Below are positions 1 to 64,000 of a DNA stretch of 64,000 nucleotides, one piece after another. Numbering within the stretch: position 1 is the stretch's first letter; each line of letters starts with the position of its first letter. A model generated the notes under the pieces. That model searched no databases. It worked only from the letters and a program-made list of their open reading frames with translations, and was not told the origin of the DNA. Source of the stretch: an uncultured Candidatus Saccharibacteria bacterium (GTDB lineage Bacteria; Patescibacteriota; Saccharimonadia; Saccharimonadales; CAYLGV01); the NCBI GenBank assembly GCA_964394925.1, contig CAYMZG010000006.1, positions 16,256 to 80,255 of the forward strand, written 5' to 3'. A program made the translations under genes and the position numbers.

Positions 1-3000
1 CAAATTGCGACCTGTAACACCACTGGTACAGGTGCCGCCTTTGTCCAAGGCGGCAACAGCTTCGGCGCCCTTGCCCAACTTGGCACTACCGACACCAATA
101 ACCTTCAGGTCATCACGAACAGTGTTGGCCGTGCCTTGTTTGATCAGAGCAACAACCTCTACCTCGGTAACGCTAACGTAACGGGTGGTACTAATGCAGC
201 TCCAAACGCCTTTGCACTTCAGGGCACTGGTAGCTCAACGGCTGGAACTGCAGGTGGTGCTCTCACTATTAATGGTGGAGCAGGTGCTACTACTGGTGCT
301 GGCTCAACTGGTGGTATCCTAACCTTACAGGGAGGTAATGCCGGCGGTACTGACATTGCTGGCGCTAACCTTGTCTTAAATGGTGGACGTGGTACTGGTA
401 CGGGTGTTGGTGGTAACATTGTCTTCCAGTACGCCCCTGCCGGTTCCACAGGCTCAACAGCCAACACCCTGCAAACAGCTTGTACCATAAGTGGTACTAA
501 TGGGAGCCTGAGCTGCCCTGGGGCAGGTGCTTCAAGTGAGCGGTTTGGTAGCGGCTCGACGGCAGCAGGTGCAAGTAGTTTGGCGGTTGGCAATGCTGCA
601 AGCGCAAGTGGCACTGGTAACATTGCGATAGGTGCAAGCACTAGTAGTACAGGTGCTAACAACACTATTTCGATAGGCAACAACATAGCCAATGCAGGCT
701 CAGGTAGCGTTGTAATTGGTATGGGTTCAACAGCTAGCAGTTCTGGTGGCACGACTGGGATTGGTGATCAGGTTACTGTCAGTGCCTGGAAAGCGATTGC
801 AATTGGTCAGCTGGCAAACTCATCATTCCAGGACAGCATTGCTATTGGTAATGGTGCGACGACGACCGCAACTGGCCAAATTGTTTTCGGTAGTGGTACA
901 ACTAATCGTTCAGCTTACAGTACGGCATACTTTGGGAAGGGTGTCGTTGATAGTTCACCGACTGGTTTCACTATTAATGCGACTGGCAGTAATGCCGCTG
1001 GCACCGCCGGAGCAGCCCTATCTTTACAGGGTGGTAATGCCGTCTCAGTACTTAATACTAATGGTGGTAATTTACAGCTCAATGGTGGCCAGGGTACTGG
1101 TACAGGGGTTGGCGGTAATATTGTCTTCCAGTATGCCCCTGCCGGTTCTAGCAGTTCAACGGCCAATGCATTACAAACAGCTTGTACTATTAGCGGTACT
1201 AACGGGAGCCTGAGCTGCCCTGGGGCGGGTACAAGTAGTGAGCGCTTTGGTAGTGGTTCTACGGCAGCAGGATCAAATAGTTTAGCTGTAGGTAACGGGG
1301 CAAGTGCTGCAAATAATGAGTCAACGGCAATCGGTTATAGTGCTGCGAGTACGGGTATTAATAGTACCGCCTTGGGTAGAAGTGCAACCGCTGGGCAGGA
1401 TGCGGTCGCACTTGGGTATAGTGCATCGGCAGGATTTTCTAACTCAATTGCCCTGGGAAGGTCTGCATCCACCACTGCCGCTAACCAGTTAGTTGTTGGT
1501 TCAAGCAGTGCGGCTATCACCTCTGCCTACTTCGGAAACGGTGTCACGGCAGCTACTCCCCAAGGCTTTACCCTTCAGGGGACTGGTAGTAGTGCTGCGG
1601 GCACGGCTGGTGCGGCCTTTACCATCAACGGTGGTGCTGGTGCGACCACCGGTGCTGGCTCAACTGGCGGTATCCTCACTCTGCAGGGTGGTAACGCTGG
1701 TGGTACAGATGTTGCCGGTGCCAACCTTGCTCTTAACGGTGGCCGTGGTACAGGTACAGGGGTTGGCGGTAATATTGTGTTCCAGTATGCCCCTGCCGGT
1801 TCTAGCAGTTCAACTAACAACGCCCTTCAAACTGCCTGTACCATCAGTGGTACCAATGGTAGCTTTAGCTGCCCTGGGGCGGGTACAAGTAGTGAGCGCT
1901 TTGGTAGTGGTTCTACGGCAGCAGGATCAAATAGTTTGGCTGTAGGTAACGGGGCAAGTGCTGCTGGAAATAATTCTGTCGCGGTAGGTTTGAATACATC
2001 AACAAATTTAAGAGGTACAGTCGTTGGTTACTTAAGTACTGCTGGTCAAGACGGGGTAAGCATTGGCCAGAATATTACTACGTCTGGCACTAATAGTGTA
2101 GTGATAGGTAGTGCTGCAGGTGCTTCAGGCAATGCGGCAGTAGCATTAGGCGCGGGGGCCTCAGCAAACTTTAATAATTCAATTGCAATTGGTGGTGCAA
2201 GCTCTACTACAGCTCAAGGTCAAATAGTCTTAGGAAACACGAACTACAACAATGCATACTTTGGCGGTGTCACGGCAGCTACGCCAAATGCCTTCACCCT
2301 CCAGGGTACTGGCAGTAGTACGGCTGGTACGGCTGGCGCAGATTTCACTCTCAAGGGTGGTGCAGGCACCACCACTGGTGCTGGCTCAACTGGTGGTATC
2401 CTCACTCTGCAGGGTGGTAACGCTGGTGGCAGCAACATCGCTGGCGCCAACCTCGTTCTTAACGGTGGCCAGGGTACGGGTACGGGTGTTGGTGGTAACA
2501 TTGTCTTCCAGTACGCTCCAGCAGGCACAACTGGTTCTACTAACAATACCCTACAAACTGCTTGTACCATCAGTGGCACCAATGGTAGCCTGAGCTGTCC
2601 AGGGGCTGGCAGCGGCAGTGAGCGGTTTGGTAGCGGGGCAACGGTAAGTGCATCAAATGGTCTAGCTATTGGTCAAGGCGCATCTGCAAGTGGTACGGCC
2701 TTCTCGATCGCAATTGGTCAGTCGGCAAGTGCAACGGTATCTGATGCAATTGCTTTGGGCCACAGTGCTTCTTCAACGGGTAGCAGCAGTGTGGCTATTG
2801 GTGCAAGTTCGTCAGCCTCATTTGGAACAAGTATTGCTATAGGGGCGTCATCTTCGGCTACGGGTAATAGCTCTACCGCCCTAGGTGGTGGTGCTGTAGC
2901 GAACTCCAACTATTCTATATCGATTGGTAACGGTGCAACCGCTACGGGTGCCAGCCAGCTAGTTATTGGTTCAAGTAGTGCACCGATTTCAAGCGCTTAC

Positions 3001-6000
3001 GTAGGCAATGGCGTGACCGCAGCCACACCACAAAACGTAACCCTCCAGGGTACTGGCAGTAGTACAGCCGGTACGGCTGGCGCAGATTTCACTCTCAAGG
3101 GTGGTGCCGGTACATCTACTACAACCGGATCGGCTGGCGGTAATTTAGTGCTCCAAGGTGGTGCCGCTGGTGGCTCAGGTAATAATAATGGCGGAAACGT
3201 AACTATTAACGCAGGGGCCAAGACTGCATCAGGCACTAACGGAACCATCTCTCTAGGAACATCAAATACAAGTGCTATCACGCTTGGCGCAAGTGGCATA
3301 ACTACAACAAATGCTGGTGCCTTGACAATCAGCCAGCTTCTTACGGGTAACCTAGGCGCTACCATCTCTGGCGCCGCTATATCACTCAACGACTCATCTA
3401 ACTTCAACGTGAGTATTGCTGGCGGTACCAGCACTGGTCAGGTAGATATTGGTACGGGTACGGGTGTACAGACCTTGAACTTTGGTACTGGTGGCACAGG
3501 TGCTAAGACCGTGACCATTGGTTCAAGCGCTTCAACGGGTACAACAACCATAACCAGTGGCACAGGTGGTATAGACATCAATACAAGTACAAGTGGCGGA
3601 GATATTGCTGTTCGGACCGGTACAGGTGGAAGTCTTTCTCTAAGCGCAGATAACTCAATTAATATCGGCATAACGAGCGTAAATGCAATAACGGTTGGAC
3701 GTACTGATACAGATGCTCCAGTAGCTGTTCGGGGTGCAACAACATTTAGTAATACTTCGGCAGCTACCAACACAGTTACTATAAAGGGCGCAGCAAGCCA
3801 ATCCGGTGATTTGATGCAACTTCAGAATAATAGCTCACAGCTACTGACCGCATTTGACGCTTCTGGAAAATTACAATTTGCTGATGGAGCAGGCGGTGCA
3901 GCCGATACTAATCTTTACCGCTCAGCCGCTAATACACTTAAGACGGATGATGCACTCACGGTTGCTGGCCTTCTAACAGGTCAACTTGGCGCCACCATCT
4001 CAGGCGCCACCACCAGCATCAACGCTTCCTCTAACTTTGCTACCAACATTAACACGGGCACCAGTACTGGTGCTGTCACCATTGGTAACTCTGCAGCCGG
4101 TGCTATTGCTATACAGTCTGCTTCAACCGTTGGCATTACAGGTACTACTACCATTACTGGTCTGAGCGGTGGAAGCTCTAAGGCTCTCGTGGTCAATAAT
4201 TCTACCTCAACGGGTAACATCTTCGAAGCCCAAGATAATGGTACGGCAGTGCTGACGGTGGCCGACGGAGGCTTTACCGACATAGGGGCTAGCCTTGAAG
4301 TAGGTGCTGCTAATACCACTGGCTCAGGCGTGTGTATTACTATTGCTGGTAACATCAGCTGTAACACGGGTATAGATAACTACACCAGCAACACTAACAC
4401 TGCCAACAACTCATATGGTACCTACACGGTCCTTGGTGTTACTGCTACTAGCGGTGCTAACACAGCTAGCGACAACGTTGCTGTTCTGGGTAACACCGTA
4501 ACTGCCGGTTCACAGAACTTCAGTTATGCTACTGGTGTTAGCGGTCTGGTGAGGAATGCCACAACAGGCGCAACATCTGATGCACGAGGTATCCAGGGCT
4601 ATGTCAGCAACGATACTGGTGCCGGTACCATGGCACTCGCAAGTGCATTGTATGGTAATGTTAACGCTACCGCTGCTATTACCACTGCAGCTGGGTTGAA
4701 CATTGCTGCCAATACAGGCACTATTACGAATAACTACGGTGCTTGGATCCAGGCACAAACCGCCGGCACTAGTGACTATGGTGCTCGCATCGACGCAGCC
4801 GACACTCAGACACTATGGCTAAGCGGTAATGCCGACAACACTACTGCAGCAGCAGGCATTGCCTTCGGTGCTTCACGAGATACCAACCTCTACCGTTCAG
4901 CTGCTGATACTTTGAAGACTGATGATAGCTTAGTTGTTGGCACTAACTTGTCACTATCTGGCTCTGGCACCTTCACCTCCGGTACGGGTACGGTCACCCT
5001 CCAAGGTAACACTGACGTTGCAGCTACGGTCTCGCTAGCTACCAAGGCGGGTACCACCTATACCACGGCCGGTTCAGCCAACAACGTTGCTATCTCAACT
5101 GCTTCACTGTACATCCTGGATACATCAGGTGCAGCCCAAACCATCACAGGTATTGCAGCTGGTCGTGATGGTCAACAACTCACCCTTGTAAATGCCGACG
5201 CTAGTCTTGTGGTAACCATCTCTAACGAGAGCGCAAGCTCTACGGCAGCTAACCGCATCACTACCGGTACTGGTGCAGACATCACCATTCCTGCTGGTAG
5301 CTCACTCAGCCTTGTCTACGACAGCACTAACAGTCGCTGGCGTACGGTCGGTACTACCGCAACCAGCGGCGGTGGTGCCAACCAACAACTCAGCAACCTC
5401 TCTGGTACCGTAGCAGTGAATCTGGCTCTCAACCCAGGCACTGACAACACCCTCGACCTTGGTTCTGCAGCTAACAGCTGGCGTACGCTCTACGCTGACA
5501 CATCAGTGCTCACACCAAGTGTTGATGTAGCTAGTGCTGGCACTCTGAGTATTGGTAACAGTACTGCTACAGCGGTATCTATATGTAACTCAGCAGCCTG
5601 TGACACCATCACCATTGGCTCTAACGCTGATGCCGATACCATCACCGTAGGCGACAGCAATGACACGGTTGGTATCAATGGCACGACTACGATTACAGGT
5701 AACACCAGTATCAACACCAGTGGTTCGGGTACTACTACCATTGGCAATGCAAGTGCCGGGGCTATAGCTATACAGTCTGCTTCAACCGTTGGTTTAACGG
5801 GTACCACTACTATTACCGGACTCACAAGCGGTGATGCACTTACTGTTAATAACTCAACATCAACAGGTAACATCTTTGTTGCTCAAGATAATGGCTCGGC
5901 TGTCTTCACGATTGCTGATGGGGGGAATGTAACTTTGGCAGCGGACCTGGCAGTTAACGGTGGCGACATTACGACGAACCAAACAACCTTTAATTTGCTT

Positions 6001-9000
6001 AACACAACTGCTACAACAGTTAATGCCTTTGGCGCCGCTACCGCTCTGAACATTGGTGCATCAAGTGGCTTAACGGTTACTCCTGGTGGTAACGTAACCT
6101 TTGCTCAGGCTAATAATAAGGATCTCGCTATTCAGAGTTCTTTGGCGGGGGGCAATAGAACAACAGATGTCCTCACTATTAGTCAGGCAAACGATGCTTC
6201 ATTTACCAACAGCGCTAACTTACTAGAGCTAAACAATGCCGATGTAGATTCAACTGGCCCAGTTGCTAACATTGTACAGAGCTCAACTGCCGCCGGCGCA
6301 TACGCATTAAACATTACGAACTCGAACACTACTGCCACTGGCGCGGCTATAAACATCACGGGTGTAGCTGGCGCTAACGTTCGTGGCATCCTCTTGGGTG
6401 GAATCACGACCGGTATCGGCATAAGCAATACTGCCACAACAACAGGTAGCGCCATTAACCTTGGTGGTGCGCTGACGAGTGGTAACGGTATCTTGTTCAA
6501 CACGACCGCTAACGGCCTAACGAGCGGTAAGGCTCTGAACATATCTGGTTCTGCTTCTGGCATTACAGCCGACTTCTCGGGTGCATACATTAATGTTGAC
6601 CCATCGCGAACATTGACCGCGGCTGCTACCCGTGCAGATTCCGGTAACTACTTGAAGCTTACTCGTGCAGAAACAGTGAACAATGCCAGTGGTGTTATTA
6701 ACATCACGGGTGATGTTGCTAACTTCAGCAGCAACTGTACCCAGACTCTTGGTAGCTGTACTGACAACAGCAACATTCTTGAGCTGCAACAAAGCTATGC
6801 TTCTGCAACTGGTGCTGTCTTGAACGTCGGTGGGGCAGGTACCGGCAACCTGGCTACCCTCGATGCTACTAATAGCTCAGCAAATGGCGTGCTTATCGAC
6901 GTACAGTCGTCGAGTTCGAGTCAGTATGGCTTGAAGGTAACCACAAACAATGGCGGCAGCACTGCTTTGCAAGTAAATGGTGATGGCAGTATCTCGGCTG
7001 GTATTGCTGGTACAACTACAACTGTTAATGGTGCTCTTACTGTTGCCCAATTGCTCACCGGCCAAGCTGGCGCCACCATCTCAGGTGCTACCACCAGCAT
7101 CAATGCTTCAAGCAACTTTGCCACCAACATCAACACCGGCACTTCAACTGGTGCTGTCACCATTGGTAACTCTGCAGCAGGCGCTATAGCGCTACAGTCA
7201 GCTAGTACTATTGGCATCACAGGTACTACTACTATCACCGGTCTGAGCGGTGGAAGCTCTAAAGCCCTCGTAGTAAACAACTCAACCAGTACAGGTAACA
7301 TCTTCGAAGCCCAAGATAATGGCACGGCCGTCTTCACGATTGCTGATGGGGGGAATGTAACGGCAACACAAGACGTTACGGTAGGTAGCCAATTGGCAGT
7401 AGGTTCAACGTCAAGTATACAAACCCGGGAAGTAATATCAGTCGATGAAACGTTCACCAATACGAGTGGCGATAGTATCGGCATAAGTAATGTTATTACG
7501 AGTAATCCTGGGTCGGCTTCGACCGCAGGAATTTATGCGAACTGGAATGAGGCTCTCACCACTGACGGTAATGCACAAAGCGCTACTCTGCTATTGGGAG
7601 CACGAAATCAAGCTACACACCAAGGTGACGGCGACTTAGCGCTACTTTATGGGGCGTACAATTACGGAAATGTTAATTATCTCAATGGTGGCGGAACAGT
7701 CACGTTAGGTGTTGGTGACTATGGCAGGTTCGATAACTGGGGTGCAGCAACCGTTACGAATGCCGCCGGGGTATATGGTGAATCTCATCTTAGCAGCGGA
7801 GGTTCGATCGTAACGAACAATGGGCTGGCAGCCCATGCTTATAACGCAGGTAGCGGTAATATTACAAACAACAAAGGTCTGTATGTACTAAATGAACTGA
7901 CTTCAACTGGAAATATTACGACTAACTATGGCGTTGATATTGCTAGCGCAGTAGATTCAGGCGCTGGGTCAATTACCGATAACTACGGCATAAACGTTCA
8001 AGCTCAAACAGCCGGAACTAATGATTATGGTATCGCAGTCGGTGCCGCCGATACTCAGACATTATGGCTCAGTAGTAATGCTAATAATACTACTGCGGCA
8101 GCTGGCATTGCCTTCGGTTCATCACGCGACACCAACCTCTACCGCTCAGCTGCAGATACTTTGAAAACAGATGACAACTTAAATGTTACACTCGATACAG
8201 ACATAGGTAGCCAGTTGGCAGTTGGTTCGGGTGCAAGTATTACCTCTAATGAAGTTGTATCAATTGATGAAACCTATACAAATACAAGTGGAACTCTGCG
8301 TGGTATAGATAACAGCATTACTTCAAACCCAGCATCGGCATCCAGTGCTGATATTACTGGTACTTACAATACTGTTACACTGCAAGGCTCTAGTAATTAC
8401 ACAGGATTTATATATGGCTCAGTTAATGTAGTGTCAAACAGTAGCACTGCAACAACAACCTACGCTTTTGGATCTACGGGGGCAGTAACAAATATGTCAA
8501 GTGGGGCTATAACGTATGGATACGGAGCTACTGGCTCAGCCATTAATGCCTCTAATGGTAACATGACGTGGGCTGCTGGAGTTGTGGGTCAAGTCCAAAA
8601 TCTAGGCTCAGGAACGATTACTAATGGTATTGGATTATTTGTTCCGTCAGCAGTAAATTCTGGGGGCGGTGCAATAACCACAAATGTTGGCGCTTGGATA
8701 CAAGCTCAAACAGTTGGAGCTACTAATTATGGACTTTTAATAGCAGATATGACCGCCGGGTCTGGAACAAATTATGGTCTAGTAGTGGGAGATGCCAAGA
8801 CAAATGCAGTCTGGATAAATAACAATAATGACTCAACTGACGAAGCTGGTGGCATTGTGTTTGGTCAAAGCAAAGATACCAATCTTTACCGTTCTGCAGC
8901 CAATACGCTTAAGACCGATGATAACCTAGAGGTTGGCACAAACATCTACTTCACAAAAGAGTCTGCTCACACACTACAGATTGCAGATTCTACCACGGCT

Positions 9001-12000
9001 GCTACGGCTGGTGGTGCATTAACGGTTAAGGCTGCAGCTGGTAGCACTTCTGGTACTGGTGGCGCATTGACACTTCAGGGTGGTGCCGGTGGCACAAGCG
9101 GTGCCGGTGGTGCTACTACTGTTGCCGGTGGTGCTGCTGGTGGTGGCAATACAGCTGGTGGCGCATTGACACTTCAGGGTGGTGCTGCAAGTGGTAGCGG
9201 TGCAGGCGGTAATGTATCAATTACTGGTGGTGCGGCTGCAGCCAACGCAAGCTCAACCGGAGGAACCGTAAGTATCGCTTCTGGCGCTGGCTCCACAACT
9301 GGAACTGGTACGGCCGGCTCTACCCTGACAATAAACACTGGTGCTGGTGGTGGCTCTAACGCCAATGCTGGTGGTGCACTTACTGTTCAGGCTGGTGCGG
9401 GTAGCGCTACAGGCGCCGGTGGCGCAATCACCATTACTGGTGGTGCGGGCGGTTCAACATCTGGCGCCGGTGGTGCTTTGAGCTTAAGCGGTGGTGCGGC
9501 TACTACTTCGGGTAATGGTGGTGCGGTTACTATCACTGGTGGTACGGCTGTCGGTGTAACAACTGGTGGTGCAGTGACAATCCAGGGCGGTACTGGTTTG
9601 GCCGGTGGTGCTGTAAACATTTTGGCAGGCTACTTTGGAGATACTTCGGCCGCACTTAACATCGGTACAGTCGGTTCATCAACCAAGTCTTCAACGGTCA
9701 ACATTGCTAATACATCGAGTGGCACAAGCACCCAGACAGTTTCCATTGGTAGTACAGCCAACACAGCTAACTCAGTTACGCTATCGGCTGGCGCAACCGG
9801 TTACGTAAACCTCAACACTGGCCAGGCACAATTCTCTGAAATAACAGGTACACGAACCTTCACTGTCCAGACTCGAACCAGCAACGTAGCTGGTTCAGGA
9901 TTGACCGTTGTTGCTGGTGCTGCGGGCTCAGGTGCAACCGGTGTGGCTGGTGGCACACTGACCCTTCAGGGTGGTGCGGCAGCAGGCACTACGGGTAACG
10001 CTAACGGTGGTGATGTAACTATCACCGGTGGTGCAGCCGTAAACTCAGGCTACCAAGGTTTGGTTAATCTGTCATCAACGGCGTTCAGTACCGCACCTGT
10101 TCAAACTATCAGCTCAACTGGTGTCCAGGCCATTACTGCCGGTAACCAGAACATCTACAGCACCCTGCCAATTACCGCTTCAGTATCTGGCGTCATTGCA
10201 ACGCTTAGTGACCCAGGCCAGAATGTGATTGGTCGCATTCTCTATGTAACCGCGCGTAGTGGTAGTAACGACTTCACCTTGCGACTGAACTCGGCTCGCA
10301 CACCAATCGACATTACGATGAAGGCTAACAGCACAGCTACACTTATTTGGAACGGTACGGACTGGACCGCCGCCGGTGCCTCAAGCTCAACTGACCTTCA
10401 GGCTGCCTACAATAACACGGTTTCGAGTGCTGGTGGTGCTGAGCTGATTCTAAATGCCCCTGGTGGAAACGCCGATGGTTTGACGATCCGTAACAACGCC
10501 ACTACGCCTATCACTGGTGGTTTGCTTGAAGTTCAGACTTCTATCGGTGGTAACTTGTTTAGCGTGAATAATAACGCAACCGAGTATGCTACCAACGGTG
10601 GTGGCGAAACATCAGGTACTTCAAGCTGTACGAGTGGCTTCCCGGCCAGCACTTGGACTACTGCACCTGCTGGTGGTACCTGTTCACGAACTACAACATC
10701 TGGCACCTACACCACTGGTCAGGCAGCTGCTGCGGTTACTACGACTGGCACGCAATATCACGGTCTTTCTAACCAATTAAGCACTACTATGACTGCCGGC
10801 TTGCGCTACACGGTATCATTCACCGTAAAGGGTAGTGCTAACTTTACCGCTCTCGAAGCAGTTTACTCAGCTAACGGCACGGCAACCGCTGGTCAAGTTC
10901 GCTCATGTTTCTTCGGCACACCAACCTTAACTGGTACGGCCGGTAGCCAGACTACCACTACTATCACGGGTAGCAACTTTACGGCTTCAATGGTCGGTTC
11001 GGTTATTGTCTTTGCTAACGGCCAGTCAGCATACATTACGGGCTACACTAACTCTACAACTCTTACCACGAGCGCTGCCTTTAGTCAGACTGTTACAAGC
11101 CAGAACTACAGCATTTACACCAACACCATTACCACCAACCAAAGTACGTGGACTCGTGTAACTTGTGACTTTATTGCTCCATCTGGTGCAACTTCTTCAA
11201 ACGCTATCTTCATTCGTCAGAACGACTCTACGGCTCGCACCTTCTACGTAGATAACTTGAGCGTAACCGTTAACGCTAGTGTTAACCACGCCGCTGACGG
11301 TAGCGTCGACAGTGCGCTTAGCCCTAACTGGGTAGCATCTGGTGGCTCAGTTACTCTCGACAGCACGAACATTTACGACACCAGTGGCGCAGTGAGCGTA
11401 ACCACCGGTGCGACTAACCGTGGTGTCTACAACTTTATGGGTACAAATGGTATTACCCCAACCGTGAGTGCTACGGGCGTACAATACCGCGCATCCTTCT
11501 ACGTAAAAGGTAACAGTGGCAGTGTTACGCTTACTAACTCAAGCGTCTACTACTCACCAGATGGCGGCACGACCGTTCGTAACTGTAACGACCTGAATAC
11601 TGCTACGGTCGGTACGTCGTCATACACTCTTGTAAGCTGTATTTTTACCACAAATAACACGGCCGCCAGCGCTCCACGCTTCTACATTCTTAACACCTCT
11701 AACACCAGCTTCTTCGTTGATGCCCTCACCATAACGCTTAATACTAACACAGCTAACAACGTACAAATCGGTGGTGCTAACAACGGTGGTCCAATCACTT
11801 TGTTCACGCTTGATCGATCGGCCGGTGCACCAATTGCTGCCAACAACGACGCTTACCTAGGCTCAATGTACTTTGACACGGCTACTAACAGCATCCAGTG
11901 TTATGGTACGAGCGGTTGGGGTGCTTGTGGTGCTGCGCCTGACAATATTGTGAACCTCAACCCTGAGTACGCTGGTGCTGTACTTAACGGGTCGGGCGTG

Positions 12001-12483
12001 GGTACCATGACGGCTGACTTCTGTGCTAACCAATCCGGCGTCCTATCGGTTAACACAAGCATCTGTACAACGTCTGGTGATGCACGTAACTACTACAAGT
12101 GGACCTCACCTCAGGCAACGCAGCAAACCTACAGTATTTACGTAACCTACCAACTACCATCTACCTTTAAGAGCTTTGCTTCAGACAACACCGTCCAGTT
12201 AACAGGTCGCGTCGACAACACGACCAATGCGGCTGTCACGTACGAAATGTTTAAGAACCAAAGTGGCACGGTGCAGCAGTGTGGTACCGAAACGACTGTT
12301 ACGACATCGAATAATACCTGGCAAACTGTTGGCATTAATGGCAACGAGGCTACTGGTACGGGAGGTTGTAGCTTCAATACCAGCTCTGCTAGTTCCTTCG
12401 TGATCTTCAAGATCAACATGAAGGCTAACAGTGGCGCCAATGCCTACGCAAGTACCTTAAGCTTCACAACGAAGGGTCAATAA
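1..12483 (+). CDS. Giant modular surface fibre/adhesin-like protein, 5'-partial (>=4,160 aa inside window)
   Basis: Frame 1 is open from nt 1, with no stop in 1-135. The track start at 136 is only the first in-frame start-like codon. Residues encoded upstream of it already carry a motif shared with the third giant gene. Stop TAA at 12481-12483. The protein is G/A/T/S/N-rich. It has five tandem modules with YadA-head-like 14-residue repeats, four DTNLYRSAA[ND]TLKTDD junctions, a Gly/Ala tract, two CBM4/9-like segments ending FYVDNLSV and FFVDALTI, and a C-terminal GSMYFDT..CYGTSGWGAC tip motif. Confidence 0.9.
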   Translation, partial: QIATCNTTGTGAAFVQGGNSFGALAQLGTTDTNNLQVITNSVGRALFDQSNNLYLGNANVTGGTNAAPNAFALQGTGSSTAGTAGGALTINGGAGATTGAGSTGGILTLQGGNAGGTDIAGANLVLNGGRGTGTGVGGNIVFQYAPAGSTGSTANTLQTACTISGTNGSLSCPGAGASSERFGSGSTAAGASSLAVGNAASASGTGNIAIGASTSSTGANNTISIGNNIANAGSGSVVIGMGSTASSSGGTTGIGDQVTVSAWKAIAIGQLANSSFQDSIAIGNGATTTATGQIVFGSGTTNRSAYSTAYFGKGVVDSSPTGFTINATGSNAAGTAGAALSLQGGNAVSVLNTNGGNLQLNGGQGTGTGVGGNIVFQYAPAGSSSSTANALQTACTISGTNGSLSCPGAGTSSERFGSGSTAAGSNSLAVGNGASAANNESTAIGYSAASTGINSTALGRSATAGQDAVALGYSASAGFSNSIALGRSASTTAANQLVVGSSSAAITSAYFGNGVTAATPQGFTLQGTGSSAAGTAGAAFTINGGAGATTGAGSTGGILTLQGGNAGGTDVAGANLALNGGRGTGTGVGGNIVFQYAPAGSSSSTNNALQTACTISGTNGSFSCPGAGTSSERFGSGSTAAGSNSLAVGNGASAAGNNSVAVGLNTSTNLRGTVVGYLSTAGQDGVSIGQNITTSGTNSVVIGSAAGASGNAAVALGAGASANFNNSIAIGGASSTTAQGQIVLGNTNYNNAYFGGVTAATPNAFTLQGTGSSTAGTAGADFTLKGGAGTTTGAGSTGGILTLQGGNAGGSNIAGANLVLNGGQGTGTGVGGNIVFQYAPAGTTGSTNNTLQTACTISGTNGSLSCPGAGSGSERFGSGATVSASNGLAIGQGASASGTAFSIAIGQSASATVSDAIALGHSASSTGSSSVAIGASSSASFGTSIAIGASSSATGNSSTALGGGAVANSNYSISIGNGATATGASQLVIGSSSAPISSAYVGNGVTAATPQNVTLQGTGSSTAGTAGADFTLKGGAGTSTTTGSAGGNLVLQGGAAGGSGNNNGGNVTINAGAKTASGTNGTISLGTSNTSAITLGASGITTTNAGALTISQLLTGNLGATISGAAISLNDSSNFNVSIAGGTSTGQVDIGTGTGVQTLNFGTGGTGAKTVTIGSSASTGTTTITSGTGGIDINTSTSGGDIAVRTGTGGSLSLSADNSINIGITSVNAITVGRTDTDAPVAVRGATTFSNTSAATNTVTIKGAASQSGDLMQLQNNSSQLLTAFDASGKLQFADGAGGAADTNLYRSAANTLKTDDALTVAGLLTGQLGATISGATTSINASSNFATNINTGTSTGAVTIGNSAAGAIAIQSASTVGITGTTTITGLSGGSSKALVVNNSTSTGNIFEAQDNGTAVLTVADGGFTDIGASLEVGAANTTGSGVCITIAGNISCNTGIDNYTSNTNTANNSYGTYTVLGVTATSGANTASDNVAVLGNTVTAGSQNFSYATGVSGLVRNATTGATSDARGIQGYVSNDTGAGTMALASALYGNVNATAAITTAAGLNIAANTGTITNNYGAWIQAQTAGTSDYGARIDAADTQTLWLSGNADNTTAAAGIAFGASRDTNLYRSAADTLKTDDSLVVGTNLSLSGSGTFTSGTGTVTLQGNTDVAATVSLATKAGTTYTTAGSANNVAISTASLYILDTSGAAQTITGIAAGRDGQQLTLVNADASLVVTISNESASSTAANRITTGTGADITIPAGSSLSLVYDSTNSRWRTVGTTATSGGGANQQLSNLSGTVAVNLALNPGTDNTLDLGSAANSWRTLYADTSVLTPSVDVASAGTLSIGNSTATAVSICNSAACDTITIGSNADADTITVGDSNDTVGINGTTTITGNTSINTSGSGTTTIGNASAGAIAIQSASTVGLTGTTTITGLTSGDALTVNNSTSTGNIFVAQDNGSAVFTIADGGNVTLAADLAVNGGDITTNQTTFNLLNTTATTVNAFGAATALNIGASSGLTVTPGGNVTFAQANNKDLAIQSSLAGGNRTTDVLTISQANDASFTNSANLLELNNADVDSTGPVANIVQSSTAAGAYALNITNSNTTATGAAINITGVAGANVRGILLGGITTGIGISNTATTTGSAINLGGALTSGNGILFNTTANGLTSGKALNISGSASGITADFSGAYINVDPSRTLTAAATRADSGNYLKLTRAETVNNASGVINITGDVANFSSNCTQTLGSCTDNSNILELQQSYASATGAVLNVGGAGTGNLATLDATNSSANGVLIDVQSSSSSQYGLKVTTNNGGSTALQVNGDGSISAGIAGTTTTVNGALTVAQLLTGQAGATISGATTSINASSNFATNINTGTSTGAVTIGNSAAGAIALQSASTIGITGTTTITGLSGGSSKALVVNNSTSTGNIFEAQDNGTAVFTIADGGNVTATQDVTVGSQLAVGSTSSIQTREVISVDETFTNTSGDSIGISNVITSNPGSASTAGIYANWNEALTTDGNAQSATLLLGARNQATHQGDGDLALLYGAYNYGNVNYLNGGGTVTLGVGDYGRFDNWGAATVTNAAGVYGESHLSSGGSIVTNNGLAAHAYNAGSGNITNNKGLYVLNELTSTGNITTNYGVDIASAVDSGAGSITDNYGINVQAQTAGTNDYGIAVGAADTQTLWLSSNANNTTAAAGIAFGSSRDTNLYRSAADTLKTDDNLNVTLDTDIGSQLAVGSGASITSNEVVSIDETYTNTSGTLRGIDNSITSNPASASSADITGTYNTVTLQGSSNYTGFIYGSVNVVSNSSTATTTYAFGSTGAVTNMSSGAITYGYGATGSAINASNGNMTWAAGVVGQVQNLGSGTITNGIGLFVPSAVNSGGGAITTNVGAWIQAQTVGATNYGLLIADMTAGSGTNYGLVVGDAKTNAVWINNNNDSTDEAGGIVFGQSKDTNLYRSAANTLKTDDNLEVGTNIYFTKESAHTLQIADSTTAATAGGALTVKAAAGSTSGTGGALTLQGGAGGTSGAGGATTVAGGAAGGGNTAGGALTLQGGAASGSGAGGNVSITGGAAAANASSTGGTVSIASGAGSTTGTGTAGSTLTINTGAGGGSNANAGGALTVQAGAGSATGAGGAITITGGAGGSTSGAGGALSLSGGAATTSGNGGAVTITGGTAVGVTTGGAVTIQGGTGLAGGAVNILAGYFGDTSAALNIGTVGSSTKSSTVNIANTSSGTSTQTVSIGSTANTANSVTLSAGATGYVNLNTGQAQFSEITGTRTFTVQTRTSNVAGSGLTVVAGAAGSGATGVAGGTLTLQGGAAAGTTGNANGGDVTITGGAAVNSGYQGLVNLSSTAFSTAPVQTISSTGVQAITAGNQNIYSTLPITASVSGVIATLSDPGQNVIGRILYVTARSGSNDFTLRLNSARTPIDITMKANSTATLIWNGTDWTAAGASSSTDLQAAYNNTVSSAGGAELILNAPGGNADGLTIRNNATTPITGGLLEVQTSIGGNLFSVNNNATEYATNGGGETSGTSSCTSGFPASTWTTAPAGGTCSRTTTSGTYTTGQAAAAVTTTGTQYHGLSNQLSTTMTAGLRYTVSFTVKGSANFTALEAVYSANGTATAGQVRSCFFGTPTLTGTAGSQTTTTITGSNFTASMVGSVIVFANGQSAYITGYTNSTTLTTSAAFSQTVTSQNYSIYTNTITTNQSTWTRVTCDFIAPSGATSSNAIFIRQNDSTARTFYVDNLSVTVNASVNHAADGSVDSALSPNWVASGGSVTLDSTNIYDTSGAVSVTTGATNRGVYNFMGTNGITPTVSATGVQYRASFYVKGNSGSVTLTNSSVYYSPDGGTTVRNCNDLNTATVGTSSYTLVSCIFTTNNTAASAPRFYILNTSNTSFFVDALTITLNTNTANNVQIGGANNGGPITLFTLDRSAGAPIAANNDAYLGSMYFDTATNSIQCYGTSGWGACGAAPDNIVNLNPEYAGAVLNGSGVGTMTADFCANQSGVLSVNTSICTTSGDARNYYKWTSPQATQQTYSIYVTYQLPSTFKSFASDNTVQLTGRVDNTTNAAVTYEMFKNQSGTVQQCGTETTVTTSNNTWQTVGINGNEATGTGGCSFNTSSASSFVIFKINMKANSGANAYASTLSFTTKGQ
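211..3200 (+). repeat. Five tandem intragenic modules (about 650-750 nt each) within the giant gene
   Basis: The recurring protein block is LQGTGSS.AGTAG...GG.L.L.GG.G.G.GVGGNIVFQYAPAG...LQTACTISGTNGS.SCPGAG.SSERFGSG, followed by S.A.G..A.A repeats. Blocks start near nt 211, 960, 1560, 2290 and 3030; the last copy is degenerate. Copies 2 and 3 are near-identical at DNA level with an exact 654-nt offset. Confidence 0.85.
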
Positions 12484-12643
12484 TGATGCAGACAATGACT
12501 ATACGACCCCCAAGCTTAACTCCACACTCACCTCGTCCTCGAACTGTATTAATTGATCCAGGGAGAGGGAAGATAAAAATCAAACAATCTTCCAATACAC
12601 AAAAAATCAAAATCAACCTCAAAACAAAAATAGGTAAAAATAC

Positions 12644-12841
12644 ATGAAAAATAACAACCAAAACCATCAAATAAAAGAAGCTCGGTCGGGCCGTTCTCGC
12701 AAGGCGGCCACGACCGACATCTTGGTCGTTCCCGAAATTGTCCAAAATAATCATGCTCGGCTTGCTCAAAAACCACGTCGCAAGCGCCGCGTGAATTACG
12801 CCAAGAAAACCATGAATGATGCTTTCCTGTTTAATGTCTAA
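12644..12841 (+). CDS. Possible small basic protein (65 aa), uncertain
   Basis: ORF in the 487-nt gap between two giant genes. Product is Lys/Arg/Asn-rich (MKNNNQNHQIKEARSGRSRK...KPRRKRRVNYAKK). No clear SD or promoter. It starts inside an A/C-rich tract and contains a GC-rich hairpin (about 12682-12717). Confidence 0.25.
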   Translation: MKNNNQNHQIKEARSGRSRKAATTDILVVPEIVQNNHARLAQKPRRKRRVNYAKKTMNDAFLFNV

Positions 12842-12896
12842 TATGGTGGTCTAGGTACCTTCGTCATGGGCAGAGCCCAAACTCCTTAGTCACCCC

Positions 12897-12925
12897 TTGC
12901 GGCTTATGGTTAAAGCATCTATAAT
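12897..12925 (+). promoter_or_regulatory. Sigma70-like promoter for the 2,108-aa gene
   Basis: TTGCGG (12897-12902), a 17-nt spacer, then a perfect TATAAT (12920-12925). This lies about 45 nt upstream of ATG 12971. Confidence 0.5.
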
Positions 12926-12970
12926 CTACACTTGAGAAGTAGGTAACATAGAAAGCCCACGCTTATAGGG

Positions 12971-15900
12971 ATGGATGACATAAAAATGCGCAGTCAAAGA
13001 GGGTCATTTCGGGCGGCTGAAACGCCGCGTGCTGCTTCTGCACGCCCCCTTAATCAAGCCCGGGATTCAGCTTCATCGACCTCGACCATGCCAAGCCCCA
13101 GCCACAGTAACGGTATTGTTAGTTTGCGAAACTCCCATAAAACCTACTGGCTTATGCGTTCAATCGGTGGAACTGCTTCGACTAAGTTGCGGAAGAAAAG
13201 CCTCAAGCATACCTCATTCTTCCGACACCTGAAGAAGAGCCGCTTTATTCGTGCCTACAGCGCGGTAGTCTGCTTGCTCTTGGTGATTTCTATTCTCGGC
13301 ACCGTTATTCAGCCCATCCTCGACAAGAAGCCATATAAGATGTCTCCGCAAGCGAAAGCTTTGCTCCCAGCGGGGAATCCCCACTTAGCTGAACTTGTAA
13401 AATTTAATGCCAAAGAGGCTAGCTTTGCATATAACTCTGGATACACAGGCAAGGTAAACCCGGATAGTGATAAAGCAGGGACTGGTGAAGCTCGCGTCAC
13501 GGCCAGCTTTAGCGAAGACCCCATGAAGGGTATGAGCGTGACCGATCCAGCTAATCAATTAACGATTAAAATGACACCGCAGTTTACCATGCTAAAAGGT
13601 AAACAAGACCAAAACCAAATTCTCTATCGACTCGCCAACCAAGATGGTTATCTGGTGTATACGGCCCGAACAGCCAGCATAAAAGAAGACATTGTACTTG
13701 ATAGTTATAAGGGAGACACCGCACGATTCTCCTATAAGATGGAACTACCAAATGGCTTGGAGGCCCGTTTAGAATCCGATGGATCAGTCGGTATTTATGG
13801 CGTTTCATCGGCCCTACTTGGCAATGTGGCAACATCGACTGATCAAGACAGGGAGCTGCTGGAAAAAGCCCGTAAAAATGGGCAAAAGTCAGATCTTATA
13901 TCTGTTATTCCTAAGCCGCTAGTATTAGACGGCTACAAGAAAGAATCAACAACGGTAAAAGCCCACTTCGAATTAACAGATAGTACGCTTACTATCGTGA
14001 GCGAAGGTATGGCCAATGCGACCTACCCACTTACAATTGACCCGACTGTCTATATTGCAAGTGCCGCCCAGCTCATGAAGGGTAATAATGAAACAAACGC
14101 CGACTTTGATGTAAGTAATGATCTTATTCAAAAAAGCAGAACAACCGGTGCCCGAATTAATGATTGGACAAATGCTTTGGGTCTCCCTGAAGCGCTATGG
14201 GGACAGGGAACTGCGATGGCGGGTGGTTATGTATATATCGCAGGCGGCAAGAAAGAACTTAAAAAGACGTATACCGACAAGGGTGCCAGTTCATTCGTAG
14301 TGCCAAGTGGTGTATCGTCAGTGACGGTAAAACTGTGGGGTGGTGGCGGTGGTGGCGGTGGTGGCGCCGCATCAGGTGCTGGCGGTGCTGGCGGTGGCTC
14401 CGGCTACGTAACGGGCACACTTGCTGTAACGGCTGGAGAGACGCTCACACTGAACATTGGTGGCGGTGGTGCTGGCGGCCGCTATGATGGCGCGGGTAAC
14501 GATGCTGGTGGCGGTGGCGGTGGCGGTGGCTACAGTAGTATTTATCGTAGTTCAACAGCATTGGCAGTGGCGCCAGGTGGCGGTGGTGGTGGCGGCGCAC
14601 GTAACGCAACAGCTGGTGGCGCCGGGGCGCCGGGCGGTAACGCAACAAGTGCGACTGCCGGTGGAACAGTTGGAAATGGCGGTGGTGGCGGTGGCGCAAC
14701 AAGCGGTGGCGGTGGCACAGCGGGTACAGCAGGGAGCAATACTGGTACAGCTGGTGGCACACTTGTGGGTGGTGAAGGGGCTGATGGACGTGGTGCTCAA
14801 GGGGCTGATGGTAGTGGTGTGGCTGGTGGTATTGGCGGTGGTGCTGACGGTGGCTCAGCTAATACTGTTACAGGTACTACTACTTACGCCGGTGGTGGTG
14901 GCGGTGGTGGCGGCTACTACGGCGGTGGTGGCGGTGGTGCGCCAACAAGTGCAAATGGCAACGCCGGCGGTGGCGGTGGCGGTGGCGTAGCCTATACTGG
15001 TGGTCTCACGGGTGCGACACCTACAGCCGGCTCTACGACATCCCCAGGTAACAGTGGCGATGCAGATAGAAGTTATGGTCCAGTAGCTGGTGGTACGGGT
15101 GGCGCCGCTGGAGCGGCGACCGCTGATGGAACTGCGGGTAATCCGGGGGTAATTGTCATTAGCTGGTCGGGCTCTACGAGTGTGGTGCAAACGGTTTACT
15201 GGGCGCATATTAACGACTCAACGGGTGCAATCGAGGCAACTAACCCGGGTAACGGTGCGTGTAGCGGTTGGTGTACGAATAGCGCATACAATCTGCCAGC
15301 AGCTTTGTATGGTTTCTCTATGGTTGCTTATAACGGCTACCTATATGTAATCGGTGGTTCAAACTCCAGCAATACTCCTCAGTCGACCGTTTATATTGCA
15401 AAACTAGGTGCTAACGGTGAGCCGCAGAAATGGCACCCCACAGGAGGAACCCCCGATTACTGGTATAGCGACACGGCGCTATCGGCGGCACGCAGCCAAT
15501 TTGCAGCAGTGGCATACAACAATCGTATGTATATCATGGGTGGCCTCACCGGAACAGCGCCCGGAACGGTCGTAAGTTCAGACACCGTACAATACGCAGA
15601 TATAAAACCGATGGGCACATTCTCTACATGGACATCAACCGGTATGTCAGCGCTACTTTCTAACCGTTATGGGTTAACGGCCCAAGTATATAACGACACA
15701 ATATATGTACTCGGTGGCAGTACGAGTTTTGGCGGTTCAACGTTGCAGACGGTTGACTATGCCAAGCTTAATAGCGATGGCACCATGAATACTTGGGTTA
15801 ACACCAGCTCTATTGCCACTTCTGGTAGGGTGACAGGAGGAGGTGGTAGTTTCAGTACCATTTGGGGGGCATATATCTATGTAGGCGGTGGCTGTAGCAC

Positions 15901-18900
15901 TATGAATGGTAGTGGCTACTGTACTGCTGGAGCGACTGATATGCAGCTAGCAAGTATTAATGCCGATGGAAGCCTTGGATCGTTCAACACAATCATCGGG
16001 CTCTATAATAAACGTGTTGGCTACACCATGACGGCATGGCAAGGGTCACTATTCAGATTCGGCGGTTGCATCAGCCAAAACACCAGTACGGGCGGTTGTG
16101 ATGCGCCTGCGGGTTCTTCAAGCTATGGATTAGTGAATCAGGATGGTGAAGCAAGTACGGTGGCAACCTCTGTAGCAAGTGGTACGGCGCCATGCAGTGG
16201 CGGCTCGCCATACAGCTGCAACATGCCAAGTGCTTCAGTTGGTAACGTACTGAACGAAGCAGTTATCATGAACGGCTTTCTATATATTATGGGCGGCTGT
16301 ACAAATGAAGCATGCACCACCGTTTCTACAGGTATTACATACCAGGCAATTAGTAGCGATGGGACACTACAGAAACCATCTTCATGCTCCGGGAGCTACA
16401 CTGATTCATACTGCGTGAGCTCAACGTCCTTGCCGGTTGGCTTGGCAGCTGGCGCAACAGCTACCTTTAATGGGCGTATGTACATTGTTGGTGGTTTTAA
16501 CACCGACACTAGAATTTATTACACCTCTGTAAATAATGACGGTAGTATTGCCGCTTGGAGCAACGTCGACTTGACTACAATTGGTGCTGAAGACGTAACC
16601 TATGCTTACGCATATGCCCGTGCTAACCCTGCTTCGGCAGGTACGAGCCCGGGTAATTTGTATATCTTTGGAGGATGTACAGACGGTACAGTTGGTTGTT
16701 CAAACTACACGGACGGCGTTTATAAGTGCCTGATCTCTACTACTGGTGTACCAAGTGCGTGCAGTAAAACAGCTAACGGCACACAACTACAAATAGGTAC
16801 CGTTACTGGTACTGACGGTAACCCGACAAGTAGTGCTGGGTTGGGGGCCATGGCTGGTGCGGTATATGCTAACTACATTTACCTGATTGGTGGACTTGCC
16901 CCAGGCACATTCGGTACCGACCTTAAAATGACTCGGTATGCTAAGTTTGATAGCAGCAACAATGTGGTGGCTATCTCTGGTAGTACTTGGACCGAAGACT
17001 CAAGCCACCAACTATCAACAGGGCGTAGACGTGGAGCTGGCTTTGGTTATAACGGCTATATTTATGTAGTCGGTGGCTTCGAGGGCACGACCGGTGTTCT
17101 TGCTGATATCGAATTCGCCAAGCTAAATGTGAGTGATGGGAGCTGGGGCTCATGGAGTAGCTCCACAGTTACTATTAACCAGCGCTGGGGGCTTACGGTG
17201 CCGATCTCGAATTCCTATGCCTATGTCATTGGGGGTTGTATCAACGGTGCGGCCCCGGGAAGCTGTAATAGAAGAACGAATACTATCCAAACATTCCAGA
17301 TATATAACAATGATAGCGGCACGGCATCATCTTTCACCAATATAAACAATGATTTCACAACTGACACGAATAGATGGGGGGCAAGCTCTGCCGTGTTAAA
17401 CGGTAAAGTATATGTTGCGGGTGGCTGTACGAGTACTACTGACTGTACAACGGCAACCGCAAGTGTGCAGTACGCTTCTATAAATGGAAATGATGGCTCA
17501 CTCACATCATGGTCAGCCGCTACTAAGGGAATTGGCGACACGGGCTCAGGTGGACAATTACGAGCCTGGGGCAAACTCGTGGCAGTTCAGGGCTATCTGT
17601 ACTATCTAGGTGGCCAAACTAGCACTGCAACCGCCACGCAATCCACGGTGTATTATGTAAAACCAGCCTCTTCTGGTGATATTTCTGGCAACTGGTCTCA
17701 AGCGAGTGGAGGTATAGGCGATACGGCTAGCCAGGCAGCCCAGGCACGCTCCAAGTTTGGAGTGGCGGTATGGAATGACCGTATATACGTGCTTGGCGGC
17801 CTTGATGGAAGTGGAACGCCAGTTGCCACTAACACCGTTTATTATTCGCCAACCCTAACAAGCAGTGGGGGAATTGCCGCAGATAGTTGGACTTCTGATG
17901 CTGATACCCTATCACAATCTCGTTATGGTGTAGCCGTTACGGCGTACGCCAACAACCTGTATACGGTTGGCGGTATAGATAGTTCAGGTAATTATATGAA
18001 CGACGTGCAATACTCTCAGATTAACAGCGATGGTACCATTGATTCGTGGGTGTTGAGTACGAGCCTACCTAGTTCGATTGCCCAAGCTGAGGTATTTGCT
18101 GCCAATGGCTATATGTACGTGGTTGGTGGGCGATCTGCAAGCACCTCTTGTGTGCCCAATACATTAGTAGCACCAGTCAGCGCTAACACCACTATTGCTA
18201 CTGGCAACAACCCAACAGGCGTTGGCGAGTGGTACGAAACAAACGTCCGTTACGCTGGTGGGCGTTATGGAGCAGCACTATCGTATTATGGGGGTAAAAT
18301 GTACATCTTCGGAGGTGGCTGTACCTATCCACTTACTGGTGCCTATTCAACGGGTAATATTACACAGTCCGGTAACACACTTACAGGAACAGCTGGTGCC
18401 TCGTGGAGTGATGATCTTGTCGGCGCTACGATCACGTATCTCGATGCTTCTACAGCAACAGTTGTACGAGTAATTAGTAGTACGTCCATGGTTGTTTCTG
18501 TTAGTAAGACCATTGGTAGTGCTCAAACGTACTCAGTTGCATACGGCAAGCACCAATACGGTGTTTTGAAATCACAACCCCAGCTCGCGAAGTATTCACG
18601 CATGATCGACACCGACACCGATGTATTTCCAACGGCATGGTTGGCAAACGGTCTGGACAACTCAATTGGTGCACGGTGGCAAGCTCGCTATCGTAGCATG
18701 CACGACATTGACAGTGCTGTGTCGCCAAGTGAAGACTGCGGCACCAGCGCGACCATGACCACCATGACAACGTGGGGGCGTGATGTTAACTTCGGCAATA
18801 CCACACTTGGAAACGTTAATTCATACACTCCGAGAAACGGCTCCTACTATACAACGGGTAGCATAACGCAGTCAGGTACGGCTGTAACGGGTTCGGGTAC

Positions 18901-19297
18901 GAGCTGGACGAGTGATTACACCGGGGGTATTATCACCTACAAAGATGGCACCACAGCAAACATTGTGAGCGTTAACAGCACCACGAGTATTACGGTAGAT
19001 ACATCAAGAACAATTGGCAGTTCTGAAACATACAGCGTTGAAGGCGGTAACATTAACTGTGCACGTTATTACTACTTCTTCCTTACAATTGATGCTTCAC
19101 AAACCTTTGGTTATCCAGAAGATGTTAATCGTGGTCCGACTCTATACGACCTTTCGCTCTTCTTCACAGCTGATCCAAGCAAGCGCTTAAGGCACGGTGC
19201 AACCTTCACGGGTGGTGAGCTGCAACCTCTTGATACGCCATGTCGAAGAGGAAGTGCAGTCTCTGGTGATCCTAACTACAACTGCCCACTCCCATGA
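12971..19297 (+). CDS. Giant membrane-anchored Kelch-repeat protein with nested poly-glycine domain (2,108 aa)
   Basis: N-terminal basic region plus one hydrophobic helix (AVVCLLLVISILGTVIQPIL). The poly-Gly domain runs from SFVVPSGVSSVTVKLWGGGGGGGGG to GNPGVIVISW. There are about 18 Kelch-blade signatures of the type [YF].[YF]..GG (YLYVIGG, RMYIMGG, TIYVLGG, and so on). Two C-terminal copies of a ~65-aa module are shared with the first giant gene. The ORF ends in a tandem stop, TGA TGA TAG. Confidence 0.9.
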   Translation: MDDIKMRSQRGSFRAAETPRAASARPLNQARDSASSTSTMPSPSHSNGIVSLRNSHKTYWLMRSIGGTASTKLRKKSLKHTSFFRHLKKSRFIRAYSAVVCLLLVISILGTVIQPILDKKPYKMSPQAKALLPAGNPHLAELVKFNAKEASFAYNSGYTGKVNPDSDKAGTGEARVTASFSEDPMKGMSVTDPANQLTIKMTPQFTMLKGKQDQNQILYRLANQDGYLVYTARTASIKEDIVLDSYKGDTARFSYKMELPNGLEARLESDGSVGIYGVSSALLGNVATSTDQDRELLEKARKNGQKSDLISVIPKPLVLDGYKKESTTVKAHFELTDSTLTIVSEGMANATYPLTIDPTVYIASAAQLMKGNNETNADFDVSNDLIQKSRTTGARINDWTNALGLPEALWGQGTAMAGGYVYIAGGKKELKKTYTDKGASSFVVPSGVSSVTVKLWGGGGGGGGGAASGAGGAGGGSGYVTGTLAVTAGETLTLNIGGGGAGGRYDGAGNDAGGGGGGGGYSSIYRSSTALAVAPGGGGGGGARNATAGGAGAPGGNATSATAGGTVGNGGGGGGATSGGGGTAGTAGSNTGTAGGTLVGGEGADGRGAQGADGSGVAGGIGGGADGGSANTVTGTTTYAGGGGGGGGYYGGGGGGAPTSANGNAGGGGGGGVAYTGGLTGATPTAGSTTSPGNSGDADRSYGPVAGGTGGAAGAATADGTAGNPGVIVISWSGSTSVVQTVYWAHINDSTGAIEATNPGNGACSGWCTNSAYNLPAALYGFSMVAYNGYLYVIGGSNSSNTPQSTVYIAKLGANGEPQKWHPTGGTPDYWYSDTALSAARSQFAAVAYNNRMYIMGGLTGTAPGTVVSSDTVQYADIKPMGTFSTWTSTGMSALLSNRYGLTAQVYNDTIYVLGGSTSFGGSTLQTVDYAKLNSDGTMNTWVNTSSIATSGRVTGGGGSFSTIWGAYIYVGGGCSTMNGSGYCTAGATDMQLASINADGSLGSFNTIIGLYNKRVGYTMTAWQGSLFRFGGCISQNTSTGGCDAPAGSSSYGLVNQDGEASTVATSVASGTAPCSGGSPYSCNMPSASVGNVLNEAVIMNGFLYIMGGCTNEACTTVSTGITYQAISSDGTLQKPSSCSGSYTDSYCVSSTSLPVGLAAGATATFNGRMYIVGGFNTDTRIYYTSVNNDGSIAAWSNVDLTTIGAEDVTYAYAYARANPASAGTSPGNLYIFGGCTDGTVGCSNYTDGVYKCLISTTGVPSACSKTANGTQLQIGTVTGTDGNPTSSAGLGAMAGAVYANYIYLIGGLAPGTFGTDLKMTRYAKFDSSNNVVAISGSTWTEDSSHQLSTGRRRGAGFGYNGYIYVVGGFEGTTGVLADIEFAKLNVSDGSWGSWSSSTVTINQRWGLTVPISNSYAYVIGGCINGAAPGSCNRRTNTIQTFQIYNNDSGTASSFTNINNDFTTDTNRWGASSAVLNGKVYVAGGCTSTTDCTTATASVQYASINGNDGSLTSWSAATKGIGDTGSGGQLRAWGKLVAVQGYLYYLGGQTSTATATQSTVYYVKPASSGDISGNWSQASGGIGDTASQAAQARSKFGVAVWNDRIYVLGGLDGSGTPVATNTVYYSPTLTSSGGIAADSWTSDADTLSQSRYGVAVTAYANNLYTVGGIDSSGNYMNDVQYSQINSDGTIDSWVLSTSLPSSIAQAEVFAANGYMYVVGGRSASTSCVPNTLVAPVSANTTIATGNNPTGVGEWYETNVRYAGGRYGAALSYYGGKMYIFGGGCTYPLTGAYSTGNITQSGNTLTGTAGASWSDDLVGATITYLDASTATVVRVISSTSMVVSVSKTIGSAQTYSVAYGKHQYGVLKSQPQLAKYSRMIDTDTDVFPTAWLANGLDNSIGARWQARYRSMHDIDSAVSPSEDCGTSATMTTMTTWGRDVNFGNTTLGNVNSYTPRNGSYYTTGSITQSGTAVTGSGTSWTSDYTGGIITYKDGTTANIVSVNSTTSITVDTSRTIGSSETYSVEGGNINCARYYYFFLTIDASQTFGYPEDVNRGPTLYDLSLFFTADPSKRLRHGATFTGGELQPLDTPCRRGSAVSGDPNYNCPLP

Positions 19298-19305
19298 TGA
19301 TAGCG

Positions 19306-19311
19306 TATAAT
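19306..19311 (+). promoter_or_regulatory. -10 box (TATAAT) 11 nt upstream of ATG 19323
   Basis: Sequence gcgTATAATgagttcgtattATG lies immediately after the stop of the upstream giant gene, implying a very short leader. Confidence 0.35.
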
Positions 19312-19322
19312 GAGTTCGTATT

Positions 19323-20315
19323 ATGAGTGGTAAGGGGAACGATTTTTGGCTTGATGACCCGGACTGGGCTAATTTGCTAAGTAAACAAAATGGTAAGCTC
19401 AGCGCCAAATTGTCACGAGCTCAGCGTAAGCAGCTTAAAGAGGCTCAATTTCAGGCGACATTAAAGGCCCAACAGGCTCAGGCTGCAGCACAACAACCAT
19501 CTGTAAATGCAACAATACATGAGGCGCGCAATAACATGCGCACAGCAAATACGAGGCCGAATCAATACAATCAGAGATATAGTGCACACGGAGCATCACC
19601 ACGCAACACCCAATCGCAAGTGCCCACTACTACTTCAACTCAACCAGTAACCAAAGAAGGCACAAAGAGCGTCAACGTATCCCTCAATCTTACGTTACCG
19701 CACATTAACCTCGGACCAATTAAGAAACATATTGTAAACGGTTATCGTCGGGTCGTACCAACGACTGCAAGGCAACAAGTAAAGAGCAAATACGCCTCAC
19801 TAAGTCGTAAACAACGTATTATTGGCGCCTCGGCATTGGTGGTTGTACTGGTGGCGGTTTTGGGTAGCTTTGTACTCTTTGGTGATACTAAGAACAATCC
19901 AGCAGCTGACACAAAAGATGTGCTTGGAAAACAAACTGTAACAATTGACTTTAAGCCACTATTGCCTAACGGTAGTGAGAGTGAGACATCAGCACATAAA
20001 ACAGCTGTTGATGGTCAAAATCGTCCAATCTACACCTTTACTGACAAAATAGGCATTACTGACCTGACGGTGACTGAACAGCCATTGCCCGAGAAACTAA
20101 AAACTAACACTGATAGTGAGCTAGAAAAAATGGCCAAAGATCTCTACTTAACAGAGGTAATTAACGCATCTAACCCTAAAGCTTACATGGGAACGAGCAT
20201 CAAAGGCCCCCAGACGGTAATTTTTACTAAAAACGGCTTGCTTGTATTTGTTCAATCACAGGCTAAAATCGACAAAGATCAATGGTCAGACTATATCACT
20301 CGACTCGTGCCATAG
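19323..20315 (+). CDS. Single-pass membrane protein: Gln-rich disordered N-terminus, ~135-aa extracytoplasmic C-terminal domain
   Basis: 330-aa ORF with one hydrophobic helix (IIGASALVVVLVAVLGSFVLF). The basic, Q-rich N-terminal half is consistent with a cytoplasmic location. The C-terminal domain (..LTVTEQPLP..GPQTVIFTKNGLLVFVQS..DQWSDYITRL) resembles, from memory, DUF4367-type domains of anti-sigma-factor-like proteins. Confidence 0.75.
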   Translation: MSGKGNDFWLDDPDWANLLSKQNGKLSAKLSRAQRKQLKEAQFQATLKAQQAQAAAQQPSVNATIHEARNNMRTANTRPNQYNQRYSAHGASPRNTQSQVPTTTSTQPVTKEGTKSVNVSLNLTLPHINLGPIKKHIVNGYRRVVPTTARQQVKSKYASLSRKQRIIGASALVVVLVAVLGSFVLFGDTKNNPAADTKDVLGKQTVTIDFKPLLPNGSESETSAHKTAVDGQNRPIYTFTDKIGITDLTVTEQPLPEKLKTNTDSELEKMAKDLYLTEVINASNPKAYMGTSIKGPQTVIFTKNGLLVFVQSQAKIDKDQWSDYITRLVP

Positions 20316-20691
20316 TATTACTAATATTATAAAGCTAGCCATATAATACCAGTTAACAGAGACGGCATTTTGGTTTGCAGGGAGACGCGAACTTACGACT
20401 CGGCAAAAAACATACCAAAACGGATTGCGACCACTTATCCACAATAAGTACACAAAACAGGGGTAAAAACACTTTACAAGCATAAGCCCTCCGCGATAAA
20501 CTGTTAATGATCTGTTAAAAAACAAAAACAACTCACGCTAAGAACAGGGGCAAAACCCATGAGACGCACGAGCCAAAAACAAAAATAGATCAGGAGCAAA
20601 ACGGGGAACTTCTTTATCCGGTACCAAGAAGAACCTGCGCTGCTTGCCAAAAAAACAACACAAAAATCAAAAATAAAGGTCCTCACACCAA

Positions 20692-23600
20692 GTGTCTAAA
20701 ACCAGGCGACCGATTGACATTTTGCGACGTACGCGTCGTAAACCAGGAATAGTCCGAGCTCTACAGCGGGTAGGGTTGGGACTGTTTTTGGTTTTGGTCA
20801 GCCTCGCTGTTATTTCTTATACGCGCGCAGGTGCACGCGTAGGCACATACGCGGGCGTGAGCACACGCGCGTACGCAGCGGGCAGTAGTGAGCTGAACTT
20901 CCAGGCTCGTTTGATGAACGCTTCTGGCGGCATCGTGCCTGATGGCAACAGCTACTCGGTGCAGTTCAAGCTCTACGATGCCGCCAGCGGTGGCACCAAC
21001 GAGTGGACCGAAACACAGGGCAGCATGACGGTGAAGAGCGGCTACCTCAGTGTTCACCTCGGTAGTGTGACACCATTCGGCAGTAGCATCGACTGGAGCC
21101 AGGAACACTGGTTGACCATGAACGTGAACGGCGACGGCGAAATGAGCCCACGCCTCAAGCTTACCGCCGTGCCATACGCTTTTCGCTCTGGTCAGGCCGA
21201 TAAACTCACCAACGGTAGCGGCACGCTGACCGCCAACGACCTGGCACAACTTGCGCCAAGCTCAGTACAAGCAGTCAACACCGCCCTGGCTGCTCTACGA
21301 ATTAACCAGCAGGGTAGTGGTTTGTTGGCACAGCTTCAAGGGAATGGTTCGGATGTGTTCACCGTCGCCAAGACCGGCGATGTAACCAGCACAGGCTCGG
21401 CTAGCTTCGACGGCAACGGCACCTTCAAGGGTGGTCAGTTGACGGTTGGCACGGCGAGCCAGCAAGGAAAGTTGAGCTTGCATGATGGAGCAGGTAATAC
21501 CCTTACACTTCAGAGTGGTGCCCAGTCTGGCAACCTCACATTTACACTTCCAACAAGTTACGGTAATAACCTAGAGTGTCTCAAGACAAACGGCAGTGGT
21601 GTACTGAGCTTTGGTGGTTGTGCACCAGCGAACGCCTACACTAACGGGGGTAATAGCTTTGGGGCTGCAGCTACCCTCGGTACACAAGACAATAACTCGC
21701 TATCATTCGTAACCAACGGTAGTCAGCGAATGCTCCTCGATACTGCTGGCAATATTACCCTGGGCACCGTTGATACAACTGGTTCGCTACTCGTTCTCGA
21801 CACCAAGAGTAATGCTGGTGATCCAACCGGCAGTAACGGTGCTATGTACTACAACTCCTTCATGGGTAAATTCCGCTGTTACGAAAATGGTGGCTGGACA
21901 GATTGTATTAGTGGTGCCTCGGCAAACACTTCTGCCAACTTTGTAAGCGGCTTGCAAAACGTGGCTTCAAACCAAACGGGAGCAGTTGTAGAAACAATGA
22001 TTTTTACAAGTGCTACGGCAGTTTCGAACACAGCCGGAGTAACAGGCTTCACCGCTCCGGCTAACGGTAGCTTCCGCAGCTGTATGGTCAAAAACACCGC
22101 AGCCATCACGGCGGGAACGCTGAGTGTTCGGTGGCGCGTAAATGGTGTGTCGGTTGGCTCGGCTATGTGTACGATGGATTCTACGAACAACCGCCAAACA
22201 GCCGGCACCCTTAACTCGGGTGTGGTCACGTTTAATGCGGGTGATACGATCGGCATCGCCTTCGACACAAGTGCGGGCTTTCTGCCAACCGGAACCAACG
22301 ACTTTACGGTTTACTGGGGTGTTGATTACACGGGCGGTGGCGGTGGCGGTGGCGGTAATGTGTTCGATCTGCAAGACGCCTATGACAACTCAATCAACGC
22401 TTCAATTCTCACTGCCAACAACAAGGATCTCACCGTAAGCTTGGCAAATACGAGTATCGACAGTAACTTTATCGTTGATATACAAAGTGGTTCAACGGGC
22501 GAGTTCAAAGTACAAAATAATGGTACCGATGTGCTGCGCGTGAACAGTAATGGTGATATCACCTCAAACGGTGGACTTACGCTTGGTAATAGCACAAGTA
22601 CCACTGCCGGTACAATTCGTTGGACAGGCCTTGACTTCGAGGGCTTCGACGGGGCTACTTGGAAGTCACTTACATCCGGTGGCGGCGGTGGCGGCAGTGG
22701 CATAAGTAGCAATTACGTTAATCTTGTTAAGCAAACCAACGAAACTGTGAACAACTCTATTGCTCTTCAGGATGATGACGAACTAGCATTTAACATTGGC
22801 GCTAACGAAGAGTGGACATATCGTTTTGTTGTTCAGGCAAACTCGGGTACGGTGCCAGACTTGCGCTTCGCTGTCAGCGCTCCCGCTGGCGCAACCTGTT
22901 TTGTATCATTTAGCGACCCCGAGGGTGCGACGTCTGACGGTCAGTATGGCTGCGGGGTTACATCGGTTAGCATACCGGGCAACGGTGCCGTTGACCTATA
23001 TGAGATTACCGGTTCAGTAAAGAATGGTGCAACGCCGGGAGTTGTTCGCTTGCGATGGGCGCAATTTACGCTTAATGCTTCGAACACCATTGTGTATGCC
23101 GGTAGCTACGTAAATGCGTACCGAACGATTGGTTCTGGTGGTGCTGGTCAGCCATTTGCACAAAGTGGCAATGCTTTTGGCGCAACGGCAGTGCTTGGTA
23201 CTACCGACAATAACGCACTCAACTTTATCACAAATGGCACACAAGTCTTGAGCCTTGCGACAAGTGGCCTGGCAACCTTCCAGGGTGGTGTAACTACTAA
23301 TGGCGCACTTACCGTAAGCAGTGGCGGCCTAGCAGTTACGGGCAATGGTTCGGTTAGCGGTGGTCTCACTATTGGTAGCAGTAATGCACTCAGCATAAGT
23401 AGCAGTGGAGATATTACGGGTACCATGCAGGCACTCAATGGTTCATCAACTGCCAGCGGTGCAGGTACAAATAGTACCAGCCTGGTACTGGCAAGTGTTA
23501 CTAACTTTGACGTTGGTAACTACGTGCAGGTAAGCTCAACCAACTGTACGACCGGCGTGAATGTGTGTTACGCCAAGATTACTGCAATTGATATTGGCAC

Positions 23601-26600
23601 CAACACGCTCACCATTACACCGGCTCTCACATGGGCGAATGGTTCAGTAGTTGTTGAGTATCATGTACCAGAGCTTGGTGGCAGTAACACAAGCCAGCCT
23701 CTGGCAAATCGCTTTGGCCGCGGTTATTTCATCTCAGGTATCGCGACCGGTAACGGCACGACTTACTACAACGAGGACAGCATAACAACGTCACTTACGA
23801 GCTTCGATCTTTTGAATTCAGGTGTTACCACGTTAAACATTGGCGGTTCGGCAACAACCTTGAATCTGGGCAATGCGAGCACCACAACGACCATTAGTGG
23901 TAATGTGCAATTCACCGGTAGCGTGACGGCACCAACTAGCGGCACCTCTGGTTATCTGTCACGTAGTGGTACAACATTATCTCCATCGAATAGCGGCGAT
24001 AACTTTACTACGAGTGGTAATATTTCAACAACTGGAACAGGCGGCATCACCTCAGCCGGCGCGATTTCGGGCGCAACAACCGGTAACACCATTAATGGGT
24101 TAGTCATTAACTCAGGTGCATTGAGTAATATCACTACCTTGAACGCTTCTGGTCTGGCAACGGTGAACGGTCTTGATGCCGGGGCCGGTCAGATTACCAG
24201 CAGTGGTGGTCTCAGTATCACGGGTACCAGCTCAATCAACGGCAACAGCATCTCAAGCACGCAATTTACCTTCGGCGGCGCCGGCACCATTACAACAGGC
24301 AGCAATGGCAACCTCACCCTAGTACCAAATGGCTCAGGTAGCTTAGTATTGAACACGGGTACGGGTGGCACGGCAACCACAAACATTACGACCTTGCAGC
24401 GTACGGCAGCTGGTAGCCTGACATTTGATCTAAATGACACCGGCTCAACAACACTTACCCTTAACAACTCTGGTACAGGTGTAGCGAATCTCAACCTAAC
24501 AGATGGTGGCCTGTACACCGCAGGTACTCAGCGTATTGCTAACGGTGGTGCATTGCAGAATGTAACTGGTGACAACACCAACGGTGTTAGCTTGAACGCA
24601 AACGTTATTACTAGCGGTACGTTGAGCACCGCTCGAGGCGGTACGGGCGTAAATGGCTCAGGTGCTACAAATGGTCAACTACTCATAGGTAACGGCAGCG
24701 GCTTTACGCTCAGTAGTCTTACAAATGACGGGGGCCTAACCATAACTAATGGCGCAGGAAGCATTGGCATAGGGGTCAACTACGGATCAACCAGCACTTC
24801 GGCCGTCCGTGGCGACACTGGCCTCGTTTGTGCTTCGGGTACTGGCAACCTTACTGGTGGTGGCAACACTGTTACTCTTGGTGCTGGCGGCACCTGTAGC
24901 GCGCTTGATACAGCTGCGGCTGTTAGCTTCGGCACGAGCGTTACTACACCTCTCCTTACAACTGCTGGCGCACTCAATATTAATACGGCCAACTCAGCTG
25001 CAGCCAATACGGGTGCCATTACTATTAAGTCAGGTGATGCATCAACGGGTGCCAACTTGAGTGCTGGCACTATCACACTCGATACGGGTACTAAGACTGG
25101 CGCGGGTACAGCACTCATTAATATAGGTAACACAAATGCAACCAGCTTAGTGCTTGGCAATGCCAGCACAACCACAACCTTAAATGGCACAGGCTTAACG
25201 CTTGGCGCAGGTCTTAATACCATTACACGTACTGCTGCAGGTACAACCACCTTCAACTTGGTTGACACAGCAAACACTACATTCGCGTTTACTAACACTG
25301 GTGCAGGCAACTTAAATCTCACCGCCGACGGCACCATTACTGCAGGCAGTGGCTTAACCGTAAGTGCTAATGGTGCATCAATCAGTGGTGGCCTGAATAA
25401 CAACAGCGGTGGTATTAGCGGTGCTGGCTCAATAACCGGCGTTGGTACAAACATCACCGCAACCGCTGGTCTTACGATCGGTTCTGGCGGTACAGGCGAC
25501 CTTACGCTTGATTCAGCTTCGAACAAGTTGGTCATTGCGGCGAATGACACCACCATGCAACGTACTGCCACAGGATCATTTACGATTGATCTAAATGACA
25601 CAGGTGCAACCACGCTTGTTATTAATAACTCGGGCACGGGAGCTGCTAACTTGAACTTGAGCGATGGCGGTCTGCAGGTTGCCGGCACATCAGTGCTTAC
25701 TAACGGCGCTGCTCTGCAAAACATTGCAGGCTTTGGTCAGACATCTGGTAACTTTGCTATGAGTGGCACTGGTACGTTTGCTACGGGTAGTGGTAACGTA
25801 GGTTTGAATGGTGCAACGACCATTTCAACAAATGCCAACAGCACCTCATCATTAACGGTTAATGGTACTACTGGCACGGCTGCCACAGCCATGAACATTG
25901 CACAAACGGGCGCAGCAGGCAACTTGGCCATGACTAACACTGCTGCTACCAGCCAGGCTCTCGTAAGTCTCACGCAAAGTACATCGGCCTACACGGGCAC
26001 AGGACTCCTTATTAATATGGCATCTGGCTCGGGCACCTTTGCAAGTGGTAACTTCGCCGACTTCCAGTTGAACGGTACGAGTCGCTTTACGGTCGATAAC
26101 ACGGGTGCTCTAACTATTAACAGCACAAATGGTAATGCCCTGAAGGTTACGAACACATCAGGTGTCTCATACTTCGATGTTGATACCTCTGGCAACCAGA
26201 TTACTGTTGGTGCAGCCGACGCAACTACGGTACTCTTTGTACTAGACAGCTCATCTACGACCAGTGATCCAGGTGCTGTAGCTGGAGCGATGTACTACCG
26301 CACAAGTGATAGCAAGTTCCGCTGCGCAGAAGGTACTGCTTGGAAAGATTGTCTCACTGGTGCCGACTTCTCGGCCACACTATCTTCAGCCTTTACTGTC
26401 ACAAATGGTGGCTTAACAGCTGTGACCGGCTTCTCGTTCACAGCTACTGCAGGCGAGACCTGGGAAGTTACTGTAAATGGTACTACCTCTGCCAACAATG
26501 CCACCGGTGACATTGCATGTGATCTTATGACTGCAGGTACCTGGGGTACCGGGCAGTCATACAGCCAAGGCGTCCATTACTCGAATGCAGGTGCTATTAC

Positions 26601-26820
26601 CAACCGAGCACCAACGGCCGCAGCTTCAACTACCACGCAAGCAGGTACGTTAACGGTGAATAACGGTGATGGTGTTGTAAGACCAATTCAGATGACCTAT
26701 CGCTTTGTGGTTACCGCAAATGGAACAGTAAGCTTCCGTTGTGGTAACGCTGCGCCAGCAGCTGGACGTACATCAACGCTTAACTCGGGCGCAATTATGC
26801 TCGCGCGTCGCATCGATTAA
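20692..26820 (+). CDS. Giant membrane-anchored fibre protein with three tail-fibre-like tip units (2,042 aa)
   Basis: GTG start is the first start codon after an in-frame TAA. The N-terminus is basic with one TM helix (VGLGLFLVLVSLAVISY). A post-anchor domain follows (ELNFQARLMNASGGIVPDGNSYSVQFKLYD...LKLTAVPYAF). There are two GN[SA]FGA..LGT.DNN.L.F.TNG motifs, two poly-Gly hinges, and three tip-like beta-sandwich-type segments. Two of these are preceded by GAMYY....FRC...G.W.DC. Confidence 0.9.
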   Translation: MSKTRRPIDILRRTRRKPGIVRALQRVGLGLFLVLVSLAVISYTRAGARVGTYAGVSTRAYAAGSSELNFQARLMNASGGIVPDGNSYSVQFKLYDAASGGTNEWTETQGSMTVKSGYLSVHLGSVTPFGSSIDWSQEHWLTMNVNGDGEMSPRLKLTAVPYAFRSGQADKLTNGSGTLTANDLAQLAPSSVQAVNTALAALRINQQGSGLLAQLQGNGSDVFTVAKTGDVTSTGSASFDGNGTFKGGQLTVGTASQQGKLSLHDGAGNTLTLQSGAQSGNLTFTLPTSYGNNLECLKTNGSGVLSFGGCAPANAYTNGGNSFGAAATLGTQDNNSLSFVTNGSQRMLLDTAGNITLGTVDTTGSLLVLDTKSNAGDPTGSNGAMYYNSFMGKFRCYENGGWTDCISGASANTSANFVSGLQNVASNQTGAVVETMIFTSATAVSNTAGVTGFTAPANGSFRSCMVKNTAAITAGTLSVRWRVNGVSVGSAMCTMDSTNNRQTAGTLNSGVVTFNAGDTIGIAFDTSAGFLPTGTNDFTVYWGVDYTGGGGGGGGNVFDLQDAYDNSINASILTANNKDLTVSLANTSIDSNFIVDIQSGSTGEFKVQNNGTDVLRVNSNGDITSNGGLTLGNSTSTTAGTIRWTGLDFEGFDGATWKSLTSGGGGGGSGISSNYVNLVKQTNETVNNSIALQDDDELAFNIGANEEWTYRFVVQANSGTVPDLRFAVSAPAGATCFVSFSDPEGATSDGQYGCGVTSVSIPGNGAVDLYEITGSVKNGATPGVVRLRWAQFTLNASNTIVYAGSYVNAYRTIGSGGAGQPFAQSGNAFGATAVLGTTDNNALNFITNGTQVLSLATSGLATFQGGVTTNGALTVSSGGLAVTGNGSVSGGLTIGSSNALSISSSGDITGTMQALNGSSTASGAGTNSTSLVLASVTNFDVGNYVQVSSTNCTTGVNVCYAKITAIDIGTNTLTITPALTWANGSVVVEYHVPELGGSNTSQPLANRFGRGYFISGIATGNGTTYYNEDSITTSLTSFDLLNSGVTTLNIGGSATTLNLGNASTTTTISGNVQFTGSVTAPTSGTSGYLSRSGTTLSPSNSGDNFTTSGNISTTGTGGITSAGAISGATTGNTINGLVINSGALSNITTLNASGLATVNGLDAGAGQITSSGGLSITGTSSINGNSISSTQFTFGGAGTITTGSNGNLTLVPNGSGSLVLNTGTGGTATTNITTLQRTAAGSLTFDLNDTGSTTLTLNNSGTGVANLNLTDGGLYTAGTQRIANGGALQNVTGDNTNGVSLNANVITSGTLSTARGGTGVNGSGATNGQLLIGNGSGFTLSSLTNDGGLTITNGAGSIGIGVNYGSTSTSAVRGDTGLVCASGTGNLTGGGNTVTLGAGGTCSALDTAAAVSFGTSVTTPLLTTAGALNINTANSAAANTGAITIKSGDASTGANLSAGTITLDTGTKTGAGTALINIGNTNATSLVLGNASTTTTLNGTGLTLGAGLNTITRTAAGTTTFNLVDTANTTFAFTNTGAGNLNLTADGTITAGSGLTVSANGASISGGLNNNSGGISGAGSITGVGTNITATAGLTIGSGGTGDLTLDSASNKLVIAANDTTMQRTATGSFTIDLNDTGATTLVINNSGTGAANLNLSDGGLQVAGTSVLTNGAALQNIAGFGQTSGNFAMSGTGTFATGSGNVGLNGATTISTNANSTSSLTVNGTTGTAATAMNIAQTGAAGNLAMTNTAATSQALVSLTQSTSAYTGTGLLINMASGSGTFASGNFADFQLNGTSRFTVDNTGALTINSTNGNALKVTNTSGVSYFDVDTSGNQITVGAADATTVLFVLDSSSTTSDPGAVAGAMYYRTSDSKFRCAEGTAWKDCLTGADFSATLSSAFTVTNGGLTAVTGFSFTATAGETWEVTVNGTTSANNATGDIACDLMTAGTWGTGQSYSQGVHYSNAGAITNRAPTAAASTTTQAGTLTVNNGDGVVRPIQMTYRFVVTANGTVSFRCGNAAPAAGRTSTLNSGAIMLARRID

Positions 26821-26892
26821 CACGAGTCAACACTGGTAGTGATAGCTATTTCGTGATACGCTTTTGGCATAGCAAAGGGGTATCAAAACAAA

Positions 26893-27651
26893 ATGGCTCA
26901 TATCATTGCGGTATTGAATCAGAAGGGTGGCGTGGGCAAAACCACCACGACCATCAACCTGGCGTCGTATCTTGCCAAAGCCGGCAAGTCGGTGCTGATT
27001 GTTGATGCAGATCCACAGGGCAATGCCACCAGTGGTCTTGGGCTGAATAAAGCCGCCGACGTTACAACCTACCAGGTACTCCTACAGCTCAATAAAGTAG
27101 AGCAGGGTATTGTGCAGTCCGAGGTTGAAGGTGTATACGTGCTACCTGCTAACACCAACCTCGCTGCTGCCGAAACCGATTTAATTGATCAACAAGGCCG
27201 TGAAGTGCGCCTGCGTGAGGCTATACATAACCTGCAATTCGATTACATACTTATAGACTGTCCACCAGCCTTAAGCTTACTCACTATTAATGCGCTGGTT
27301 GCAGCTGACTGGCTGCTGGTACCTGTCCAGGCGGAATACTATGCACTGGAAGGGCTGGGTCAGCTCATGGAAGTGTTCCAAAAGGTACGCCAGACCATGA
27401 ATCCTGGCCTAAACCTGCTCGGCGTGCTGGTAACCATGTTCGATGGACGTACCTCATTGGCAGAGCAGGTAGTTGCTGAACTACACAAGTACTTTGGCGA
27501 CAGTGTGTTTAAGACGCAGATACCACGTAATGTTAAGGTAGCCGAGGCGCCAAGTTACGGCGTGCCGGTGTCTGAACACGATAAGTGGTCCAAGGGCGCC
27601 CGTGCCTATAAACAGTTTACGAAGGAGGTGATTGGCCGTGTCGAAAGCTAA
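26893..27651 (+). CDS. parA: Chromosome partitioning ATPase ParA/Soj
   Basis: Deviant Walker A motif NQKGGVGKTTT, plus VDADPQGNATSGLG, over the full 252-aa length. SD-like AAAGGGG lies upstream. Confidence 0.95.
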   Translation: MAHIIAVLNQKGGVGKTTTTINLASYLAKAGKSVLIVDADPQGNATSGLGLNKAADVTTYQVLLQLNKVEQGIVQSEVEGVYVLPANTNLAAAETDLIDQQGREVRLREAIHNLQFDYILIDCPPALSLLTINALVAADWLLVPVQAEYYALEGLGQLMEVFQKVRQTMNPGLNLLGVLVTMFDGRTSLAEQVVAELHKYFGDSVFKTQIPRNVKVAEAPSYGVPVSEHDKWSKGARAYKQFTKEVIGRVES

Positions 27652-28501
27652 CAACCATCTTGGCCGTGGCCTCGAAAGCCTCCTGCCAAGTGATTTTGAT
27701 AAAACCATACTTTTGAGTAGTGACGAACGAATACAAAATGTGTTCATTTCCGACATTAAACCGAATCCTGGGCAGCCGCGAAAACATTTCGACGAACAGG
27801 CTATTCAGGACCTTGCGGCCTCTATAAAACAACATGGTGTGCTACAGCCAATTATTGTTGCGCCAGCGGGTAAGGGCTATGAAATTATTGCTGGTGAACG
27901 GCGTTGGCGCGCCTCACAAGTAGCCGGCCTAAAGACGATCCCTGCCATTGTTCGTGAAAAGAAAGAGCAGGACCGCCTCGAGATGGCGCTCATAGAGAAC
28001 GTGCAGCGCGTTGATTTGTCGGCACTTGAACAAGCCGTCTCGATTGAACATCTGCACACGCAGTTCAACATGAGTTACCAGCAAATTGCCGATAAGCTTG
28101 GCAAAGCAATCTCAACGGTGAGTAATTTGTCACGCTTGCTTCAACTGCCCGAAAAAGTCCAAGATGCATTGCAAGATGGCCGCATTAGCGAAGGCCATGC
28201 CCGCGCCATTCTTGCGCTTAAAGACCAGCCCGAAGCTCAAGCACGCTTGCTCCAGCTCATTGAAGGGCAGGCGTGGTCCGTTCGGCAGGCTGAGCAATTC
28301 GTGACCGCTCACAAAGAAGGTCTTAAAACCACTACTGTAGTCAAACAGCGTACGGTGCGGGAAACGCCGCAGACCAAAAAGCTCTCCGGCTACCTTGGCA
28401 GCAAAGTTACTATTCATCACACCGCCAAGGGTGGCCGCCTGGAAATACACTTCAAGAGTGACGACGAACTCAAAGACCTCTACAAAAAGCTCGAACCCTA
28501 A
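27632..28501 (+). CDS. parB: Chromosome partitioning protein ParB/Spo0J
   Basis: Motifs IKPNPGQPRK, GVLQPIIV and IIAGERRWRA are ParB-box signatures. The GTG start overlaps parA by 20 nt. Confidence 0.93.
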   Translation: MAVSKANNHLGRGLESLLPSDFDKTILLSSDERIQNVFISDIKPNPGQPRKHFDEQAIQDLAASIKQHGVLQPIIVAPAGKGYEIIAGERRWRASQVAGLKTIPAIVREKKEQDRLEMALIENVQRVDLSALEQAVSIEHLHTQFNMSYQQIADKLGKAISTVSNLSRLLQLPEKVQDALQDGRISEGHARAILALKDQPEAQARLLQLIEGQAWSVRQAEQFVTAHKEGLKTTTVVKQRTVRETPQTKKLSGYLGSKVTIHHTAKGGRLEIHFKSDDELKDLYKKLEP

Positions 28502-28510
28502 CATGCGTGC

Positions 28511-28633
28511 GCAGTCACGACATCACACTTTTATTGAGAGGGGTTTTGCTATAGTCAACAAGGAAAGCCAAGAACAATTGTTCTTTTGGCGGCTTCCCGT
28601 ACCCTCGAGATAAAAGTGTGATGTCGTGACTGC
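28511..28633. repeat. Perfect 24-bp inverted repeat with 75-nt spacer containing a 14-bp palindrome
   Basis: The left arm, 28511-28534 (gcagtcacgacatcacacttttat), is the exact reverse complement of 28610-28633. The inner palindrome agaacaattgttct is at 28571-28584. The element fills the gap between convergent parB and lepB. Confidence 0.9.
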
Positions 28634-28643
28634 CGAACGAAGT

Positions 28644-29333
28644 CTAGCCGATGAAGCTTTTGAAGGTGTTGACGGGGAAGATGCGCAAGGAGAGTTTGCC
28701 GATGATATCTTTAGCGGGCACGGTGCCAACCTGTGGGGCGCGTGAATCGAGTGAGTTGGTGCGATTATCACCAAATACGAACACCTGACCTTCGGGCACC
28801 ACCATATCGATATCACCAGTCGTAACAGCGGCTATGTTGCCTGACCAGTCATGATTGAGATCGGGGTTAAAGCCGTCAGGGTGCTCTTTGTTATAAATAG
28901 TAATCTTGCCGTTAGCAACGACGACTCGGTCACCTGGCAGCCCAAGCACTCGTTTAATGAGTTGCTTGTCGGTGTTTCCGTAAATGTCAGATAGGCCGTG
29001 TTTTACAAACACAATAACGTCGCCCCGATTTGGAATATAGTCATGACCAGTTACGCGCGCTAGAGTGCGGGGGACTTTCCATACAATCAGACGATCGTGG
29101 TTTTGAAGTGTGGTCTCCATGCTGGGGCCATCAACTTCGTATGATTGAAAAATAAAGGCTATGAGGAACAGGGCAATCAGCGGAGCGGCAATGAAAATTG
29201 CAACCGTCGACAGCACACTTCGCCACGCGCCGTTCGATTTTTTTCGAGGCACAATTGGCTCGACTTCGGTTGCTTCGGGCTGGCTTCCTGGTATACTGGA
29301 ATCTTGTTGCATGACCACAAACACTATACGCAT
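28644..29333 (-). CDS. lepB: Signal peptidase I
   Basis: N-terminal TM helix, a catalytic Ser box (DGPSMETTL) and GDNRTNSLDSR. The true start may be the second Met, 21 nt downstream. Confidence 0.9.
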   Translation of the reverse strand: MRIVFVVMQQDSSIPGSQPEATEVEPIVPRKKSNGAWRSVLSTVAIFIAAPLIALFLIAFIFQSYEVDGPSMETTLQNHDRLIVWKVPRTLARVTGHDYIPNRGDVIVFVKHGLSDIYGNTDKQLIKRVLGLPGDRVVVANGKITIYNKEHPDGFNPDLNHDWSGNIAAVTTGDIDMVVPEGQVFVFGDNRTNSLDSRAPQVGTVPAKDIIGKLSLRIFPVNTFKSFIG

Positions 29334-29428
29334 TAGCTTAGTTTTTGTCCAAGCTTATGAGCCTATGTGCAACCTTTCGTCAGCATCTCATAAGCGGTAT
29401 ACTAGATAGTAATTTCTAAGAAAGTTGT

Positions 29429-31090
29429 ATGGATAATTTCCAAAGAAAAGCTAAAAAGAATCATAACCCCATGGATGGCTTCAGCGGCTCGCGCCGCCCG
29501 ACTGGCCCACCAAAATCCATAAACCAACGGCCCGTAATTCAATCCTCTCAGTTTAAATCAAGCAATTCGTTGCAGAATTTTAAAGGAAGTGACGGTTTTA
29601 ACGCGTCACAACAACCCCTTATGTCTTCCAGTGAAACGCCCCGAAATCAACTACAGCCCAGTGCTAAAGGCCGCCAACCGCGTCGCGGTCCAGATGGCCA
29701 GATAGATTTATCATTGCCGCCCGCCGCTGCTAAGCCAAAAAAGCAGCGCAGCAAGAAGAAGGTAATTCTTCGATCCTTCGCAGTATTTCTGGTGATGGTA
29801 CTGGCAATTGGTGGCTTCCTCTTCGGCAAAGGCTACCTGAGCTTGCACAAGATCTTTAAGGGCGGTTCACAAGGCGCTGCAGCGCTGGAAGATAACGTTG
29901 ATCCAAGTCGTTTGCGAGGCGAGGGTGACGGACGTGTGAATATTTTGCTGCTTGGCCGTGGTGGTGAAGGTCATGAAGGGCCCGATCTAACAGATACGAT
30001 CCTGATTGCCAGCATTGACCCTGTTCAGAAGCAGGCCGCACTGCTAAGTATTCCTCGCGACCTTTGGGTTACGCCAGAAGGCTACGGCGGTACCAAGATC
30101 AATGCGGTCTTTGCCAATGCCAAGTATGCCGCACTTGCCAAGAAGGCCAGCAAGCAAGATGCTGAAAACGCCGGCTTTACGGCGATCGAGAAAGAAATTC
30201 AAGAAGATATTGGTATACCAATTCACTACCATGTGATGGTTGACTTCGCAGGTTTCGAGCAAGCCATTAACACCGTCGGTGGACTTGATGTGAACATTGA
30301 CTCGGCAAACACCGTTTACGAACGCATGTATGACGAGTCTCGTGGCAAACCATACATTCTTGACGTGAAGCAAGGCATGCAGCACTTCGATGGTCAGCGG
30401 GCATTATTCTACTCACGCTCTCGACATACGAGCGCCCGTGGCGACTTTGACCGTTCAGAGCGCCAACGCATGATGCTCGTGGCTCTTAAAGAAAAAGTTT
30501 TGTCACTGGGTACGTTCTCGAATCCACTCAAAATGTCACAACTCATTGATAACTTCGGTAATCATGTTCAGACCAACATGTCGTCGGTTAATGAATTGAA
30601 GCGGTTGTATGACATTGCCAAAACTATCGATTCTGGCAGTATCGCCTCGGTTGGCTTGGCAGATCCACCCAATGATTATTTGGTAACAGGTATGTATAAT
30701 GGGCTTTCAATTGTACGCCCCAAGGCTGGGCTGACTGACTTCAGCGAAGTCCAAAATTATGTGCGCAACAAGCTCAAAGATGGCTATCTGGCTAATGAAA
30801 ACGCCACCATTGCCGTGGTGAATGGCACCAATTCTACTGGGCTTGCAACCAAAAAAGCGACTGAGCTTAAATCGTTTGGCTACAATGTGGTTAGTGTTGC
30901 GGACGCCCCAACAAAGGGGTATCAGAAGACTGTCATCGTAGATCTGCGAAGTGGTCAAAAGAAATACACCAAGCACTATCTTGAGCAACGCTTTGGGGTA
31001 GGGTCAGTTGGCTCACTGCCAGACAGCAATATTCAGAACCCCGGAAACGCAGACTTTGTTATAATACTTGGGCAAGACGCAACCAATTAA
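29429..31090 (+). CDS. LytR-CpsA-Psr (LCP) family cell-envelope glycopolymer ligase with long disordered N-terminus and LytR_C-like tail
   Basis: TM helix followed by RVNILLLGRGGEGHEGPDLTDTILIASIDP..AALLSIPRDLWV, which is the LCP core. The C-terminus (IAVVNGTNSTGLATK...VIILGQD) resembles the LytR C-terminal domain. Confidence 0.88.
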   Translation: MDNFQRKAKKNHNPMDGFSGSRRPTGPPKSINQRPVIQSSQFKSSNSLQNFKGSDGFNASQQPLMSSSETPRNQLQPSAKGRQPRRGPDGQIDLSLPPAAAKPKKQRSKKKVILRSFAVFLVMVLAIGGFLFGKGYLSLHKIFKGGSQGAAALEDNVDPSRLRGEGDGRVNILLLGRGGEGHEGPDLTDTILIASIDPVQKQAALLSIPRDLWVTPEGYGGTKINAVFANAKYAALAKKASKQDAENAGFTAIEKEIQEDIGIPIHYHVMVDFAGFEQAINTVGGLDVNIDSANTVYERMYDESRGKPYILDVKQGMQHFDGQRALFYSRSRHTSARGDFDRSERQRMMLVALKEKVLSLGTFSNPLKMSQLIDNFGNHVQTNMSSVNELKRLYDIAKTIDSGSIASVGLADPPNDYLVTGMYNGLSIVRPKAGLTDFSEVQNYVRNKLKDGYLANENATIAVVNGTNSTGLATKKATELKSFGYNVVSVADAPTKGYQKTVIVDLRSGQKKYTKHYLEQRFGVGSVGSLPDSNIQNPGNADFVIILGQDATN

Positions 31091-31137
31091 TCCGGTTTCT
31101 GTATTAAGCAGGGGCCGCCCGAGGTGAAACACGAAAT

Positions 31138-31890
31138 ATGACTGCCCGTATTGTTGGAAAACTTAAACCTACACGAGGTTTTGCGCATGTTTTTCACATT
31201 CTGTTAAGTGCACTCATACCACTGTTAGTGCTAATATTTGTACGCTCGAATTTTGTACAACTGGCAGTAGCTATCATCTTAATTACCAAGTGGCGTATCT
31301 TTACGGTGCGGCCACGTTTCTGGCCCGCAATCATACGCGCTAATGCCATCGATGTGCTGGTTGGGCTTTCCACGGTGGTATTCATGGTCCACTCACACAG
31401 CGGCAGTCTTCAGTTGTTCTGGGCAATTATGTACACGCTCTGGCAGATTTATCTCAAACCAGGGCGTAGTGTGCTCAAAGTGTCTTTGCAGGCACTGGTA
31501 GGACAGACCTATGCGCTCGTAGCTATGTTCCTGGCGTGGCAGACTGCACCAATCATCCTACTCATGCTCGGAGCGTGGGCCATTTGCTACCTAGCGGCTC
31601 GACACTTCTTTACTAGTTTCGAAGAGCCATATACGCCACTGTACTCATATACCTGGGGTTATTTTGCGGCCGCATTAACCTGGGTGAACGTACACTGGCT
31701 ACTGTTTTATGGCGTACTTGCTCAGCCGGGACTGTTACTAACCGTAATTGGTTTTGGTCTCGGCAGCCTGTATTTCTTGCATGAAACTGATCGCTTAAAC
31801 AAGTTGTATCAACGTGAAATCATCTTCGTTATGGTCATGGTCGTGATGGTTGTATTGCTTCTGTCGGAGTGGGGCAGTAAAACTATTTAG
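31138..31890 (+). CDS. Polytopic integral membrane protein, unknown function
   Basis: 250 aa with about 7 hydrophobic segments. SD GAGGTG lies 11 nt upstream. No recognisable catalytic motif. Confidence 0.75.
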   Translation: MTARIVGKLKPTRGFAHVFHILLSALIPLLVLIFVRSNFVQLAVAIILITKWRIFTVRPRFWPAIIRANAIDVLVGLSTVVFMVHSHSGSLQLFWAIMYTLWQIYLKPGRSVLKVSLQALVGQTYALVAMFLAWQTAPIILLMLGAWAICYLAARHFFTSFEEPYTPLYSYTWGYFAAALTWVNVHWLLFYGVLAQPGLLLTVIGFGLGSLYFLHETDRLNKLYQREIIFVMVMVVMVVLLLSEWGSKTI

Positions 31891-31945
31891 AGACAGGGCT
31901 TCTTAAGCCTTTTATCAGATATGTGTCGTTTTATATGAGGGAAGG

Positions 31946-33178
31946 ATGGAAGAAAATAACACAATGAAGAACCCAGTAGCAAATGTAAAACCAAGTTCGA
32001 TTAAAGATAGTTCAAAGCAGAAGGCTGCCAGTATTGCCTTGTTGGTAATTATTTGTGCTGCCGCAGGTTTTGGCGGTGGCTACGTTGCTGTTAACCGAAG
32101 CAGTTCATCTAATAGTTCCACCAACACAACCATCAGCAAGGCTGATCAACGTACTGCTATTAATGAGAGCCAGCTCGTAAACGCTATTGCCAAGAACGTA
32201 GGGCCAAGCGTGGTGTCGGTAAACGTCACTAGCCAGGCGCAACAATCATTTGATTTCTTTGGCTTTGGAGGAAGTAGTGGTACCCAGCAGAGTGCCGGTA
32301 CAGGCATCATTATTAGCGACGATGGCTATATCCTTACAAACCGTCACGTGGTACCAGCCGGTACTAGCTCAGTGAGCATAACGCTCTCTGATGGCACACA
32401 GCTCGATAAGGTCGATGTCATTGGCCGGACTGCCGATAGTGATCCACTTGATGTGGCATTTCTGAAGGTCAAAGACACTAAGGGCCATAAGCTTACCAAA
32501 GCCAAACTCGGTGACTCTGCCAAGATGCAGGTTGGCGACCAAGTGGTAGCTATTGGTAATGCCCTTGGACAATTCCAAAACACCGTTACCTCGGGCATTA
32601 TTTCGGGCTATGGGCGTAGTGTCGAAGCAGGCGATTCATCGGGTGTTGGCTCTACTGAAACCCTTCAGAACCTGTTCCAGACCGACGCCGCCATTAACCA
32701 AGGTAACTCTGGTGGCCCCCTGGTTAATATTAACGGCGAAGTAATTGGTGTTAATACCGCCGTCGCTGGCAGTGGAGCGCAAAACATTGGCTTCGCTATC
32801 CCAATCAATGATGTTAAGGGCCTGGTCACCAGCGTACTTACAAAGGGCAAGCTTCAGCGACCATACTTGGGTCTGCGCTACGTTAACTTGACCGACGATT
32901 ACGCCTATCAGTACAACCTCAATACCAAGCGCGGTGCTTACATTGTGCCAAGCCGTGGCAGCTTGCCTGCGATTCAGCCTGGTAGCCCTGCCGAAAAAGC
33001 TGGCCTAAAAGAGAAGGACATCATTACCAAGATTGATGGTACTCCAGTCGACGAAAACAATAGTCTTACTTCGCTGATTGGTCGCAAGGCCGTCGGTGAC
33101 GAAGTGACACTCACTGTGGTTCGCGACGGTAAAGAGCAAACGATTAAAGTTAAGCTCGAAGCAGCTCCCACCAACTAA
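31946..33178 (+). CDS. htrA: HtrA/DegP-family serine protease with PDZ domain
   Basis: Catalytic triad context is present: TNRHVV, DVAFLKV and GNSGGPLVNINGEVIGVNTA. The C-terminal PDZ-like segment reads PGSPAEKAGLKEKDIITKIDG. SD is GAGGGAAGG. Confidence 0.93.
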   Translation: MEENNTMKNPVANVKPSSIKDSSKQKAASIALLVIICAAAGFGGGYVAVNRSSSSNSSTNTTISKADQRTAINESQLVNAIAKNVGPSVVSVNVTSQAQQSFDFFGFGGSSGTQQSAGTGIIISDDGYILTNRHVVPAGTSSVSITLSDGTQLDKVDVIGRTADSDPLDVAFLKVKDTKGHKLTKAKLGDSAKMQVGDQVVAIGNALGQFQNTVTSGIISGYGRSVEAGDSSGVGSTETLQNLFQTDAAINQGNSGGPLVNINGEVIGVNTAVAGSGAQNIGFAIPINDVKGLVTSVLTKGKLQRPYLGLRYVNLTDDYAYQYNLNTKRGAYIVPSRGSLPAIQPGSPAEKAGLKEKDIITKIDGTPVDENNSLTSLIGRKAVGDEVTLTVVRDGKEQTIKVKLEAAPTN

Positions 33179-34029
33179 ACTGCTGCGAAGCGCTGAATAA
33201 AGTCCTCTCGTTCTTCCTGAACATAGCCATATTGACGGGCAATGGCTGCCAGCCCGTGGTGCTGAAAGGGCAATGACTCAGTAAAGATAGCAATCGGTCG
33301 GTCGGCTTTGTTATGCTGTTCGATCTGCTTGAACAGCTTTCGGTACAGATCAAGCCCATCAGGTCCGCCAAAGATAGCTATAGCCGGCTCGTGTGTTGCG
33401 GCTTGGTTAATTGCATGACCATCTGGTACATAGGGCAAGTTGCAGAGCAGAACAGTTGGTTGATCTATCGAAGGGGGCAAGGGATGTATTAAATCACCTT
33501 CATGAAATATGACCTCGGTCTGTAATGACTTAGCATTTTGATGAGCAATCTTAAGTGCCGCCGAGCTCGAATCGGTTCCATGCACTTCTGTGACAGGTGC
33601 CGCCAGCGAAACACTAATTGCAATCGCTCCCGATCCGGTACCAACATCAACAACCCGCAGCTTGTTTTGGCCTGTTTTGTTGTACCAATCCAAGAACATG
33701 GTGACCAACGTTTCAGTCTCTGGGCGTGGTTCGAGTGTGTCGGGAGACACCTTGAACACATGCCCGTAAAACTCACTTTTACCCCTGATGTAAGCGAGGG
33801 GCTCATGCTTAGCACGTCGATCGATCGCAGCTTGCAGAGTTTTAATTTGTTCACCCGTAAGCCTTTGGTCTTGGTGCGCCAGTAGTTGAGTACGATCGGT
33901 GTGCAATACGTCTTCGAGCAATACCAAACAGTCCAGCCGAGCTGTGGCTATGCCAGCACTTGAGAGCAGTCGCATTGCATCCGAAATAAATGCTTGAACA
34001 TCCATATATTTAAAGTATAGCAAGCACAT
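33175..34029 (-). CDS. prmC: Release-factor glutamine N5-methyltransferase PrmC/HemK
   Basis: SAM-binding motif VDVGTGSGAIAIS and an NPPY-type motif (CNLPYV). The 3' end overlaps convergent htrA by 4 nt. Confidence 0.88.
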   Translation of the reverse strand: MCLLYFKYMDVQAFISDAMRLLSSAGIATARLDCLVLLEDVLHTDRTQLLAHQDQRLTGEQIKTLQAAIDRRAKHEPLAYIRGKSEFYGHVFKVSPDTLEPRPETETLVTMFLDWYNKTGQNKLRVVDVGTGSGAIAISVSLAAPVTEVHGTDSSSAALKIAHQNAKSLQTEVIFHEGDLIHPLPPSIDQPTVLLCNLPYVPDGHAINQAATHEPAIAIFGGPDGLDLYRKLFKQIEQHNKADRPIAIFTESLPFQHHGLAAIARQYGYVQEEREDFIQRFAAV

Positions 34030-34110
34030 AGTTGAATCTTCGAGCTTGTAATTTATTAATGCTTATGCTATAATCGGATTTAGTTAACAAAATAAAAGGT
34101 AAAAATAAAA

Positions 34111-34656
34111 ATGGCAGAAAATACACAATACAGTTTTCTACAGGGCGTTCCAGGCCTAGAGGTTACTTCAACAGTTCCCAAAGAAACAGAAGCCGAAATG
34201 AGGGCTCGCTTGTTTCAGCAAGCTGAAACGGTGTTTGAAGCTTTGAATGTTGATCAAAATGCCACCATATCGCAGGAACAGTTCGAAGACCAAAGTGTTG
34301 AAGACAGCGAAAAAACTGATGAAATACGAATTTCTGAGATGGTTCCGCCGCCCGTGCGCATGTCACTACATGATGTCCCTGGCGGTGTAGATGTGACAGT
34401 CGTGAAACAAGTCGCCGAGGAAAATCCCAAATCCGAAGAAATTGATTGGAATAGTGATCTTAACTATGTCGTTCGGGTTACTGCACAGGATGGTGATACT
34501 CACGACGTTGCAATTATAAGCCAAGCTAATCTTGAGGTGGGGCTGTCTAAAGCGACAGAACATGATCCATCAGAGCTCGAAAGAAAAGCCACCGAACTCG
34601 AAGCATTCCTTCAGGAAGTCGCTGCCCAAAAGCAGAGCGAAGCGCCAACGGCGTAA
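34111..34656 (+). CDS. Acidic hypothetical protein (181 aa)
   Basis: ORF with TATAAT and an AAAGG SD-like element upstream. The product is Glu/Asp-rich and has no recognisable motif. Confidence 0.5.
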   Translation: MAENTQYSFLQGVPGLEVTSTVPKETEAEMRARLFQQAETVFEALNVDQNATISQEQFEDQSVEDSEKTDEIRISEMVPPPVRMSLHDVPGGVDVTVVKQVAEENPKSEEIDWNSDLNYVVRVTAQDGDTHDVAIISQANLEVGLSKATEHDPSELERKATELEAFLQEVAAQKQSEAPTA

Positions 34657-34689
34657 ACTCTCCCCATATCAACATGTTGGTTAGAGTGG

Positions 34690-35193
34690 TCACTGAAGTT
34701 GACGAAGCATATAATCAACAACCTCGGAAATTGGTTTATTTGCGTCGACAACTTTATGGCCCATCTTCACAGCCTTAGCTAGGTGTTCGCGTTGATTATC
34801 TATGACTTGTTGGTGCATCCTTGGGTCTTTTGCATAATCATTATCTTCCCGATTCAAGATTCGTTGAATTTGTACAGTAGGCTCAACATCAAGCACAAAG
34901 TGCGCATCAAATAGGTCATCAAATGATAGGTCATTATGAGCGCCACCACAGATGAATATATCCTCGTGTTGCTTTATGAGATTCTGAAGTACGTGTTTGT
35001 CCCAGAGCCAATCATACTCACTTAGATCTATATATGAATTGTCGGCAAAGTGTTTCTTATTACCGTTACTGTCTGTCCAGGCAGATAGCCCAGGCACATC
35101 ATCACTATCGAAGGCGGTATACCCACGTCTGTTTAGCTCTTTACTCACCGTAGTTTTGCCGGAACCAACACGGCCAGTAACCAAGACTCGCAT
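34690..35193 (-). CDS. Small P-loop NTPase / nucleoside(-tide) kinase-like protein
   Basis: Walker A motif occurs at residue 7 (VTGRVGSGKTTV). At 167 aa it is the size of a small kinase. Its ATG lies 2 nt after the prfA stop. Confidence 0.7.
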   Translation of the reverse strand: MRVLVTGRVGSGKTTVSKELNRRGYTAFDSDDVPGLSAWTDSNGNKKHFADNSYIDLSEYDWLWDKHVLQNLIKQHEDIFICGGAHNDLSFDDLFDAHFVLDVEPTVQIQRILNREDNDYAKDPRMHQQVIDNQREHLAKAVKMGHKVVDANKPISEVVDYMLRQLQ

Positions 35194-35195
35194 AT

Positions 35196-36272
35196 TTATT
35201 CCTGGCTCAGTAACTCATGTTCAGCTGCGTGCAAATGCTCGATAATATCGTCGATGTCACCACTCAAAGCGCCAGGAATGTTGCTACGACTGTAACCAAT
35301 GCGGTGGTCGGTAATGCGATCTTGAGGGAAGTTGTAGGTTCGGATCTTCTCGGAACGGTCGCCTGAGCCAATGAGTTTTTTGCGCGCGTCCGACAACTCT
35401 TTCTGCTCTTCTTCGATCTTGATTTGCAGTAATCGGGAGCGGAGAACGCTCAGCGCCTTGGCCTTATTTTTGATCTGTGACTTTTCGTCTTGGTTGGCCA
35501 CTACGAGGCCGGTTGGCAGGTGAGTAATGCGCACTGCCGAGTCGGTGGTATTAACTGACTGGCCGCCGTGGCCACCTGAGCGGAACACATCTACGCGCAA
35601 GTCTGATTCTTTAATCTCAATGTCGGTTTCCTCGGCTTCGGGCATGATAGCAACCGTAACGGTTGACGTGTGGATGCGGCCCTGTGATTCGGTAACAGGC
35701 ACACGTTGCACACGGTGCACACCGGCCTCAAACTTTAAGTACTTATAAGCATCTACGCCATGGACTGCAAAAATAACCTCTTTAAAACCGCCAGCCTCAG
35801 AAGGGCTTTCGCTCATCAGTTCAGCTTTGTAACTATGCGTCTCACACCAACGGATATACATGCGGTACAGCTCACCGGCAAACAAACTGGCCTCGTCACC
35901 ACCGGCAGCCGCGCGGATTTCTATAATAACGTCTTTTTCGTCGTTGGGATCTTTTGGCGTGAGGGCGAGGGTGAGAGCCTGCTCGGCGGCGAGCTTTTGG
36001 GCGCCAAGTTCACTGAGCTCTTCCTTGGCCATATCACCGAGTTCACCTCCGGCTTCTACCAGCTCTAGGGCTTCTTTTTCTTGCTGCTTGATTCTGGCCA
36101 GGTTATCGAATAAACCAACGACTTCCTCAACTTCTTTGAGCCGCTTTGCAAGTTTCGGGTACGCGGGATCACTAAAGATAGCCGGGTCTTGCAGCTTAGC
36201 TTGCTGCTCGGCGAGTTCATCTCGATAGGCTTGTTCTTTGGCTTCCATTTGTGGTCCTAAATGATTCAACAA
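35196..36272 (-). CDS. prfA: Peptide chain release factor 1
   Basis: GGQ motif ([24 protein letters not shown]) and the RF1-type PxT tripeptide ([14 protein letters not shown]). Confidence 0.95.
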
Positions 36273-36300
36273 AGTGTTTCAATAAAAAGTATAACGTAAT

Positions 36301-36332
36301 AAAAATCTCCGGCCAGGTTATTGACCGGAGAT
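36301..36332 (-). terminator. Intrinsic terminator after rpmE
   Basis: On the minus strand, the stem is atctccgg / ccggagat (36325-36332 pairs with 36305-36312) with a 12-nt loop, followed by TTTTT. It lies 18 nt downstream of the rpmE stop. The T-run leads into a TATACT -10 candidate for prfA. Confidence 0.6.
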
Positions 36333-36349
36333 TGTACTGGCTAACTGAG

Positions 36350-36691
36350 CTAACGGCCCATTTTTTGGACGTCAGCAGCGTCGGCAGGTTTCTTGGAGCC
36401 CGCGCTCTTCTTTTGAGCAGCCTTCTTTTGCGCTTCGGCACGAGCCTTGGCAGCTTCTTGTCTAGCCTTAAACTTGTCAACGCGACCTTCGATGTCGATC
36501 ATCTTCTCTTGACCCGTAAAGAAGGGGTGAGAAGCTGATGAAATATGTACTTTTACGAGAGGATACTCTTTACCATCAAGTTTGATGGTTTCTTCGGTAG
36601 CAACGGTTGAACGTGTCAAAAACGTGGTGCCGTTGTTGAGATCCTGGAAAACTACTGGGCGGTAGGTGCTAGGATGCAAATCTTTCTTCAT
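36350..36691 (-). CDS. rpmE: Ribosomal protein L31, Cys-less type B, with Lys/Ala-rich C-terminal extension
   Basis: [17 protein letters not shown]...[15 protein letters not shown] matches L31. There is no CxxC zinc motif. The extra tail reads [30 protein letters not shown] is AAAGGAA. Confidence 0.9.
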
Positions 36692-37050
36692 TGATAATTC
36701 CTTTGGCTGCCTTAGTGATTGAAGCTGGTTAGCAGCGAGCCATACTGCAGTCAGCTTTATATAACCGAGTCAGTATACACCTCTGTTACACTTCGGTCAA
36801 GACTCCTGTGTTGCTCTTTTTGGGCTTGCGATATTGGCTGCGTTGATGCCTTACATCGCTTCAGTAGCTCTACGCACCCTAAAAGAGGCTCGGTCAATTT
36901 GTTATAACGTTGTGCACACGGAGTTATAACGGCGTGCGTACGGCATACACATTTTTTCACACCTTCCAAAATGAACTATCCAAGACCTCGACTCGTCACA
37001 TTACAATAAGCCAAGTTAAAAAAACCAAGCTGACAAAACCGACAACCAGC

Positions 37051-37079
37051 TTGCAACAGGGAAGCTCATCTGTTAGAAT
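37051..37079 (+). promoter_or_regulatory. Sigma70-like promoter of the rpsB-tsf operon
   Basis: TTGCAA (37051-37056), a 17-nt spacer, then TAGAAT (37074-37079). The predicted leader is ~105 nt and contains a hairpin (37118-37125 pairs with 37141-37148). SD AAAGGA precedes ATG 37192. Confidence 0.6.
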
Positions 37080-37191
37080 CATCGAGTAACAATTAATGCA
37101 GTCTCGGGACAGATTCTCCTTGGCTTCACCCGTGCAGGGCAGCTAAGGCTCCGATGACAAAGATGAAGAATCGAAAGAAAGGACATGCAGC

Positions 37192-37932
37192 ATGGCTGTA
37201 GATGTAGATATTAAAAAACTATTAGAGGCTGGTGCCCACTTTGGTCACAAGACTAGTCGCTGGCACCCCAAGATGGCGCAGTTTATTCATAGTAAGCGTA
37301 ACGGCACGCACATTATTGACCTTACTAAAACGGTCGAACAGCTCGAAGTAGCTCTGAAGTTCCTCGAGGACACTGCTGCAGAAGGCAAGCAAGTGCTCAT
37401 GGTTGGTACCAAGCGCCAGGCGCACGACATTGTAAAGAACTTGGCTGAAAAGACCGGCCAGCCATACGTTGTAGAGCGTTGGTTGGGTGGCATGATGACC
37501 AACCGTAACACTATTGGCGGTCGCGTTAAGTACCTCAAAGACCTCGAAGGCAAGATGGAATCTGGCGCCTTGGCTGCCAAGTACAACAAGCTCGAAGTAC
37601 AGCGCTACCAAGAAGAAATCGACGAGATGAACCACCTGTACGGTGGTATCAAAAACCTGGCTGCTCGCCCTGGTGCAGTTTTTGTAACAGACATCATCCA
37701 TGACATCAACGCTGTTCGCGAAGCTAATAAGCTCAATATTCCTGTTGTGGCCATCGTTGATACCAACACTGATCCAACACAGGTTACCTATCCCGTGCCT
37801 GCCAACGACGACGCCATCAAGACTATCCAGCTGATTGCTGATTACGTTGAAATGGCAGTAGAGGCCGGCAAGGCAAAATACGCCAAGAAGGCCGAAAAGA
37901 CCGCCCCAACACCCGACAAAGACGAACAATAA
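37192..37932 (+). CDS. rpsB: Ribosomal protein S2
   Basis: LLEAGAHFGHKTSRWHPKM and the rest of the sequence match S2 over its full length. Confidence 0.96.
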   Translation: MAVDVDIKKLLEAGAHFGHKTSRWHPKMAQFIHSKRNGTHIIDLTKTVEQLEVALKFLEDTAAEGKQVLMVGTKRQAHDIVKNLAEKTGQPYVVERWLGGMMTNRNTIGGRVKYLKDLEGKMESGALAAKYNKLEVQRYQEEIDEMNHLYGGIKNLAARPGAVFVTDIIHDINAVREANKLNIPVVAIVDTNTDPTQVTYPVPANDDAIKTIQLIADYVEMAVEAGKAKYAKKAEKTAPTPDKDEQ

Positions 37933-37944
37933 GGAGAAAAACTG

Positions 37945-38544
37945 ATGGCAGATATTTCAATTGAAGATATTAAGCGTTTGAAGGACTTGAGCGGTGCTGG
38001 CTTGACCGACGCCAAGAACGCCCTTGTAGAAGCCAAGGGTGACTTCGACAAAGCACTTGAAGCGATGCGTAAGAAGGGGCTGACCAAGGCTGAAAAGCGC
38101 GGTGAGCGTGAAGCTCGCGAAGGCATTGTAGGCAACTACAACCACGACAATCGTATTGGTGTGCTTGTAGAGGTTAACTGTGAAACTGAATTCGTTGCTA
38201 AGACCGACGAGTTCCAGGGTCTTGTTAAAGACATTGCGATGCACATTGCTGCTACCAGCCCCGAGTTTGTTGCAGCAGAGAACATTCCTGCTGAAGTTCG
38301 TGAGGCTAAGAAGGCAGAGTTTGTCGAGAAGGCCAAGGCCGACGGCAAGCCAGAAAAGATGATCGACAATATTGCCGAAGGTATGTTGAACAAATATTTT
38401 GCCGAACTATGTTTAATGGATCAGCCATTTGTTAAGAATCCTGACCAAACTGTATCTGATTACGTTAAAGTACACATCGCTAAACTTGGCGAAAACATCG
38501 TTGTGCGCCGCTTTACGCGCATGGCATTAGGCGAAGTCGAGTAA
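37945..38544 (+). CDS. tsf: Elongation factor Ts (short, 199 aa)
   Basis: IKRLKDLSGAGLTDAKNALVEAKGDFDKALEAMRKKG is the UBA-like N-terminus of EF-Ts. SD is AAGGAG. Confidence 0.93.
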   Translation: MADISIEDIKRLKDLSGAGLTDAKNALVEAKGDFDKALEAMRKKGLTKAEKRGEREAREGIVGNYNHDNRIGVLVEVNCETEFVAKTDEFQGLVKDIAMHIAATSPEFVAAENIPAEVREAKKAEFVEKAKADGKPEKMIDNIAEGMLNKYFAELCLMDQPFVKNPDQTVSDYVKVHIAKLGENIVVRRFTRMALGEVE

Positions 38545-38552
38545 TTTCTAAT

Positions 38553-38834
38553 ATGCCAGTAAAACAAGAGTGTGGGCCTCAGTTTTGTGATGCTTGCGAA
38601 GTTCCAACGGTATGCAGTAATCCAGCAGTTCTCATAACCGCGCGGGTTGCGATTCGGAGTATGCTAAAAGGGCATCTCGATGTCGGTGACCAGCTCTATG
38701 ATTCTGGTTTTGACAACGAACAAGTTGTTGAAATTTTCAGGTGCCTTAGTAGAAATAGACAGGGGCTATGTGCTGGTTTGATCGATCCCGAACAGTCTAA
38801 AAGCAAACAGCCGCCCCACCTCGAAACGTGCTAA
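38553..38834 (+). CDS. Hypothetical Cys-containing small protein (93 aa) at the position normally occupied by pyrH
   Basis: ORF starts 8 nt after the tsf stop, with no SD and no recognisable motif. It has seven Cys residues, including a CGPQFCDAC cluster. Confidence 0.35.
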   Translation: MPVKQECGPQFCDACEVPTVCSNPAVLITARVAIRSMLKGHLDVGDQLYDSGFDNEQVVEIFRCLSRNRQGLCAGLIDPEQSKSKQPPHLETC

Positions 38835-38860
38835 AATAGTGACATATAACAGGAGTAATC

Positions 38861-39424
38861 ATGAGTCCTCAGCAAGTTGTTTCAGAAGCCAGCAGTAAAT
38901 TCCAAGGTGCGGTTGCCCATTTTGAAGAAGAACTCAAAAAAGTTCGCACCGGTCGTGCACACCCGAGCATGCTCGACGGCCTAACCGTTGAAGCCTATGG
39001 TCAGCCCATGCCGCTCATTCAGCTTGCCCAGGTGTCAGCCCCTGAGGCACAACTTTTACAGATCACTCCTTTTGATCCAACCAATCTGCAAGCGATTGCG
39101 AACGCTATTCGTAACAATCCAAGCCTGGGCATGAACCCCATGGACGATGGACGTGTGGTTCGTGTGCCCATTCCACCACTCAACGAAGAGCGCCGCAGGG
39201 AATACGTAAAAGTAGTGAGTGGCAAGGTAGAAGATGCTATGATTTCGCTCCGAAATGTTCGTCACGATGCTATGGATACTATTGGTGAGGCCAAGAAAGA
39301 CAAAGACATTGGCGAAGACGATGCCAAACGGCTCGAGAAGCAAGTTGACGAGGCTATGAATAAGGCCAAGACCGAGATCGAGGCAGCTGCCAAGGTAAAA
39401 GAACGAGAAATCATGACCGTTTAG
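38861..39424 (+). CDS. frr: Ribosome recycling factor
   Basis: Full-length RRF (187 aa): LKKVRTGRAHPSMLDGLTVEAYG...PIPPLNEERRREYVK. SD is AGGAG. Confidence 0.95.
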   Translation: MSPQQVVSEASSKFQGAVAHFEEELKKVRTGRAHPSMLDGLTVEAYGQPMPLIQLAQVSAPEAQLLQITPFDPTNLQAIANAIRNNPSLGMNPMDDGRVVRVPIPPLNEERRREYVKVVSGKVEDAMISLRNVRHDAMDTIGEAKKDKDIGEDDAKRLEKQVDEAMNKAKTEIEAAAKVKEREIMTV

Positions 39425-39437
39425 GCGACGGGTCCGC

Positions 39438-39443
39438 TATAAT
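39438..39443 (+). promoter_or_regulatory. -10 box (TATAAT) 8 nt upstream of uppS ATG; leaderless-type arrangement
   Basis: Sequence cgcTATAATaacttcacATG, with no SD. Confidence 0.45.
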
Positions 39444-39451
39444 AACTTCAC

Positions 39452-40135
39452 ATGTCTGATGCATCTTTACCCCAACACGTGGGCCTCATCCTCGATGGTA
39501 ATCGACGTTGGGCTAAACAACAGGGGCTCCCAACGCTAGAGGGTCATCGCCGAGGTTCAACGGTCTTTAAAGATATTGCTTTTCATGCCTTTGAGCGCGG
39601 TGTTCAAAACGTGTCAGCCTACGTGTTTTCGCAAGAAAATTGGGAGCGCACTGAAGAAGAGGTGGGCTATCTCATGCAGCTGGTTTTAAAGGCAGTTGAA
39701 CAATACCTTGATGAATTTCAGGAGCGAGGGATTCGGCTCGTTATTTTAGGGCGACGCGATGGCTTGCGCAGTAAGGTGATTAGCGCCATCAAGCGAGCCG
39801 AAGAAAAGACCAAAGACAACACCAACGGCACGCTGGCGCTGTGCTTTAACTACGGCGGTCAGCAAGAGATCGTTGATGCTGCCCAGGCAGTCATTGAAAA
39901 CGGCCAAGAACTGACAACACAAAGTCTTAGTTCAGCGTTATATCAGCCGCAGGTGCCAAACTTGGATCTTGTAATACGAACATCAGGGGAGCAACGCTTG
40001 AGTGGCTTTATGCTATGGCGCGCAGCCTATGCAGAACTCTATTTTTCAGACAAAATGTGGCCCGCCTTCACGGCAGCTGATTTTGACCAAGCCCTACAAG
40101 CCTATGCTGACCGGGAACGGAGATTCGGGGTTTAA
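39452..40135 (+). CDS. uppS: Undecaprenyl (isoprenyl) diphosphate synthase
   Basis: HVGLILDGNRRWAKQQGL and IRTSGEQRLSGFMLWRAAYAELYF are cis-prenyltransferase signatures. Confidence 0.93.
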   Translation: MSDASLPQHVGLILDGNRRWAKQQGLPTLEGHRRGSTVFKDIAFHAFERGVQNVSAYVFSQENWERTEEEVGYLMQLVLKAVEQYLDEFQERGIRLVILGRRDGLRSKVISAIKRAEEKTKDNTNGTLALCFNYGGQQEIVDAAQAVIENGQELTTQSLSSALYQPQVPNLDLVIRTSGEQRLSGFMLWRAAYAELYFSDKMWPAFTAADFDQALQAYADRERRFGV

Positions 40136-41316
40136 TGGCAATTATTCTATTAATCGGTGGGCTGCTGTTATTTATTGGCTTGGTTGTCGCACATGAGTTT
40201 GGCCACTTTATTATGGCTAAGCGTGGTGGCGTTACGGTAGAAGAGTTTGGGATCGGTTTTCCACCGCGTTTATGGGGCAGGAAGACCAAAGGCAACTGGG
40301 ACTTTACCCTTAATGCCTTACCGTTAGGCGGTTTCGTACGACTAAAGGGAGAGAATGACGCCGATACCTCAAAAGGCAGTTTTGGCGCGGCACCACTTAG
40401 TACCAAGGTAAAAATTATGGTGGCAGGTGTTGCCATGAACCTATTTATTGCCTATATCTTGCTGGTTGTGGTGAACATTATGGGCACACCACTCCTAGTG
40501 TGTGGGCAATACACTGTTCCGTCAGATACGCATGTACTTCGTGATAGTCGTGCACTGCGGGTTGACCAAGTTGAAGCTGGCTCACCAGCTCAGCAGGCCG
40601 GCCTGCAAAAGGGTGACAATATTCTAAAAACAGGCAGCTCAGAGCAGTCGTTAACTCGGGTAAGTACTGCATGTCCGTTCTCAAATATCACACATGCTAA
40701 CGCCGGTAAGCCACTCACAATGCAATATGAACGCGATGGCAAACTATACACCACGACTGCGCGAATACTCTCGAGTGAAGAGGTGCAGGCTAACGCTGCC
40801 AAGGGTAAGAATACGGGATACCTTGGAGTCGTGCCTGAGTCGAGTGGTTACGTAGTGGTTCGCAGTACATGGAGTGCGCCAATTGCGGCTGCTGTTCAGA
40901 TAAAGCAATTTACGGTACTAACACTAAAAGGCCTAGGTTCGATTTTAGCTGGAATTGGCAAGGCTTTTATTGGGCTCGTGAGTGGTAATACCACTGAGCG
41001 CAAAGCGGGCCAAGCGCAGACAACCGAACAAGTGAGCGGCCCAATTGGGGTGTTCTACATCCTCAAGGCCGGTGCTCATGAGGGCGTGGCCATGACTCTG
41101 TTTATTGTGGCAATTATTTCGCTGACCTTGGCAATTATGAACATTCTGCCAATTCCAGCTCTCGATGGTGGACGGCTCTTTGTGACGCTACTGTATCGTG
41201 GCATGAAGAAGCCTCTCACTAAAAAAACCGAAGATCGAATACATGGCACCGGCTTCGCCGTTCTTCTATTACTTATGGTTCTTATTTCAATTGTTGATAT
41301 AAAAAGGTTCTTTTAA
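40135..41316 (+). CDS. rseP: Site-2 (M50) zinc metalloprotease RseP-like with PDZ domain
   Basis: HEFGHF zinc motif in TM1, a PDZ-like segment (GSPAQQAGLQKGDNILK), and NILPIPALDGG. A TAATG overlap links it to uppS. Confidence 0.9.
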   Translation: MAIILLIGGLLLFIGLVVAHEFGHFIMAKRGGVTVEEFGIGFPPRLWGRKTKGNWDFTLNALPLGGFVRLKGENDADTSKGSFGAAPLSTKVKIMVAGVAMNLFIAYILLVVVNIMGTPLLVCGQYTVPSDTHVLRDSRALRVDQVEAGSPAQQAGLQKGDNILKTGSSEQSLTRVSTACPFSNITHANAGKPLTMQYERDGKLYTTTARILSSEEVQANAAKGKNTGYLGVVPESSGYVVVRSTWSAPIAAAVQIKQFTVLTLKGLGSILAGIGKAFIGLVSGNTTERKAGQAQTTEQVSGPIGVFYILKAGAHEGVAMTLFIVAIISLTLAIMNILPIPALDGGRLFVTLLYRGMKKPLTKKTEDRIHGTGFAVLLLLMVLISIVDIKRFF

Positions 41317-42137
41317 TGTCATCCGACAACGCGCCAACGAAGTCTGAGCAAAACGTACCGACTCATACGGCAGGGCAGCAACCGAAGACCAAGCCCGAGG
41401 GCATGTATGGACCATGGAAAACAATTCTTATTACGCTGTTTGTGTATTTCTCGGCGCAAATCTTGGCCGGTTTAGTAATCTATGCCATCCCATCGCTTAA
41501 TCATTGGGCCAAAGCTCGCGAAGACACCTGGCTGCAAAACCCTTGGGTTACCTTCGGCTACATTTCCCTGGCAGAGGCACTAACACTCGGTATTCTTTAT
41601 AAGTTCATGAAAGTGCGAAAGGTAACCTTCAAGAGCCTTGGTCTCAATAAGCCCAAATGGGCGTTCATTAGTTACACACTGGGTGCTTACGCCCTTTACT
41701 TCATAATCTATATTGCTTCGATCATGATTGCTAAAGCGGTCATTCCTGGTCTTAACCTCGACCAAAAGCAGGAGCTCGGCTTTAGCAACTCTACCTCTGG
41801 TATTAGTTTATTGCCAGTGTTTATCAGCCTGGTTATTCTGCCACCAATCACGGAGGAGATCGTGGTGCGCGGCTTCTTGTTCAAAGGGCTTCGAACTAAA
41901 TTTGTGTTCTTACCAGCAGCAATTATTACCAGTTTGTTATTTGCCATGGCTCACCTCGGTGAAGGTGGCGGTGGCGGGCTACTTTGGGTGGCCGGCATCG
42001 ACACCTTCATCTTGTCGATCGTACTGTGTTTCTTGCGTGAAAAAACCGGTAGCCTGTGGCCCGGTATAGGTGTGCATATGATCAAAAACGGCGTGGCCTT
42101 CGTGGTTCTGTATAACATCTTTAGCTACATCAGGTAG
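41316..42137 (+). CDS. CPBP-family intramembrane glutamic endopeptidase (CAAX protease-like)
   Basis: Polytopic membrane protein with the motifs EEIVVRGFLF and FAMAHL. A TAATG overlap links it to rseP. Confidence 0.85.
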   Translation: MSSDNAPTKSEQNVPTHTAGQQPKTKPEGMYGPWKTILITLFVYFSAQILAGLVIYAIPSLNHWAKAREDTWLQNPWVTFGYISLAEALTLGILYKFMKVRKVTFKSLGLNKPKWAFISYTLGAYALYFIIYIASIMIAKAVIPGLNLDQKQELGFSNSTSGISLLPVFISLVILPPITEEIVVRGFLFKGLRTKFVFLPAAIITSLLFAMAHLGEGGGGGLLWVAGIDTFILSIVLCFLREKTGSLWPGIGVHMIKNGVAFVVLYNIFSYIR

Positions 42138-42140
42138 AAT
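42135..42140 (+). promoter_or_regulatory. -10 box (TAGAAT) 6 nt upstream of proS ATG; leaderless-type arrangement
   Basis: Sequence ggTAGAATacaggcATG. The box overlaps the stop codon of the upstream CDS. Confidence 0.4.
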
Positions 42141-42146
42141 ACAGGC

Positions 42147-43403
42147 ATGCGAAGATCACAATTATTTACCAAGACACGAAAAAACGTTCCCGCCGATGAG
42201 GTCTCTAAAAACGCTCAGCTCCTTATAAAAGCGGGCTATATTCATAAAGAAATGGCAGGAGTGTACGCCTATCTGCCGCTCGGTCTCACGGTTCTTGAAA
42301 ACATCAAGAATATTGTTCGGGAAGAAATGAACGCTGTTGGCGGCCAAGAGCTCATTATGACCTCGATTCAACGCAAGGAACTGTGGGAAAAAACCGATCG
42401 CTGGAGCGATGAGAATGTAGACGTTTGGTTTAAGTCAAAACTGGCTAACGGTAGTGATGTTGGCTTTGGCTGGTCGCACGAAGAGCCGATTACCGACATG
42501 ATGCGGACGTTCATTAGTAGTTATCGTGATATGCCTGCGTATGTGTACCAATTTCAAACCAAGCTACGAAATGAGTTACGCGCCAAAAGTGGGATTATGC
42601 GCGGTCGTGAATTCGTGATGAAAGACATGTATTCATACTCTGTGAGCGAAGAGGCACACCAGAAATTTTATGATCAGGTAATCGAAGCCTATCTGCGCAT
42701 TTTTGAGCGTGTTGGGCTGGGAGATGCAACGTTTCTTACGTTCGCGTCTGGCGGGGCCTTTACACAGTTCAGCCACGAGTTCCAGACCATTACGGATGCC
42801 GGTGAAGACATTGTGTATCTGAGCCGCAAAAAGAAACTGGCAATTAACGAAGAAGTGCTCACCGATGATGTATTGGCCGATCTCGGTCTTGAGCGCTCTG
42901 AGCTCGAAGAGGTTAAAACGGCTGAAGTGGGCAATATCTTCAGTTTCGGTGGTACCAAATCAGAACAACTGGGTCTACATTTTGTTGATGATGACGGCCA
43001 GACCAAGCCAGTGATACTTGGTTCGTACGGTATCGGCATAACTCGGCTGATGGGTGTCATTGTAGAGCGTTTTTCTGACGACAAGGGCCTGGTGTGGCCT
43101 GTTAACATAGCACCGTATAAGGTGTACTTGGCCACGGTTGGGAGCAGTGACAAAGTTACCGCTGCCGCCGACGATCTGTATGAATTATTACAGAAAAAAG
43201 GCATAACTGTTTTGTATGATGATCGTGATGCGCGACCAGGTGAAAAGTTCGCCGATGCAGAACTTTTAGGCATGCCGTATCGCGTGGTAGTGAGCGAAAA
43301 GACACTCGAGAACAGTAACTACGAGATAAAAAATCGTGCAGAAGACGAAACAAAGCTCTTGTCACAGGAGCAAATCATAGAAAAGTTGGCACAACTTTTG
43401 TGA
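42147..43403 (+). CDS. proS: Prolyl-tRNA synthetase, short form without the INS editing domain (418 aa)
   Basis: The N-terminus MRRSQLFTKTRKNVPADEVSKNAQLLIKAGYIHKEMAGVYAYLPLG is typical of bacterial ProRS. Class II core and a C-terminal anticodon-binding domain are present. Confidence 0.88.
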   Translation: MRRSQLFTKTRKNVPADEVSKNAQLLIKAGYIHKEMAGVYAYLPLGLTVLENIKNIVREEMNAVGGQELIMTSIQRKELWEKTDRWSDENVDVWFKSKLANGSDVGFGWSHEEPITDMMRTFISSYRDMPAYVYQFQTKLRNELRAKSGIMRGREFVMKDMYSYSVSEEAHQKFYDQVIEAYLRIFERVGLGDATFLTFASGGAFTQFSHEFQTITDAGEDIVYLSRKKKLAINEEVLTDDVLADLGLERSELEEVKTAEVGNIFSFGGTKSEQLGLHFVDDDGQTKPVILGSYGIGITRLMGVIVERFSDDKGLVWPVNIAPYKVYLATVGSSDKVTAAADDLYELLQKKGITVLYDDRDARPGEKFADAELLGMPYRVVVSEKTLENSNYEIKNRAEDETKLLSQEQIIEKLAQLL

Positions 43404-43462
43404 GTTGTTATAATCCATTGGACCAAGAGGGCATGGGACTAACGCAGATAAAGGACTGAACC

Positions 43463-43918
43463 ATGAAAAAAGCTTTTTTACTGACCAAAGAGGGTGTGGC
43501 TGAACTAGAAGCAGAGCGTGATGCGTTGATTGCCGAACGTGGTCCAATTGCTGAACGGATTAAAACTGCGCGTGAGTTTGGTGATCTCGCCGAAAACGCT
43601 GAGTATCAAACCGCTCGTCAAGAGCAAGAAAAGGTTGAAAATCGTATTTCTGAGCTTGAGCACATTTTGCAGAATGTGGAGATCATTACCAAGCCAAAGA
43701 CGGGCAGTGTAGTACAAATTGGCAGTAAGGTAACGCTTAAGAGCCAAGACACGCGAGAATTCCAAGTTGTTGGTACGGTTGAGGCCGATCCCCTAAACGG
43801 CAAGATCAGCGACGAATCACCAATCGGGCGAGCACTGCTTGGTAAAAAAGTCGGTGACGACGTGGAGATCGTTACACCAGTTGATACGACTACTTACAAA
43901 GTGGTCCAGATTTCATAG
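43463..43918 (+). CDS. greA: Transcription elongation factor GreA
   Basis: REFGDLAENAEYQTARQEQ coiled-coil tip plus the C-terminal globular domain, 151 aa in total. Confidence 0.93.
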   Translation: MKKAFLLTKEGVAELEAERDALIAERGPIAERIKTAREFGDLAENAEYQTARQEQEKVENRISELEHILQNVEIITKPKTGSVVQIGSKVTLKSQDTREFQVVGTVEADPLNGKISDESPIGRALLGKKVGDDVEIVTPVDTTTYKVVQIS

Positions 43919-43964
43919 TTTATCACTCGTGCCAAAAAGGCTGTAACAGATAGCAAAACTGGGG

Positions 43965-43970
43965 TATACT
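43965..43970 (+). promoter_or_regulatory. -10 box (TATACT) 9 nt upstream of lysS ATG; leaderless-type arrangement
   Basis: Sequence gggGTATACTagcccccatATG, with no SD. Confidence 0.45.
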
Positions 43971-43979
43971 AGCCCCCAT

Positions 43980-45494
43980 ATGGCTACACTAAAAGACTTT
44001 CGCGACGAGCGGATTAAAAAACTAGACGCGCTCAAAGAGCTTGGTATCAACCCGTATCCTGCCGAAGCACATCGAACGCACCAGATCGGTGATATTATTG
44101 CTGGCTTCAGTGATCTGGAAGGGCAAGAAGCAACCGTGGTTGGTCGTATTAAAAGTATTCGCAAGTTTGGCAAAATTGCCTTTGTGGTTATTCGTGATGC
44201 CAGCGGTGAAATCCAGCTGTTCCTAAAGCATGACACACTGGCGCCACTCGACGCCGCTAACAGTCAGCTTGGTTTTGATAACCTCGGACTCCTAGATCTT
44301 GGTGATTTTCTTGAAGCTCACGGCCCGATTATAAAAACGCAAACGGGCGAAATATCTATCGACACCCAAAGCATTCGCTTGCTCACAAAGAGCTTGCGGC
44401 CAATCCCAACTGACCACAATGGTTTTACGAACAAAGAAGAGCGCTTACGACGACGCTACATTGATACAACTGTAAATAAAGATGTGTATGACCGTTTCTT
44501 GCGCCGCAGTCGTTTCTGGCAGGCCACACGTAAGTATCTCGACGAGCATGGCTTTGTCGACATGAGCATACCAGTGCTTGAGCACACCACCGGTGGCGCC
44601 GATGCCAACCCATTTGTCACACACATGGATGCCCTCGACCAAGATTTCTTCCTCCGCATTAGCCAGGAATTACCGCTTAAGCGGCTAATTGGTGGCGGCT
44701 ACGAAAAAGTCTACGACATTGGTCCACGCTTTCGGAACGAGAACTACACTGATGAGCATTTGCCTGAGCACGTGGCCATGGAATGGTACGCAGCGTACTG
44801 GAACTGGCAAGATGGTATGCGCTTTATGACTGATATGTACCGCAGCATTATTGAACAAACATTTGGTACGTTGCAGTTCAAGATTGGCCAGTTCGATATT
44901 GATCTTGCCAAAGACTGGGAAGAGCTGGATTACTCACAGGCCATTAAAGATCGTTATGGTATTGATGTGTTTGGCTGCACACTCGAAGAAGTTAAAAAGG
45001 CTTTGGCCGACAATAAGCTCGAAGTAGAGAAGGCCGACAACAAAGCTCGTGGCATTGATAAGCTCTGGAAAAATATACGTAAAGATATAGCCGGCCCCGT
45101 TTGGTTAGTTAACACGCCGCTTTTTGTTAGCCCGCTGGCCAAAGTGAACCAGGCCAATCCACAAACCGTGCAGCGTTTTCAGCCGGTGATTGCGGGTACG
45201 GAACTTGGCAACGGCTACAGCGAGCTAAATGACCCTATTGATCAGCTCAATCGTTTTGTTGAACAACAAGCCATGCGTGACGCCGGTGATGACGAAGCCA
45301 TGATGCTCGACATTGACTACGTTGAAATGCTCGAATACGGTATGCCGCCAACCTGCGGTTGGGGCTTTAGTGAGCGCGTTTTTTGGGTGTTTGAAGGGGT
45401 AACAGCACGTGAAGGCGTACCGTTCCCACAGCTTCGCTCCGAAGTCGACGAAACTACCAAAGCCATTTACCCCAATCTCAAACTCGGTAAATAA
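43980..45494 (+). CDS. lysS: Lysyl-tRNA synthetase, class II
   Basis: N-terminal OB-fold (VVGRIKSIRKFGKIAFVVIRDASGEIQLF) and class II motifs (FRNENYTDEHLPEH, GWGFSERV). Confidence 0.93.
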   Translation: MATLKDFRDERIKKLDALKELGINPYPAEAHRTHQIGDIIAGFSDLEGQEATVVGRIKSIRKFGKIAFVVIRDASGEIQLFLKHDTLAPLDAANSQLGFDNLGLLDLGDFLEAHGPIIKTQTGEISIDTQSIRLLTKSLRPIPTDHNGFTNKEERLRRRYIDTTVNKDVYDRFLRRSRFWQATRKYLDEHGFVDMSIPVLEHTTGGADANPFVTHMDALDQDFFLRISQELPLKRLIGGGYEKVYDIGPRFRNENYTDEHLPEHVAMEWYAAYWNWQDGMRFMTDMYRSIIEQTFGTLQFKIGQFDIDLAKDWEELDYSQAIKDRYGIDVFGCTLEEVKKALADNKLEVEKADNKARGIDKLWKNIRKDIAGPVWLVNTPLFVSPLAKVNQANPQTVQRFQPVIAGTELGNGYSELNDPIDQLNRFVEQQAMRDAGDDEAMMLDIDYVEMLEYGMPPTCGWGFSERVFWVFEGVTAREGVPFPQLRSEVDETTKAIYPNLKLGK

Positions 45495-45533
45495 TACTTC
45501 AATTTGCATAGCGCTCAAGTTGCTGAAGTTTGT

Positions 45534-45539
45534 TAAAAT
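45534..45539 (+). promoter_or_regulatory. -10 box (TAAAAT) 6 nt upstream of ABC ATPase ATG; leaderless-type arrangement
   Basis: Sequence tgtTAAAATatacctATG. Confidence 0.4.
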
Positions 45540-45545
45540 ATACCT

Positions 45546-46322
45546 ATGATTGAGGTGAAAAATCTATCGAAGGTGTATGGCAAAAAAGAGAACACCTTTA
45601 CCGCACTTAAGGACATAAGTTTTAAGATTCCTGACGGCGCTACGGTGGCCATTATTGGCAAGAGTGGCTCGGGCAAATCAACCCTCATGCATGTTATGAG
45701 CGGCTTAGACCGCCCGAGCGACGGCGAAATAGTTATTAATGGGCGCGTGCTTAGTGAACTCAAGAAAAAAGCCATGGATCGCTTTCGGGCTAAGGAAATG
45801 AGTTTTATTTTTCAGTCGTTCTTCGTTGAGGCTAATCAGACATGTTACCAAAACGTGGCTTTGCCTCTTGAAATCTCGGAAGTGGCTTTTTCGCGCCGCC
45901 GCAGGCAAGTGACTGAGGCACTCGAAGCAGTTGATTTGGCCGACAAAATTAACAGCAAGGCCAAAGATCTAAGCGGTGGCCAAAAACAGCGCCTAGCGAT
46001 CGCACGCGCCATTGTAAACAAACCAAAACTTATCTTTGCCGACGAGCCAACCGGCAATCTCGACAGTAACACTGGTGATCTGATCATTAAGCTGTTATTT
46101 GGCCTTAACAAGAGTCTTGGAGCAACACTCTGTATTGTTACGCATGACCCCGAACTCGCCGCGCGTTGCCAGATCCAAATTAGTTTACGTGATGGTAAAA
46201 TTGTGAAGATTGTTGATACCGCGTCGGCTTCGACCAATAAGCCAAGCGCGTCGGTGAAGGCAAGCACTAAAGCAGCCGCTAAGAAAACCCCCACATCCAG
46301 CAAGCGAAAGGCAGCCGCATGA
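45546..46322 (+). CDS. ABC transporter ATP-binding protein (MacB/LolD-like) with Lys/Ala/Ser-rich C-terminal tail
   Basis: Walker A (GKSGSGKST), signature (LSGGQKQRLAIARA) and Walker B (LIFADEPTGNLD). The tail reads TNKPSASVKASTKAAAKKTPTSSKRKAAA. Confidence 0.92.
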   Translation: MIEVKNLSKVYGKKENTFTALKDISFKIPDGATVAIIGKSGSGKSTLMHVMSGLDRPSDGEIVINGRVLSELKKKAMDRFRAKEMSFIFQSFFVEANQTCYQNVALPLEISEVAFSRRRRQVTEALEAVDLADKINSKAKDLSGGQKQRLAIARAIVNKPKLIFADEPTGNLDSNTGDLIIKLLFGLNKSLGATLCIVTHDPELAARCQIQISLRDGKIVKIVDTASASTNKPSASVKASTKAAAKKTPTSSKRKAAA

Positions 46323-47680
46323 AAATTATAGACAGCATTCGTCGCAGTGGGCGCAATATTCGTTCTTCTAAAGCGCGTACTATTTTAACGGCGCTGGCCA
46401 TCGCCGTCGGCGCGTTTACACTTACCTTAACGCTCGCTGCCAGTAATGGTACACAAGCGTTTGTGAACAAAATTATTAAGGACAATTTTGATCCAGCCGA
46501 GCTGATTGTGGCCCGCGACGACGTATTCGCAAATAATGGGAATAGTAAACCACAAGAGTATGACCCTACTTTTGGTACGGCTCAAGGTGCAGCTGCTCAG
46601 ATCAAGCGTTTAACAGAGGACGACCTTACTAAGCTTAAGAACATGCAAGGTGTTGAATCGGTTCGCTTAGCTCAGCCAGTGAATTTGGCCTACATTACCA
46701 GGCCTGGCCAAAAGAAGTTTGTTGCCTCGGTTTCTCCGTTTTCGCCGGCTCAAAAACCAGAACTCGATGCCGGCGTAATTATCCGTCCATTCCCCGATAA
46801 AACAGTGCTACTAGCTGAAGCCTATGTTCCATTACTTGGTTTTACTAGTTCGCAAGACGCTGTTGGGAAAAACATTACTATAGCGGTTCGTAAGGGTCTC
46901 GACACGGCTGCCCTGCAAGACCTTATTCGTCAGGGACAGGGAACACCCAACGAGCAACAGCTCCAGTCGGTAGTAAACAACTCACTTTATAGTGAAGAGT
47001 TCAAAATATCGGGTGTGACCAAAAAGCCAACCACCTCGCAGCCTGGTACCGAATTAAATCTCTACGTAAGTGACACTGCCGCTGGTCGTTTGCTCGATAT
47101 TAGCACTCAGAACACGAGTGATTACCGTAAGTATCCATATGTATACGTACGAGTTAAGAATGGCTCCGACAAAGCCACGCTGTTGGCAGTACAAAATGAA
47201 CTCAAGAAGCAGGGCTTCACGGCACAGAGCGTAGAAGACACGCAGAAGTTCTTAACGAACATTCTAAAAGTATTACAGGGAATCGTGGTGGCGTTTGGTT
47301 TGATTGCCGTTATTGCCTCAATCTTTGGCGTAATTAACACCATGTACATTAGTGTGCTGCAACGCACGCGCGAAATTGGCCTCATGAAGGCGCTCGGCAT
47401 GCGCAAACGAGAAGTTGGTCGATTGTTTAGATTTGAGGCGGCCTGGATTGGTTTCATCGGTGGTTTACTCGGTTCGCTTATCGCTTTTGGCCTGGGTACC
47501 GCGCTTAACCCTTGGATCACTAAAAAACTTCAATTAGGCGATCAAAATCTACTGCAATTTAAGTTGCCACAGATCATTGTACTCATTTTGATTCTCATGC
47601 TCGTGGCACTTGTGGCAGGTCTGTTGCCGGCACGACGCGCAGCTAAGCTTGATCCAATCGAAGCCTTAAGAACCGAGTAA
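46319..47680 (+). CDS. ABC transporter permease, FtsX/MacB-type with large extracytoplasmic domain
   Basis: An ATGA overlap links it to the ATPase gene. The N-terminal TM helix is followed by a ~270-aa periplasmic-type domain and the C-terminal FtsX-like 3-TM bundle (REIGLMKALGMRKREV). Confidence 0.88.
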   Translation: MKIIDSIRRSGRNIRSSKARTILTALAIAVGAFTLTLTLAASNGTQAFVNKIIKDNFDPAELIVARDDVFANNGNSKPQEYDPTFGTAQGAAAQIKRLTEDDLTKLKNMQGVESVRLAQPVNLAYITRPGQKKFVASVSPFSPAQKPELDAGVIIRPFPDKTVLLAEAYVPLLGFTSSQDAVGKNITIAVRKGLDTAALQDLIRQGQGTPNEQQLQSVVNNSLYSEEFKISGVTKKPTTSQPGTELNLYVSDTAAGRLLDISTQNTSDYRKYPYVYVRVKNGSDKATLLAVQNELKKQGFTAQSVEDTQKFLTNILKVLQGIVVAFGLIAVIASIFGVINTMYISVLQRTREIGLMKALGMRKREVGRLFRFEAAWIGFIGGLLGSLIAFGLGTALNPWITKKLQLGDQNLLQFKLPQIIVLILILMLVALVAGLLPARRAAKLDPIEALRTE

Positions 47681-47737
47681 GTACGTGTATATGTAGTAGT
47701 ATATACCTCCTTGAGACGTAATAGAGACAAGGTGTGG

Positions 47738-47743
47738 TATAGT
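47738..47743 (+). promoter_or_regulatory. Extended -10 (TGgTATAGT) 7 nt upstream of ATG 47751; leaderless-type arrangement
   Basis: Sequence gtGTGGTATAGTgtgacccATG. Confidence 0.5.
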
Positions 47744-47750
47744 GTGACCC

Positions 47751-48713
47751 ATGGCTACAACTAAGAAATCCTCCAAGGCAACATCAAAGACTGCAAAAAA
47801 ACCAACTGCTAAGAAAACAACAAGCGCAGCTAAAACAACTAAGGCTACCACGAGCAAAAAGGCGACCACAGCCAAGAAGCCAGTAGCAAAAACTGCTGCA
47901 GCAGAAAAGACTAGTACCGCTAAGAATGCTAAAGCTAATGTTTCTAAAAAAAGCACCAAAAAACCAGCTGACCGTAAAACGGTTCTACGACGCTTAAACC
48001 TGACAAGTGCGCTATTCGGTTTGCTTGGCGCTGTTGCAGCCGGCTTACTCATGAACACCACGAGCTACCAATTCTTAACTGGTCTGCTGACCACTAACCC
48101 ACTGACTGGGGGATTAGCTCCAGCAGTACATGCGGTGTGGGATGTTGAACTACGCTGGATTGTAGTAGGAATATTAGTGCTCTCGAGCCTCGTACCGCTG
48201 CTAGCCGCAACTCGTGCACGCAAGAAGTACGAAGCTGCTTTAGATAGTAAAGTTATGAAGTGGCGTTGGATTGATACGGCAGTTATTGGCAGTTTAATTG
48301 TGGCAACTATCGCGCTTCTGAGCGGCGTGCAAGACATCATGACACTCGTTCTTATTGGTGGTTTTGTTTGGCTCTCAGCGGCTCTTGGTTTAATGGCCGA
48401 AAAGCAAAATGCTGGTGCTACACGTTCGTACCGCGGGGCCTTTACCATTGGCATGTTTGCCAATGCGTTGCCATGGCTTCTCATTTTGGTTTACGCACTA
48501 GGTACATCAATCTGGGGAATGACGCATAATAGCTGGGCGGTCTACGGCATCTACATTACAACACTGCTATGTGGTTTTGGTATGGTCTCAGCGCAACGCG
48601 CTTACATTGATCGCAAGAACGACTACGATGTAAGCGAGCAACGCTACCTTGTATACGGCATACTTTCAAAAGTTACCTTCGTGCTGCTGTTGGTTCTTGG
48701 TTTCAAGAAGTAA
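47751..48713 (+). CDS. Probable heliorhodopsin-family 7-TM protein with ~75-aa Lys/Thr/Ala-rich N-terminal extension
   Basis: The core, from about residue 78, aligns motif by motif with heliorhodopsin 48C12 as I recall that sequence. The matched pairs are LRRLN.....F.LL/LQNFN.....F.LL, KKY...RWIDT/KRY...RWVEY, GVQDI/GIADI, LMAEK/WLQEK, ALPWLLILVY/IVPWIGLLIY and YGIY/YGII. A Lys in the last helix (GILSKVTF) sits at the Schiff-base position (LVAKSAL). No HMM search was run. Confidence 0.6.
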   Translation: MATTKKSSKATSKTAKKPTAKKTTSAAKTTKATTSKKATTAKKPVAKTAAAEKTSTAKNAKANVSKKSTKKPADRKTVLRRLNLTSALFGLLGAVAAGLLMNTTSYQFLTGLLTTNPLTGGLAPAVHAVWDVELRWIVVGILVLSSLVPLLAATRARKKYEAALDSKVMKWRWIDTAVIGSLIVATIALLSGVQDIMTLVLIGGFVWLSAALGLMAEKQNAGATRSYRGAFTIGMFANALPWLLILVYALGTSIWGMTHNSWAVYGIYITTLLCGFGMVSAQRAYIDRKNDYDVSEQRYLVYGILSKVTFVLLLVLGFKK

Positions 48714-49988
48714 ATGGCCACCGAACACGTAAAGATTGAAAAACTCGTTCACGGCGGGCAGGCGCTTGGTGTGCTTGGCGATGGTCGGAAAGTATTAGCC
48801 TGGAACGCACTACCGGGTGAAAGGGTCACTGTTGAGCTGCGTAAAAGCAAGCACTCGTTTGCCGAAGGCATCGCAACCGACATCATTGAAGCTTCAACAG
48901 AGCGACAAGCGCCACGCGACGAAGCATATTTGAGCACCAGTCCGTGGCAAATGATGACGTTCGAGGCTGAACAAGCTGCCAAAGCATCAATTTTACTCGA
49001 AACGTTTCAGCGTGAGGGCGTGAACCTGACGGCCGACATTGCAGATAAACTTGAATGCATCACAGACAAAAACCAGTGGCATTACCGCAATAAGATGGAG
49101 TATAGCTTTTGGGGCGACGACGATGGGTTGCATCTAGCGCTATTTCACCGAGCTAGTCATGGTAAGCGAATTATTACAGGTAGTAGTATTGCGCGCCCCG
49201 AGATTGACACAGCTGCCAATGCTATTTGTACTGCGCTGAACACGGCCAACATTCGAGGCAGTCAGCTTAAAACCGTCGTGCTTCGTTGTAATATGGCAGG
49301 TGACACGGTGGCAGCATTATATGTAAAAGATGAAGCATTTCCTGATTTAGCTGTTTTACATGATTTGGTGACGGGCAACCTGAAGGGCATTGTGGTATTT
49401 TTCTCAAACCCCAAGAGTCCAGCAAGTGTATATACCAAAACGCTACATGAGTACGGCAGCGCCACACTGAGTGAACAAATTCTCGGCAAGAAGATTACCT
49501 ATGATGTGCGTTCGTTCTTCCAGGTGAATATACCTATTTTTGAACGTGCTTTGAAAGAAATTAAAGCCCACATAACCGAACGACCCGTTACTGATTTTTA
49601 CTGCGGAGTCGGGACAATTGGCATTCCGCTACAGGCAGAAGCGTTTGTAGAAAGTGACTCGGCAAACGTAGCAAAACTACGTGAAAATCTTGGTCAAAAC
49701 GAGAAAAGAATCATCGAGGCGACTGCCGAAGAAGCACTGGAACATTTGCCCACCGAAGGCACACTTATCGTTGATCCGCCGCGGGCAGGGCTGCACGCCA
49801 AAGTTGCTGAAAAACTTCATGAAGTACAGCCGGCAAGCATTGTATATCTCAGTTGTAATCCAATTACGCAAGCTCGTGATATTGCGCGTTTGCAAGATGT
49901 ATACGAACTTGCGTCGCTGCGGGCATACAACTTTTTCCCGCGAACGCCCCATACAGAGAGCTTGGCCGTGTTGCGCCGCCGCTCGTAG
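48714..49988 (+). CDS. RNA (uracil-5-)-methyltransferase, RlmD/RumA/TrmA family
   Basis: TRAM-like N-terminus, SAM fold, DPPRAGL, and the catalytic-Cys motif VYLSCNPITQARD. Confidence 0.85.
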   Translation: MATEHVKIEKLVHGGQALGVLGDGRKVLAWNALPGERVTVELRKSKHSFAEGIATDIIEASTERQAPRDEAYLSTSPWQMMTFEAEQAAKASILLETFQREGVNLTADIADKLECITDKNQWHYRNKMEYSFWGDDDGLHLALFHRASHGKRIITGSSIARPEIDTAANAICTALNTANIRGSQLKTVVLRCNMAGDTVAALYVKDEAFPDLAVLHDLVTGNLKGIVVFFSNPKSPASVYTKTLHEYGSATLSEQILGKKITYDVRSFFQVNIPIFERALKEIKAHITERPVTDFYCGVGTIGIPLQAEAFVESDSANVAKLRENLGQNEKRIIEATAEEALEHLPTEGTLIVDPPRAGLHAKVAEKLHEVQPASIVYLSCNPITQARDIARLQDVYELASLRAYNFFPRTPHTESLAVLRRRS

Positions 49989-50019
49989 TGCCGTAGTATG
50001 ACGACAGGAAACAATAAAC

Positions 50020-50706
50020 ATGAAACTTCACCGATTTTATCTCCCAGAGACTGACCTCAAACATGATCTATGGATTCACGATCAGCGGCTGATCCACCAG
50101 TGGCGCAATGTTCTGCGCTTTAAGCCGGGCCAACAGGTTATTTTATTCGACGGCAAAGACGACGACCGTCTGTATCGACTCGAAGAGCTAACCAGCGATG
50201 AAGCGCATGTGCTTTATATAACTGATCGCGAGCGAGTACTGCCCCAAAAAGACATCTACCTGTTGTGGTCACTTCTTAAAAAAGACAAAAACGACTGGGT
50301 ACTGCAGAAGGGGACTGAGCTGGGCGTGAGCCATTTTTTGCCGTTGCTCGCTGATAGGAGTGAAAAGACCGGTTTTAACATTGAACGAGCCGAAAAAATC
50401 ATCATCGAAGCTGCCGAACAATGTGGCCGCAGCGACATTCCAACGGTACGTGAACCGATGCATGTTCAAACAGCTATTGAAGAACTCAAAGACAAGGTAG
50501 CGCTGTATATATGTGAGCAGGGTGGCGCAGATCAACCAGCAGAAGCCGATCGAGTAGGGGTCTTAATTGGGCCAGAGGGTGGTTGGTCGGATAGTGAGAA
50601 GGAATTGTTCAAGACTTGTAATATGTCCGCGATTCATCTCCACGACTTCACGCTGCGCGCCGAGACGGCATGCCTGCAGGCAATCTCCTATATAAGTAAC
50701 ATGTAA
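50020..50706 (+). CDS. rsmE: 16S rRNA (uracil1498-N3)-methyltransferase RsmE
   Basis: MKLHRFYLP at the N-terminus, with GVLIGPEGGWSDSE. At 228 aa the size is right for RsmE. Confidence 0.88.
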   Translation: MKLHRFYLPETDLKHDLWIHDQRLIHQWRNVLRFKPGQQVILFDGKDDDRLYRLEELTSDEAHVLYITDRERVLPQKDIYLLWSLLKKDKNDWVLQKGTELGVSHFLPLLADRSEKTGFNIERAEKIIIEAAEQCGRSDIPTVREPMHVQTAIEELKDKVALYICEQGGADQPAEADRVGVLIGPEGGWSDSEKELFKTCNMSAIHLHDFTLRAETACLQAISYISNM

Positions 50707-50720
50707 TAGTACGAGCAAAC

Positions 50721-51692
50721 ATGAAAATAACAGATATAAATATCCAGCCACTAGCCCAAGAGCAAGAGGCTTGGGCACGTACGTGGGCTAAAAAGTCACC
50801 ATTGCATATATCAACTGGTGAGTTACGAGCCTTGATTGGTGTACTGTTTCTCGGTTCTGTAGTGGCGTTGTATATCGTGGCGGGTCCACTCGGTGCAGTC
50901 ATTGGTTCAATAGTTGTCGCCGGTACGATATCGGCACTGATTCACCGACTCAATACTAAAAAACGTGCCTGGCAGAACTTCGCCAAAGTAAATGGTTGGG
51001 AGTATCTTTCAGGGGCAGCCAAAGATGACACAAACACCTATTTCCCAACGGTAATACCTGGCAACCCGATCTTGGATTACTACGAGTACGTGGTTCGTGG
51101 TGCTATTGAAGATCTTGATTGCATGTTTATGTCAGACGGTCTGACGTGCATGATCATCACCGTTAGGCTACCGTCAGTCATGCCGCACCTTCTATTAAAG
51201 AGTTTGCGATCAAGTACGATGTTTGACAACCGAGATACAATCGAGGGCGAAGCGTTAGAAGGTGAGTTTAGTAAGCATTTTACGTTGTATCATCACAAGA
51301 ATGATCAAGTAAATGCCCTGAGTGTTATAACGCCAGATGTCATGCAAGTATTGTTGAATAATAATCAAGATCAGCATGTAGAAATAATTGACGACAAGCT
51401 CTTCCTAGTGACTCCATACTCTGGAAATGTGAACTTAGCTAATTACACTGCGGCCACGATTCTGTTAGCTAAAGAAATTGTTCATCGAGCTAATGCACTT
51501 CAGCAGGTGGCTCAGTCGGCTGGCAGTCATGCCGAAGTTCTGTATCAGAAGAGTTGGGATGAATACGATACCTATACTAAGAATCACACGGGCACGAGGG
51601 GAGTCTGGCGTTTCTATGTTATGTTTGCATTATGTTGCGTACTCATTGTCGTGGTCACTCTGCTACTAGCACGTATATTCCCGAATAAATAA
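50721..51692 (+). CDS. Membrane protein, DUF3137-like
   Basis: Two N-terminal TM helices, FAKVNGWEY, LEGEFSKHFTLYH...LSVITPDVMQVL, and a C-terminal TM helix. The family assignment is from memory of the DUF3137 pattern. Confidence 0.7.
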   Translation: MKITDINIQPLAQEQEAWARTWAKKSPLHISTGELRALIGVLFLGSVVALYIVAGPLGAVIGSIVVAGTISALIHRLNTKKRAWQNFAKVNGWEYLSGAAKDDTNTYFPTVIPGNPILDYYEYVVRGAIEDLDCMFMSDGLTCMIITVRLPSVMPHLLLKSLRSSTMFDNRDTIEGEALEGEFSKHFTLYHHKNDQVNALSVITPDVMQVLLNNNQDQHVEIIDDKLFLVTPYSGNVNLANYTAATILLAKEIVHRANALQQVAQSAGSHAEVLYQKSWDEYDTYTKNHTGTRGVWRFYVMFALCCVLIVVVTLLLARIFPNK

Positions 51693-51718
51693 GCGGCTTG
51701 TGACTTCTCCAAAGCTGC

Positions 51719-51724
51719 TACAAT
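51719..51724 (+). promoter_or_regulatory. -10 box (TACAAT) 8 nt upstream of ATG 51733; leaderless-type arrangement
   Basis: Sequence gcTACAATagaaacctATG. Confidence 0.4.
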
Positions 51725-51732
51725 AGAAACCT

Positions 51733-52515
51733 ATGGGAAATTACTGGAGGGAACGAAGCCAGCCGTACAAACCTGGCCAACAAACACCTTTTAAAGTGTC
51801 GCGCAGCAAGATTGAGTTATTTATGCAGTGTCCACGTTGTTTCTGGCTCGACGTGCGCCTTAAGATTACCCGGCCATCAGGTCCACCATTTAACATCAAT
51901 AAAGCCATTGATGAGCTGTTTAAAAAAGAGTTCGACGTGCATCGTGCCGCTGGTACACCGCACCCGATTATGGCCGATAATCAGGTAAAAGCAGTGCCGT
52001 ATCAACATGAGTCACTCGACGAGTGGCGCCATAATTTTACTGGTGTAACCACGCTGCATAAGCCAACCAACTTACATGTCTTTGGAGCGATTGATGACGT
52101 ATGGGTGAACGATGACGGTGAGCTGATCGTAGTCGACTACAAAGCCACCTCCAAAGACAAAGAAGTCGACATAAACAGCGAGTGGCAGATTAGCTATAAG
52201 CGGCAGATGGAAACCTATCAGTGGCTACTGCGCCAAAATGGTTTTACAGTCAGTGATACGGGTTACTTTGTGTACACTAACGCTCGCATGGATCTCGATG
52301 GTTTTAATGATCATCTCGAGTTTCGTACTAAACTTATCCCATACTCGGGCAATGACGCATGGGTTGAGCCAACCCTTAAAAAAATGAAAGAAACCATGGA
52401 AGGCGACATGCCAGCAGTCGGTGTTGCCGCCATGGGTGGCGAGTGCGATTTTTGTGCGTATGCCCGCAGTCGAACCGAATTAACACTAAAAGCCCTGCAT
52501 ACGAGAAAGGCCTAG
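51733..52515 (+). CDS. PD-(D/E)XK nuclease family protein, Cas4-like, with CxxC...CxxC metal/Fe-S ligands
   Basis: N-terminal CPRCFWL, a core reading GAIDDVWVNDDGELIVVDYKATSK (D...D/E-x-K), QMETYQWLL, and C-terminal GGECDFCAY. Confidence 0.75.
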   Translation: MGNYWRERSQPYKPGQQTPFKVSRSKIELFMQCPRCFWLDVRLKITRPSGPPFNINKAIDELFKKEFDVHRAAGTPHPIMADNQVKAVPYQHESLDEWRHNFTGVTTLHKPTNLHVFGAIDDVWVNDDGELIVVDYKATSKDKEVDINSEWQISYKRQMETYQWLLRQNGFTVSDTGYFVYTNARMDLDGFNDHLEFRTKLIPYSGNDAWVEPTLKKMKETMEGDMPAVGVAAMGGECDFCAYARSRTELTLKALHTRKA

Positions 52516-52517
52516 TA

Positions 52518-53114
52518 TTGAAAGTTGTTATTTTTGATGCGGATGGTGTATTAACATTGCCCGAGGAAGTATTTAGCATTGTGTATGCCCGTTCCCGTGG
52601 CATAGACGTGCAGCCTTTTAGAGATTTTTTTCGGCTTGAATGGCAGTCGATCGTCACCGGCAAGGAGGATCTAAAAGAACACGTCACTAGTCATCCAGAG
52701 TTATGGCAGTGGGAGGGTAGTCCTGAAGAGCTGCTAGACTTTTGGTTCAAAACCGAAGATGTGCGAAACGGTGCACTATTAGCAATTATAAGTGAGCTGA
52801 AAGAAAAGGGATTCGAGTGCTATATCGCAACCGATCAAGAAAAACATCGAGCCTATTATATGAAAACAATCATGTTTAAAGACTTGTTTACAGACTATTT
52901 TGTGTCGGCTGAACTTGGTGTTACTAAAACCGATCCAAAGTTTTTTGAACTTATGTTGAAGCAATTGCAAAATAGTCACCCCGATTTGAAGCCAATCGAT
53001 GTTATCTTTTTTGATGACAGCCTGCCTAAAGTGAACACAGCTCAATCAGTTGGTATTGATGCGAGACTATTCATGAATAACGACCAGGTACGTGAGTTAC
53101 TCAACAGTAAATAA
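52518..53114 (+). CDS. HAD-superfamily hydrolase
   Basis: A TTG start 2 nt after the upstream stop is preceded by GAAAGG and gives MKVVIFDADGVLT (DxDG motif I). FFDDS is the motif IV region. The longer track ORF from 52443 would overlap the nuclease gene by 73 nt. Confidence 0.8.
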   Translation: MKVVIFDADGVLTLPEEVFSIVYARSRGIDVQPFRDFFRLEWQSIVTGKEDLKEHVTSHPELWQWEGSPEELLDFWFKTEDVRNGALLAIISELKEKGFECYIATDQEKHRAYYMKTIMFKDLFTDYFVSAELGVTKTDPKFFELMLKQLQNSHPDLKPIDVIFFDDSLPKVNTAQSVGIDARLFMNNDQVRELLNSK

Positions 53115-53157
53115 TATGCCCGACTCAGTTACATAGCCTAAGTAGTGACAGGTAAGT

Positions 53158-53163
53158 TATAAT
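53158..53163 (+). promoter_or_regulatory. -10 box (TATAAT) 6 nt upstream of serS ATG; leaderless-type arrangement
   Basis: Sequence agtTATAATagaagtATG, with no SD. Confidence 0.5.
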
Positions 53164-53169
53164 AGAAGT

Positions 53170-54465
53170 ATGTTAGATATTCAGTTCATCAGAGAAAATC
53201 CCGAGCTCGTACAAACCAAAAGTAGGCAAAAAGGCTACGACGTATCTATTGCTGACTTGCTCAAGCTCGACGAAGAGCGACGCACGCTGCTTGGTAAAAT
53301 CGAAGCCTTGCGCGCCGAACGCAACCAAATCGCCGAATCATTGAAGGGTGGCAACCCCTCGAAAGAGCAGATTGAGCGTGGTCGCGAAGTAAAGCAGCAG
53401 GTGGCCGAAGCCGAGGCGTTGCTCGAGCCGATCGAAAGTAGTTACATTGCCTTACTAAAAACAATTCCCAATATGCCACTAGATAGTGTGCCCGTAGGTG
53501 ACACGGAAGACGATAATGTTGTTGCAAAACTAGTCGGAGAACCAACTACTTTTGATTTTAAGATCAAGAATCATGCAGAGATTGCCGAGGCAAAAGGCTG
53601 GCTAGATAAAGAACGTGCTACCAAGATAGCCGGTGCCCGATTCGTGTACTTAAAGGGTGACCTCGTTCGTTTAGAAATGGCTCTGTGGCAGTTCGGCATG
53701 GATATTCTTAGCAATTCCGAAATCTTACAAAAGATAATTGATGACAACAAACTCAAAGTAAGTGCCAAACCTTTTACTCCAGTCATCCCGCCTGCAGTTG
53801 CCAAGAAAGAAGTTTTTGAGGCCACAGGAAGACTTAATAAGGAAGAACAAACCTATAAGTTTGAAGACGATGATCTTTGGATGAACGCGAGTGCCGAGCA
53901 CACTATAGCGCCAATGTATTTAGATGAGATACTGCCTGAAGATGAGCTACCAATTCGATTTGTTGGTTATACAACCGCGTTTAGGCGTGAGGCAGGGACA
54001 TACGGCAAAGACACCGAGGGTTTCTTCCGCCTCCATCAGTTTAACAAGTTAGAGATGGAAAGTTTTACGACCGCCGAAACATCGCTGGATGAACATCTCT
54101 TCCAAGTAGCTATCCAAGAATATGTCATGCAACAACTTGGCTTACCATATCGAGTACTCGAAAAGTGCACCGCTGATATTGGCAGACCTAACGCCAAGGG
54201 GGTTGATATTGAGGCATGGCTTCCTGGACAGAATACCTACCGTGAAACACATACGGCTGACCATATTGGTGATTATCAAACACGAGCCATGAAAACGCGC
54301 GTAAGGCGAAATGATGGTTCTGTTGAGCTAGCTCAAACTAACGATGCAACTGTTTTCTCTGAGCGCCCAATGATTGCGATCATCGAGAATTACCAGGATT
54401 CCGACGGTAACGTTCGTGTCCCAGATGTATTAAAGCCATATCTTGGCGGAAGGGAGGTCTTATGA
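53170..54465 (+). CDS. serS: Seryl-tRNA synthetase
   Basis: N-terminal coiled-coil arm (MLDIQFIRENPELV...) and class II core (TAFRREAGTYGKDTEGFFRLHQFNKLE). Confidence 0.95.
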   Translation: MLDIQFIRENPELVQTKSRQKGYDVSIADLLKLDEERRTLLGKIEALRAERNQIAESLKGGNPSKEQIERGREVKQQVAEAEALLEPIESSYIALLKTIPNMPLDSVPVGDTEDDNVVAKLVGEPTTFDFKIKNHAEIAEAKGWLDKERATKIAGARFVYLKGDLVRLEMALWQFGMDILSNSEILQKIIDDNKLKVSAKPFTPVIPPAVAKKEVFEATGRLNKEEQTYKFEDDDLWMNASAEHTIAPMYLDEILPEDELPIRFVGYTTAFRREAGTYGKDTEGFFRLHQFNKLEMESFTTAETSLDEHLFQVAIQEYVMQQLGLPYRVLEKCTADIGRPNAKGVDIEAWLPGQNTYRETHTADHIGDYQTRAMKTRVRRNDGSVELAQTNDATVFSERPMIAIIENYQDSDGNVRVPDVLKPYLGGREVL

Positions 54466-54827
54466 TCAGCAAACTAGAAGTCAATGGAGTACACCTTTAT
54501 CTTGACCCCAAACTAAAGGCCTACGTTACAAAAAAGATCGGTAAACTCGATCGTTACATGTCGCGCCAAGTGCGTGAATCTGCCCATGCCGAAGTCTTTC
54601 TGAAAGAACGCAGTCTGAAGGGCAAAAAAGAATGCCAGTGTGAAGTAGTCATGCATCTTCCGCAAGAAACCATTGCCATTAAAGAGGCAACCGTAAATAT
54701 GTTTGCAGCCGTCGACATTGTTGAAGTTAAGCTCAAAAATCAGCTGAAAAAGTACAAAGACCTACATAGCAACCGCGGCCTGAAGCGCCACATTCTGAAG
54801 CGCTTCAAACATGATCCCGCTCGATAG
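54462..54827 (+). CDS. hpf: Ribosome hibernation promoting factor / RaiA family (short form)
   Basis: The 121-aa product reads L.VNGVHLYLDPKLKAYVTKKIGKLDRY, the typical sigma54-modulation/S30AE pattern. An ATGA overlap links it to serS. Confidence 0.8.
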   Translation: MISKLEVNGVHLYLDPKLKAYVTKKIGKLDRYMSRQVRESAHAEVFLKERSLKGKKECQCEVVMHLPQETIAIKEATVNMFAAVDIVEVKLKNQLKKYKDLHSNRGLKRHILKRFKHDPAR

Positions 54828-54855
54828 CATTCCTTAGTAGCTCAATATGCCTATG

Positions 54856-54878
54856 CTTGCAATCTGAAGCGTTGCAAG
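54856..54878 (+). other. Hairpin between hpf and the next ORF (weak terminator or regulatory stem)
   Basis: The stem is cttgcaa (54856-54862) paired with ttgcaag (54872-54878), with a 9-nt loop and no U-tract. It ends 4 nt before ATG 54883. Confidence 0.3.
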
Positions 54879-54882
54879 TATC

Positions 54883-55215
54883 ATGAGAGGTATGAGTGAG
54901 GCTTACCCCTTGGCAGAACCAGTTGCGCAGGCATCAAAAACCTTTGCATTGCTTGGATCATTGATGATGGCAGAAGTGCCAGCATTAACTCCAGGTGGAA
55001 TTTTTGAGGGTATGCCTGTTGAGGTAGTTGAAGCGATTTCCACACAGGTACGAAATTGGTGTTTAGAAGGTGATGATAAAGACCAATGGATGTCAGTCTG
55101 GTTGGCGCAGTATGAACTTGGTGATTTTATTAGAAAATGTTCATCAGAACCACCATTATATGAAATTACCGCACAGGGCGAAGAAGCGTACTTCACGTGG
55201 CTTGCTTCAGAATAA
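54883..55215 (+). CDS. Hypothetical protein (110 aa)
   Basis: ORF in the gap between hpf and secA, co-oriented with both. No recognisable motif and weak translation signals. Confidence 0.4.
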   Translation: MRGMSEAYPLAEPVAQASKTFALLGSLMMAEVPALTPGGIFEGMPVEVVEAISTQVRNWCLEGDDKDQWMSVWLAQYELGDFIRKCSSEPPLYEITAQGEEAYFTWLASE

Positions 55216-55251
55216 CCTTGGTATGATGGCGAAATGTCGCTAATTTTACGT

Positions 55252-55280
55252 AGGACAAACGACCTCTGATAGGGTATAAT
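55252..55280 (+). promoter_or_regulatory. Candidate secA promoter
   Basis: AGGACA (55252-55257), a 17-nt spacer, then TATAAT (55275-55280). The 49-nt leader carries GAGAGG upstream of GTG 55330. Confidence 0.45.
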
Positions 55281-55329
55281 TTCACCATATTGTCGTACAG
55301 GCAGAAAATCTACAGAGAGGATGAAGTAG

Positions 55330-57930
55330 GTGAACAAGGTTTTTAAACGTGTTTTAGGGGATCCACAAGCAAAAACATTGCGTCGTATGCGCCGTCGCGT
55401 TCGTGACATTAATGAACTCGAAGCCAAATACAAAAAAATGAACGACAAAAAACTACAGGAGCAGACCGACAAACTAAAAGACCGATTAAAGAAAGAAACG
55501 CTCGACAAAATCTTGCCGGACGCCTTTGCGGTGGTGCGTGAGGGTGCACGTCGCACGCTTGGGCAGCGCCACTTCGACGTACAGTTGATCGGTGGCATGG
55601 TACTGCACGAGGGTAAAGTTGCCGAAATGAAGACTGGTGAAGGTAAAACCTTGGTAGCCACGGCGCCTGTGTATTTGAATGCGCTCACAGGCAAGGGTGT
55701 GCACGTGGTGACGGTTAACGACTATCTGGCACAGCGTGACGCTGGTTGGATGGGTCAAGTCTACGATTTTCTGGGGCTTACAACTGCGGTTATCATCGCC
55801 GACGAGTCGTTCATTTTTGACAAGAATTTTAAAAACAAAAATCATGCTGATCCTCGCATGCAAAAACTCAAGCCATGTACGCGCCAAGAGGCTTATGCTG
55901 CCGATATTACGTATGGCACCAACAATGAATTTGGTTTTGACTATTTGCGCGACAACATGGTTCGTGAAGTTGATCAGCTACGTCAGCGTGAACTGCACTA
56001 CGCAATTGTCGACGAAGTTGACTCTATTCTCATCGACGAAGCTCGTACGCCGCTTATTATTAGTGCGCCCAGCGTAACGAGCGGTACGGCCTATGCACAG
56101 TTTTCAAAAGTCGTGCGCCAACTCAACAAAGAAGATCACTACGAAGTCGATGAAAAGCGCAAAGCCGCCACGCTCACCGATGAAGGCATTAAGAAAGTCG
56201 AGAAGATTCTTGGTATTGATCACCTGTACTCAACTGATAATATTCGTACTATTTATCACCTCGACCAAGCCCTGAAGGCGCAGGCCTTATTCCACCGAGA
56301 CAAAGATTACGTGGTAACCAAAGACGGCGAAGTGGTGATTGTTGACGACTTCACGGGTCGTTTGCTGAAGGGTCGTCGCTATAACGAAGGTTTGCACCAG
56401 GCGATTGAGGCCAAAGAGGGTGTAGAAGTACAGGAAGAGTCCATGACACTGGCTACCATTTCATTCCAAAACTACTTCCGTTTGTATGAAAAACTAGCTG
56501 GTATGACCGGTACGGCCGAGACCGAAGAAGAGGAATTTCACCAGGTGTATAAGCTCGATGTCGTCGTGATCCCATCGAATCGCCCGGTAGCTCGTGATGA
56601 TCGCCCAGACCGTATTTATCGCACAGAGGGTGGCAAGTTTAAAGCCATTGCCCGTGAAGTTGCGGCGTTACACCACAAGGGTCAGCCAGTACTTATCGGT
56701 ACCGTTTCCATCGAAAAGAACGAATCTCTGAGTAATCTGTTGAAGAAAGCCAAGATTCCACACCAGATTTTAAACGCCAAGAACAACGAAAAAGAAGCTG
56801 CCATTGTTGAAAAAGCCGGACAAAAAGGCGCGGTAACACTTGCCACGAACATTGCTGGTCGTGGTACGGACATTGTGCTCGATGACGATGCTAAGAAGGC
56901 TGGCGGTTTGTTCGTGCTTGGTTCGGAGCGTCATGAATCACGTCGTATTGACAACCAGCTACGTGGTCGTTCTGGTCGCCAAGGCGACCCCGGTGTAACC
57001 CAGTTCTTTGTAAGCACCGAAGACGATCTGATGCGTATTTTCGGCGGTGAACGCATTGCTGGTATCATGGATCGCCTCGGTGTAGACGACGAAACACCAA
57101 TCGAGAACCGCGTTATTAGCAAAAGCCTCGAAGGTGCCCAGAAGAAGGTGGAAGGTTTTAACTTTGACACTCGAAAGACAGTGGTGCAGTACGACGACGT
57201 CATGAACCGTCACCGTAAGGCAACCTACATTATGCGTCGCGAAATCCTTATGCAGGCCGACATTAAAAAGCGCATTAAAGCGTTTATCGAAGACGAAGCT
57301 AAGGCTTTGGCAAACTCACCAATGCTCATGTCTGACCAGTTCGAAAACGTTGTGAAAGAGAGTTTCCCATTCGACGACGAAACGCTCGATCGCTTGTTCG
57401 ATGCTGATACCAATGAGTTTGGTAAAGTGTTGTTAACAGAAGCACAAGAACTGTACGAAGGCCGCGAAGCCGCCTTTGGCGAAGACATTATGCGTAAGGT
57501 TGAGCGCGACATCTATCTGCAAATTCTGGATAACTTATGGATGCAACACCTCGAAAGCATGGACCACATGCGCGAGGGGATTCACTGGATCAGCGTTGGT
57601 CAGCGTGACCCGTTGGTTGAGTACCGTCGCCAGGCACAAATTATGTTCGATCAAATGCAACAGACGCTTCGCCACGAAGTCGTTCGCGCGTTATTTAGTG
57701 CCGAGCCAGTCGACGTGGAGCGTGCCGTAGAAACCGAGCTAACCAAAGCCGCTCGAAACTCAGTCGATAATGCCGACAAGATCATCGACGCCGAAGAGTT
57801 TGAAGAGACTGACTTTGTGCCGTTAGCCACGGAGCAGGCAGCTAAAAAGAAGAGTCACGACAAGCTTAAAAAAGCTCGCAAGCAAGAACGTCAACGTAAG
57901 ACTAAAGCCAAGAATCGAAAGCGCAAATAA
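55330..57930 (+). CDS. secA: Preprotein translocase ATPase SecA; C-terminal zinc-finger replaced by a Lys/Arg-rich tail
   Basis: MKTGEGKTLVATAPVYLNAL, DEVDSILIDEARTPLIIS and TNIAGRGTDI match SecA. There is no Cys in the last ~100 residues. The protein ends AAKKKSHDKLKKARKQERQRKTKAKNRKRK. Confidence 0.96.
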   Translation: MNKVFKRVLGDPQAKTLRRMRRRVRDINELEAKYKKMNDKKLQEQTDKLKDRLKKETLDKILPDAFAVVREGARRTLGQRHFDVQLIGGMVLHEGKVAEMKTGEGKTLVATAPVYLNALTGKGVHVVTVNDYLAQRDAGWMGQVYDFLGLTTAVIIADESFIFDKNFKNKNHADPRMQKLKPCTRQEAYAADITYGTNNEFGFDYLRDNMVREVDQLRQRELHYAIVDEVDSILIDEARTPLIISAPSVTSGTAYAQFSKVVRQLNKEDHYEVDEKRKAATLTDEGIKKVEKILGIDHLYSTDNIRTIYHLDQALKAQALFHRDKDYVVTKDGEVVIVDDFTGRLLKGRRYNEGLHQAIEAKEGVEVQEESMTLATISFQNYFRLYEKLAGMTGTAETEEEEFHQVYKLDVVVIPSNRPVARDDRPDRIYRTEGGKFKAIAREVAALHHKGQPVLIGTVSIEKNESLSNLLKKAKIPHQILNAKNNEKEAAIVEKAGQKGAVTLATNIAGRGTDIVLDDDAKKAGGLFVLGSERHESRRIDNQLRGRSGRQGDPGVTQFFVSTEDDLMRIFGGERIAGIMDRLGVDDETPIENRVISKSLEGAQKKVEGFNFDTRKTVVQYDDVMNRHRKATYIMRREILMQADIKKRIKAFIEDEAKALANSPMLMSDQFENVVKESFPFDDETLDRLFDADTNEFGKVLLTEAQELYEGREAAFGEDIMRKVERDIYLQILDNLWMQHLESMDHMREGIHWISVGQRDPLVEYRRQAQIMFDQMQQTLRHEVVRALFSAEPVDVERAVETELTKAARNSVDNADKIIDAEEFEETDFVPLATEQAAKKKSHDKLKKARKQERQRKTKAKNRKRK

Positions 57931-57933
57931 CGT

Positions 57934-59220
57934 ATGAAGCACACCGTCTCTGAGGTAAAACTCAAAAACGGTGCGAAGGGCCTGCTCATACATGTGCCCG
58001 ACGCCACCGTGATGGGCTTTGAAATAAATTTCCGTGCCGGCGATTTTTTGTGTGACCCCGAAAAGTGGGAAACAGCCCATCTTATGGAACATTTGCTGCT
58101 CGGTGCGAATGAGCTGATCCCCAAAGCCCGTGCTTTTCAAGCAGAGTTTGAAAAAAACGGTGCCTATAACAATGCCAGCACCGGCAGCTACGACGTAACG
58201 TACGAAGCCGAGTGCGCGGATTTTGAATGGGAACGCATCACTGAATTACTGCTAACAGCAATCTCTAAGCCACTCTTCTTGGAAGACGAATTCAAAGCCG
58301 AATACGGCAATGTGAAAGAGGAAATGACTGGGCGCTCTAACAATCACTTTAGGCATTTGAGCTTGGCGCTGCGACAAGCCTATGGCTACCACGTGCTAAC
58401 CGACCAAGAGCGCTTAAAGCGCATGAAGAATGTGACCGTGCAAGACCTGCGCGATCACTATGCCAAAACGCACTTTACCAAGAACATGCGCTTTGTGATC
58501 GCCGGCAAAATAACGCCCGCGCGCGAAGCCAAACTCACTGAGTTTTTGGAAACGATCGAACTGCCAAAAGGCGACAAGCGCATTGCTATGCCCAATGAAG
58601 TCCCGGTTGGCTTAAAGGAACCACTCTACATACAAAATCGAACCGTCGAGAACATTCACTTCTATCTCGATACATTCATAAATCGTCGTTTAACAGAAGT
58701 GGAATCAGATGCGCTTGGACTGGTTAATACTATGTTGACCGAAACGTTACACTCCCGTATTTTGGGCGAAGCGCGCGAAAAAGGCTTGGTGTACGGTATG
58801 AGCTCCAACTATCTACAAACCAAATGCGCCAGCAATTGGTGGTTTGGCACACAGGTTTCAGTAGAAAACGCACCGGCGCTGTTTGCCATTATTGCAAAAG
58901 AAATTGCCGCCGTGCGAGCAGGCGACATGACCAATGTTGACATCGCTGCTGCGCAACAATATTTGCTTGGCCGTTTCCAGCGCTCAGGTCAAACCGTTTC
59001 TGGAACAGCCGCAGGCTATAGTGGACGCTACTTCTTCGATGATTACATCGATGACTACTACGCCGTGCCAGCCCGCATCCGTGCTATTACACGCGAACAA
59101 ATCGAAGATATCTCAAATGCTTTCTTTACCAATGCGCAGTGGGGAATTGGCTTCCTTGGTACAGCACCAACAGCCCTGCGTACGCAGCTGACTGAGATCA
59201 TCAAACCCTTGTGGGATTAG
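57934..59220 (+). CDS. M16-family (pitrilysin/insulinase-like) zinc peptidase
   Basis: Inverted zinc motif HLMEHLLL (HxxEH) near the N-terminus. At 428 aa it has the two-lobe size. It starts 4 nt after secA. Confidence 0.82.
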   Translation: MKHTVSEVKLKNGAKGLLIHVPDATVMGFEINFRAGDFLCDPEKWETAHLMEHLLLGANELIPKARAFQAEFEKNGAYNNASTGSYDVTYEAECADFEWERITELLLTAISKPLFLEDEFKAEYGNVKEEMTGRSNNHFRHLSLALRQAYGYHVLTDQERLKRMKNVTVQDLRDHYAKTHFTKNMRFVIAGKITPAREAKLTEFLETIELPKGDKRIAMPNEVPVGLKEPLYIQNRTVENIHFYLDTFINRRLTEVESDALGLVNTMLTETLHSRILGEAREKGLVYGMSSNYLQTKCASNWWFGTQVSVENAPALFAIIAKEIAAVRAGDMTNVDIAAAQQYLLGRFQRSGQTVSGTAAGYSGRYFFDDYIDDYYAVPARIRAITREQIEDISNAFFTNAQWGIGFLGTAPTALRTQLTEIIKPLWD

Positions 59221-59250
59221 AGTTACTAAATCTAAACGATTCGTAAATGC

Positions 59251-59823
59251 CTAAGCAGCTTTTTTGTGCTCATCACGAGCCTCTTGGCGACGCTTGGCAT
59301 AAATACCAGACAGCCTTTGGGCAGCCCTTTCCATGCGCTCTGCTTTAGATCCGGTATATGTTCGAGTTTCGGTCGTACCATCCGGATGAGATATTGTTCG
59401 GGTTGCGTGGCGAATAATTTTTTCTTCGCCATAGCTTGGAGATATAAATCCATCCTTACTCTTAATATATCCGTACTTTCCTTGTGAATGAACAGCAGTG
59501 CTAATTCGTTTCCCGCTCTTAAACTCTTTTTCAGTGGTTTGGCTAAATTCACTAGTACTTACTGGATAATTGGGTTCACTATAATCCATATCATGACGTT
59601 GTTCAGTATAGTGAGTTCCACGGTCGTGCGCATCAACAGAATGATGGCTATTCTCTACTTGGTACGCCAAGTTTTCAGGATGAATATTGTCGTTGCCGAT
59701 CAGTCTGTTCGGTTCAACGTTGCGAACAGAGTAGCTGTTACTTTCATCTATTAAGAATAGGTCATCACCAAGCTGCACGTGTTCTTCGTGAGAATCTGGT
59801 CCAAATTTTACGCTTTGAGTCAT
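59251..59823 (-). CDS. Hydrophilic hypothetical protein (190 aa)
   Basis: Strong SD (AAAGGAG, 8 nt upstream of ATG). The product is charged and His-rich and is probably disordered. No recognisable motif. Confidence 0.65.
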   Translation of the reverse strand: MTQSVKFGPDSHEEHVQLGDDLFLIDESNSYSVRNVEPNRLIGNDNIHPENLAYQVENSHHSVDAHDRGTHYTEQRHDMDYSEPNYPVSTSEFSQTTEKEFKSGKRISTAVHSQGKYGYIKSKDGFISPSYGEEKIIRHATRTISHPDGTTETRTYTGSKAERMERAAQRLSGIYAKRRQEARDEHKKAA

Positions 59824-59936
59824 TATTTATCTCCTTTTCTATATTCAATAATGTACCTATAATAGCATAGTAAGGATTATATGTCAATTCATTGATATTT
59901 TCGTTAATTGTGGGACTGTAATTGTTGGCTGTACGG

Positions 59937-59942
59937 TATAAT
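59937..59942 (+). promoter_or_regulatory. -10 box (TATAAT) 7 nt upstream of prfB ATG 59950; leaderless-type arrangement
   Basis: Sequence acgGTATAATgacaggaATGgaaaac. Confidence 0.5.
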
Positions 59943-59949
59943 GACAGGA

Positions 59950-61038
59950 ATGGAAAACCTTGTAAAACAGGCCGAAGAACTATCGGCTGCGATTGAGCAG
60001 GCACTCAAGAAGCTCGATCTTGAGCAGCTCGAAACGCGGCTAGCCGAAGTACAGAAACAAACGGCCGACCCGCAGTTATGGTCTGATCAAGCACGCGCGC
60101 AAAACCTCATGAAGGAACAATCGACTCTCGAGGGACGTATTCAACCCTGGCGCCAGTTGCAAGCAAGCGTTAAGGATATACAAGAACTATCGGCACTACA
60201 TGACGATAGCCTCCAGGATGATTTAACCCATCAGCTCGAAACAGTCCAAGCTTCTTTTGAAAGTCTCAAAACACAGCTCATGTTTGACGGGCCATATGAT
60301 GATCACGACGCGATTGTGAGTATTCATGCCGGTGCGGGTGGGACCGACGCGCAGGATTGGGCGCAGATGCTCCTACGCATGTATGTGCGTTATGCCGAAC
60401 AACAAAAGTTTTCGGTTACGACAGTTGAGCAATCGAGTGGGGAAGAAGCAGGCATAAAAAGCGTCACGTTTGAAGTTAATGGCCCGTTTGCATTCGGTAA
60501 TCTAAAAGGTGAGCATGGCGTACATAGGCTTGTGCGGTTGAGCCCATTTAACGCCGATAATTTACGCCAAACCAGCTTTGCCAAGGTAGAAGTAATGCCC
60601 AAAATTGACCAACCCGACGATGTGCAAATTGATGAAAAAGACCTTAAGGTAGATGTGTACAGAAGCGGTGGGCATGGTGGCCAGTCGGTTAACACCACCG
60701 ACTCAGCCGTTCGTGTTACGCACCTGCCAACGGGCATTGTGGTGGCAATTCAAAACGAACGTTCACAACTCCAGAATAAAGAAACAGCTATGACCATACT
60801 GCGCTCCAAGCTCGCTCAGCTCCAACTTGAACAACACCTCGAAAACCTCGCAGATCTTAAGGGGCCAAATGAGCAAGCTGCTTGGGGAAATCAAATACGC
60901 TCGTATGTACTACACCCGTATAAACAGGTTAAAGACCTTCGTACAAATCACGTAGAAACGGACGCCGAAGCAGTGCTTGATGGTAACTTGCGGCCGTTTA
61001 TTAAAGCCTATCTGACAAGCGAAGTAAGTGCCAGTTAG
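59950..61038 (+). CDS. prfB: Peptide chain release factor 2, single uninterrupted frame
   Basis: The SPF tripeptide (RLSPFNADNLRQTSF) and GGQ motif ([24 protein letters not shown]) are present. The start is chosen at MENLVKQ from the promoter geometry. In-frame alternatives exist at 59941 and 59908. Confidence 0.92.
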   Translation: MENLVKQAEELSAAIEQALKKLDLEQLETRLAEVQKQTADPQLWSDQARAQNLMKEQSTLEGRIQPWRQLQASVKDIQELSALHDDSLQDDLTHQLETVQASFESLKTQLMFDGPYDDHDAIVSIHAGAGGTDAQDWAQMLLRMYVRYAEQQKFSVTTVEQSSGEEAGIKSVTFEVNGPFAFGNLKGEHGVHRLVRLSPFNADNLRQTSFAKVEVMPKIDQPDDVQIDEKDLKVDVYRSGGHGGQSVNTTDSAVRVTHLPTGIVVAIQNERSQLQNKETAMTILRSKLAQLQLEQHLENLADLKGPNEQAAWGNQIRSYVLHPYKQVKDLRTNHVETDAEAVLDGNLRPFIKAYLTSEVSAS

Positions 61039-61079
61039 GGCCGACTTCGTAACGTGCTGGGCGTTGTAAACATAAATGG

Positions 61080-61085
61080 TATACT
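61080..61085 (+). promoter_or_regulatory. Extended -10 (TGgTATACT) 9 nt upstream of ftsE ATG; leaderless-type arrangement
   Basis: Sequence aaTGGTATACTagatcgtgaATG. Confidence 0.45.
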
Positions 61086-61094
61086 AGATCGTGA

Positions 61095-61883
61095 ATGATT
61101 CTTCTCGACAGGGTAACCAAAGTCTATAACCGCAGTAACACGGCGCTTGACCGCATTAGTTTGCATATTGAGCCGAAAGAATTCGTAGTGATTATTGGTA
61201 CGAGTGGTGCTGGTAAGTCTACGCTCCTAAAGCTGCTGACTAGGGAAGAGCGCCCGACCAGTGGCAAAATCGTTATTGGTGGGATTGATTACGATAAGCT
61301 CAAGGACCGAGACATTCCGCTACTTCGCCGCAAGATTGGCGTGGTGTTCCAAGACTTTAAGCTTTTGCCAAACAAAAATGTGTTCGAGAATGTGGCTTTT
61401 GCGCTTGAAATTGTTGGTTATGGCAATAACGAGATTAAGCACACCGTACCAAGGGTACTCGAAATTGTTGGTCTGAAAGGTAAAGAAAAGCGTATGCCTA
61501 TGGAGCTGTCTGGTGGTGAGCGTCAGCGTGTGGCGATTGCTCGTGCCATTGTGCGCCAACCAAAAATTCTGATTGCCGATGAGCCAACGGGCAATCTTGA
61601 CCCCAAATACGCCTGGGAAATTATTAAGATTCTCGAGAAAATTAACCACTATGGTACAACAGTTCTACTAACAACTCACAACCAAGAAATTGTGAATAAG
61701 CTCAAACGGCGGGTGATTACTATTAACGATGGTCGTATTGTGAGTGATCGAGCCAATGCAGAGTACCATGCATCGGGGCAAGCGGGGCAGGCTGTGTCAG
61801 CGCAGCAGACACATGCGAGCCTAGGGCAGGCACGGCAAACGGCACAGCGAGGTCAAATTCAACGCCCACAACCAAGGCAGTAA
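61095..61883 (+). CDS. ftsE: Cell-division ABC ATPase FtsE with Gln-rich C-terminal extension
   Basis: GTSGAGKSTLLKLL, LSGGERQRVAIARA and ILIADEPTGNLD match FtsE. The tail reads GQAGQAVSAQQTHASLGQARQTAQRGQIQRPQPRQ. Confidence 0.92.
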   Translation: MILLDRVTKVYNRSNTALDRISLHIEPKEFVVIIGTSGAGKSTLLKLLTREERPTSGKIVIGGIDYDKLKDRDIPLLRRKIGVVFQDFKLLPNKNVFENVAFALEIVGYGNNEIKHTVPRVLEIVGLKGKEKRMPMELSGGERQRVAIARAIVRQPKILIADEPTGNLDPKYAWEIIKILEKINHYGTTVLLTTHNQEIVNKLKRRVITINDGRIVSDRANAEYHASGQAGQAVSAQQTHASLGQARQTAQRGQIQRPQPRQ

Positions 61884-61886
61884 ACC

Positions 61887-62831
61887 ATGAAGCATCGCCT
61901 TATTACCCTCGGTCGTATCATTAAGGCAGGCGCACAGAACTTTGTGCGTAATGCCACGCTCGCCATTGCAGCCATTGCAGTGATGGTTATTACACTTAGC
62001 ATCATTCTGTTCTCGGTCATTGCGAATGCCACCTTTTCGAATACGATCGCGCAGATCACCGACAAAATTACTATTTCGGTATATTTGAAAGACAGTGTGA
62101 CTGAAGATCAAAAGAATCAGCTAATAACAGATCTGAATGGTATGGAAAACGTCAAAGAAGTGAAGTACCTCAGTAAGGATGATGCGCTGGAAAATTATAA
62201 GAAGCAGAATCAGAATAACCTCGATTTGCTACTAGCTATTTCACAAACCGACAACCCCATCCCAGCTACCATTATTATTCGTCCAAAAGACCCGAACAAA
62301 ATTCAGGACATTCAGTCGTATCTGGAAAAAACTGACATTCAAGCCCTGCAGTCCGACAAAACCTCGTATTCGGGCGACCGCAAAACAGCCCTCGATAAAA
62401 TTACCAAGGCGACCAAATTTATGCGCGAAGCTGGTATCGTTGGAGTGGTCATTTTTGCCACCGTCTCAATTCTGATTATCTTCAACACCATCCGTATGGC
62501 AATCTTTAACCGACGTGATGAACTGCAAATTATGCGCTTGCTCGGTGCTAGCACCAGCTATATTCGTGGGCCATTTATTGTTGAGACGGTTATGTACGGT
62601 ATTGTGGCGGCAGTTGTCTCAATCGCTCTTTGTAATCTGTTATTCACTATTTCATCCAACGCCTTTGATGCCAGTAGCCTGGGCTTGCTCGACATCAAAT
62701 ATGCCAGCGATTACTTTAATAGTCACTTCTGGCTGATTCTTGCCGGCCAGCTCTTTGTTGGTATACTAATAGGTGCCGCTTCTTCATTGATCGCGACTCG
62801 GCGGTATCTCAAATTCAAGACAAGCAAATAA
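61887..62831 (+). CDS. ftsX: Cell-division permease-like protein FtsX
   Basis: It lies immediately downstream of ftsE. N-terminal TM helix, an extracellular FtsX ECD-like domain (VKYLSKDDALENYKK), and a C-terminal 3-TM bundle. Confidence 0.9.
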   Translation: MKHRLITLGRIIKAGAQNFVRNATLAIAAIAVMVITLSIILFSVIANATFSNTIAQITDKITISVYLKDSVTEDQKNQLITDLNGMENVKEVKYLSKDDALENYKKQNQNNLDLLLAISQTDNPIPATIIIRPKDPNKIQDIQSYLEKTDIQALQSDKTSYSGDRKTALDKITKATKFMREAGIVGVVIFATVSILIIFNTIRMAIFNRRDELQIMRLLGASTSYIRGPFIVETVMYGIVAAVVSIALCNLLFTISSNAFDASSLGLLDIKYASDYFNSHFWLILAGQLFVGILIGAASSLIATRRYLKFKTSK

Positions 62832-62878
62832 ACAATCTCTTCAATTTCAATAACGAGTAAGTGGGGGTAACCTACAGA

Positions 62879-62907
62879 TTGAAAAATAAGCTTAAGCGTG
62901 ATATTAT
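62879..62907 (+). promoter_or_regulatory. Sigma70-like promoter of the coiled-coil CHAP hydrolase gene
   Basis: TTGAAA (62879-62884), a 17-nt spacer, then TATTAT (62902-62907). It lies 28 nt upstream of ATG 62936. Confidence 0.55.
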
Positions 62908-62935
62908 ACATACGACAATTAACGTCAAACAAACA

Positions 62936-64000
62936 ATGAAAACAAAGCTCCAACACTACCGAGTACGATTCATGGCCCTAACTGCCATTGCCGTCTTTGC
63001 TATTGGTGGGGTAGTAGTGCCCATGGTGCGAGCTGATCAGTTCGACGAGCAAATCAAGCAAATTCAAAGCGACTCAAGCAATAAACAGGCCGCCGTCGAT
63101 CAATTACAGGCCCAGGCCGAGAGCTACCAAGATGCTATAAACAAGCTGCAGCAACAGATTGTTGCCATTCAGGCTCAGATCAAGGCGAATGAAGCGAAAC
63201 GTGATGACTTACAGAATCAGATTAACGTGGCCGAGGCTGAGCTTGCCAAGCAAAAGAAGCTACTGGGCGAGAACATTAAGACCATGTATGTCGAAGGCGA
63301 GATCAGCACACTTGAGATGCTCGCCAGCAGTAAAGACCTAAGTGAGTTTCTAGACAAGCAACAGTACCGCACCGCGGTACAAGATAAGATCAAGACAACG
63401 CTCGACAAAATTAATGCCCTAAAGGTTCAACTCAAGGACCAAAAGCTACAAGTTGAGCAACTGCTTGCTAACCAGCAGGACATGAACAACCAACTCGGTG
63501 CCAACCAAGCTGAACAGAATCGCTTGTTGACTATGAACGTCGATCAGCAAAATTCCTACAATGCACAAATCAAGAATAACAGTGCACAAATTGCTGCACT
63601 ACGCGCTCAGCAGGCCGCCGCAAACCGCAAGCTCGGTGGTTCGGCTGAGGCTGGTGACCCTGGCCATGGTGGCTATCCAAATTACTTGTATGCCGCAGCA
63701 CAAGATAGCCTGGTTGATCCCTGGGGTATGTATAACCGTGAGTGTGTGAGCTACGCTGCCTGGAAGGTCTACCAAACCTATGGCCACATGCCGTACTGGG
63801 GTGGTCATGGTAATGCCAATCAGTGGCCAGCTAGCGCCCAAGCCGATGGCATCCCGACTGGTAGTACACCACGTGCGCAATCAGTTGCCATTTCAATGGC
63901 TGGTTATTATGGCCACGCCATGTGGGTAGAGCAGGTGTACTCCAATGGTTACATTCGTGTCAGTCAAATGAACTACGATCTCGCCGGTCACTACAGCGAA
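62936..64000 (+). CDS. PcsB-like secreted peptidoglycan hydrolase: signal/TM helix, long coiled coil, C-terminal CHAP domain (3'-partial)
   Basis: This ORF is not in the supplied track because it runs off the window. My own translation from ATG 62936 stays open for 355 codons to nt 64000. It reads MKTKLQHYRVRFMALTAIAVFAIGG, then about 200 aa of heptad-like Q/K/L/A-rich sequence. The CHAP signatures follow: NRECVSYAAWKV (catalytic Cys) and GHAMWVEQV (His). Confidence 0.85.
   Translation, partial: MKTKLQHYRVRFMALTAIAVFAIGGVVVPMVRADQFDEQIKQIQSDSSNKQAAVDQLQAQAESYQDAINKLQQQIVAIQAQIKANEAKRDDLQNQINVAEAELAKQKKLLGENIKTMYVEGEISTLEMLASSKDLSEFLDKQQYRTAVQDKIKTTLDKINALKVQLKDQKLQVEQLLANQQDMNNQLGANQAEQNRLLTMNVDQQNSYNAQIKNNSAQIAALRAQQAAANRKLGGSAEAGDPGHGGYPNYLYAAAQDSLVDPWGMYNRECVSYAAWKVYQTYGHMPYWGGHGNANQWPASAQADGIPTGSTPRAQSVAISMAGYYGHAMWVEQVYSNGYIRVSQMNYDLAGHYSE

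Follow-up and report, generated by a model that had tools for sequence, protein, structure and literature searches.

We describe a saccharibacterial locus encoding three giant proteins, g1, g2 and g3. On balance, we consider it probable that g1 and g3 are paralogous surface fibres, exported via Sec, probably homotrimeric, and built on the plan of phage receptor-binding proteins (RBPs) and of the mosaic adhesive trimer (MAT) fibres of Bdellovibrio, with g2 being a separate entity. The broader description of the giants as modular extracytoplasmic proteins of fibre or adhesin type, assembled from shared parts, is supported by the analysis. The likeness of g1 and g3 to tail fibres of phages and to the fibres with which Bdellovibrio binds its prey makes these two testable, but unproven, candidates for host attachment.

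The window, by which we mean the whole stretch of DNA analysed, is 64 kb long. Its source organism, which is uncultured, was confirmed as a Saccharibacterium, in agreement with the epibiont type of cell that had been proposed; Saccharibacteria are ultrasmall CPR bacteria. Positions 1-26820 contain three giant co-oriented ORFs (at least 4,160, 2,108 and 2,042 aa) and a 330-aa membrane protein, m, all on the + strand. The block occupies 41.9% of the window and adjoins parAB, with parA starting at 26893, 72 nt downstream of g3. The coordinates were recomputed, and agree with the layout given in the preliminary description (about 42% of the window). The four genes are:

1..12483, + strand: g1, giant fibre-type protein of at least 4,160 aa, a lower bound since its N-terminal part falls outside the window; the reading frame (frame 1) has no interruption between nt 1 and the stop
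12971..19297, + strand: g2, giant of 2,108 aa with a putative type-II anchor
19323..20315, + strand: m, single-pass membrane protein, 330 aa
20692..26820, + strand: g3, fibre-type protein, 2,042 aa, GTG start, a full-length member of the N-terminal domain superfamily described below

The organization of g3, which is complete, is as follows:

20692..20877, + strand: probable Sec signal peptide (basic stretch, hydrophobic helix, AYA↓A)
20878..21198, aa 63-169, + strand: conserved N-terminal domain, a candidate cell-proximal docking domain
21634..22335, + strand: module i, module iii, globular β-sandwich A (aa 406-548), then a poly-Gly linker
22366..23271, + strand: module ii (LQDAYDN), neck GTIRW...FEGFDG..W, poly-Gly linker, β-sandwich B (aa 672-813), second module i
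23272..26217, + strand: repetitive Gly/Thr/Ser/Asn-rich shaft, with internal repeats 42-57% identical
26218..26817, + strand: terminal module iii and 151-aa C-terminal tip

There are 384 homologues of g3, mostly from Patescibacteria, some of them named 'tail fiber domain-containing protein'. Single hydrophobic helices are present in g2, m and g3, and those of g2 and g3 had both been likened to type-II anchors. The N-terminus of g2 does look like such an anchor, but for g3 this is doubtful: in 115/121 of its relatives AxA↓A comes after a basic and a hydrophobic stretch, 4-5 residues ahead of the conserved domain. This looks like a cleavable signal peptide and is consistent with export. No LPXTG motif or C-terminal hydrophobic segment was found in the locus proteins, nor did g1 match YadA_anchor; the earlier statement that none of the giants ends in LPXTG or a β-barrel stands.

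As paralogues, g1 and g3 belong to one very large superfamily, which is defined by the conserved domain that follows the signal peptide. A search for this domain, of about 105 aa, gave 23,749 cluster representatives (E <= 1e-3); with few exceptions it is N-terminal, in proteins of up to 6,297 aa. It is present in 120/121 g3 relatives and in 88 of the 120 g1 relatives listed, from a family of 173. Its columns are 90-100% invariant and it is modelled with a pLDDT of 85-92, while Pfam contains no model for it. Its motif presumably resembles the N-termini of tail-fibre-domain proteins of the FCB group, which we treat as a lead only. Members of the superfamily carry a signal peptide and repetitive shafts; module iii forms a conserved neck, behind which the C-terminal tips are interchangeable. 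The neck occurs in 117/121 g3 relatives, and in the g1 and g3 families it is followed every time by a tip of 130-215 aa. In the wider family at least 10 clusters of tips, unrelated to one another, stand behind this neck; the type seen in g3 is found only in its three closest relatives, and that of g1 is conserved across 120. The S74 chaperone domain (PF13884) is found in many relatives (motif in 20/121), in a position that is not terminal. It is absent from g3 and g1, which would therefore belong to a non-S74 subgroup.

The model of g3 (monomer, mean pLDDT 70) was compared with the PDB, and matched the TNF-like lectins BC2L-C (2wq4, TM 0.65) and PLTL, the C-terminal domain of Pgp3, the tip of Bd2734 (8okw) and phage tail or central fibres. 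The TNF-like matches belong to the g3 model overall, and do not distinguish domain A, domain B or both. Against viral models there were 194 matches at E <= 1e-3, the top ones being tail-fibre and minor-tail proteins. At the sequence level, domain B gives tblastn matches (27%, E = 2e-4) to six Streptomyces phages, in a gene that belongs to their virion structural module.

These fold matches, the similarity of domain B to Streptomyces phages and the S74 domains of relatives would all be expected if the locus were the remnant of a prophage, tailocin or mobile island carrying viral tail-fibre genes. We regard this as very improbable, given the setting. Within the 64-kb window there is no further gene of phage, integrase or tail type, and every flanking gene in it is a housekeeping gene (parAB, signal peptidase, RF1, SecA and tRNA synthetases), rather than part of a phage or tailocin structural cluster. 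G+C is 0.47-0.55 in the locus and 0.45-0.50 elsewhere in the window, and PHROG scans gave no relevant match. The order g2-m-g3-parAB is retained down to only 60% ParB identity, and the N-terminal signal peptides point to cellular export. The locus is part of the core chromosome and not a mobile island; the label 'island' used previously is abandoned because of the housekeeping surroundings, the similar G+C and the conserved position beside parAB.

The second fibre candidate, g1, contains:

184..3105, + strand: four ~240-aa repeats in tandem, in each of which YadA-head/Hep_Hag-like repeats come after a Gly/Thr-rich stretch
3118..10020, + strand: repetitive shaft with a segmental duplication of ~3.1-3.2 kb and a Gly/Ala-rich stretch at aa ~3000-3340
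10138..10398, + strand: β-sandwich like a phage depolymerase C-terminal domain (weak PF25692 match)
10390-10413, + strand: module ii (LQAAYNN), after the depolymerase-like sandwich
10648..11688, + strand: two CBM-like jelly-roll domains (Pfam sub-threshold; Foldseek)
11746..12480, + strand: module iii neck and 184-aa C-terminal tip domain (pLDDT about 90)

Its C-terminal region is shared by 173 proteins, many of them named 'carbohydrate binding domain-containing protein [Saccharimonadales]'. Identity among the four tandem repeats is 60-86% at the protein level and 73-90% at the DNA level. Residues 620-752 match the YadA head (1p9h, E = 2e-7), and the repeats also match Hep_Hag (3s6l, E = 9e-4), for which PF05658 is present in the relative P0134. 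Within the shaft, identity is 94% between aa 1321-1424 and aa 2348-2451, and 81-83% for the DNA repeats 3947->7028 and 4790->8039. The depolymerase-like sandwich (pLDDT 80-90) matches Phage_depo_C with E = 1e-4 and 23.1 bits, below the cut-off of 25. CBM_4_9 was likewise sub-threshold at aa 3776-3896 (23.1 bits, cut-off 25.9), but above cut-off in relatives. In Foldseek, the CBM-like domains match tandem CBM22 (4xup, E = 5e-10), as well as CBM16 and CBM4 (TM 0.66-0.76). The core of module iii is present in all 120 g1 family members listed, with a tail of ~181 aa after it every time, and the protein ends in the conserved β-sandwich tip.

Four modules, i-iv, had been proposed to be shared between the giants. 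All four were upheld by BLAST of fragments together with 300 sequence shuffles. The copies, all on the + strand, are:

Module i: g1 37..186 (aa 13-62); g3 aa 315-364 and aa 817-860
Module ii: g1 aa 3465 (LQAAYNN); g3 aa 559 (LQDAYDN); conserved in both families
Module iii: g1 aa 3916-3976; g3 aa 365-405 and aa 1843-1891
Module iv: g1 10924-11118, inserted in the first CBM-like domain; g2 aa 1787-1860 and aa 1954-2027

Part of the g3 shaft also matches g1 aa 1990-2034 in BLAST of fragments, and the profile of module i matches Bdellovibrio Bd3182 (E = 0.005). The suggestion that such parts are of a kind seen in phage tail fibres and bacterial surface fibres is borne out by the YadA-head, TNF-like, CBM22, viral-model and Bd3182 matches.

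The remaining giant, g2, is a different kind of protein from g1 and g3. It and its neighbour m are arranged as follows:

g2 N-terminal part: 92-aa basic cytoplasmic tail, TM helix (aa 93-116), then a domain of ~290 aa
g2 aa ~436-675: Gly_rich_2 domain (PF21722, sub-threshold)
g2 aa ~733-1790: Kelch blades, about 18 in all, one of which lies at ~421 ahead of the glycine-rich insert
g2 C-terminal part: two copies of module iv, then the C-terminal domain
m: 165-aa basic Gln-rich N-terminal part, TM helix (aa ~166-186), ~140-aa C-terminal domain

Kelch_1 is detected with E = 8e-34 and about 18 blade signatures, and the region matches six-bladed Kelch structures in the PDB (E = 1e-13), as expected of a propeller. 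The names given beforehand to the Kelch array, the YadA-head repeats and the CBM-like domains are appropriate. For the poly-Gly domain the outcome is mixed: aa 436-675 align to positions 2-222 of the 226 of PF21722, which is recorded in precomputed annotation of relatives, but the score in g2 itself is 15.2 bits against a cut-off of 24.3 (on rescanning, the relative P0242 gave 23.3 bits, slightly below cut-off). For m there was no match in Pfam, NCBIfam or PHROG.

The genes are intact in relatives, syntenic and under purifying selection, so pseudogenization, which had been raised as a concern, is not seen. Synteny beside parAB was found in the related loci L001, L002 and L005, in each of which m lies between g2 and g3, although its identity is only 36-49%. 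Similarly, identity of g2 to its syntenic counterparts in L001 and L002 is only 48-55%, compared to 80-94% for housekeeping genes, and in L006 an LVIVD β-propeller giant stands in place of the Kelch protein. For g3 against L001, pN = 0.068 and pS = 0.67; the pN/pS of g1 and g3 is similar to that of ParA and RF1, implying purifying selection like that on housekeeping genes, whereas g2 and m diverge 4-5 times faster. Between close relatives g1 and g3 are not fast-evolving, unlike many host-range determinants, while across the wider family the tips differ. The giants are tied to one another by adjacency and partial synteny only, and the earlier view of them as a single integrated machine is not retained.

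An extremely conserved N-terminal domain, and evolution of g1 and g3 at the rate of housekeeping genes, might also be expected of a structural envelope or coat (S-layer-like or fibrillar), whose CBM and lectin domains bind the cell's own wall polymers with no recognition of a partner. The constancy of the g1 tip in 120 relatives points the same way, as does the position of the locus on the core chromosome near an LCP wall-polymer ligase and the signal peptidase. However, cassette-like alternative tips behind a neck and S74 tail-spike chaperone domains would be unusual for S-layer proteins, and the nearest folds are receptor-binding lectins and phage fibres. We consider a coat unlikely. The glycan-related domains could alternatively serve nutrient capture or polysaccharide degradation, with the CBMs, Kelch and depolymerase-like domains holding or processing glycans. 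The tandem CBM folds, the weak Phage_depo_C match, the β-helix domains found in some family members and the similarity of Kelch propellers to sugar-handling enzymes (for example NanM in a relative) would fit. However, g1, g2 and g3 showed no catalytic domain of a glycoside hydrolase or lyase, and an enzyme has no need of a fibre several thousand residues long, which makes this explanation distinctly unlikely.

The preferred reading, of g1 and g3 as exported fibres, suggests the following mechanism. The signal peptide would be cut at the AxA site, and the ~105-aa domain would hold the fibre at the cell envelope. The long repetitive β-rich shaft would come next, that of g1 having probably grown by internal duplication. 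Lectin-type domains would be displayed along the shaft and at its end, namely the YadA-head-like repeats and tandem CBMs in g1, and in g3 two putative internal TNF-like β-sandwich knobs delimited by poly-Gly hinges. The interchangeable tip would be borne on the module iii neck. Together with the lectin domains, the tips would recognise surface glycans on a second cell, for which the bacterium that hosts the epibiont is the most plausible candidate. In view of the TNF-like, YadA-like and S74 parts the fibres are probably trimeric; surface display, N-terminal docking and glycan binding are predicted, and we infer that g1 and g3 may make contact with host or prey. The second giant, g2, would be anchored as a type-II membrane protein, exposing an ALK-GRD-like glycine-rich domain and three six-bladed Kelch propellers, and the fast-evolving g2 and m are taken as possible exposed partners.

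A wider proposal, which we put forward tentatively and think rather doubtful, is that Saccharibacteria and Patescibacteria carry a large expansion of MAT-/RBP-like trimeric fibres (~24,000 clusters) that sets the host, and that the pairing seen at this locus is a deployment unit. If it were true, epibionts would shift host range by exchanging the tip cassettes carried on the conserved neck (module iii), a single docking domain lacking from Pfam would define the expansion, and a small membrane protein together with a fast-evolving anchored propeller giant (Kelch here, LVIVD in L006) would serve to anchor or deploy a fibre.

Several known systems can be compared. The globular domains of g3 and g1 have their best fold matches in TNF-like lectins (the BC2L-C N-terminal domain, PLTL) and in CBMs of families 4/9/16/22, respectively, but here the domains are embedded in giant fibres, and sequence identities are only 9-18%. 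Trimeric autotransporter adhesins (YadA, Hep_Hag) have head repeats of the type seen at g1 aa ~170-1000, and the JGI annotation labels some relatives as adhesins of this type; g1 lacks their C-terminal β-barrel translocator, which is not expected in a cell with no outer membrane. In the model Saccharibacterium Southlakia, the characterised essential adhesins have VCBS, dockerin and FN3 domains instead, and its annotation tables contain no tail-fibre or Kelch entries, which counts against the fibre reading.

Like g1 and g3, phage tail fibres and RBPs (actinophage minor tail proteins, lambda-type J/Stf, and T5-type with S74) combine shaft and tip in modular fashion, the proximal end being conserved and the distal one exchangeable. 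The likeness extends to the viral model matches, the S74 domains of relatives and the weak match to a depolymerase C-terminal sandwich. They differ in that g1 and g3 have signal peptides and lie in a core chromosomal locus without virion genes, that sequence similarity to known phages is confined to one domain, and that S74 in the relatives is not terminal.

The closest parallel is with the MAT fibres of Bdellovibrio bacteriovorus, which this predator displays on its surface and which attach to glycans of the prey (Caulton et al. 2024, PMC10769870). In these fibres the N-terminal domain is invariant and the shaft trimeric; there are subgroups with and without S74, and the tips, TNF-like or lectin, can be swapped (PMC10769870). 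Given this published architecture, which g1 and g3 match, and the size of their superfamily, the claim that the apparatus is undescribed does not hold. Differences are that the present organism is a monoderm-type Patescibacterium, from a phylum outside the MAT-bearing lineages listed in PMC10769870; that the length of g1 and g3 is 2-4 times that of MAT fibres, or greater; that TNF-like knobs appear to lie inside the fibre as well as at its end; and that g1 adds YadA-head repeats and tandem CBMs. The direct ties are the fold match to the Bd2734 tip and the profile match to Bd3182. Both kinds of protein are cell-encoded and phage-tail-fibre-like, with a signal peptide, an invariant N-terminal domain and a long β-rich shaft. 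Both families comprise S74 and non-S74 subgroups, as seen here among the relatives, and both have exchangeable C-terminal tips whose folds include TNF-like lectins and, in the present family, that of the Bd2734 tip. Finally, MAT-bearing Bdellovibrio and Saccharibacteria both live by attachment to other bacteria.

The locus consists of three giant open reading frames (g1, g2 and g3) and a small single-pass membrane protein, m. As described previously, all four are on the + strand, and there are 72 nt between the end of g3 and parA:

1-12483, + strand: g1, frame 1 open throughout, 4,160 aa, 5' end outside the window
12971-19297, + strand: g2, 2,108 aa
19323-20315, + strand: m, 330 aa
20692-26820, + strand: g3, 2,042 aa, GTG start

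The giants had been suggested to share sequence modules, and fragment BLAST bears this out for modules i, iii and iv. Module i is common to g1 aa 13-62 and g3 aa 315-364 and 817-848. Module iii matches g1 aa 3916-3976 with g3 aa 350-405 and, within g3, aa 326-409 with aa 1806-1891; module iv matches aa 1787-1860 with aa 1954-2027 inside g2. g1 has also been enlarged through internal duplication: it contains four tandem units of ~700 nt and a segmental duplication of ~3.1-3.2 kb. A promoter and terminator scan gave signals no better than in shuffled sequence, and therefore no operon is claimed. Rfam and tRNA scans of the 64-kb window gave no match.

There are 384 homologues of g3, mainly large Patescibacteria proteins, some annotated as 'tail fiber domain-containing protein' and many with the endosialidase-chaperone domain PF13884. 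Almost all of them start with a basic stretch and then a hydrophobic one, followed by an AxA|A site and, 4-5 residues later, a near-invariant domain of ~105 aa, the N-terminal domain. The g3 N-terminus had been described as a type-II anchor, but this conserved pattern leads us to read it as a cleavable Sec signal peptide.

Proteins with a g1-type C-terminal region number 173. They are typically 1,100-1,600 aa long, and 'carbohydrate binding domain-containing protein [Saccharimonadales]' is a frequent name among them; the identical full-length g1 was not among the proteins returned. The g3-type N-terminal domain opens 88 of the 120 members listed, and g1 and g3 are therefore paralogues within one superfamily. 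The part of g1 beyond the window edge is predicted to bring a signal peptide and, after it, this domain. A HMMER search of a 1.84-billion-protein library with the N-terminal domain (g3 aa 63-169, window 20878-21198) yielded, at E <= 1e-3, 23,749 cluster representatives, and the domain is nearly always N-terminal in these matches, in proteins of up to 6,297 aa. It has no model in Pfam or NCBIfam, and so is a very abundant, unannotated domain. At the other end of the proteins, the module iii neck is present in 117/121 g3-family and 120/120 g1-family members, with a tip of 130-215 aa invariably C-terminal to it. Among the g3-family tips there are at least 10 clusters unrelated to each other.

Twenty g3-family members (P0051, P0057 and 18 others) carry the S74 tail-spike chaperone motif, which is never terminal. 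In all 20 it is found 344-357 aa short of the C-terminus, with a shaft, module iii and a 131-aa tip beyond it. In phages this motif self-cleaves; if it does so here, the distal tip of the carriers would be shed. g3 itself has two glycine runs of 6-8 residues, at window 22336-22359 (aa 549-556) and 22678-22695 (aa 663-668), one just after the globular β-sandwich domain A and the other a few residues ahead of the second such domain, B. Both look hinge-like, and relatives have Gly-rich stretches at the same positions.

A model of g3 aa 60-870 had a mean pLDDT of 70, with the N-terminal and globular domains confident. Its matches in the PDB include the TNF-like lectins BC2L-C and PLTL, the C-terminal domain of Chlamydia Pgp3, the tip of Bdellovibrio Bd2734, and phage tail or central fibres. 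Comparison with viral models gave 194 matches at E <= 1e-3, with tail-fibre and minor-tail proteins on top. The g3-family profile also matches Bd3182, one of the mosaic adhesive trimer (MAT) fibres of Bdellovibrio, via module i (E = 0.005). The sole sequence-level phage match across the whole locus is a weak tblastn match of domain B (aa 678-811, window 22723-23124) to a gene in the virion module of six Streptomyces phages (27% identity, E = 2e-4). This gene (4936-6435 in the phage locus L011) encodes a 500-aa hypothetical protein, and sits between the genes for the major capsid and the head-tail connector. Cultured Saccharibacteria have Actinobacteria as hosts. The g3 shaft, g3 tip and g1 C-terminal region gave no phage match by tblastn, and PHROG and NCBIfam scans were uninformative. 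The model of g1 aa 3380-4160 (mean pLDDT 78.5) shows tandem jelly rolls resembling the carbohydrate-binding modules CBM22, CBM16 and CBM4. g1 also has a weak match to a phage depolymerase C-terminal sandwich, and its N-terminal repeats match the YadA head.

g2 does not have the g1/g3 N-terminal domain. It starts with a long basic cytoplasmic tail and is predicted to be type-II-anchored, as originally proposed, because it has a single TM helix and no AxA site. Beyond the helix come a domain of ~290 aa, a glycine-rich domain aligning along the full PF21722 model at a sub-threshold score, ~18 Kelch blades and two copies of module iv. Judged by its sequence, g2 is a fast-evolving Kelch and glycine-rich membrane giant, distinct from g1 and g3.

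The ParB encoded downstream shares 87% identity with its counterpart in an uncultured Saccharibacteria genome, and further relatives are Saccharimonadia. The window 3' of the giants is all housekeeping (ParAB, signal peptidase I, LCP ligase, HtrA, PrmC, RF1, RRF, UppS, tRNA synthetases, SecA, RF2 and FtsEX). No phage, integrase or reverse-transcriptase genes were found in the window, and the G+C of the locus departs just slightly from the remainder. The term 'island' used in the preliminary description is thus not appropriate. Synteny in relatives, which had been proposed as a check, was found to persist. The order g1-g2-m-g3-parA-parB is kept in two close relatives (L001 and L002), and in part in two others: L005 (60% ParB identity) has a Kelch giant, an m homologue and a fibre with the N-terminal domain, all upstream of parAB, and L006 has in the same place a fibre with the N-terminal domain (11-3820) and then a 1,736-aa LVIVD β-propeller giant adjoining parA (3952-9162). 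A mobile island or prophage is rejected on this gene context and synteny. Tip variation driven by a diversity-generating retroelement is also rejected here, because the window contains no reverse transcriptase or other retroelement gene. The pairing of fibre and propeller giant recurs in L006, a more distant Saccharimonadia genome, with another propeller type.

Identity to L001 is 80-94% for housekeeping proteins (PrmC 67%), 84% for g3, 86% for the g1 C-terminal region (the L001 homologue of g1 begins at a contig edge, so that g1 lengths are not comparable), 48% for g2 and 49% for m. Nei-Gojobori counts against L001 gave pN 0.07-0.08 and pS ~0.65 for g1 and g3, similar to ParA, and pN 0.36 for g2 and 0.26 for m. 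The giants are therefore functional genes. The non-synonymous divergence of g2 and m from the closest relative is 4-5 times that of their neighbours, g1 and g3 included, and these two are the fast-evolving members of the locus.

Two other genes in the window may be mentioned. A heliorhodopsin gene (47751-48713, + strand; PF18761, E = 9e-29) lies amid the housekeeping genes. A 250-aa protein with no Pfam match (31138-31890, + strand) is 94% identical in L001, conserved like RF1, and in every relative examined stays beside the LCP gene.

The suggestion of an undescribed integrated apparatus is not supported. The locus contains two fibres, tail-fibre-like or MAT-like, from a family that is huge and unannotated, with the distinct g2 beside them. 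A host-contact function is plausible from the sequences. The fibres bear on the question of how ultrasmall CPR epibionts recognize their hosts, in which the factors implicated so far are limited to type IV pili and a few unrelated adhesins (PMC10633639, PMC11665869). If they are recognition devices, host range could be predicted from sequence for thousands of uncultured genomes, phage receptor-binding proteins, predator MAT fibres and epibiont adhesins would be directly linked in evolution, and the tips, CBMs and N-terminal domain would serve as concrete constructs for binding assays. Should they be ordinary coat proteins instead, the gain would be more modest, namely annotation of a domain family that is very abundant and lacks a model.

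The closest described system to g1 and g3 is the MAT fibre family of Bdellovibrio, although we do not claim membership of it. MAT proteins have been reported in several predator-associated lineages, Patescibacteria not among them (PMC10769870), and within the literature library searched no paper connects the two. In MAT fibres the N-terminal domain is invariant and the shaft trimeric; S74 and non-S74 subgroups exist, and the swappable tips are TNF-like, lectin or β-sandwich. The fibres are displayed on the cell surface and bind prey glycans (PMC10769870). On the scale of Bd3182, which has 922 aa and a modelled length of ~550 Å (PMC10769870), g3 could span very roughly 120 nm and g1 250 nm or more.

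Follow-up and report, generated by a model that had tools for sequence, protein, structure and literature searches.

The closest described systems are the heliorhodopsins (HeRs) 48C12 and TaHeR (PDB 6su3, 6is6), seven-helix membrane proteins with a beta-hairpin in the A-B loop and an N-terminus inside the cell. HeRs obey the positive-inside, negative-outside rule, and the two histidines that line their Schiff-base cavity, His23 and His80, are described as conserved in all HeRs (PMC7049168). The motif SxxxK, in which Ser237 is hydrogen-bonded to the Schiff base, serves as a HeR criterion, and the motif SLVAK has been reported for CPR HeRs (PMC9166423). The biological role of the family is largely open, with few partner proteins known (PMC11109279); as late as 2025 a preprint describes its meaning as 'a mystery'. 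Known partners elsewhere are glutamine synthetase, photolyase and the ABC exporter OmrDE; in characterised HeRs, charged cytoplasmic residues bind the partners (PMC11109279). Cytoplasmic additions at the N-terminus have been described as well. Bulzu et al. 2021 (PMC8612252) read the zinc ribbon of Znf-HeR and the repeats of MORN-HeR as modules for downstream interactions, and list ten N-terminal extension variants (ntv1-10) besides. As for the chromophore, Saccharibacteria rhodopsins take up external retinal (PMC9296517).

How does a HeR from a genome-reduced Saccharibacteria lineage compare with these proteins? We analysed a stretch of 64,000 nucleotides, referred to here as the window, that encodes one such protein on its forward strand. 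The relevant features are as follows.

47745..47747, forward strand: in-frame TGA stop, two codons 5' of the HeR ATG.
47751..48713, forward strand: complete coding sequence of the Saccharibacteria HeR orthologue, 320 aa plus TAA stop, ATG start.
47751..47981, forward strand: N-terminal polycationic disordered tail, aa 1-77, predicted to be cytoplasmic.
47751..47801, forward strand: best-conserved motif of the tail, aa 1-17, MATTKKSSKATSKTAKK; clade consensus MATTKKSTKAKTKTTKK.
47982..48710, forward strand: seven-helix HeR core, aa 78-320, with the A-B loop beta-hairpin at aa 105-133.
48264..48269, forward strand: Arg172-Trp173 (R104/W105 of 48C12), part of a cytoplasmic R/E/E/Y cluster with E217, Y292 and E296.
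48273..48275, forward strand: GAT, Asp175, at the counterion position (Glu107 of 48C12) in HMMER and MAFFT alignments.
48669..48671, forward strand: AAA, Lys307, at the Schiff-base position (Lys241 of 48C12) in the ungapped alignment of helix G.
48714..49988, forward strand: TRAM and (uracil-5)-methyltransferase gene of the RlmD/TrmA family (Pfam PF05958, PF01938).

Translation of the gene gives exactly the protein quoted in an earlier sequence-only reading of this DNA, and two Logan contigs carry an identical protein. The TGA two codons upstream fixes the start codon. Since the next in-frame ATG, GTG or TTG codons fall at aa 91 and aa 101, both within helix A, translation of the tail is obligatory; a start after the Lys-rich region, which the earlier reading had itself raised against its claim, is thereby excluded.

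By profile and by predicted fold, the window gene encodes a heliorhodopsin-family protein. Residues 79-308 match Pfam PF18761 (Heliorhodopsin) over profile positions 1-231 of 242, with 101 bits against a cutoff of 26.7 and E = 8.6e-29. All phmmer matches in the PDB are heliorhodopsins (TaHeR at 1.5e-12, 48C12 at 2.6e-9), and the core finds 576 matches at E <= 1e-3 among 1.84 billion representatives. The NCBIfam equivalog NF038020 'HeR' is missed by 0.2 bits (99.8 against a cutoff of 100), and the protein is thus a family member, yet too divergent for automatic same-function naming through that model. In the AF2 model the core has pLDDT >90 and folds into helices at 75-100, 134-153, 170-190, 196-220, 229-255, 262-286 and 292-317, with strands at 105-115 and 122-133 that form the long A-B loop beta-hairpin specific to HeRs. 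The ten best Foldseek matches of this model in the PDB are all HeRs (target-normalised TM 0.83-0.90, rmsd 1.9-3.1 A), and type-1 rhodopsins score far below them. TM values of 0.83-0.90 to TaHeR and 48C12 go together with a core identity of just 18-23%. The sequence-only reading had identified the protein as a probable heliorhodopsin and had given blocks of its alignment to 48C12; the profile match and the fold bear out the identification, and HMMER reproduces every one of the blocks. One point that it took as established does not hold up as such: the restriction of HeRs to monoderms is disputed (Kovalev 2020, PMC7049168).

On the model, the core places 19 Lys and Arg residues on the predicted cytoplasmic side and 3 on the extracellular side, and the N-terminus adds a charge of +22. 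We conclude from this positive-inside count, a purely computational one, that the window HeR has the inverted topology of its family with a cytoplasmic N-terminus, as had been proposed.

The retinal site is a mixture of retained and replaced residues. Shared with 48C12 and TaHeR are the Schiff-base Lys, an acidic counterion and the equivalents of S76 (S145 in the window HeR), N16, Y92, R104, W105, E149, W173, Q213, Y226 and E230. K307 aligns with K241, in register in helix G, and is invariant across the 16 sequences of the window HeR's own subclade. The counterion Glu107 has become D175; in the clade this column holds D in 102 sequences, E in 47 and G in 19, and a structure of the corresponding Glu-to-Asp mutant of TaHeR (E108D) has been deposited (7clj). 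His23 is replaced by G90, and His80 by P149, in HMMER and MAFFT alignments alike. Three of these assignments (the lysine, the aspartate and the glycine) agree with the earlier alignment; at His80 that alignment had correctly seen the loss of the histidine but had named Val, which is the adjoining V148. Divergent relatives mostly have F, Y or S in the H23 column and P or S in the H80 column. In place of SxxxK the protein reads GILSK, with G303 at the Ser237 position, and further changes of the pocket and Schiff-base shell are S111I, Y108T, N101M, F206G, M141S and I142A. From its residues, the window HeR probably binds retinal, although this is made uncertain by the replacement of several pocket residues that are described as invariant in HeRs.

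The cytoplasmic cluster is conserved. Across the clade the Arg is kept in 94-97% of sequences, the Trp in 97-100%, the equivalents of E149 and E230 in 89-95% and 87-91%, and that of Y226 in 70-79%.

Which relatives does this protein have? It sits in a divergent branch, with a remodelled Schiff-base shell and about 30% identity to canonical-type Saccharibacteria HeRs. The latter (for instance P0067, P0068 and P0275, of which P0275 is annotated 'heliorhodopsin HeR [Candidatus Saccharibacteria bacterium]') occupy the same syntenic locus and carry the same kind of MATTKK... tail, but keep H23/H80/E107/S237/K241 and SLVAK; the complete H/H/E/S/K site is present in 122/122 canonical orthologues. Members of the divergent branch share 30-40% identity. 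About 70% of them keep the Schiff-base Lys, and it is missing in 61 of the 210 full-length divergent relatives (about 30%), where it is mostly replaced by Arg. On a neighbour-joining tree this pattern requires at least 29 changes. We rejected an alignment artefact as the source of these calls: helix G is ungapped and no Lys lies within three columns to either side. An acidic counterion is retained in 17 of 18 Arg sequences, the Lys-less relatives keep the tail and the cytoplasmic Arg/Glu/Glu/Tyr cluster, the latter as well conserved as in Lys-holding relatives, and all Lys-less members that were checked are orthologues at the same locus. They resemble the Rh-noK type-1 rhodopsins in having replaced the retinal lysine while remaining intact and conserved; the difference is that these are heliorhodopsins, and that the window HeR itself retains its lysine. 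A literature search on heliorhodopsin and Rh-noK found no paper reporting a lysine-less heliorhodopsin clade. The term 'photoreceptor', used in the sequence-only reading, is therefore not assured for the branch as a whole, in which about 30% of relatives are without the retinal lysine, although the window HeR keeps K307 and D175.

The most conspicuous difference from 48C12 and TaHeR is the 77-aa polycationic tail. The 78 residues before L79 comprise 23 K, 18 T, 17 A, 8 S, 3 P, 3 V, 2 N and one each of M, E, D and R, with a net charge of +22, and in the AF2 model the tail has a pLDDT of 41-54 and no secondary structure, in line with the polycationic low-complexity segment first noted. The tail has about 29% K+R, 2% acidic residues, less than 1% aromatic residues and about 5% L/I/M/F, so that the hydrophobic side chains with which polybasic segments typically insert into membranes are missing. 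Across the clade it varies from 36 to 88 aa in length and from +8 to +27 in net charge. Position frequencies in 137 tailed homologues show that its N-terminal 17 aa are conserved; in the body of the tail composition is conserved and sequence is not. Compared with L003, the tail codons show 19 synonymous and 25 nonsynonymous changes plus in-frame indels, and the region thus evolves as coding sequence.

Some short words in the tails are over- or under-represented. Relative to shuffles of the tails, which ignore sequence relatedness, there are 108 instances of KKP where 34 are expected, and 33 of AKKP where 5 are expected; the enrichment of KKP, AKKP and KKPA reaches z = 12-18, and that of PAKK is weak (z = 3). 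KAAK, PKK and [ST]PKK are not enriched over shuffles in the tails. KKK is depleted (18 against 198 expected); the reason could be that slippery stretches of poly-A are avoided in the mRNA, and not a binding grammar.

Lys-rich tails of this kind are familiar from the actinobacterial HU protein HupB and histones H1/H5, which are likewise disordered, rich in Lys, Ala, Pro and Thr, and nearly devoid of acidic residues. The PAKK/KAAK repeats of HupB are indispensable for its DNA binding (PMC5676037), and the AKKP/KKPA units of the window clade may be comparable to them. The window tail, however, is rich in Thr and Ser and not in Ala and Pro, and it forms the N-terminus of a membrane protein, whereas those of HupB and H1 are attached to a soluble DNA-binding fold. 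Homology is not detectable: the match to Pfam HC2 (PF07382, H1-like) reaches 11.6 bits (E = 0.29), where the cutoff is 40, and we rejected homology to H1/Hc2. The 'histone-H1-like' label given to the tail earlier accordingly survives as a statement on composition and fails as one on homology. A second comparison is with the YidC/Oxa1 insertases, integral membrane proteins with an unstructured, positively charged cytoplasmic tail, which in YidC is the primary contact to the ribosome (PMC5186731). They belong to another protein family and bear the tail at the opposite, C-terminal end. The additions of Znf-HeR and MORN-HeR (PMC8612252) are a folded zinc ribbon and MORN repeats from Thermoplasmatales and Firmicutes, unlike the disordered window tail; the Saccharibacteria tail may be one of the uncharacterised variants ntv2-10. 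We found no published description of it. A tail-only query against 5.8 billion proteins gave no matches, a null result that the composition filters of HMMER make uninformative. PDB 9VFC, a 317-aa HeR, was considered as a tailed HeR and rejected, for it is the eukaryotic Cv06 and unrelated to the tail.

The survey of homologues for basic N-terminal extensions that the sequence-only reading had suggested recovered the tail in more than 250 independent homologues. It is present in 104 of the 122 canonical relatives and in 156 of the 215 divergent ones. In the canonical type it has a median of 71 aa and a net charge of +20, with the same MATTKK start; 84 of the 104 tailed canonical sequences begin with MATT, and 95 of the 156 divergent ones with MATT, MATK or MATR. 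The tail goes back to the ancestor of all Saccharibacteria HeR orthologues, those with the fully canonical site included. Genuinely tail-less orthologues exist (L010, L011 and L024), which shows that some lineages can do without it; at least one further 'tail-less' entry is a mis-called start. Does the tail simply follow a genome-wide habit of basic termini? We rejected this explanation: of the 232 ORFs in about 260 kb of Saccharibacteria sequence, none but HeR and SecA carry a polycationic terminus. Other membrane proteins of the same genomes, such as FtsX, RseP and the CAAX protease, have no such tail, and the basic C-tail of a neighbouring ABC ATPase is unconserved. The tail is a lineage-wide trait of one orthologous HeR gene, and specific to it.

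A genome scan with a 16-sequence HeR alignment placed all related loci in Saccharibacteria MAGs (12 of 12), in agreement with the origin of the window. The order LysRS ... HeR - U5-methyltransferase - RsmE - PD-(D/E)XK - SerRS - HPF - SecA is alike for canonical, divergent, Lys-less and tail-less HeRs. That the HeR is vertically inherited at a fixed core-genome locus, and that its tail is disordered, translated, gene-specific and conserved group-wide, we regard as virtually certain.

The methyltransferase ATG directly abuts the HeR stop codon, so the two genes are probably co-transcribed; HeR-methyltransferase junctions of 0-7 nt are also found in L003, L004, L005, L007, L008, L009, L013, L020 and L021. 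There is no terminator-like hairpin in 45400-50800, and no Rfam RNA family was found in the window. The two rRNA methyltransferases beside the HeR may merely reflect a conserved housekeeping block. A MacB-type ABC/FtsX pair lies upstream of the window HeR. We considered it as a conserved partner on the model of HeR-OmrDE and rejected it: it is missing beside the HeR in L004, L006, L008, L011, L015, L017 and L020, and it is of a different ABC type. MsrA stands directly upstream of the HeR in 13 related loci, and the window is without it. Of the ABC pair, MsrA and the methyltransferase, each is lacking at the locus of several genomes in which the HeR is tailed. Retinal and carotenoid biosynthesis families (blh, crt) and type-1 rhodopsins have no match among the window ORFs, as the earlier remark on the vicinity of the gene had it.

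What might such a protein do? We favour the following chain, to which we assign a probability of roughly 40% as a whole. The window HeR would still bind retinal at K307, with D175 as counterion, in a shell altered at H23 (to G), H80 (to P), S237 (to G) and S111 (to I). The retinal would come from outside the cell, because biosynthesis genes are absent. The protein would then act through its cytoplasmic face, by way of the conserved R172, W173, E217, Y292 and E296, as characterised regulatory HeRs do. In the least certain step, along the lines that the sequence-only reading had suggested, the tail would tether a polyanion electrostatically to this face at the membrane. Its composition would fit an acidic protein or an anionic lipid as well as DNA, RNA or polyphosphate; by analogy with the DNA-binding Lys-rich tails of HupB and histone H1 and the ribosome-binding tail of YidC, the likeliest polyanion would be nucleic acid, either DNA of the nucleoid or RNA, ribosomal or otherwise. 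The membrane would in this way be coupled directly to nucleic acid with no separate transducer, and so would light in proteins that retain the lysine. A bolder version, which we consider rather unlikely, has the Saccharibacteria HeR as a membrane-anchored, H1/HU-like nucleic-acid tether, light-modulated with Lys and constitutive where Lys has turned to Arg. Nucleoid DNA or ribosomes would be held at the membrane of an ultrasmall cell, and in the Lys-to-Arg lineages the Arg and the retained acidic residue would mimic a protonated Schiff base.

The partner of the tail could instead be the membrane itself. Lying on the inner leaflet, the tail would bind anionic phospholipids (PG or cardiolipin) and so cluster or position the HeR or recruit lipids, with no role in nucleic-acid binding. 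Its permanent tethering at the membrane surface implies a very high effective concentration near anionic lipids, its charge is positive throughout the clade at +8 to +27, and SecA, which has the sole other polycationic terminus in these genomes, works at the membrane. Membrane-binding polybasic segments, however, usually pair their charge with hydrophobic or lipid anchors, of which a tail so poor in aromatic and L/I/M/F residues shows little, and a length of 36-88 aa together with a conserved N-terminal motif exceeds the needs of simple surface adhesion. We judge this explanation unlikely.

Alternatively, the tail may serve as a fly-casting arm and draw one specific acidic protein to the HeR, the candidates being the probably co-transcribed U5-methyltransferase, the frequently adjacent MsrA and the upstream MacB-type ABC pair. 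Characterised HeRs do regulate partners by electrostatic cytoplasmic contacts (PMC11109279), the methyltransferase start adjoins the HeR stop in many loci, MsrA recurs directly upstream, and the first 17 aa of the tail are conserved in the manner of a short linear motif. We nevertheless find this quite unlikely, with no neighbour linked universally, MsrA missing from the window, and a tail body conserved by composition and not by sequence.

Could the orthologue have a role independent of light? Lys307 would then be a relic or optional, and the seven-helix scaffold, the cytoplasmic cluster and the tail would serve a structural or transport-like function, such as organising the membrane or scrambling lipids in an episymbiont that scavenges them. 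To our knowledge, no HeR has scramblase activity. The repeated and robustly called loss of the Schiff-base Lys among same-locus orthologues speaks for such a role, as does the equal conservation of cluster and tail with and without it; Arg and the acidic counterion retained in 17 of 18 cases would mimic the pair of protonated Schiff base and counterion, and light-independent activity has been reported for a proteorhodopsin (PMC10730872). On the other hand, some 70% of sequences hold on to the Lys at identities of only 30-40%, and it is invariant in the window subclade, a pattern that argues for retinal binding being under purifying selection in the majority of lineages, and all 122 canonical orthologues hold the complete site alongside the tail. 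This account too seems to us improbable.

A further possibility is that the tail is a determinant of biogenesis or topology in a cell with reduced insertion machinery, either as an extreme positive-inside signal or as an element of translation or targeting, by which the N-in orientation would be enforced or insertion assisted. HeRs follow the positive-inside, negative-outside rule (PMC7049168), and an N-terminus of +22 is untranslocatable. Yet the core by itself already shows 19 K+R inside and 3 outside, so that the tail is unneeded for topology; canonical HeRs and genuinely tail-less Saccharibacteria orthologues do without it, and so do other membrane proteins of the same genomes, such as FtsX, RseP and the CAAX protease. 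We consider this explanation very unlikely. Finally, that the Lys-rich stretch is an untranslated leader and the real start of the HeR lies later is practically out of the question: gene callers sometimes pick an internal Met in HeR relatives (P0291) and the Shine-Dalgarno-like AAGGTG, 16 nt upstream of the ATG, is rather distant, but the upstream TGA and the lack of an alternative start codon before aa 91 stand against it, as does the fact that more than 250 homologues retain the frame and the MATTKK start, with no indels other than in-frame ones.

A conserved, gene-specific polycationic arm in hundreds of orthologues of one phylum offers a handle on the target of the HeR cytoplasmic face, and simple binding assays can test what this face acts on. 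The repeated loss of the lysine at a single locus, with tail and cytoplasmic cluster kept, constitutes a natural experiment that sets light-dependent against light-independent scaffold functions. The protein also adds to the sparse picture of how light is sensed or used in genome-reduced, episymbiotic Saccharibacteria that rely on external retinal. If the bolder version of the tether reading is true, it would be the first direct coupling of a photoreceptor to nucleic acid among microbial rhodopsins, and the orthologues would form a natural series from light-dependent to light-independent heliorhodopsins.

47751-48713, + strand: heliorhodopsin (HeR) gene, ATG start, TAA stop, 320 aa

The 320-aa protein quoted in the sequence-only reading, which named it a HeR with a Lys-rich cytoplasmic N-terminal tail, matches the translation of this ORF exactly. 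Both the profile search and the structural superposition that had been proposed as checks uphold the assignment. PF18761 (Heliorhodopsin) covers residues 79-308 with 101 bits against a Pfam cutoff of 26.7, and the NCBIfam equivalog model HeR falls just short, with 99.8 bits against a cutoff of 100. In the PDB, phmmer matched heliorhodopsins only and reproduced all alignment blocks first quoted for the reference HeR 48C12, including Lys-on-Lys in helix G; RWIDTAV is aligned with RWVEYSL. An AlphaFold2 model, for which 68 homologues formed the input alignment, has a core with pLDDT >90, comprising seven helices and the HeR-typical beta-hairpin in the A-B loop, while residues 1 to ~70 (pLDDT 41-54) are without structure. 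In Foldseek, superposition of the model with TaHeR and 48C12 gives target-normalised TM-scores of 0.83-0.90 at an rmsd of 1.9-3.1 Å; type-1 rhodopsins score far below. The window protein is thus a HeR in family and fold, and its topology is predicted.

Is the Lys-rich tail truly part of this protein? Initiation downstream of the Lys-rich stretch is excluded: the HeR ATG is preceded, two codons 5', by an in-frame TGA, and the next in-frame ATG/GTG/TTG codons fall at aa 91 and aa 101, both within helix A. Codon-by-codon comparison with L003, the closest DNA homologue, yields 24 identical, 19 synonymous and 25 nonsynonymous codons in the tail, and 90, 110 and 43, respectively, in the core. These counts, together with indels between the two tails that are in-frame only, show that the tail is coding and less constrained than the core. 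Translation of the tail is obligatory. Preceding L79 are 78 residues, K23 T18 A17 S8 P3 V3 N2 M1 E1 D1 R1, with a net charge of +22 and zero aromatic residues.

The earlier interpretation is essentially right; it needs correcting at H80, and the scope of the tail has to be widened from one protein to the clade. Surveying HeRs for basic N-terminal extensions, we found one of at least 30 aa and a net charge of at least +7 in 156 of 215 relatives from the divergent branch that includes the window protein (a set built from the 71 closest homologues plus the best 150 of 576 representatives matched by the core among 1.84 billion); 95 of these 156 start with MATT, MATK or MATR. H23/H80/E107/S237/K241 (48C12 numbering) are present in all 122 canonical-type Saccharibacteria sequences, and 104 of them carry the tail (median 71 aa, net charge +20), with a MATT start in 84. 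Canonical-type orthologues, the proteins P0067 and P0068 among them, occupy the same locus as divergent HeRs, and NCBI already annotates the cluster of P0275 as 'heliorhodopsin HeR [Candidatus Saccharibacteria bacterium]'. Since both divergent and canonical-type orthologues carry it, the tail goes back to the ancestor of the Saccharibacteria HeRs, and it can coexist with a complete canonical photoreceptor site. It belongs to the whole orthologous group and is not peculiar to the window protein. Truly short orthologues exist at three loci (L010, L011, L024). The start of another protein, P0291, deposited at 257 aa, is mis-called, and a stop-free in-frame continuation, MATTTKKSSARKKP..., runs upstream of it.

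L023:5806-6000, upstream of the called start: continuation of the P0291 frame, reading MATTTKKSSARKKPTPKKSS..., no stop

Gene callers thus sometimes remove the tail, so that tail counts and database lengths understate its frequency.

By composition, the pooled tails are K 25, T 21, A 16.5, S 10, V 7, R 4 and P 4%, with 2% acidic and <1% aromatic residues, and the best-conserved part is the first 17 residues (consensus MATTKKSTKAKTKTTKK). In the tail body past residue 18, KKP was observed 108 times (34 expected from 200 composition-preserving shuffles), AKKP 33 times (5 expected), KKPA 49 times (5 expected) and KKK 18 times (198 expected), the z-scores being inflated because the tail sequences are related to one another; PKK and KAAK are not enriched over the shuffles. 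KKK could also be rare because slippery poly-A runs are avoided in the mRNA. Among 232 ORFs (window plus the first 14 loci), only HeR, at its N-terminus, and SecA, at its C-terminus, have a polycationic terminus, defined as 40 aa with a net charge of +10 or more and no more than 3 hydrophobic residues. The HeR tail is disordered, conserved and specific to its gene. Other basic termini in the window are the following.

55330-57930, + strand: SecA, with a Lys/Arg-rich C-terminal tail, …AAKKKSHDKLKKARKQERQRKTKAKNRKRK, which all related loci conserve and which, over the part inspected, is free of cysteines
45546-46322, + strand: ABC ATPase 5' of HeR, ending in a ~35-aa Lys/Ala/Ser/Thr-rich stretch, …KPSASVKASTKAAAKKTPTSSKRKAAA
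36350-36691, - strand: ribosomal protein L31, 113 aa; Pfam domain at residues 1-77, then a Lys/Ala-rich C-terminal extension

The basic C-tail of the ABC ATPase is missing from its orthologues in other loci (232-244 aa vs 258 aa in the window).

With one genome scanned per species, 12 related loci emerged: 11 are titled as MAGs of Saccharibacteria/Saccharimonadales or Patescibacteria, and the remaining 6.8-kb contig, labelled Limnocylindrales, is probably mis-binned. Every long locus compared holds the same gene block: a ProRS/HisRS-type aaRS, GreA, LysRS, variable genes, HeR, TRAM + U5-methyltransferase, RsmE, a PD-(D/E)XK nuclease, SerRS, HPF and SecA. Hence the HeRs compared are all orthologous and descend from a single gene by vertical inheritance. 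The methyltransferase start follows the HeR stop by 0-7 nt in nine loci besides the window, where it does so too, and no terminator-like hairpin occurs in window 45400-50800 (5.4 kb around HeR; shuffles give 7 ± 2.3), so that co-transcription of the two genes is likely. The 70-nt gap upstream of HeR contains no good sigma-70-like promoter. Apart from three giant ORFs in a row, the window (48.7% GC) holds core housekeeping genes only, and no Rfam family lies above threshold in its 64 kb, hence no tRNA or rRNA. Further features of these loci are listed here.

136-12483, + strand: giant ORF, 4115 aa; weak carbohydrate-binding match only
12971-19297, + strand: giant ORF, 2108 aa; Kelch repeats
20692-26820, + strand: giant ORF, 2042 aa; no Pfam match
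43980-45494, + strand: class II lysyl-tRNA synthetase (LysRS; PF00152), also found in L017, L020 and L022
L021:1467-2996 and L024:3332-4861: class I-type lysyl-tRNA synthetase (PF01921) at the same syntenic position
50721-51692, + strand: ORF of 323 aa, located between RsmE and the PD-(D/E)XK nuclease and predicted to contain hydrophobic segments; no Pfam match, and none of the related loci compared has a counterpart
L020:5127-5606: example of the methionine sulfoxide reductase gene MsrA (PF01625)

One lysyl-tRNA synthetase type looks to have been displaced by the other within Saccharibacteria. MsrA lies immediately 5' of HeR in 13 related loci (L004-L011, L013, L014, L020-L022), which fits the published idea linking HeRs to oxidative-stress defence; the adjacency is not conserved in the window, where tblastn found no MsrA in 64 kb.

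Does the window protein retain a working retinal site? We aligned 48C12 residues 11-243 and followed the residues called conserved in all HeRs by Kovalev et al. 2020 (PMC7049168). Kept, from 48C12 to the window protein, are N16=N83, S76=S145, Y92=Y160, R104=R172, W105=W173, E149=E217, W173=W242, Q213=Q282, Y226=Y292, E230=E296 and K241=K307; changed are H23 to G90, H80 to P149, N101 to M169, E107 to D175, Y108 to T176, S111 to I179, M141 to S209, I142 to A210, F206 to G275 and S237 to G303. Gly for His23, Asp for the counterion Glu107 and a Lys at the Schiff-base position had all been read correctly; H80, to which a Val had been assigned, aligns with P149, whose neighbour is V148. An Asp counterion has structural precedent in the solved TaHeR E108D mutant (7clj). 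In the window protein's own subclade (n=16, down to 43% identity) K307 is invariant and position 175 is D or E. With K307, D175 and S145 kept and the Lys invariant in the subclade, the window protein is probably still able to bind exogenous retinal; the changed Schiff-base shell and several changed pocket residues count against this. The helix-G motif is SLVAK in canonical-type orthologues, in contrast to GILSK in the window protein; SLVAK, SLIAK and SFVAK are common among the 80 occurrences of CPR HeRs, including Saccharimonadia (Chiriac et al., PMC9166423). As first noted, retinal-biosynthesis genes are absent nearby: window ORFs gave no match to blh, phytoene synthase, phytoene desaturase, lycopene cyclase or type-1 rhodopsin families. 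This agrees with published work: blh is missing from Saccharibacteria that carry rhodopsins, and these rhodopsins are quick to take up retinal from outside (PMC9296517).

Across the divergent branch, the Schiff-base column of the 215-sequence alignment reads K 152, R 32, Q 8, L 6, A 4, T 4 and few others. Lys is missing from 61 of 210 full-length sequences, mostly replaced by Arg, and a crude NJ tree of these 210, in which one large Arg clade stands out, requires no fewer than 29 changes of state. Alignment artefacts were considered and rejected: helix G is ungapped and anchored on a conserved E-R-N-Y motif, and Lys-less sequences have no Lys within ±3 columns. The members without Lys are intact and sit, as orthologues, at the same locus (L019, L021, L022). 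The acidic counterion residue is kept in 17 of 18 Arg-type sequences (alignment A1), and Arg plus an acidic residue would mimic the protonated Schiff base-counterion pair; a separate clade keeps Lys and has Gly at the counterion position. Judged from these alignments, photochemistry appears to be in the course of remodelling or loss in the divergent branch. The cytoplasmic cluster (R104 94-97%, W105 97-100%, E149 89-95%, E230 87-91%, Y226 70-79%) and the tail are equally conserved in Lys-holding and Lys-less relatives.

What might such an arm do? The window protein would act through its cytoplasmic face, as do regulatory HeRs, which bind glutamine synthetase, photolyase or the ABC exporter OmrDE via charged cytoplasmic residues (PMC11109279), and the tail would be an electrostatic tether for a polyanion. 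We tentatively favour nucleic acid as this polyanion, with a probability of roughly 0.4. Binding of the tail to anionic lipid is a rival, set against which a tail composition without hydrophobic anchor residues favours nucleic acid. Recruitment of an acidic protein partner, to be read beside the protein partners of regulatory HeRs, is another; evenly spaced Lys doublets and AKKP/KKPA units, which resemble the PAKK/KAAK repeats without which actinobacterial HupB cannot bind DNA (PMC5676037), speak for nucleic acid. So does YidC, the best precedent among membrane proteins that bear a polycationic cytoplasmic tail: its tail makes the primary ribosome contact (PMC5186731). A light-independent scaffold role has to be weighed beside the Lys-less relatives and the probable retinal binding of the window protein. 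Least convincing is a biogenesis signal: the core already has 19 K+R inside vs 3 outside, so that the tail is unnecessary for topology, which again favours the nucleic-acid tether.

That HeRs form a family, occur in Saccharibacteria and can bear N-terminal extensions is already known. Bulzu et al. 2021 (PMC8612252) describe folded N-terminal HeR fusions (MORN and zinc ribbon) and ten N-terminal extension variants, with a profile match for ntv1 only; the polycationic tail may already be listed among these variants without comment. Our literature search found no published description of the Saccharibacteria HeR polycationic tail or of a lysine-less HeR clade. What appears to be new is a lineage-wide polycationic arm on a bona fide HeR family member. 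The tailed HeR is real, and the function of its tail is proposed. The tail offers a concrete, cheap experimental handle on HeR function, and the orthologues supply a natural series leading from light-dependent forms to light-independent ones.
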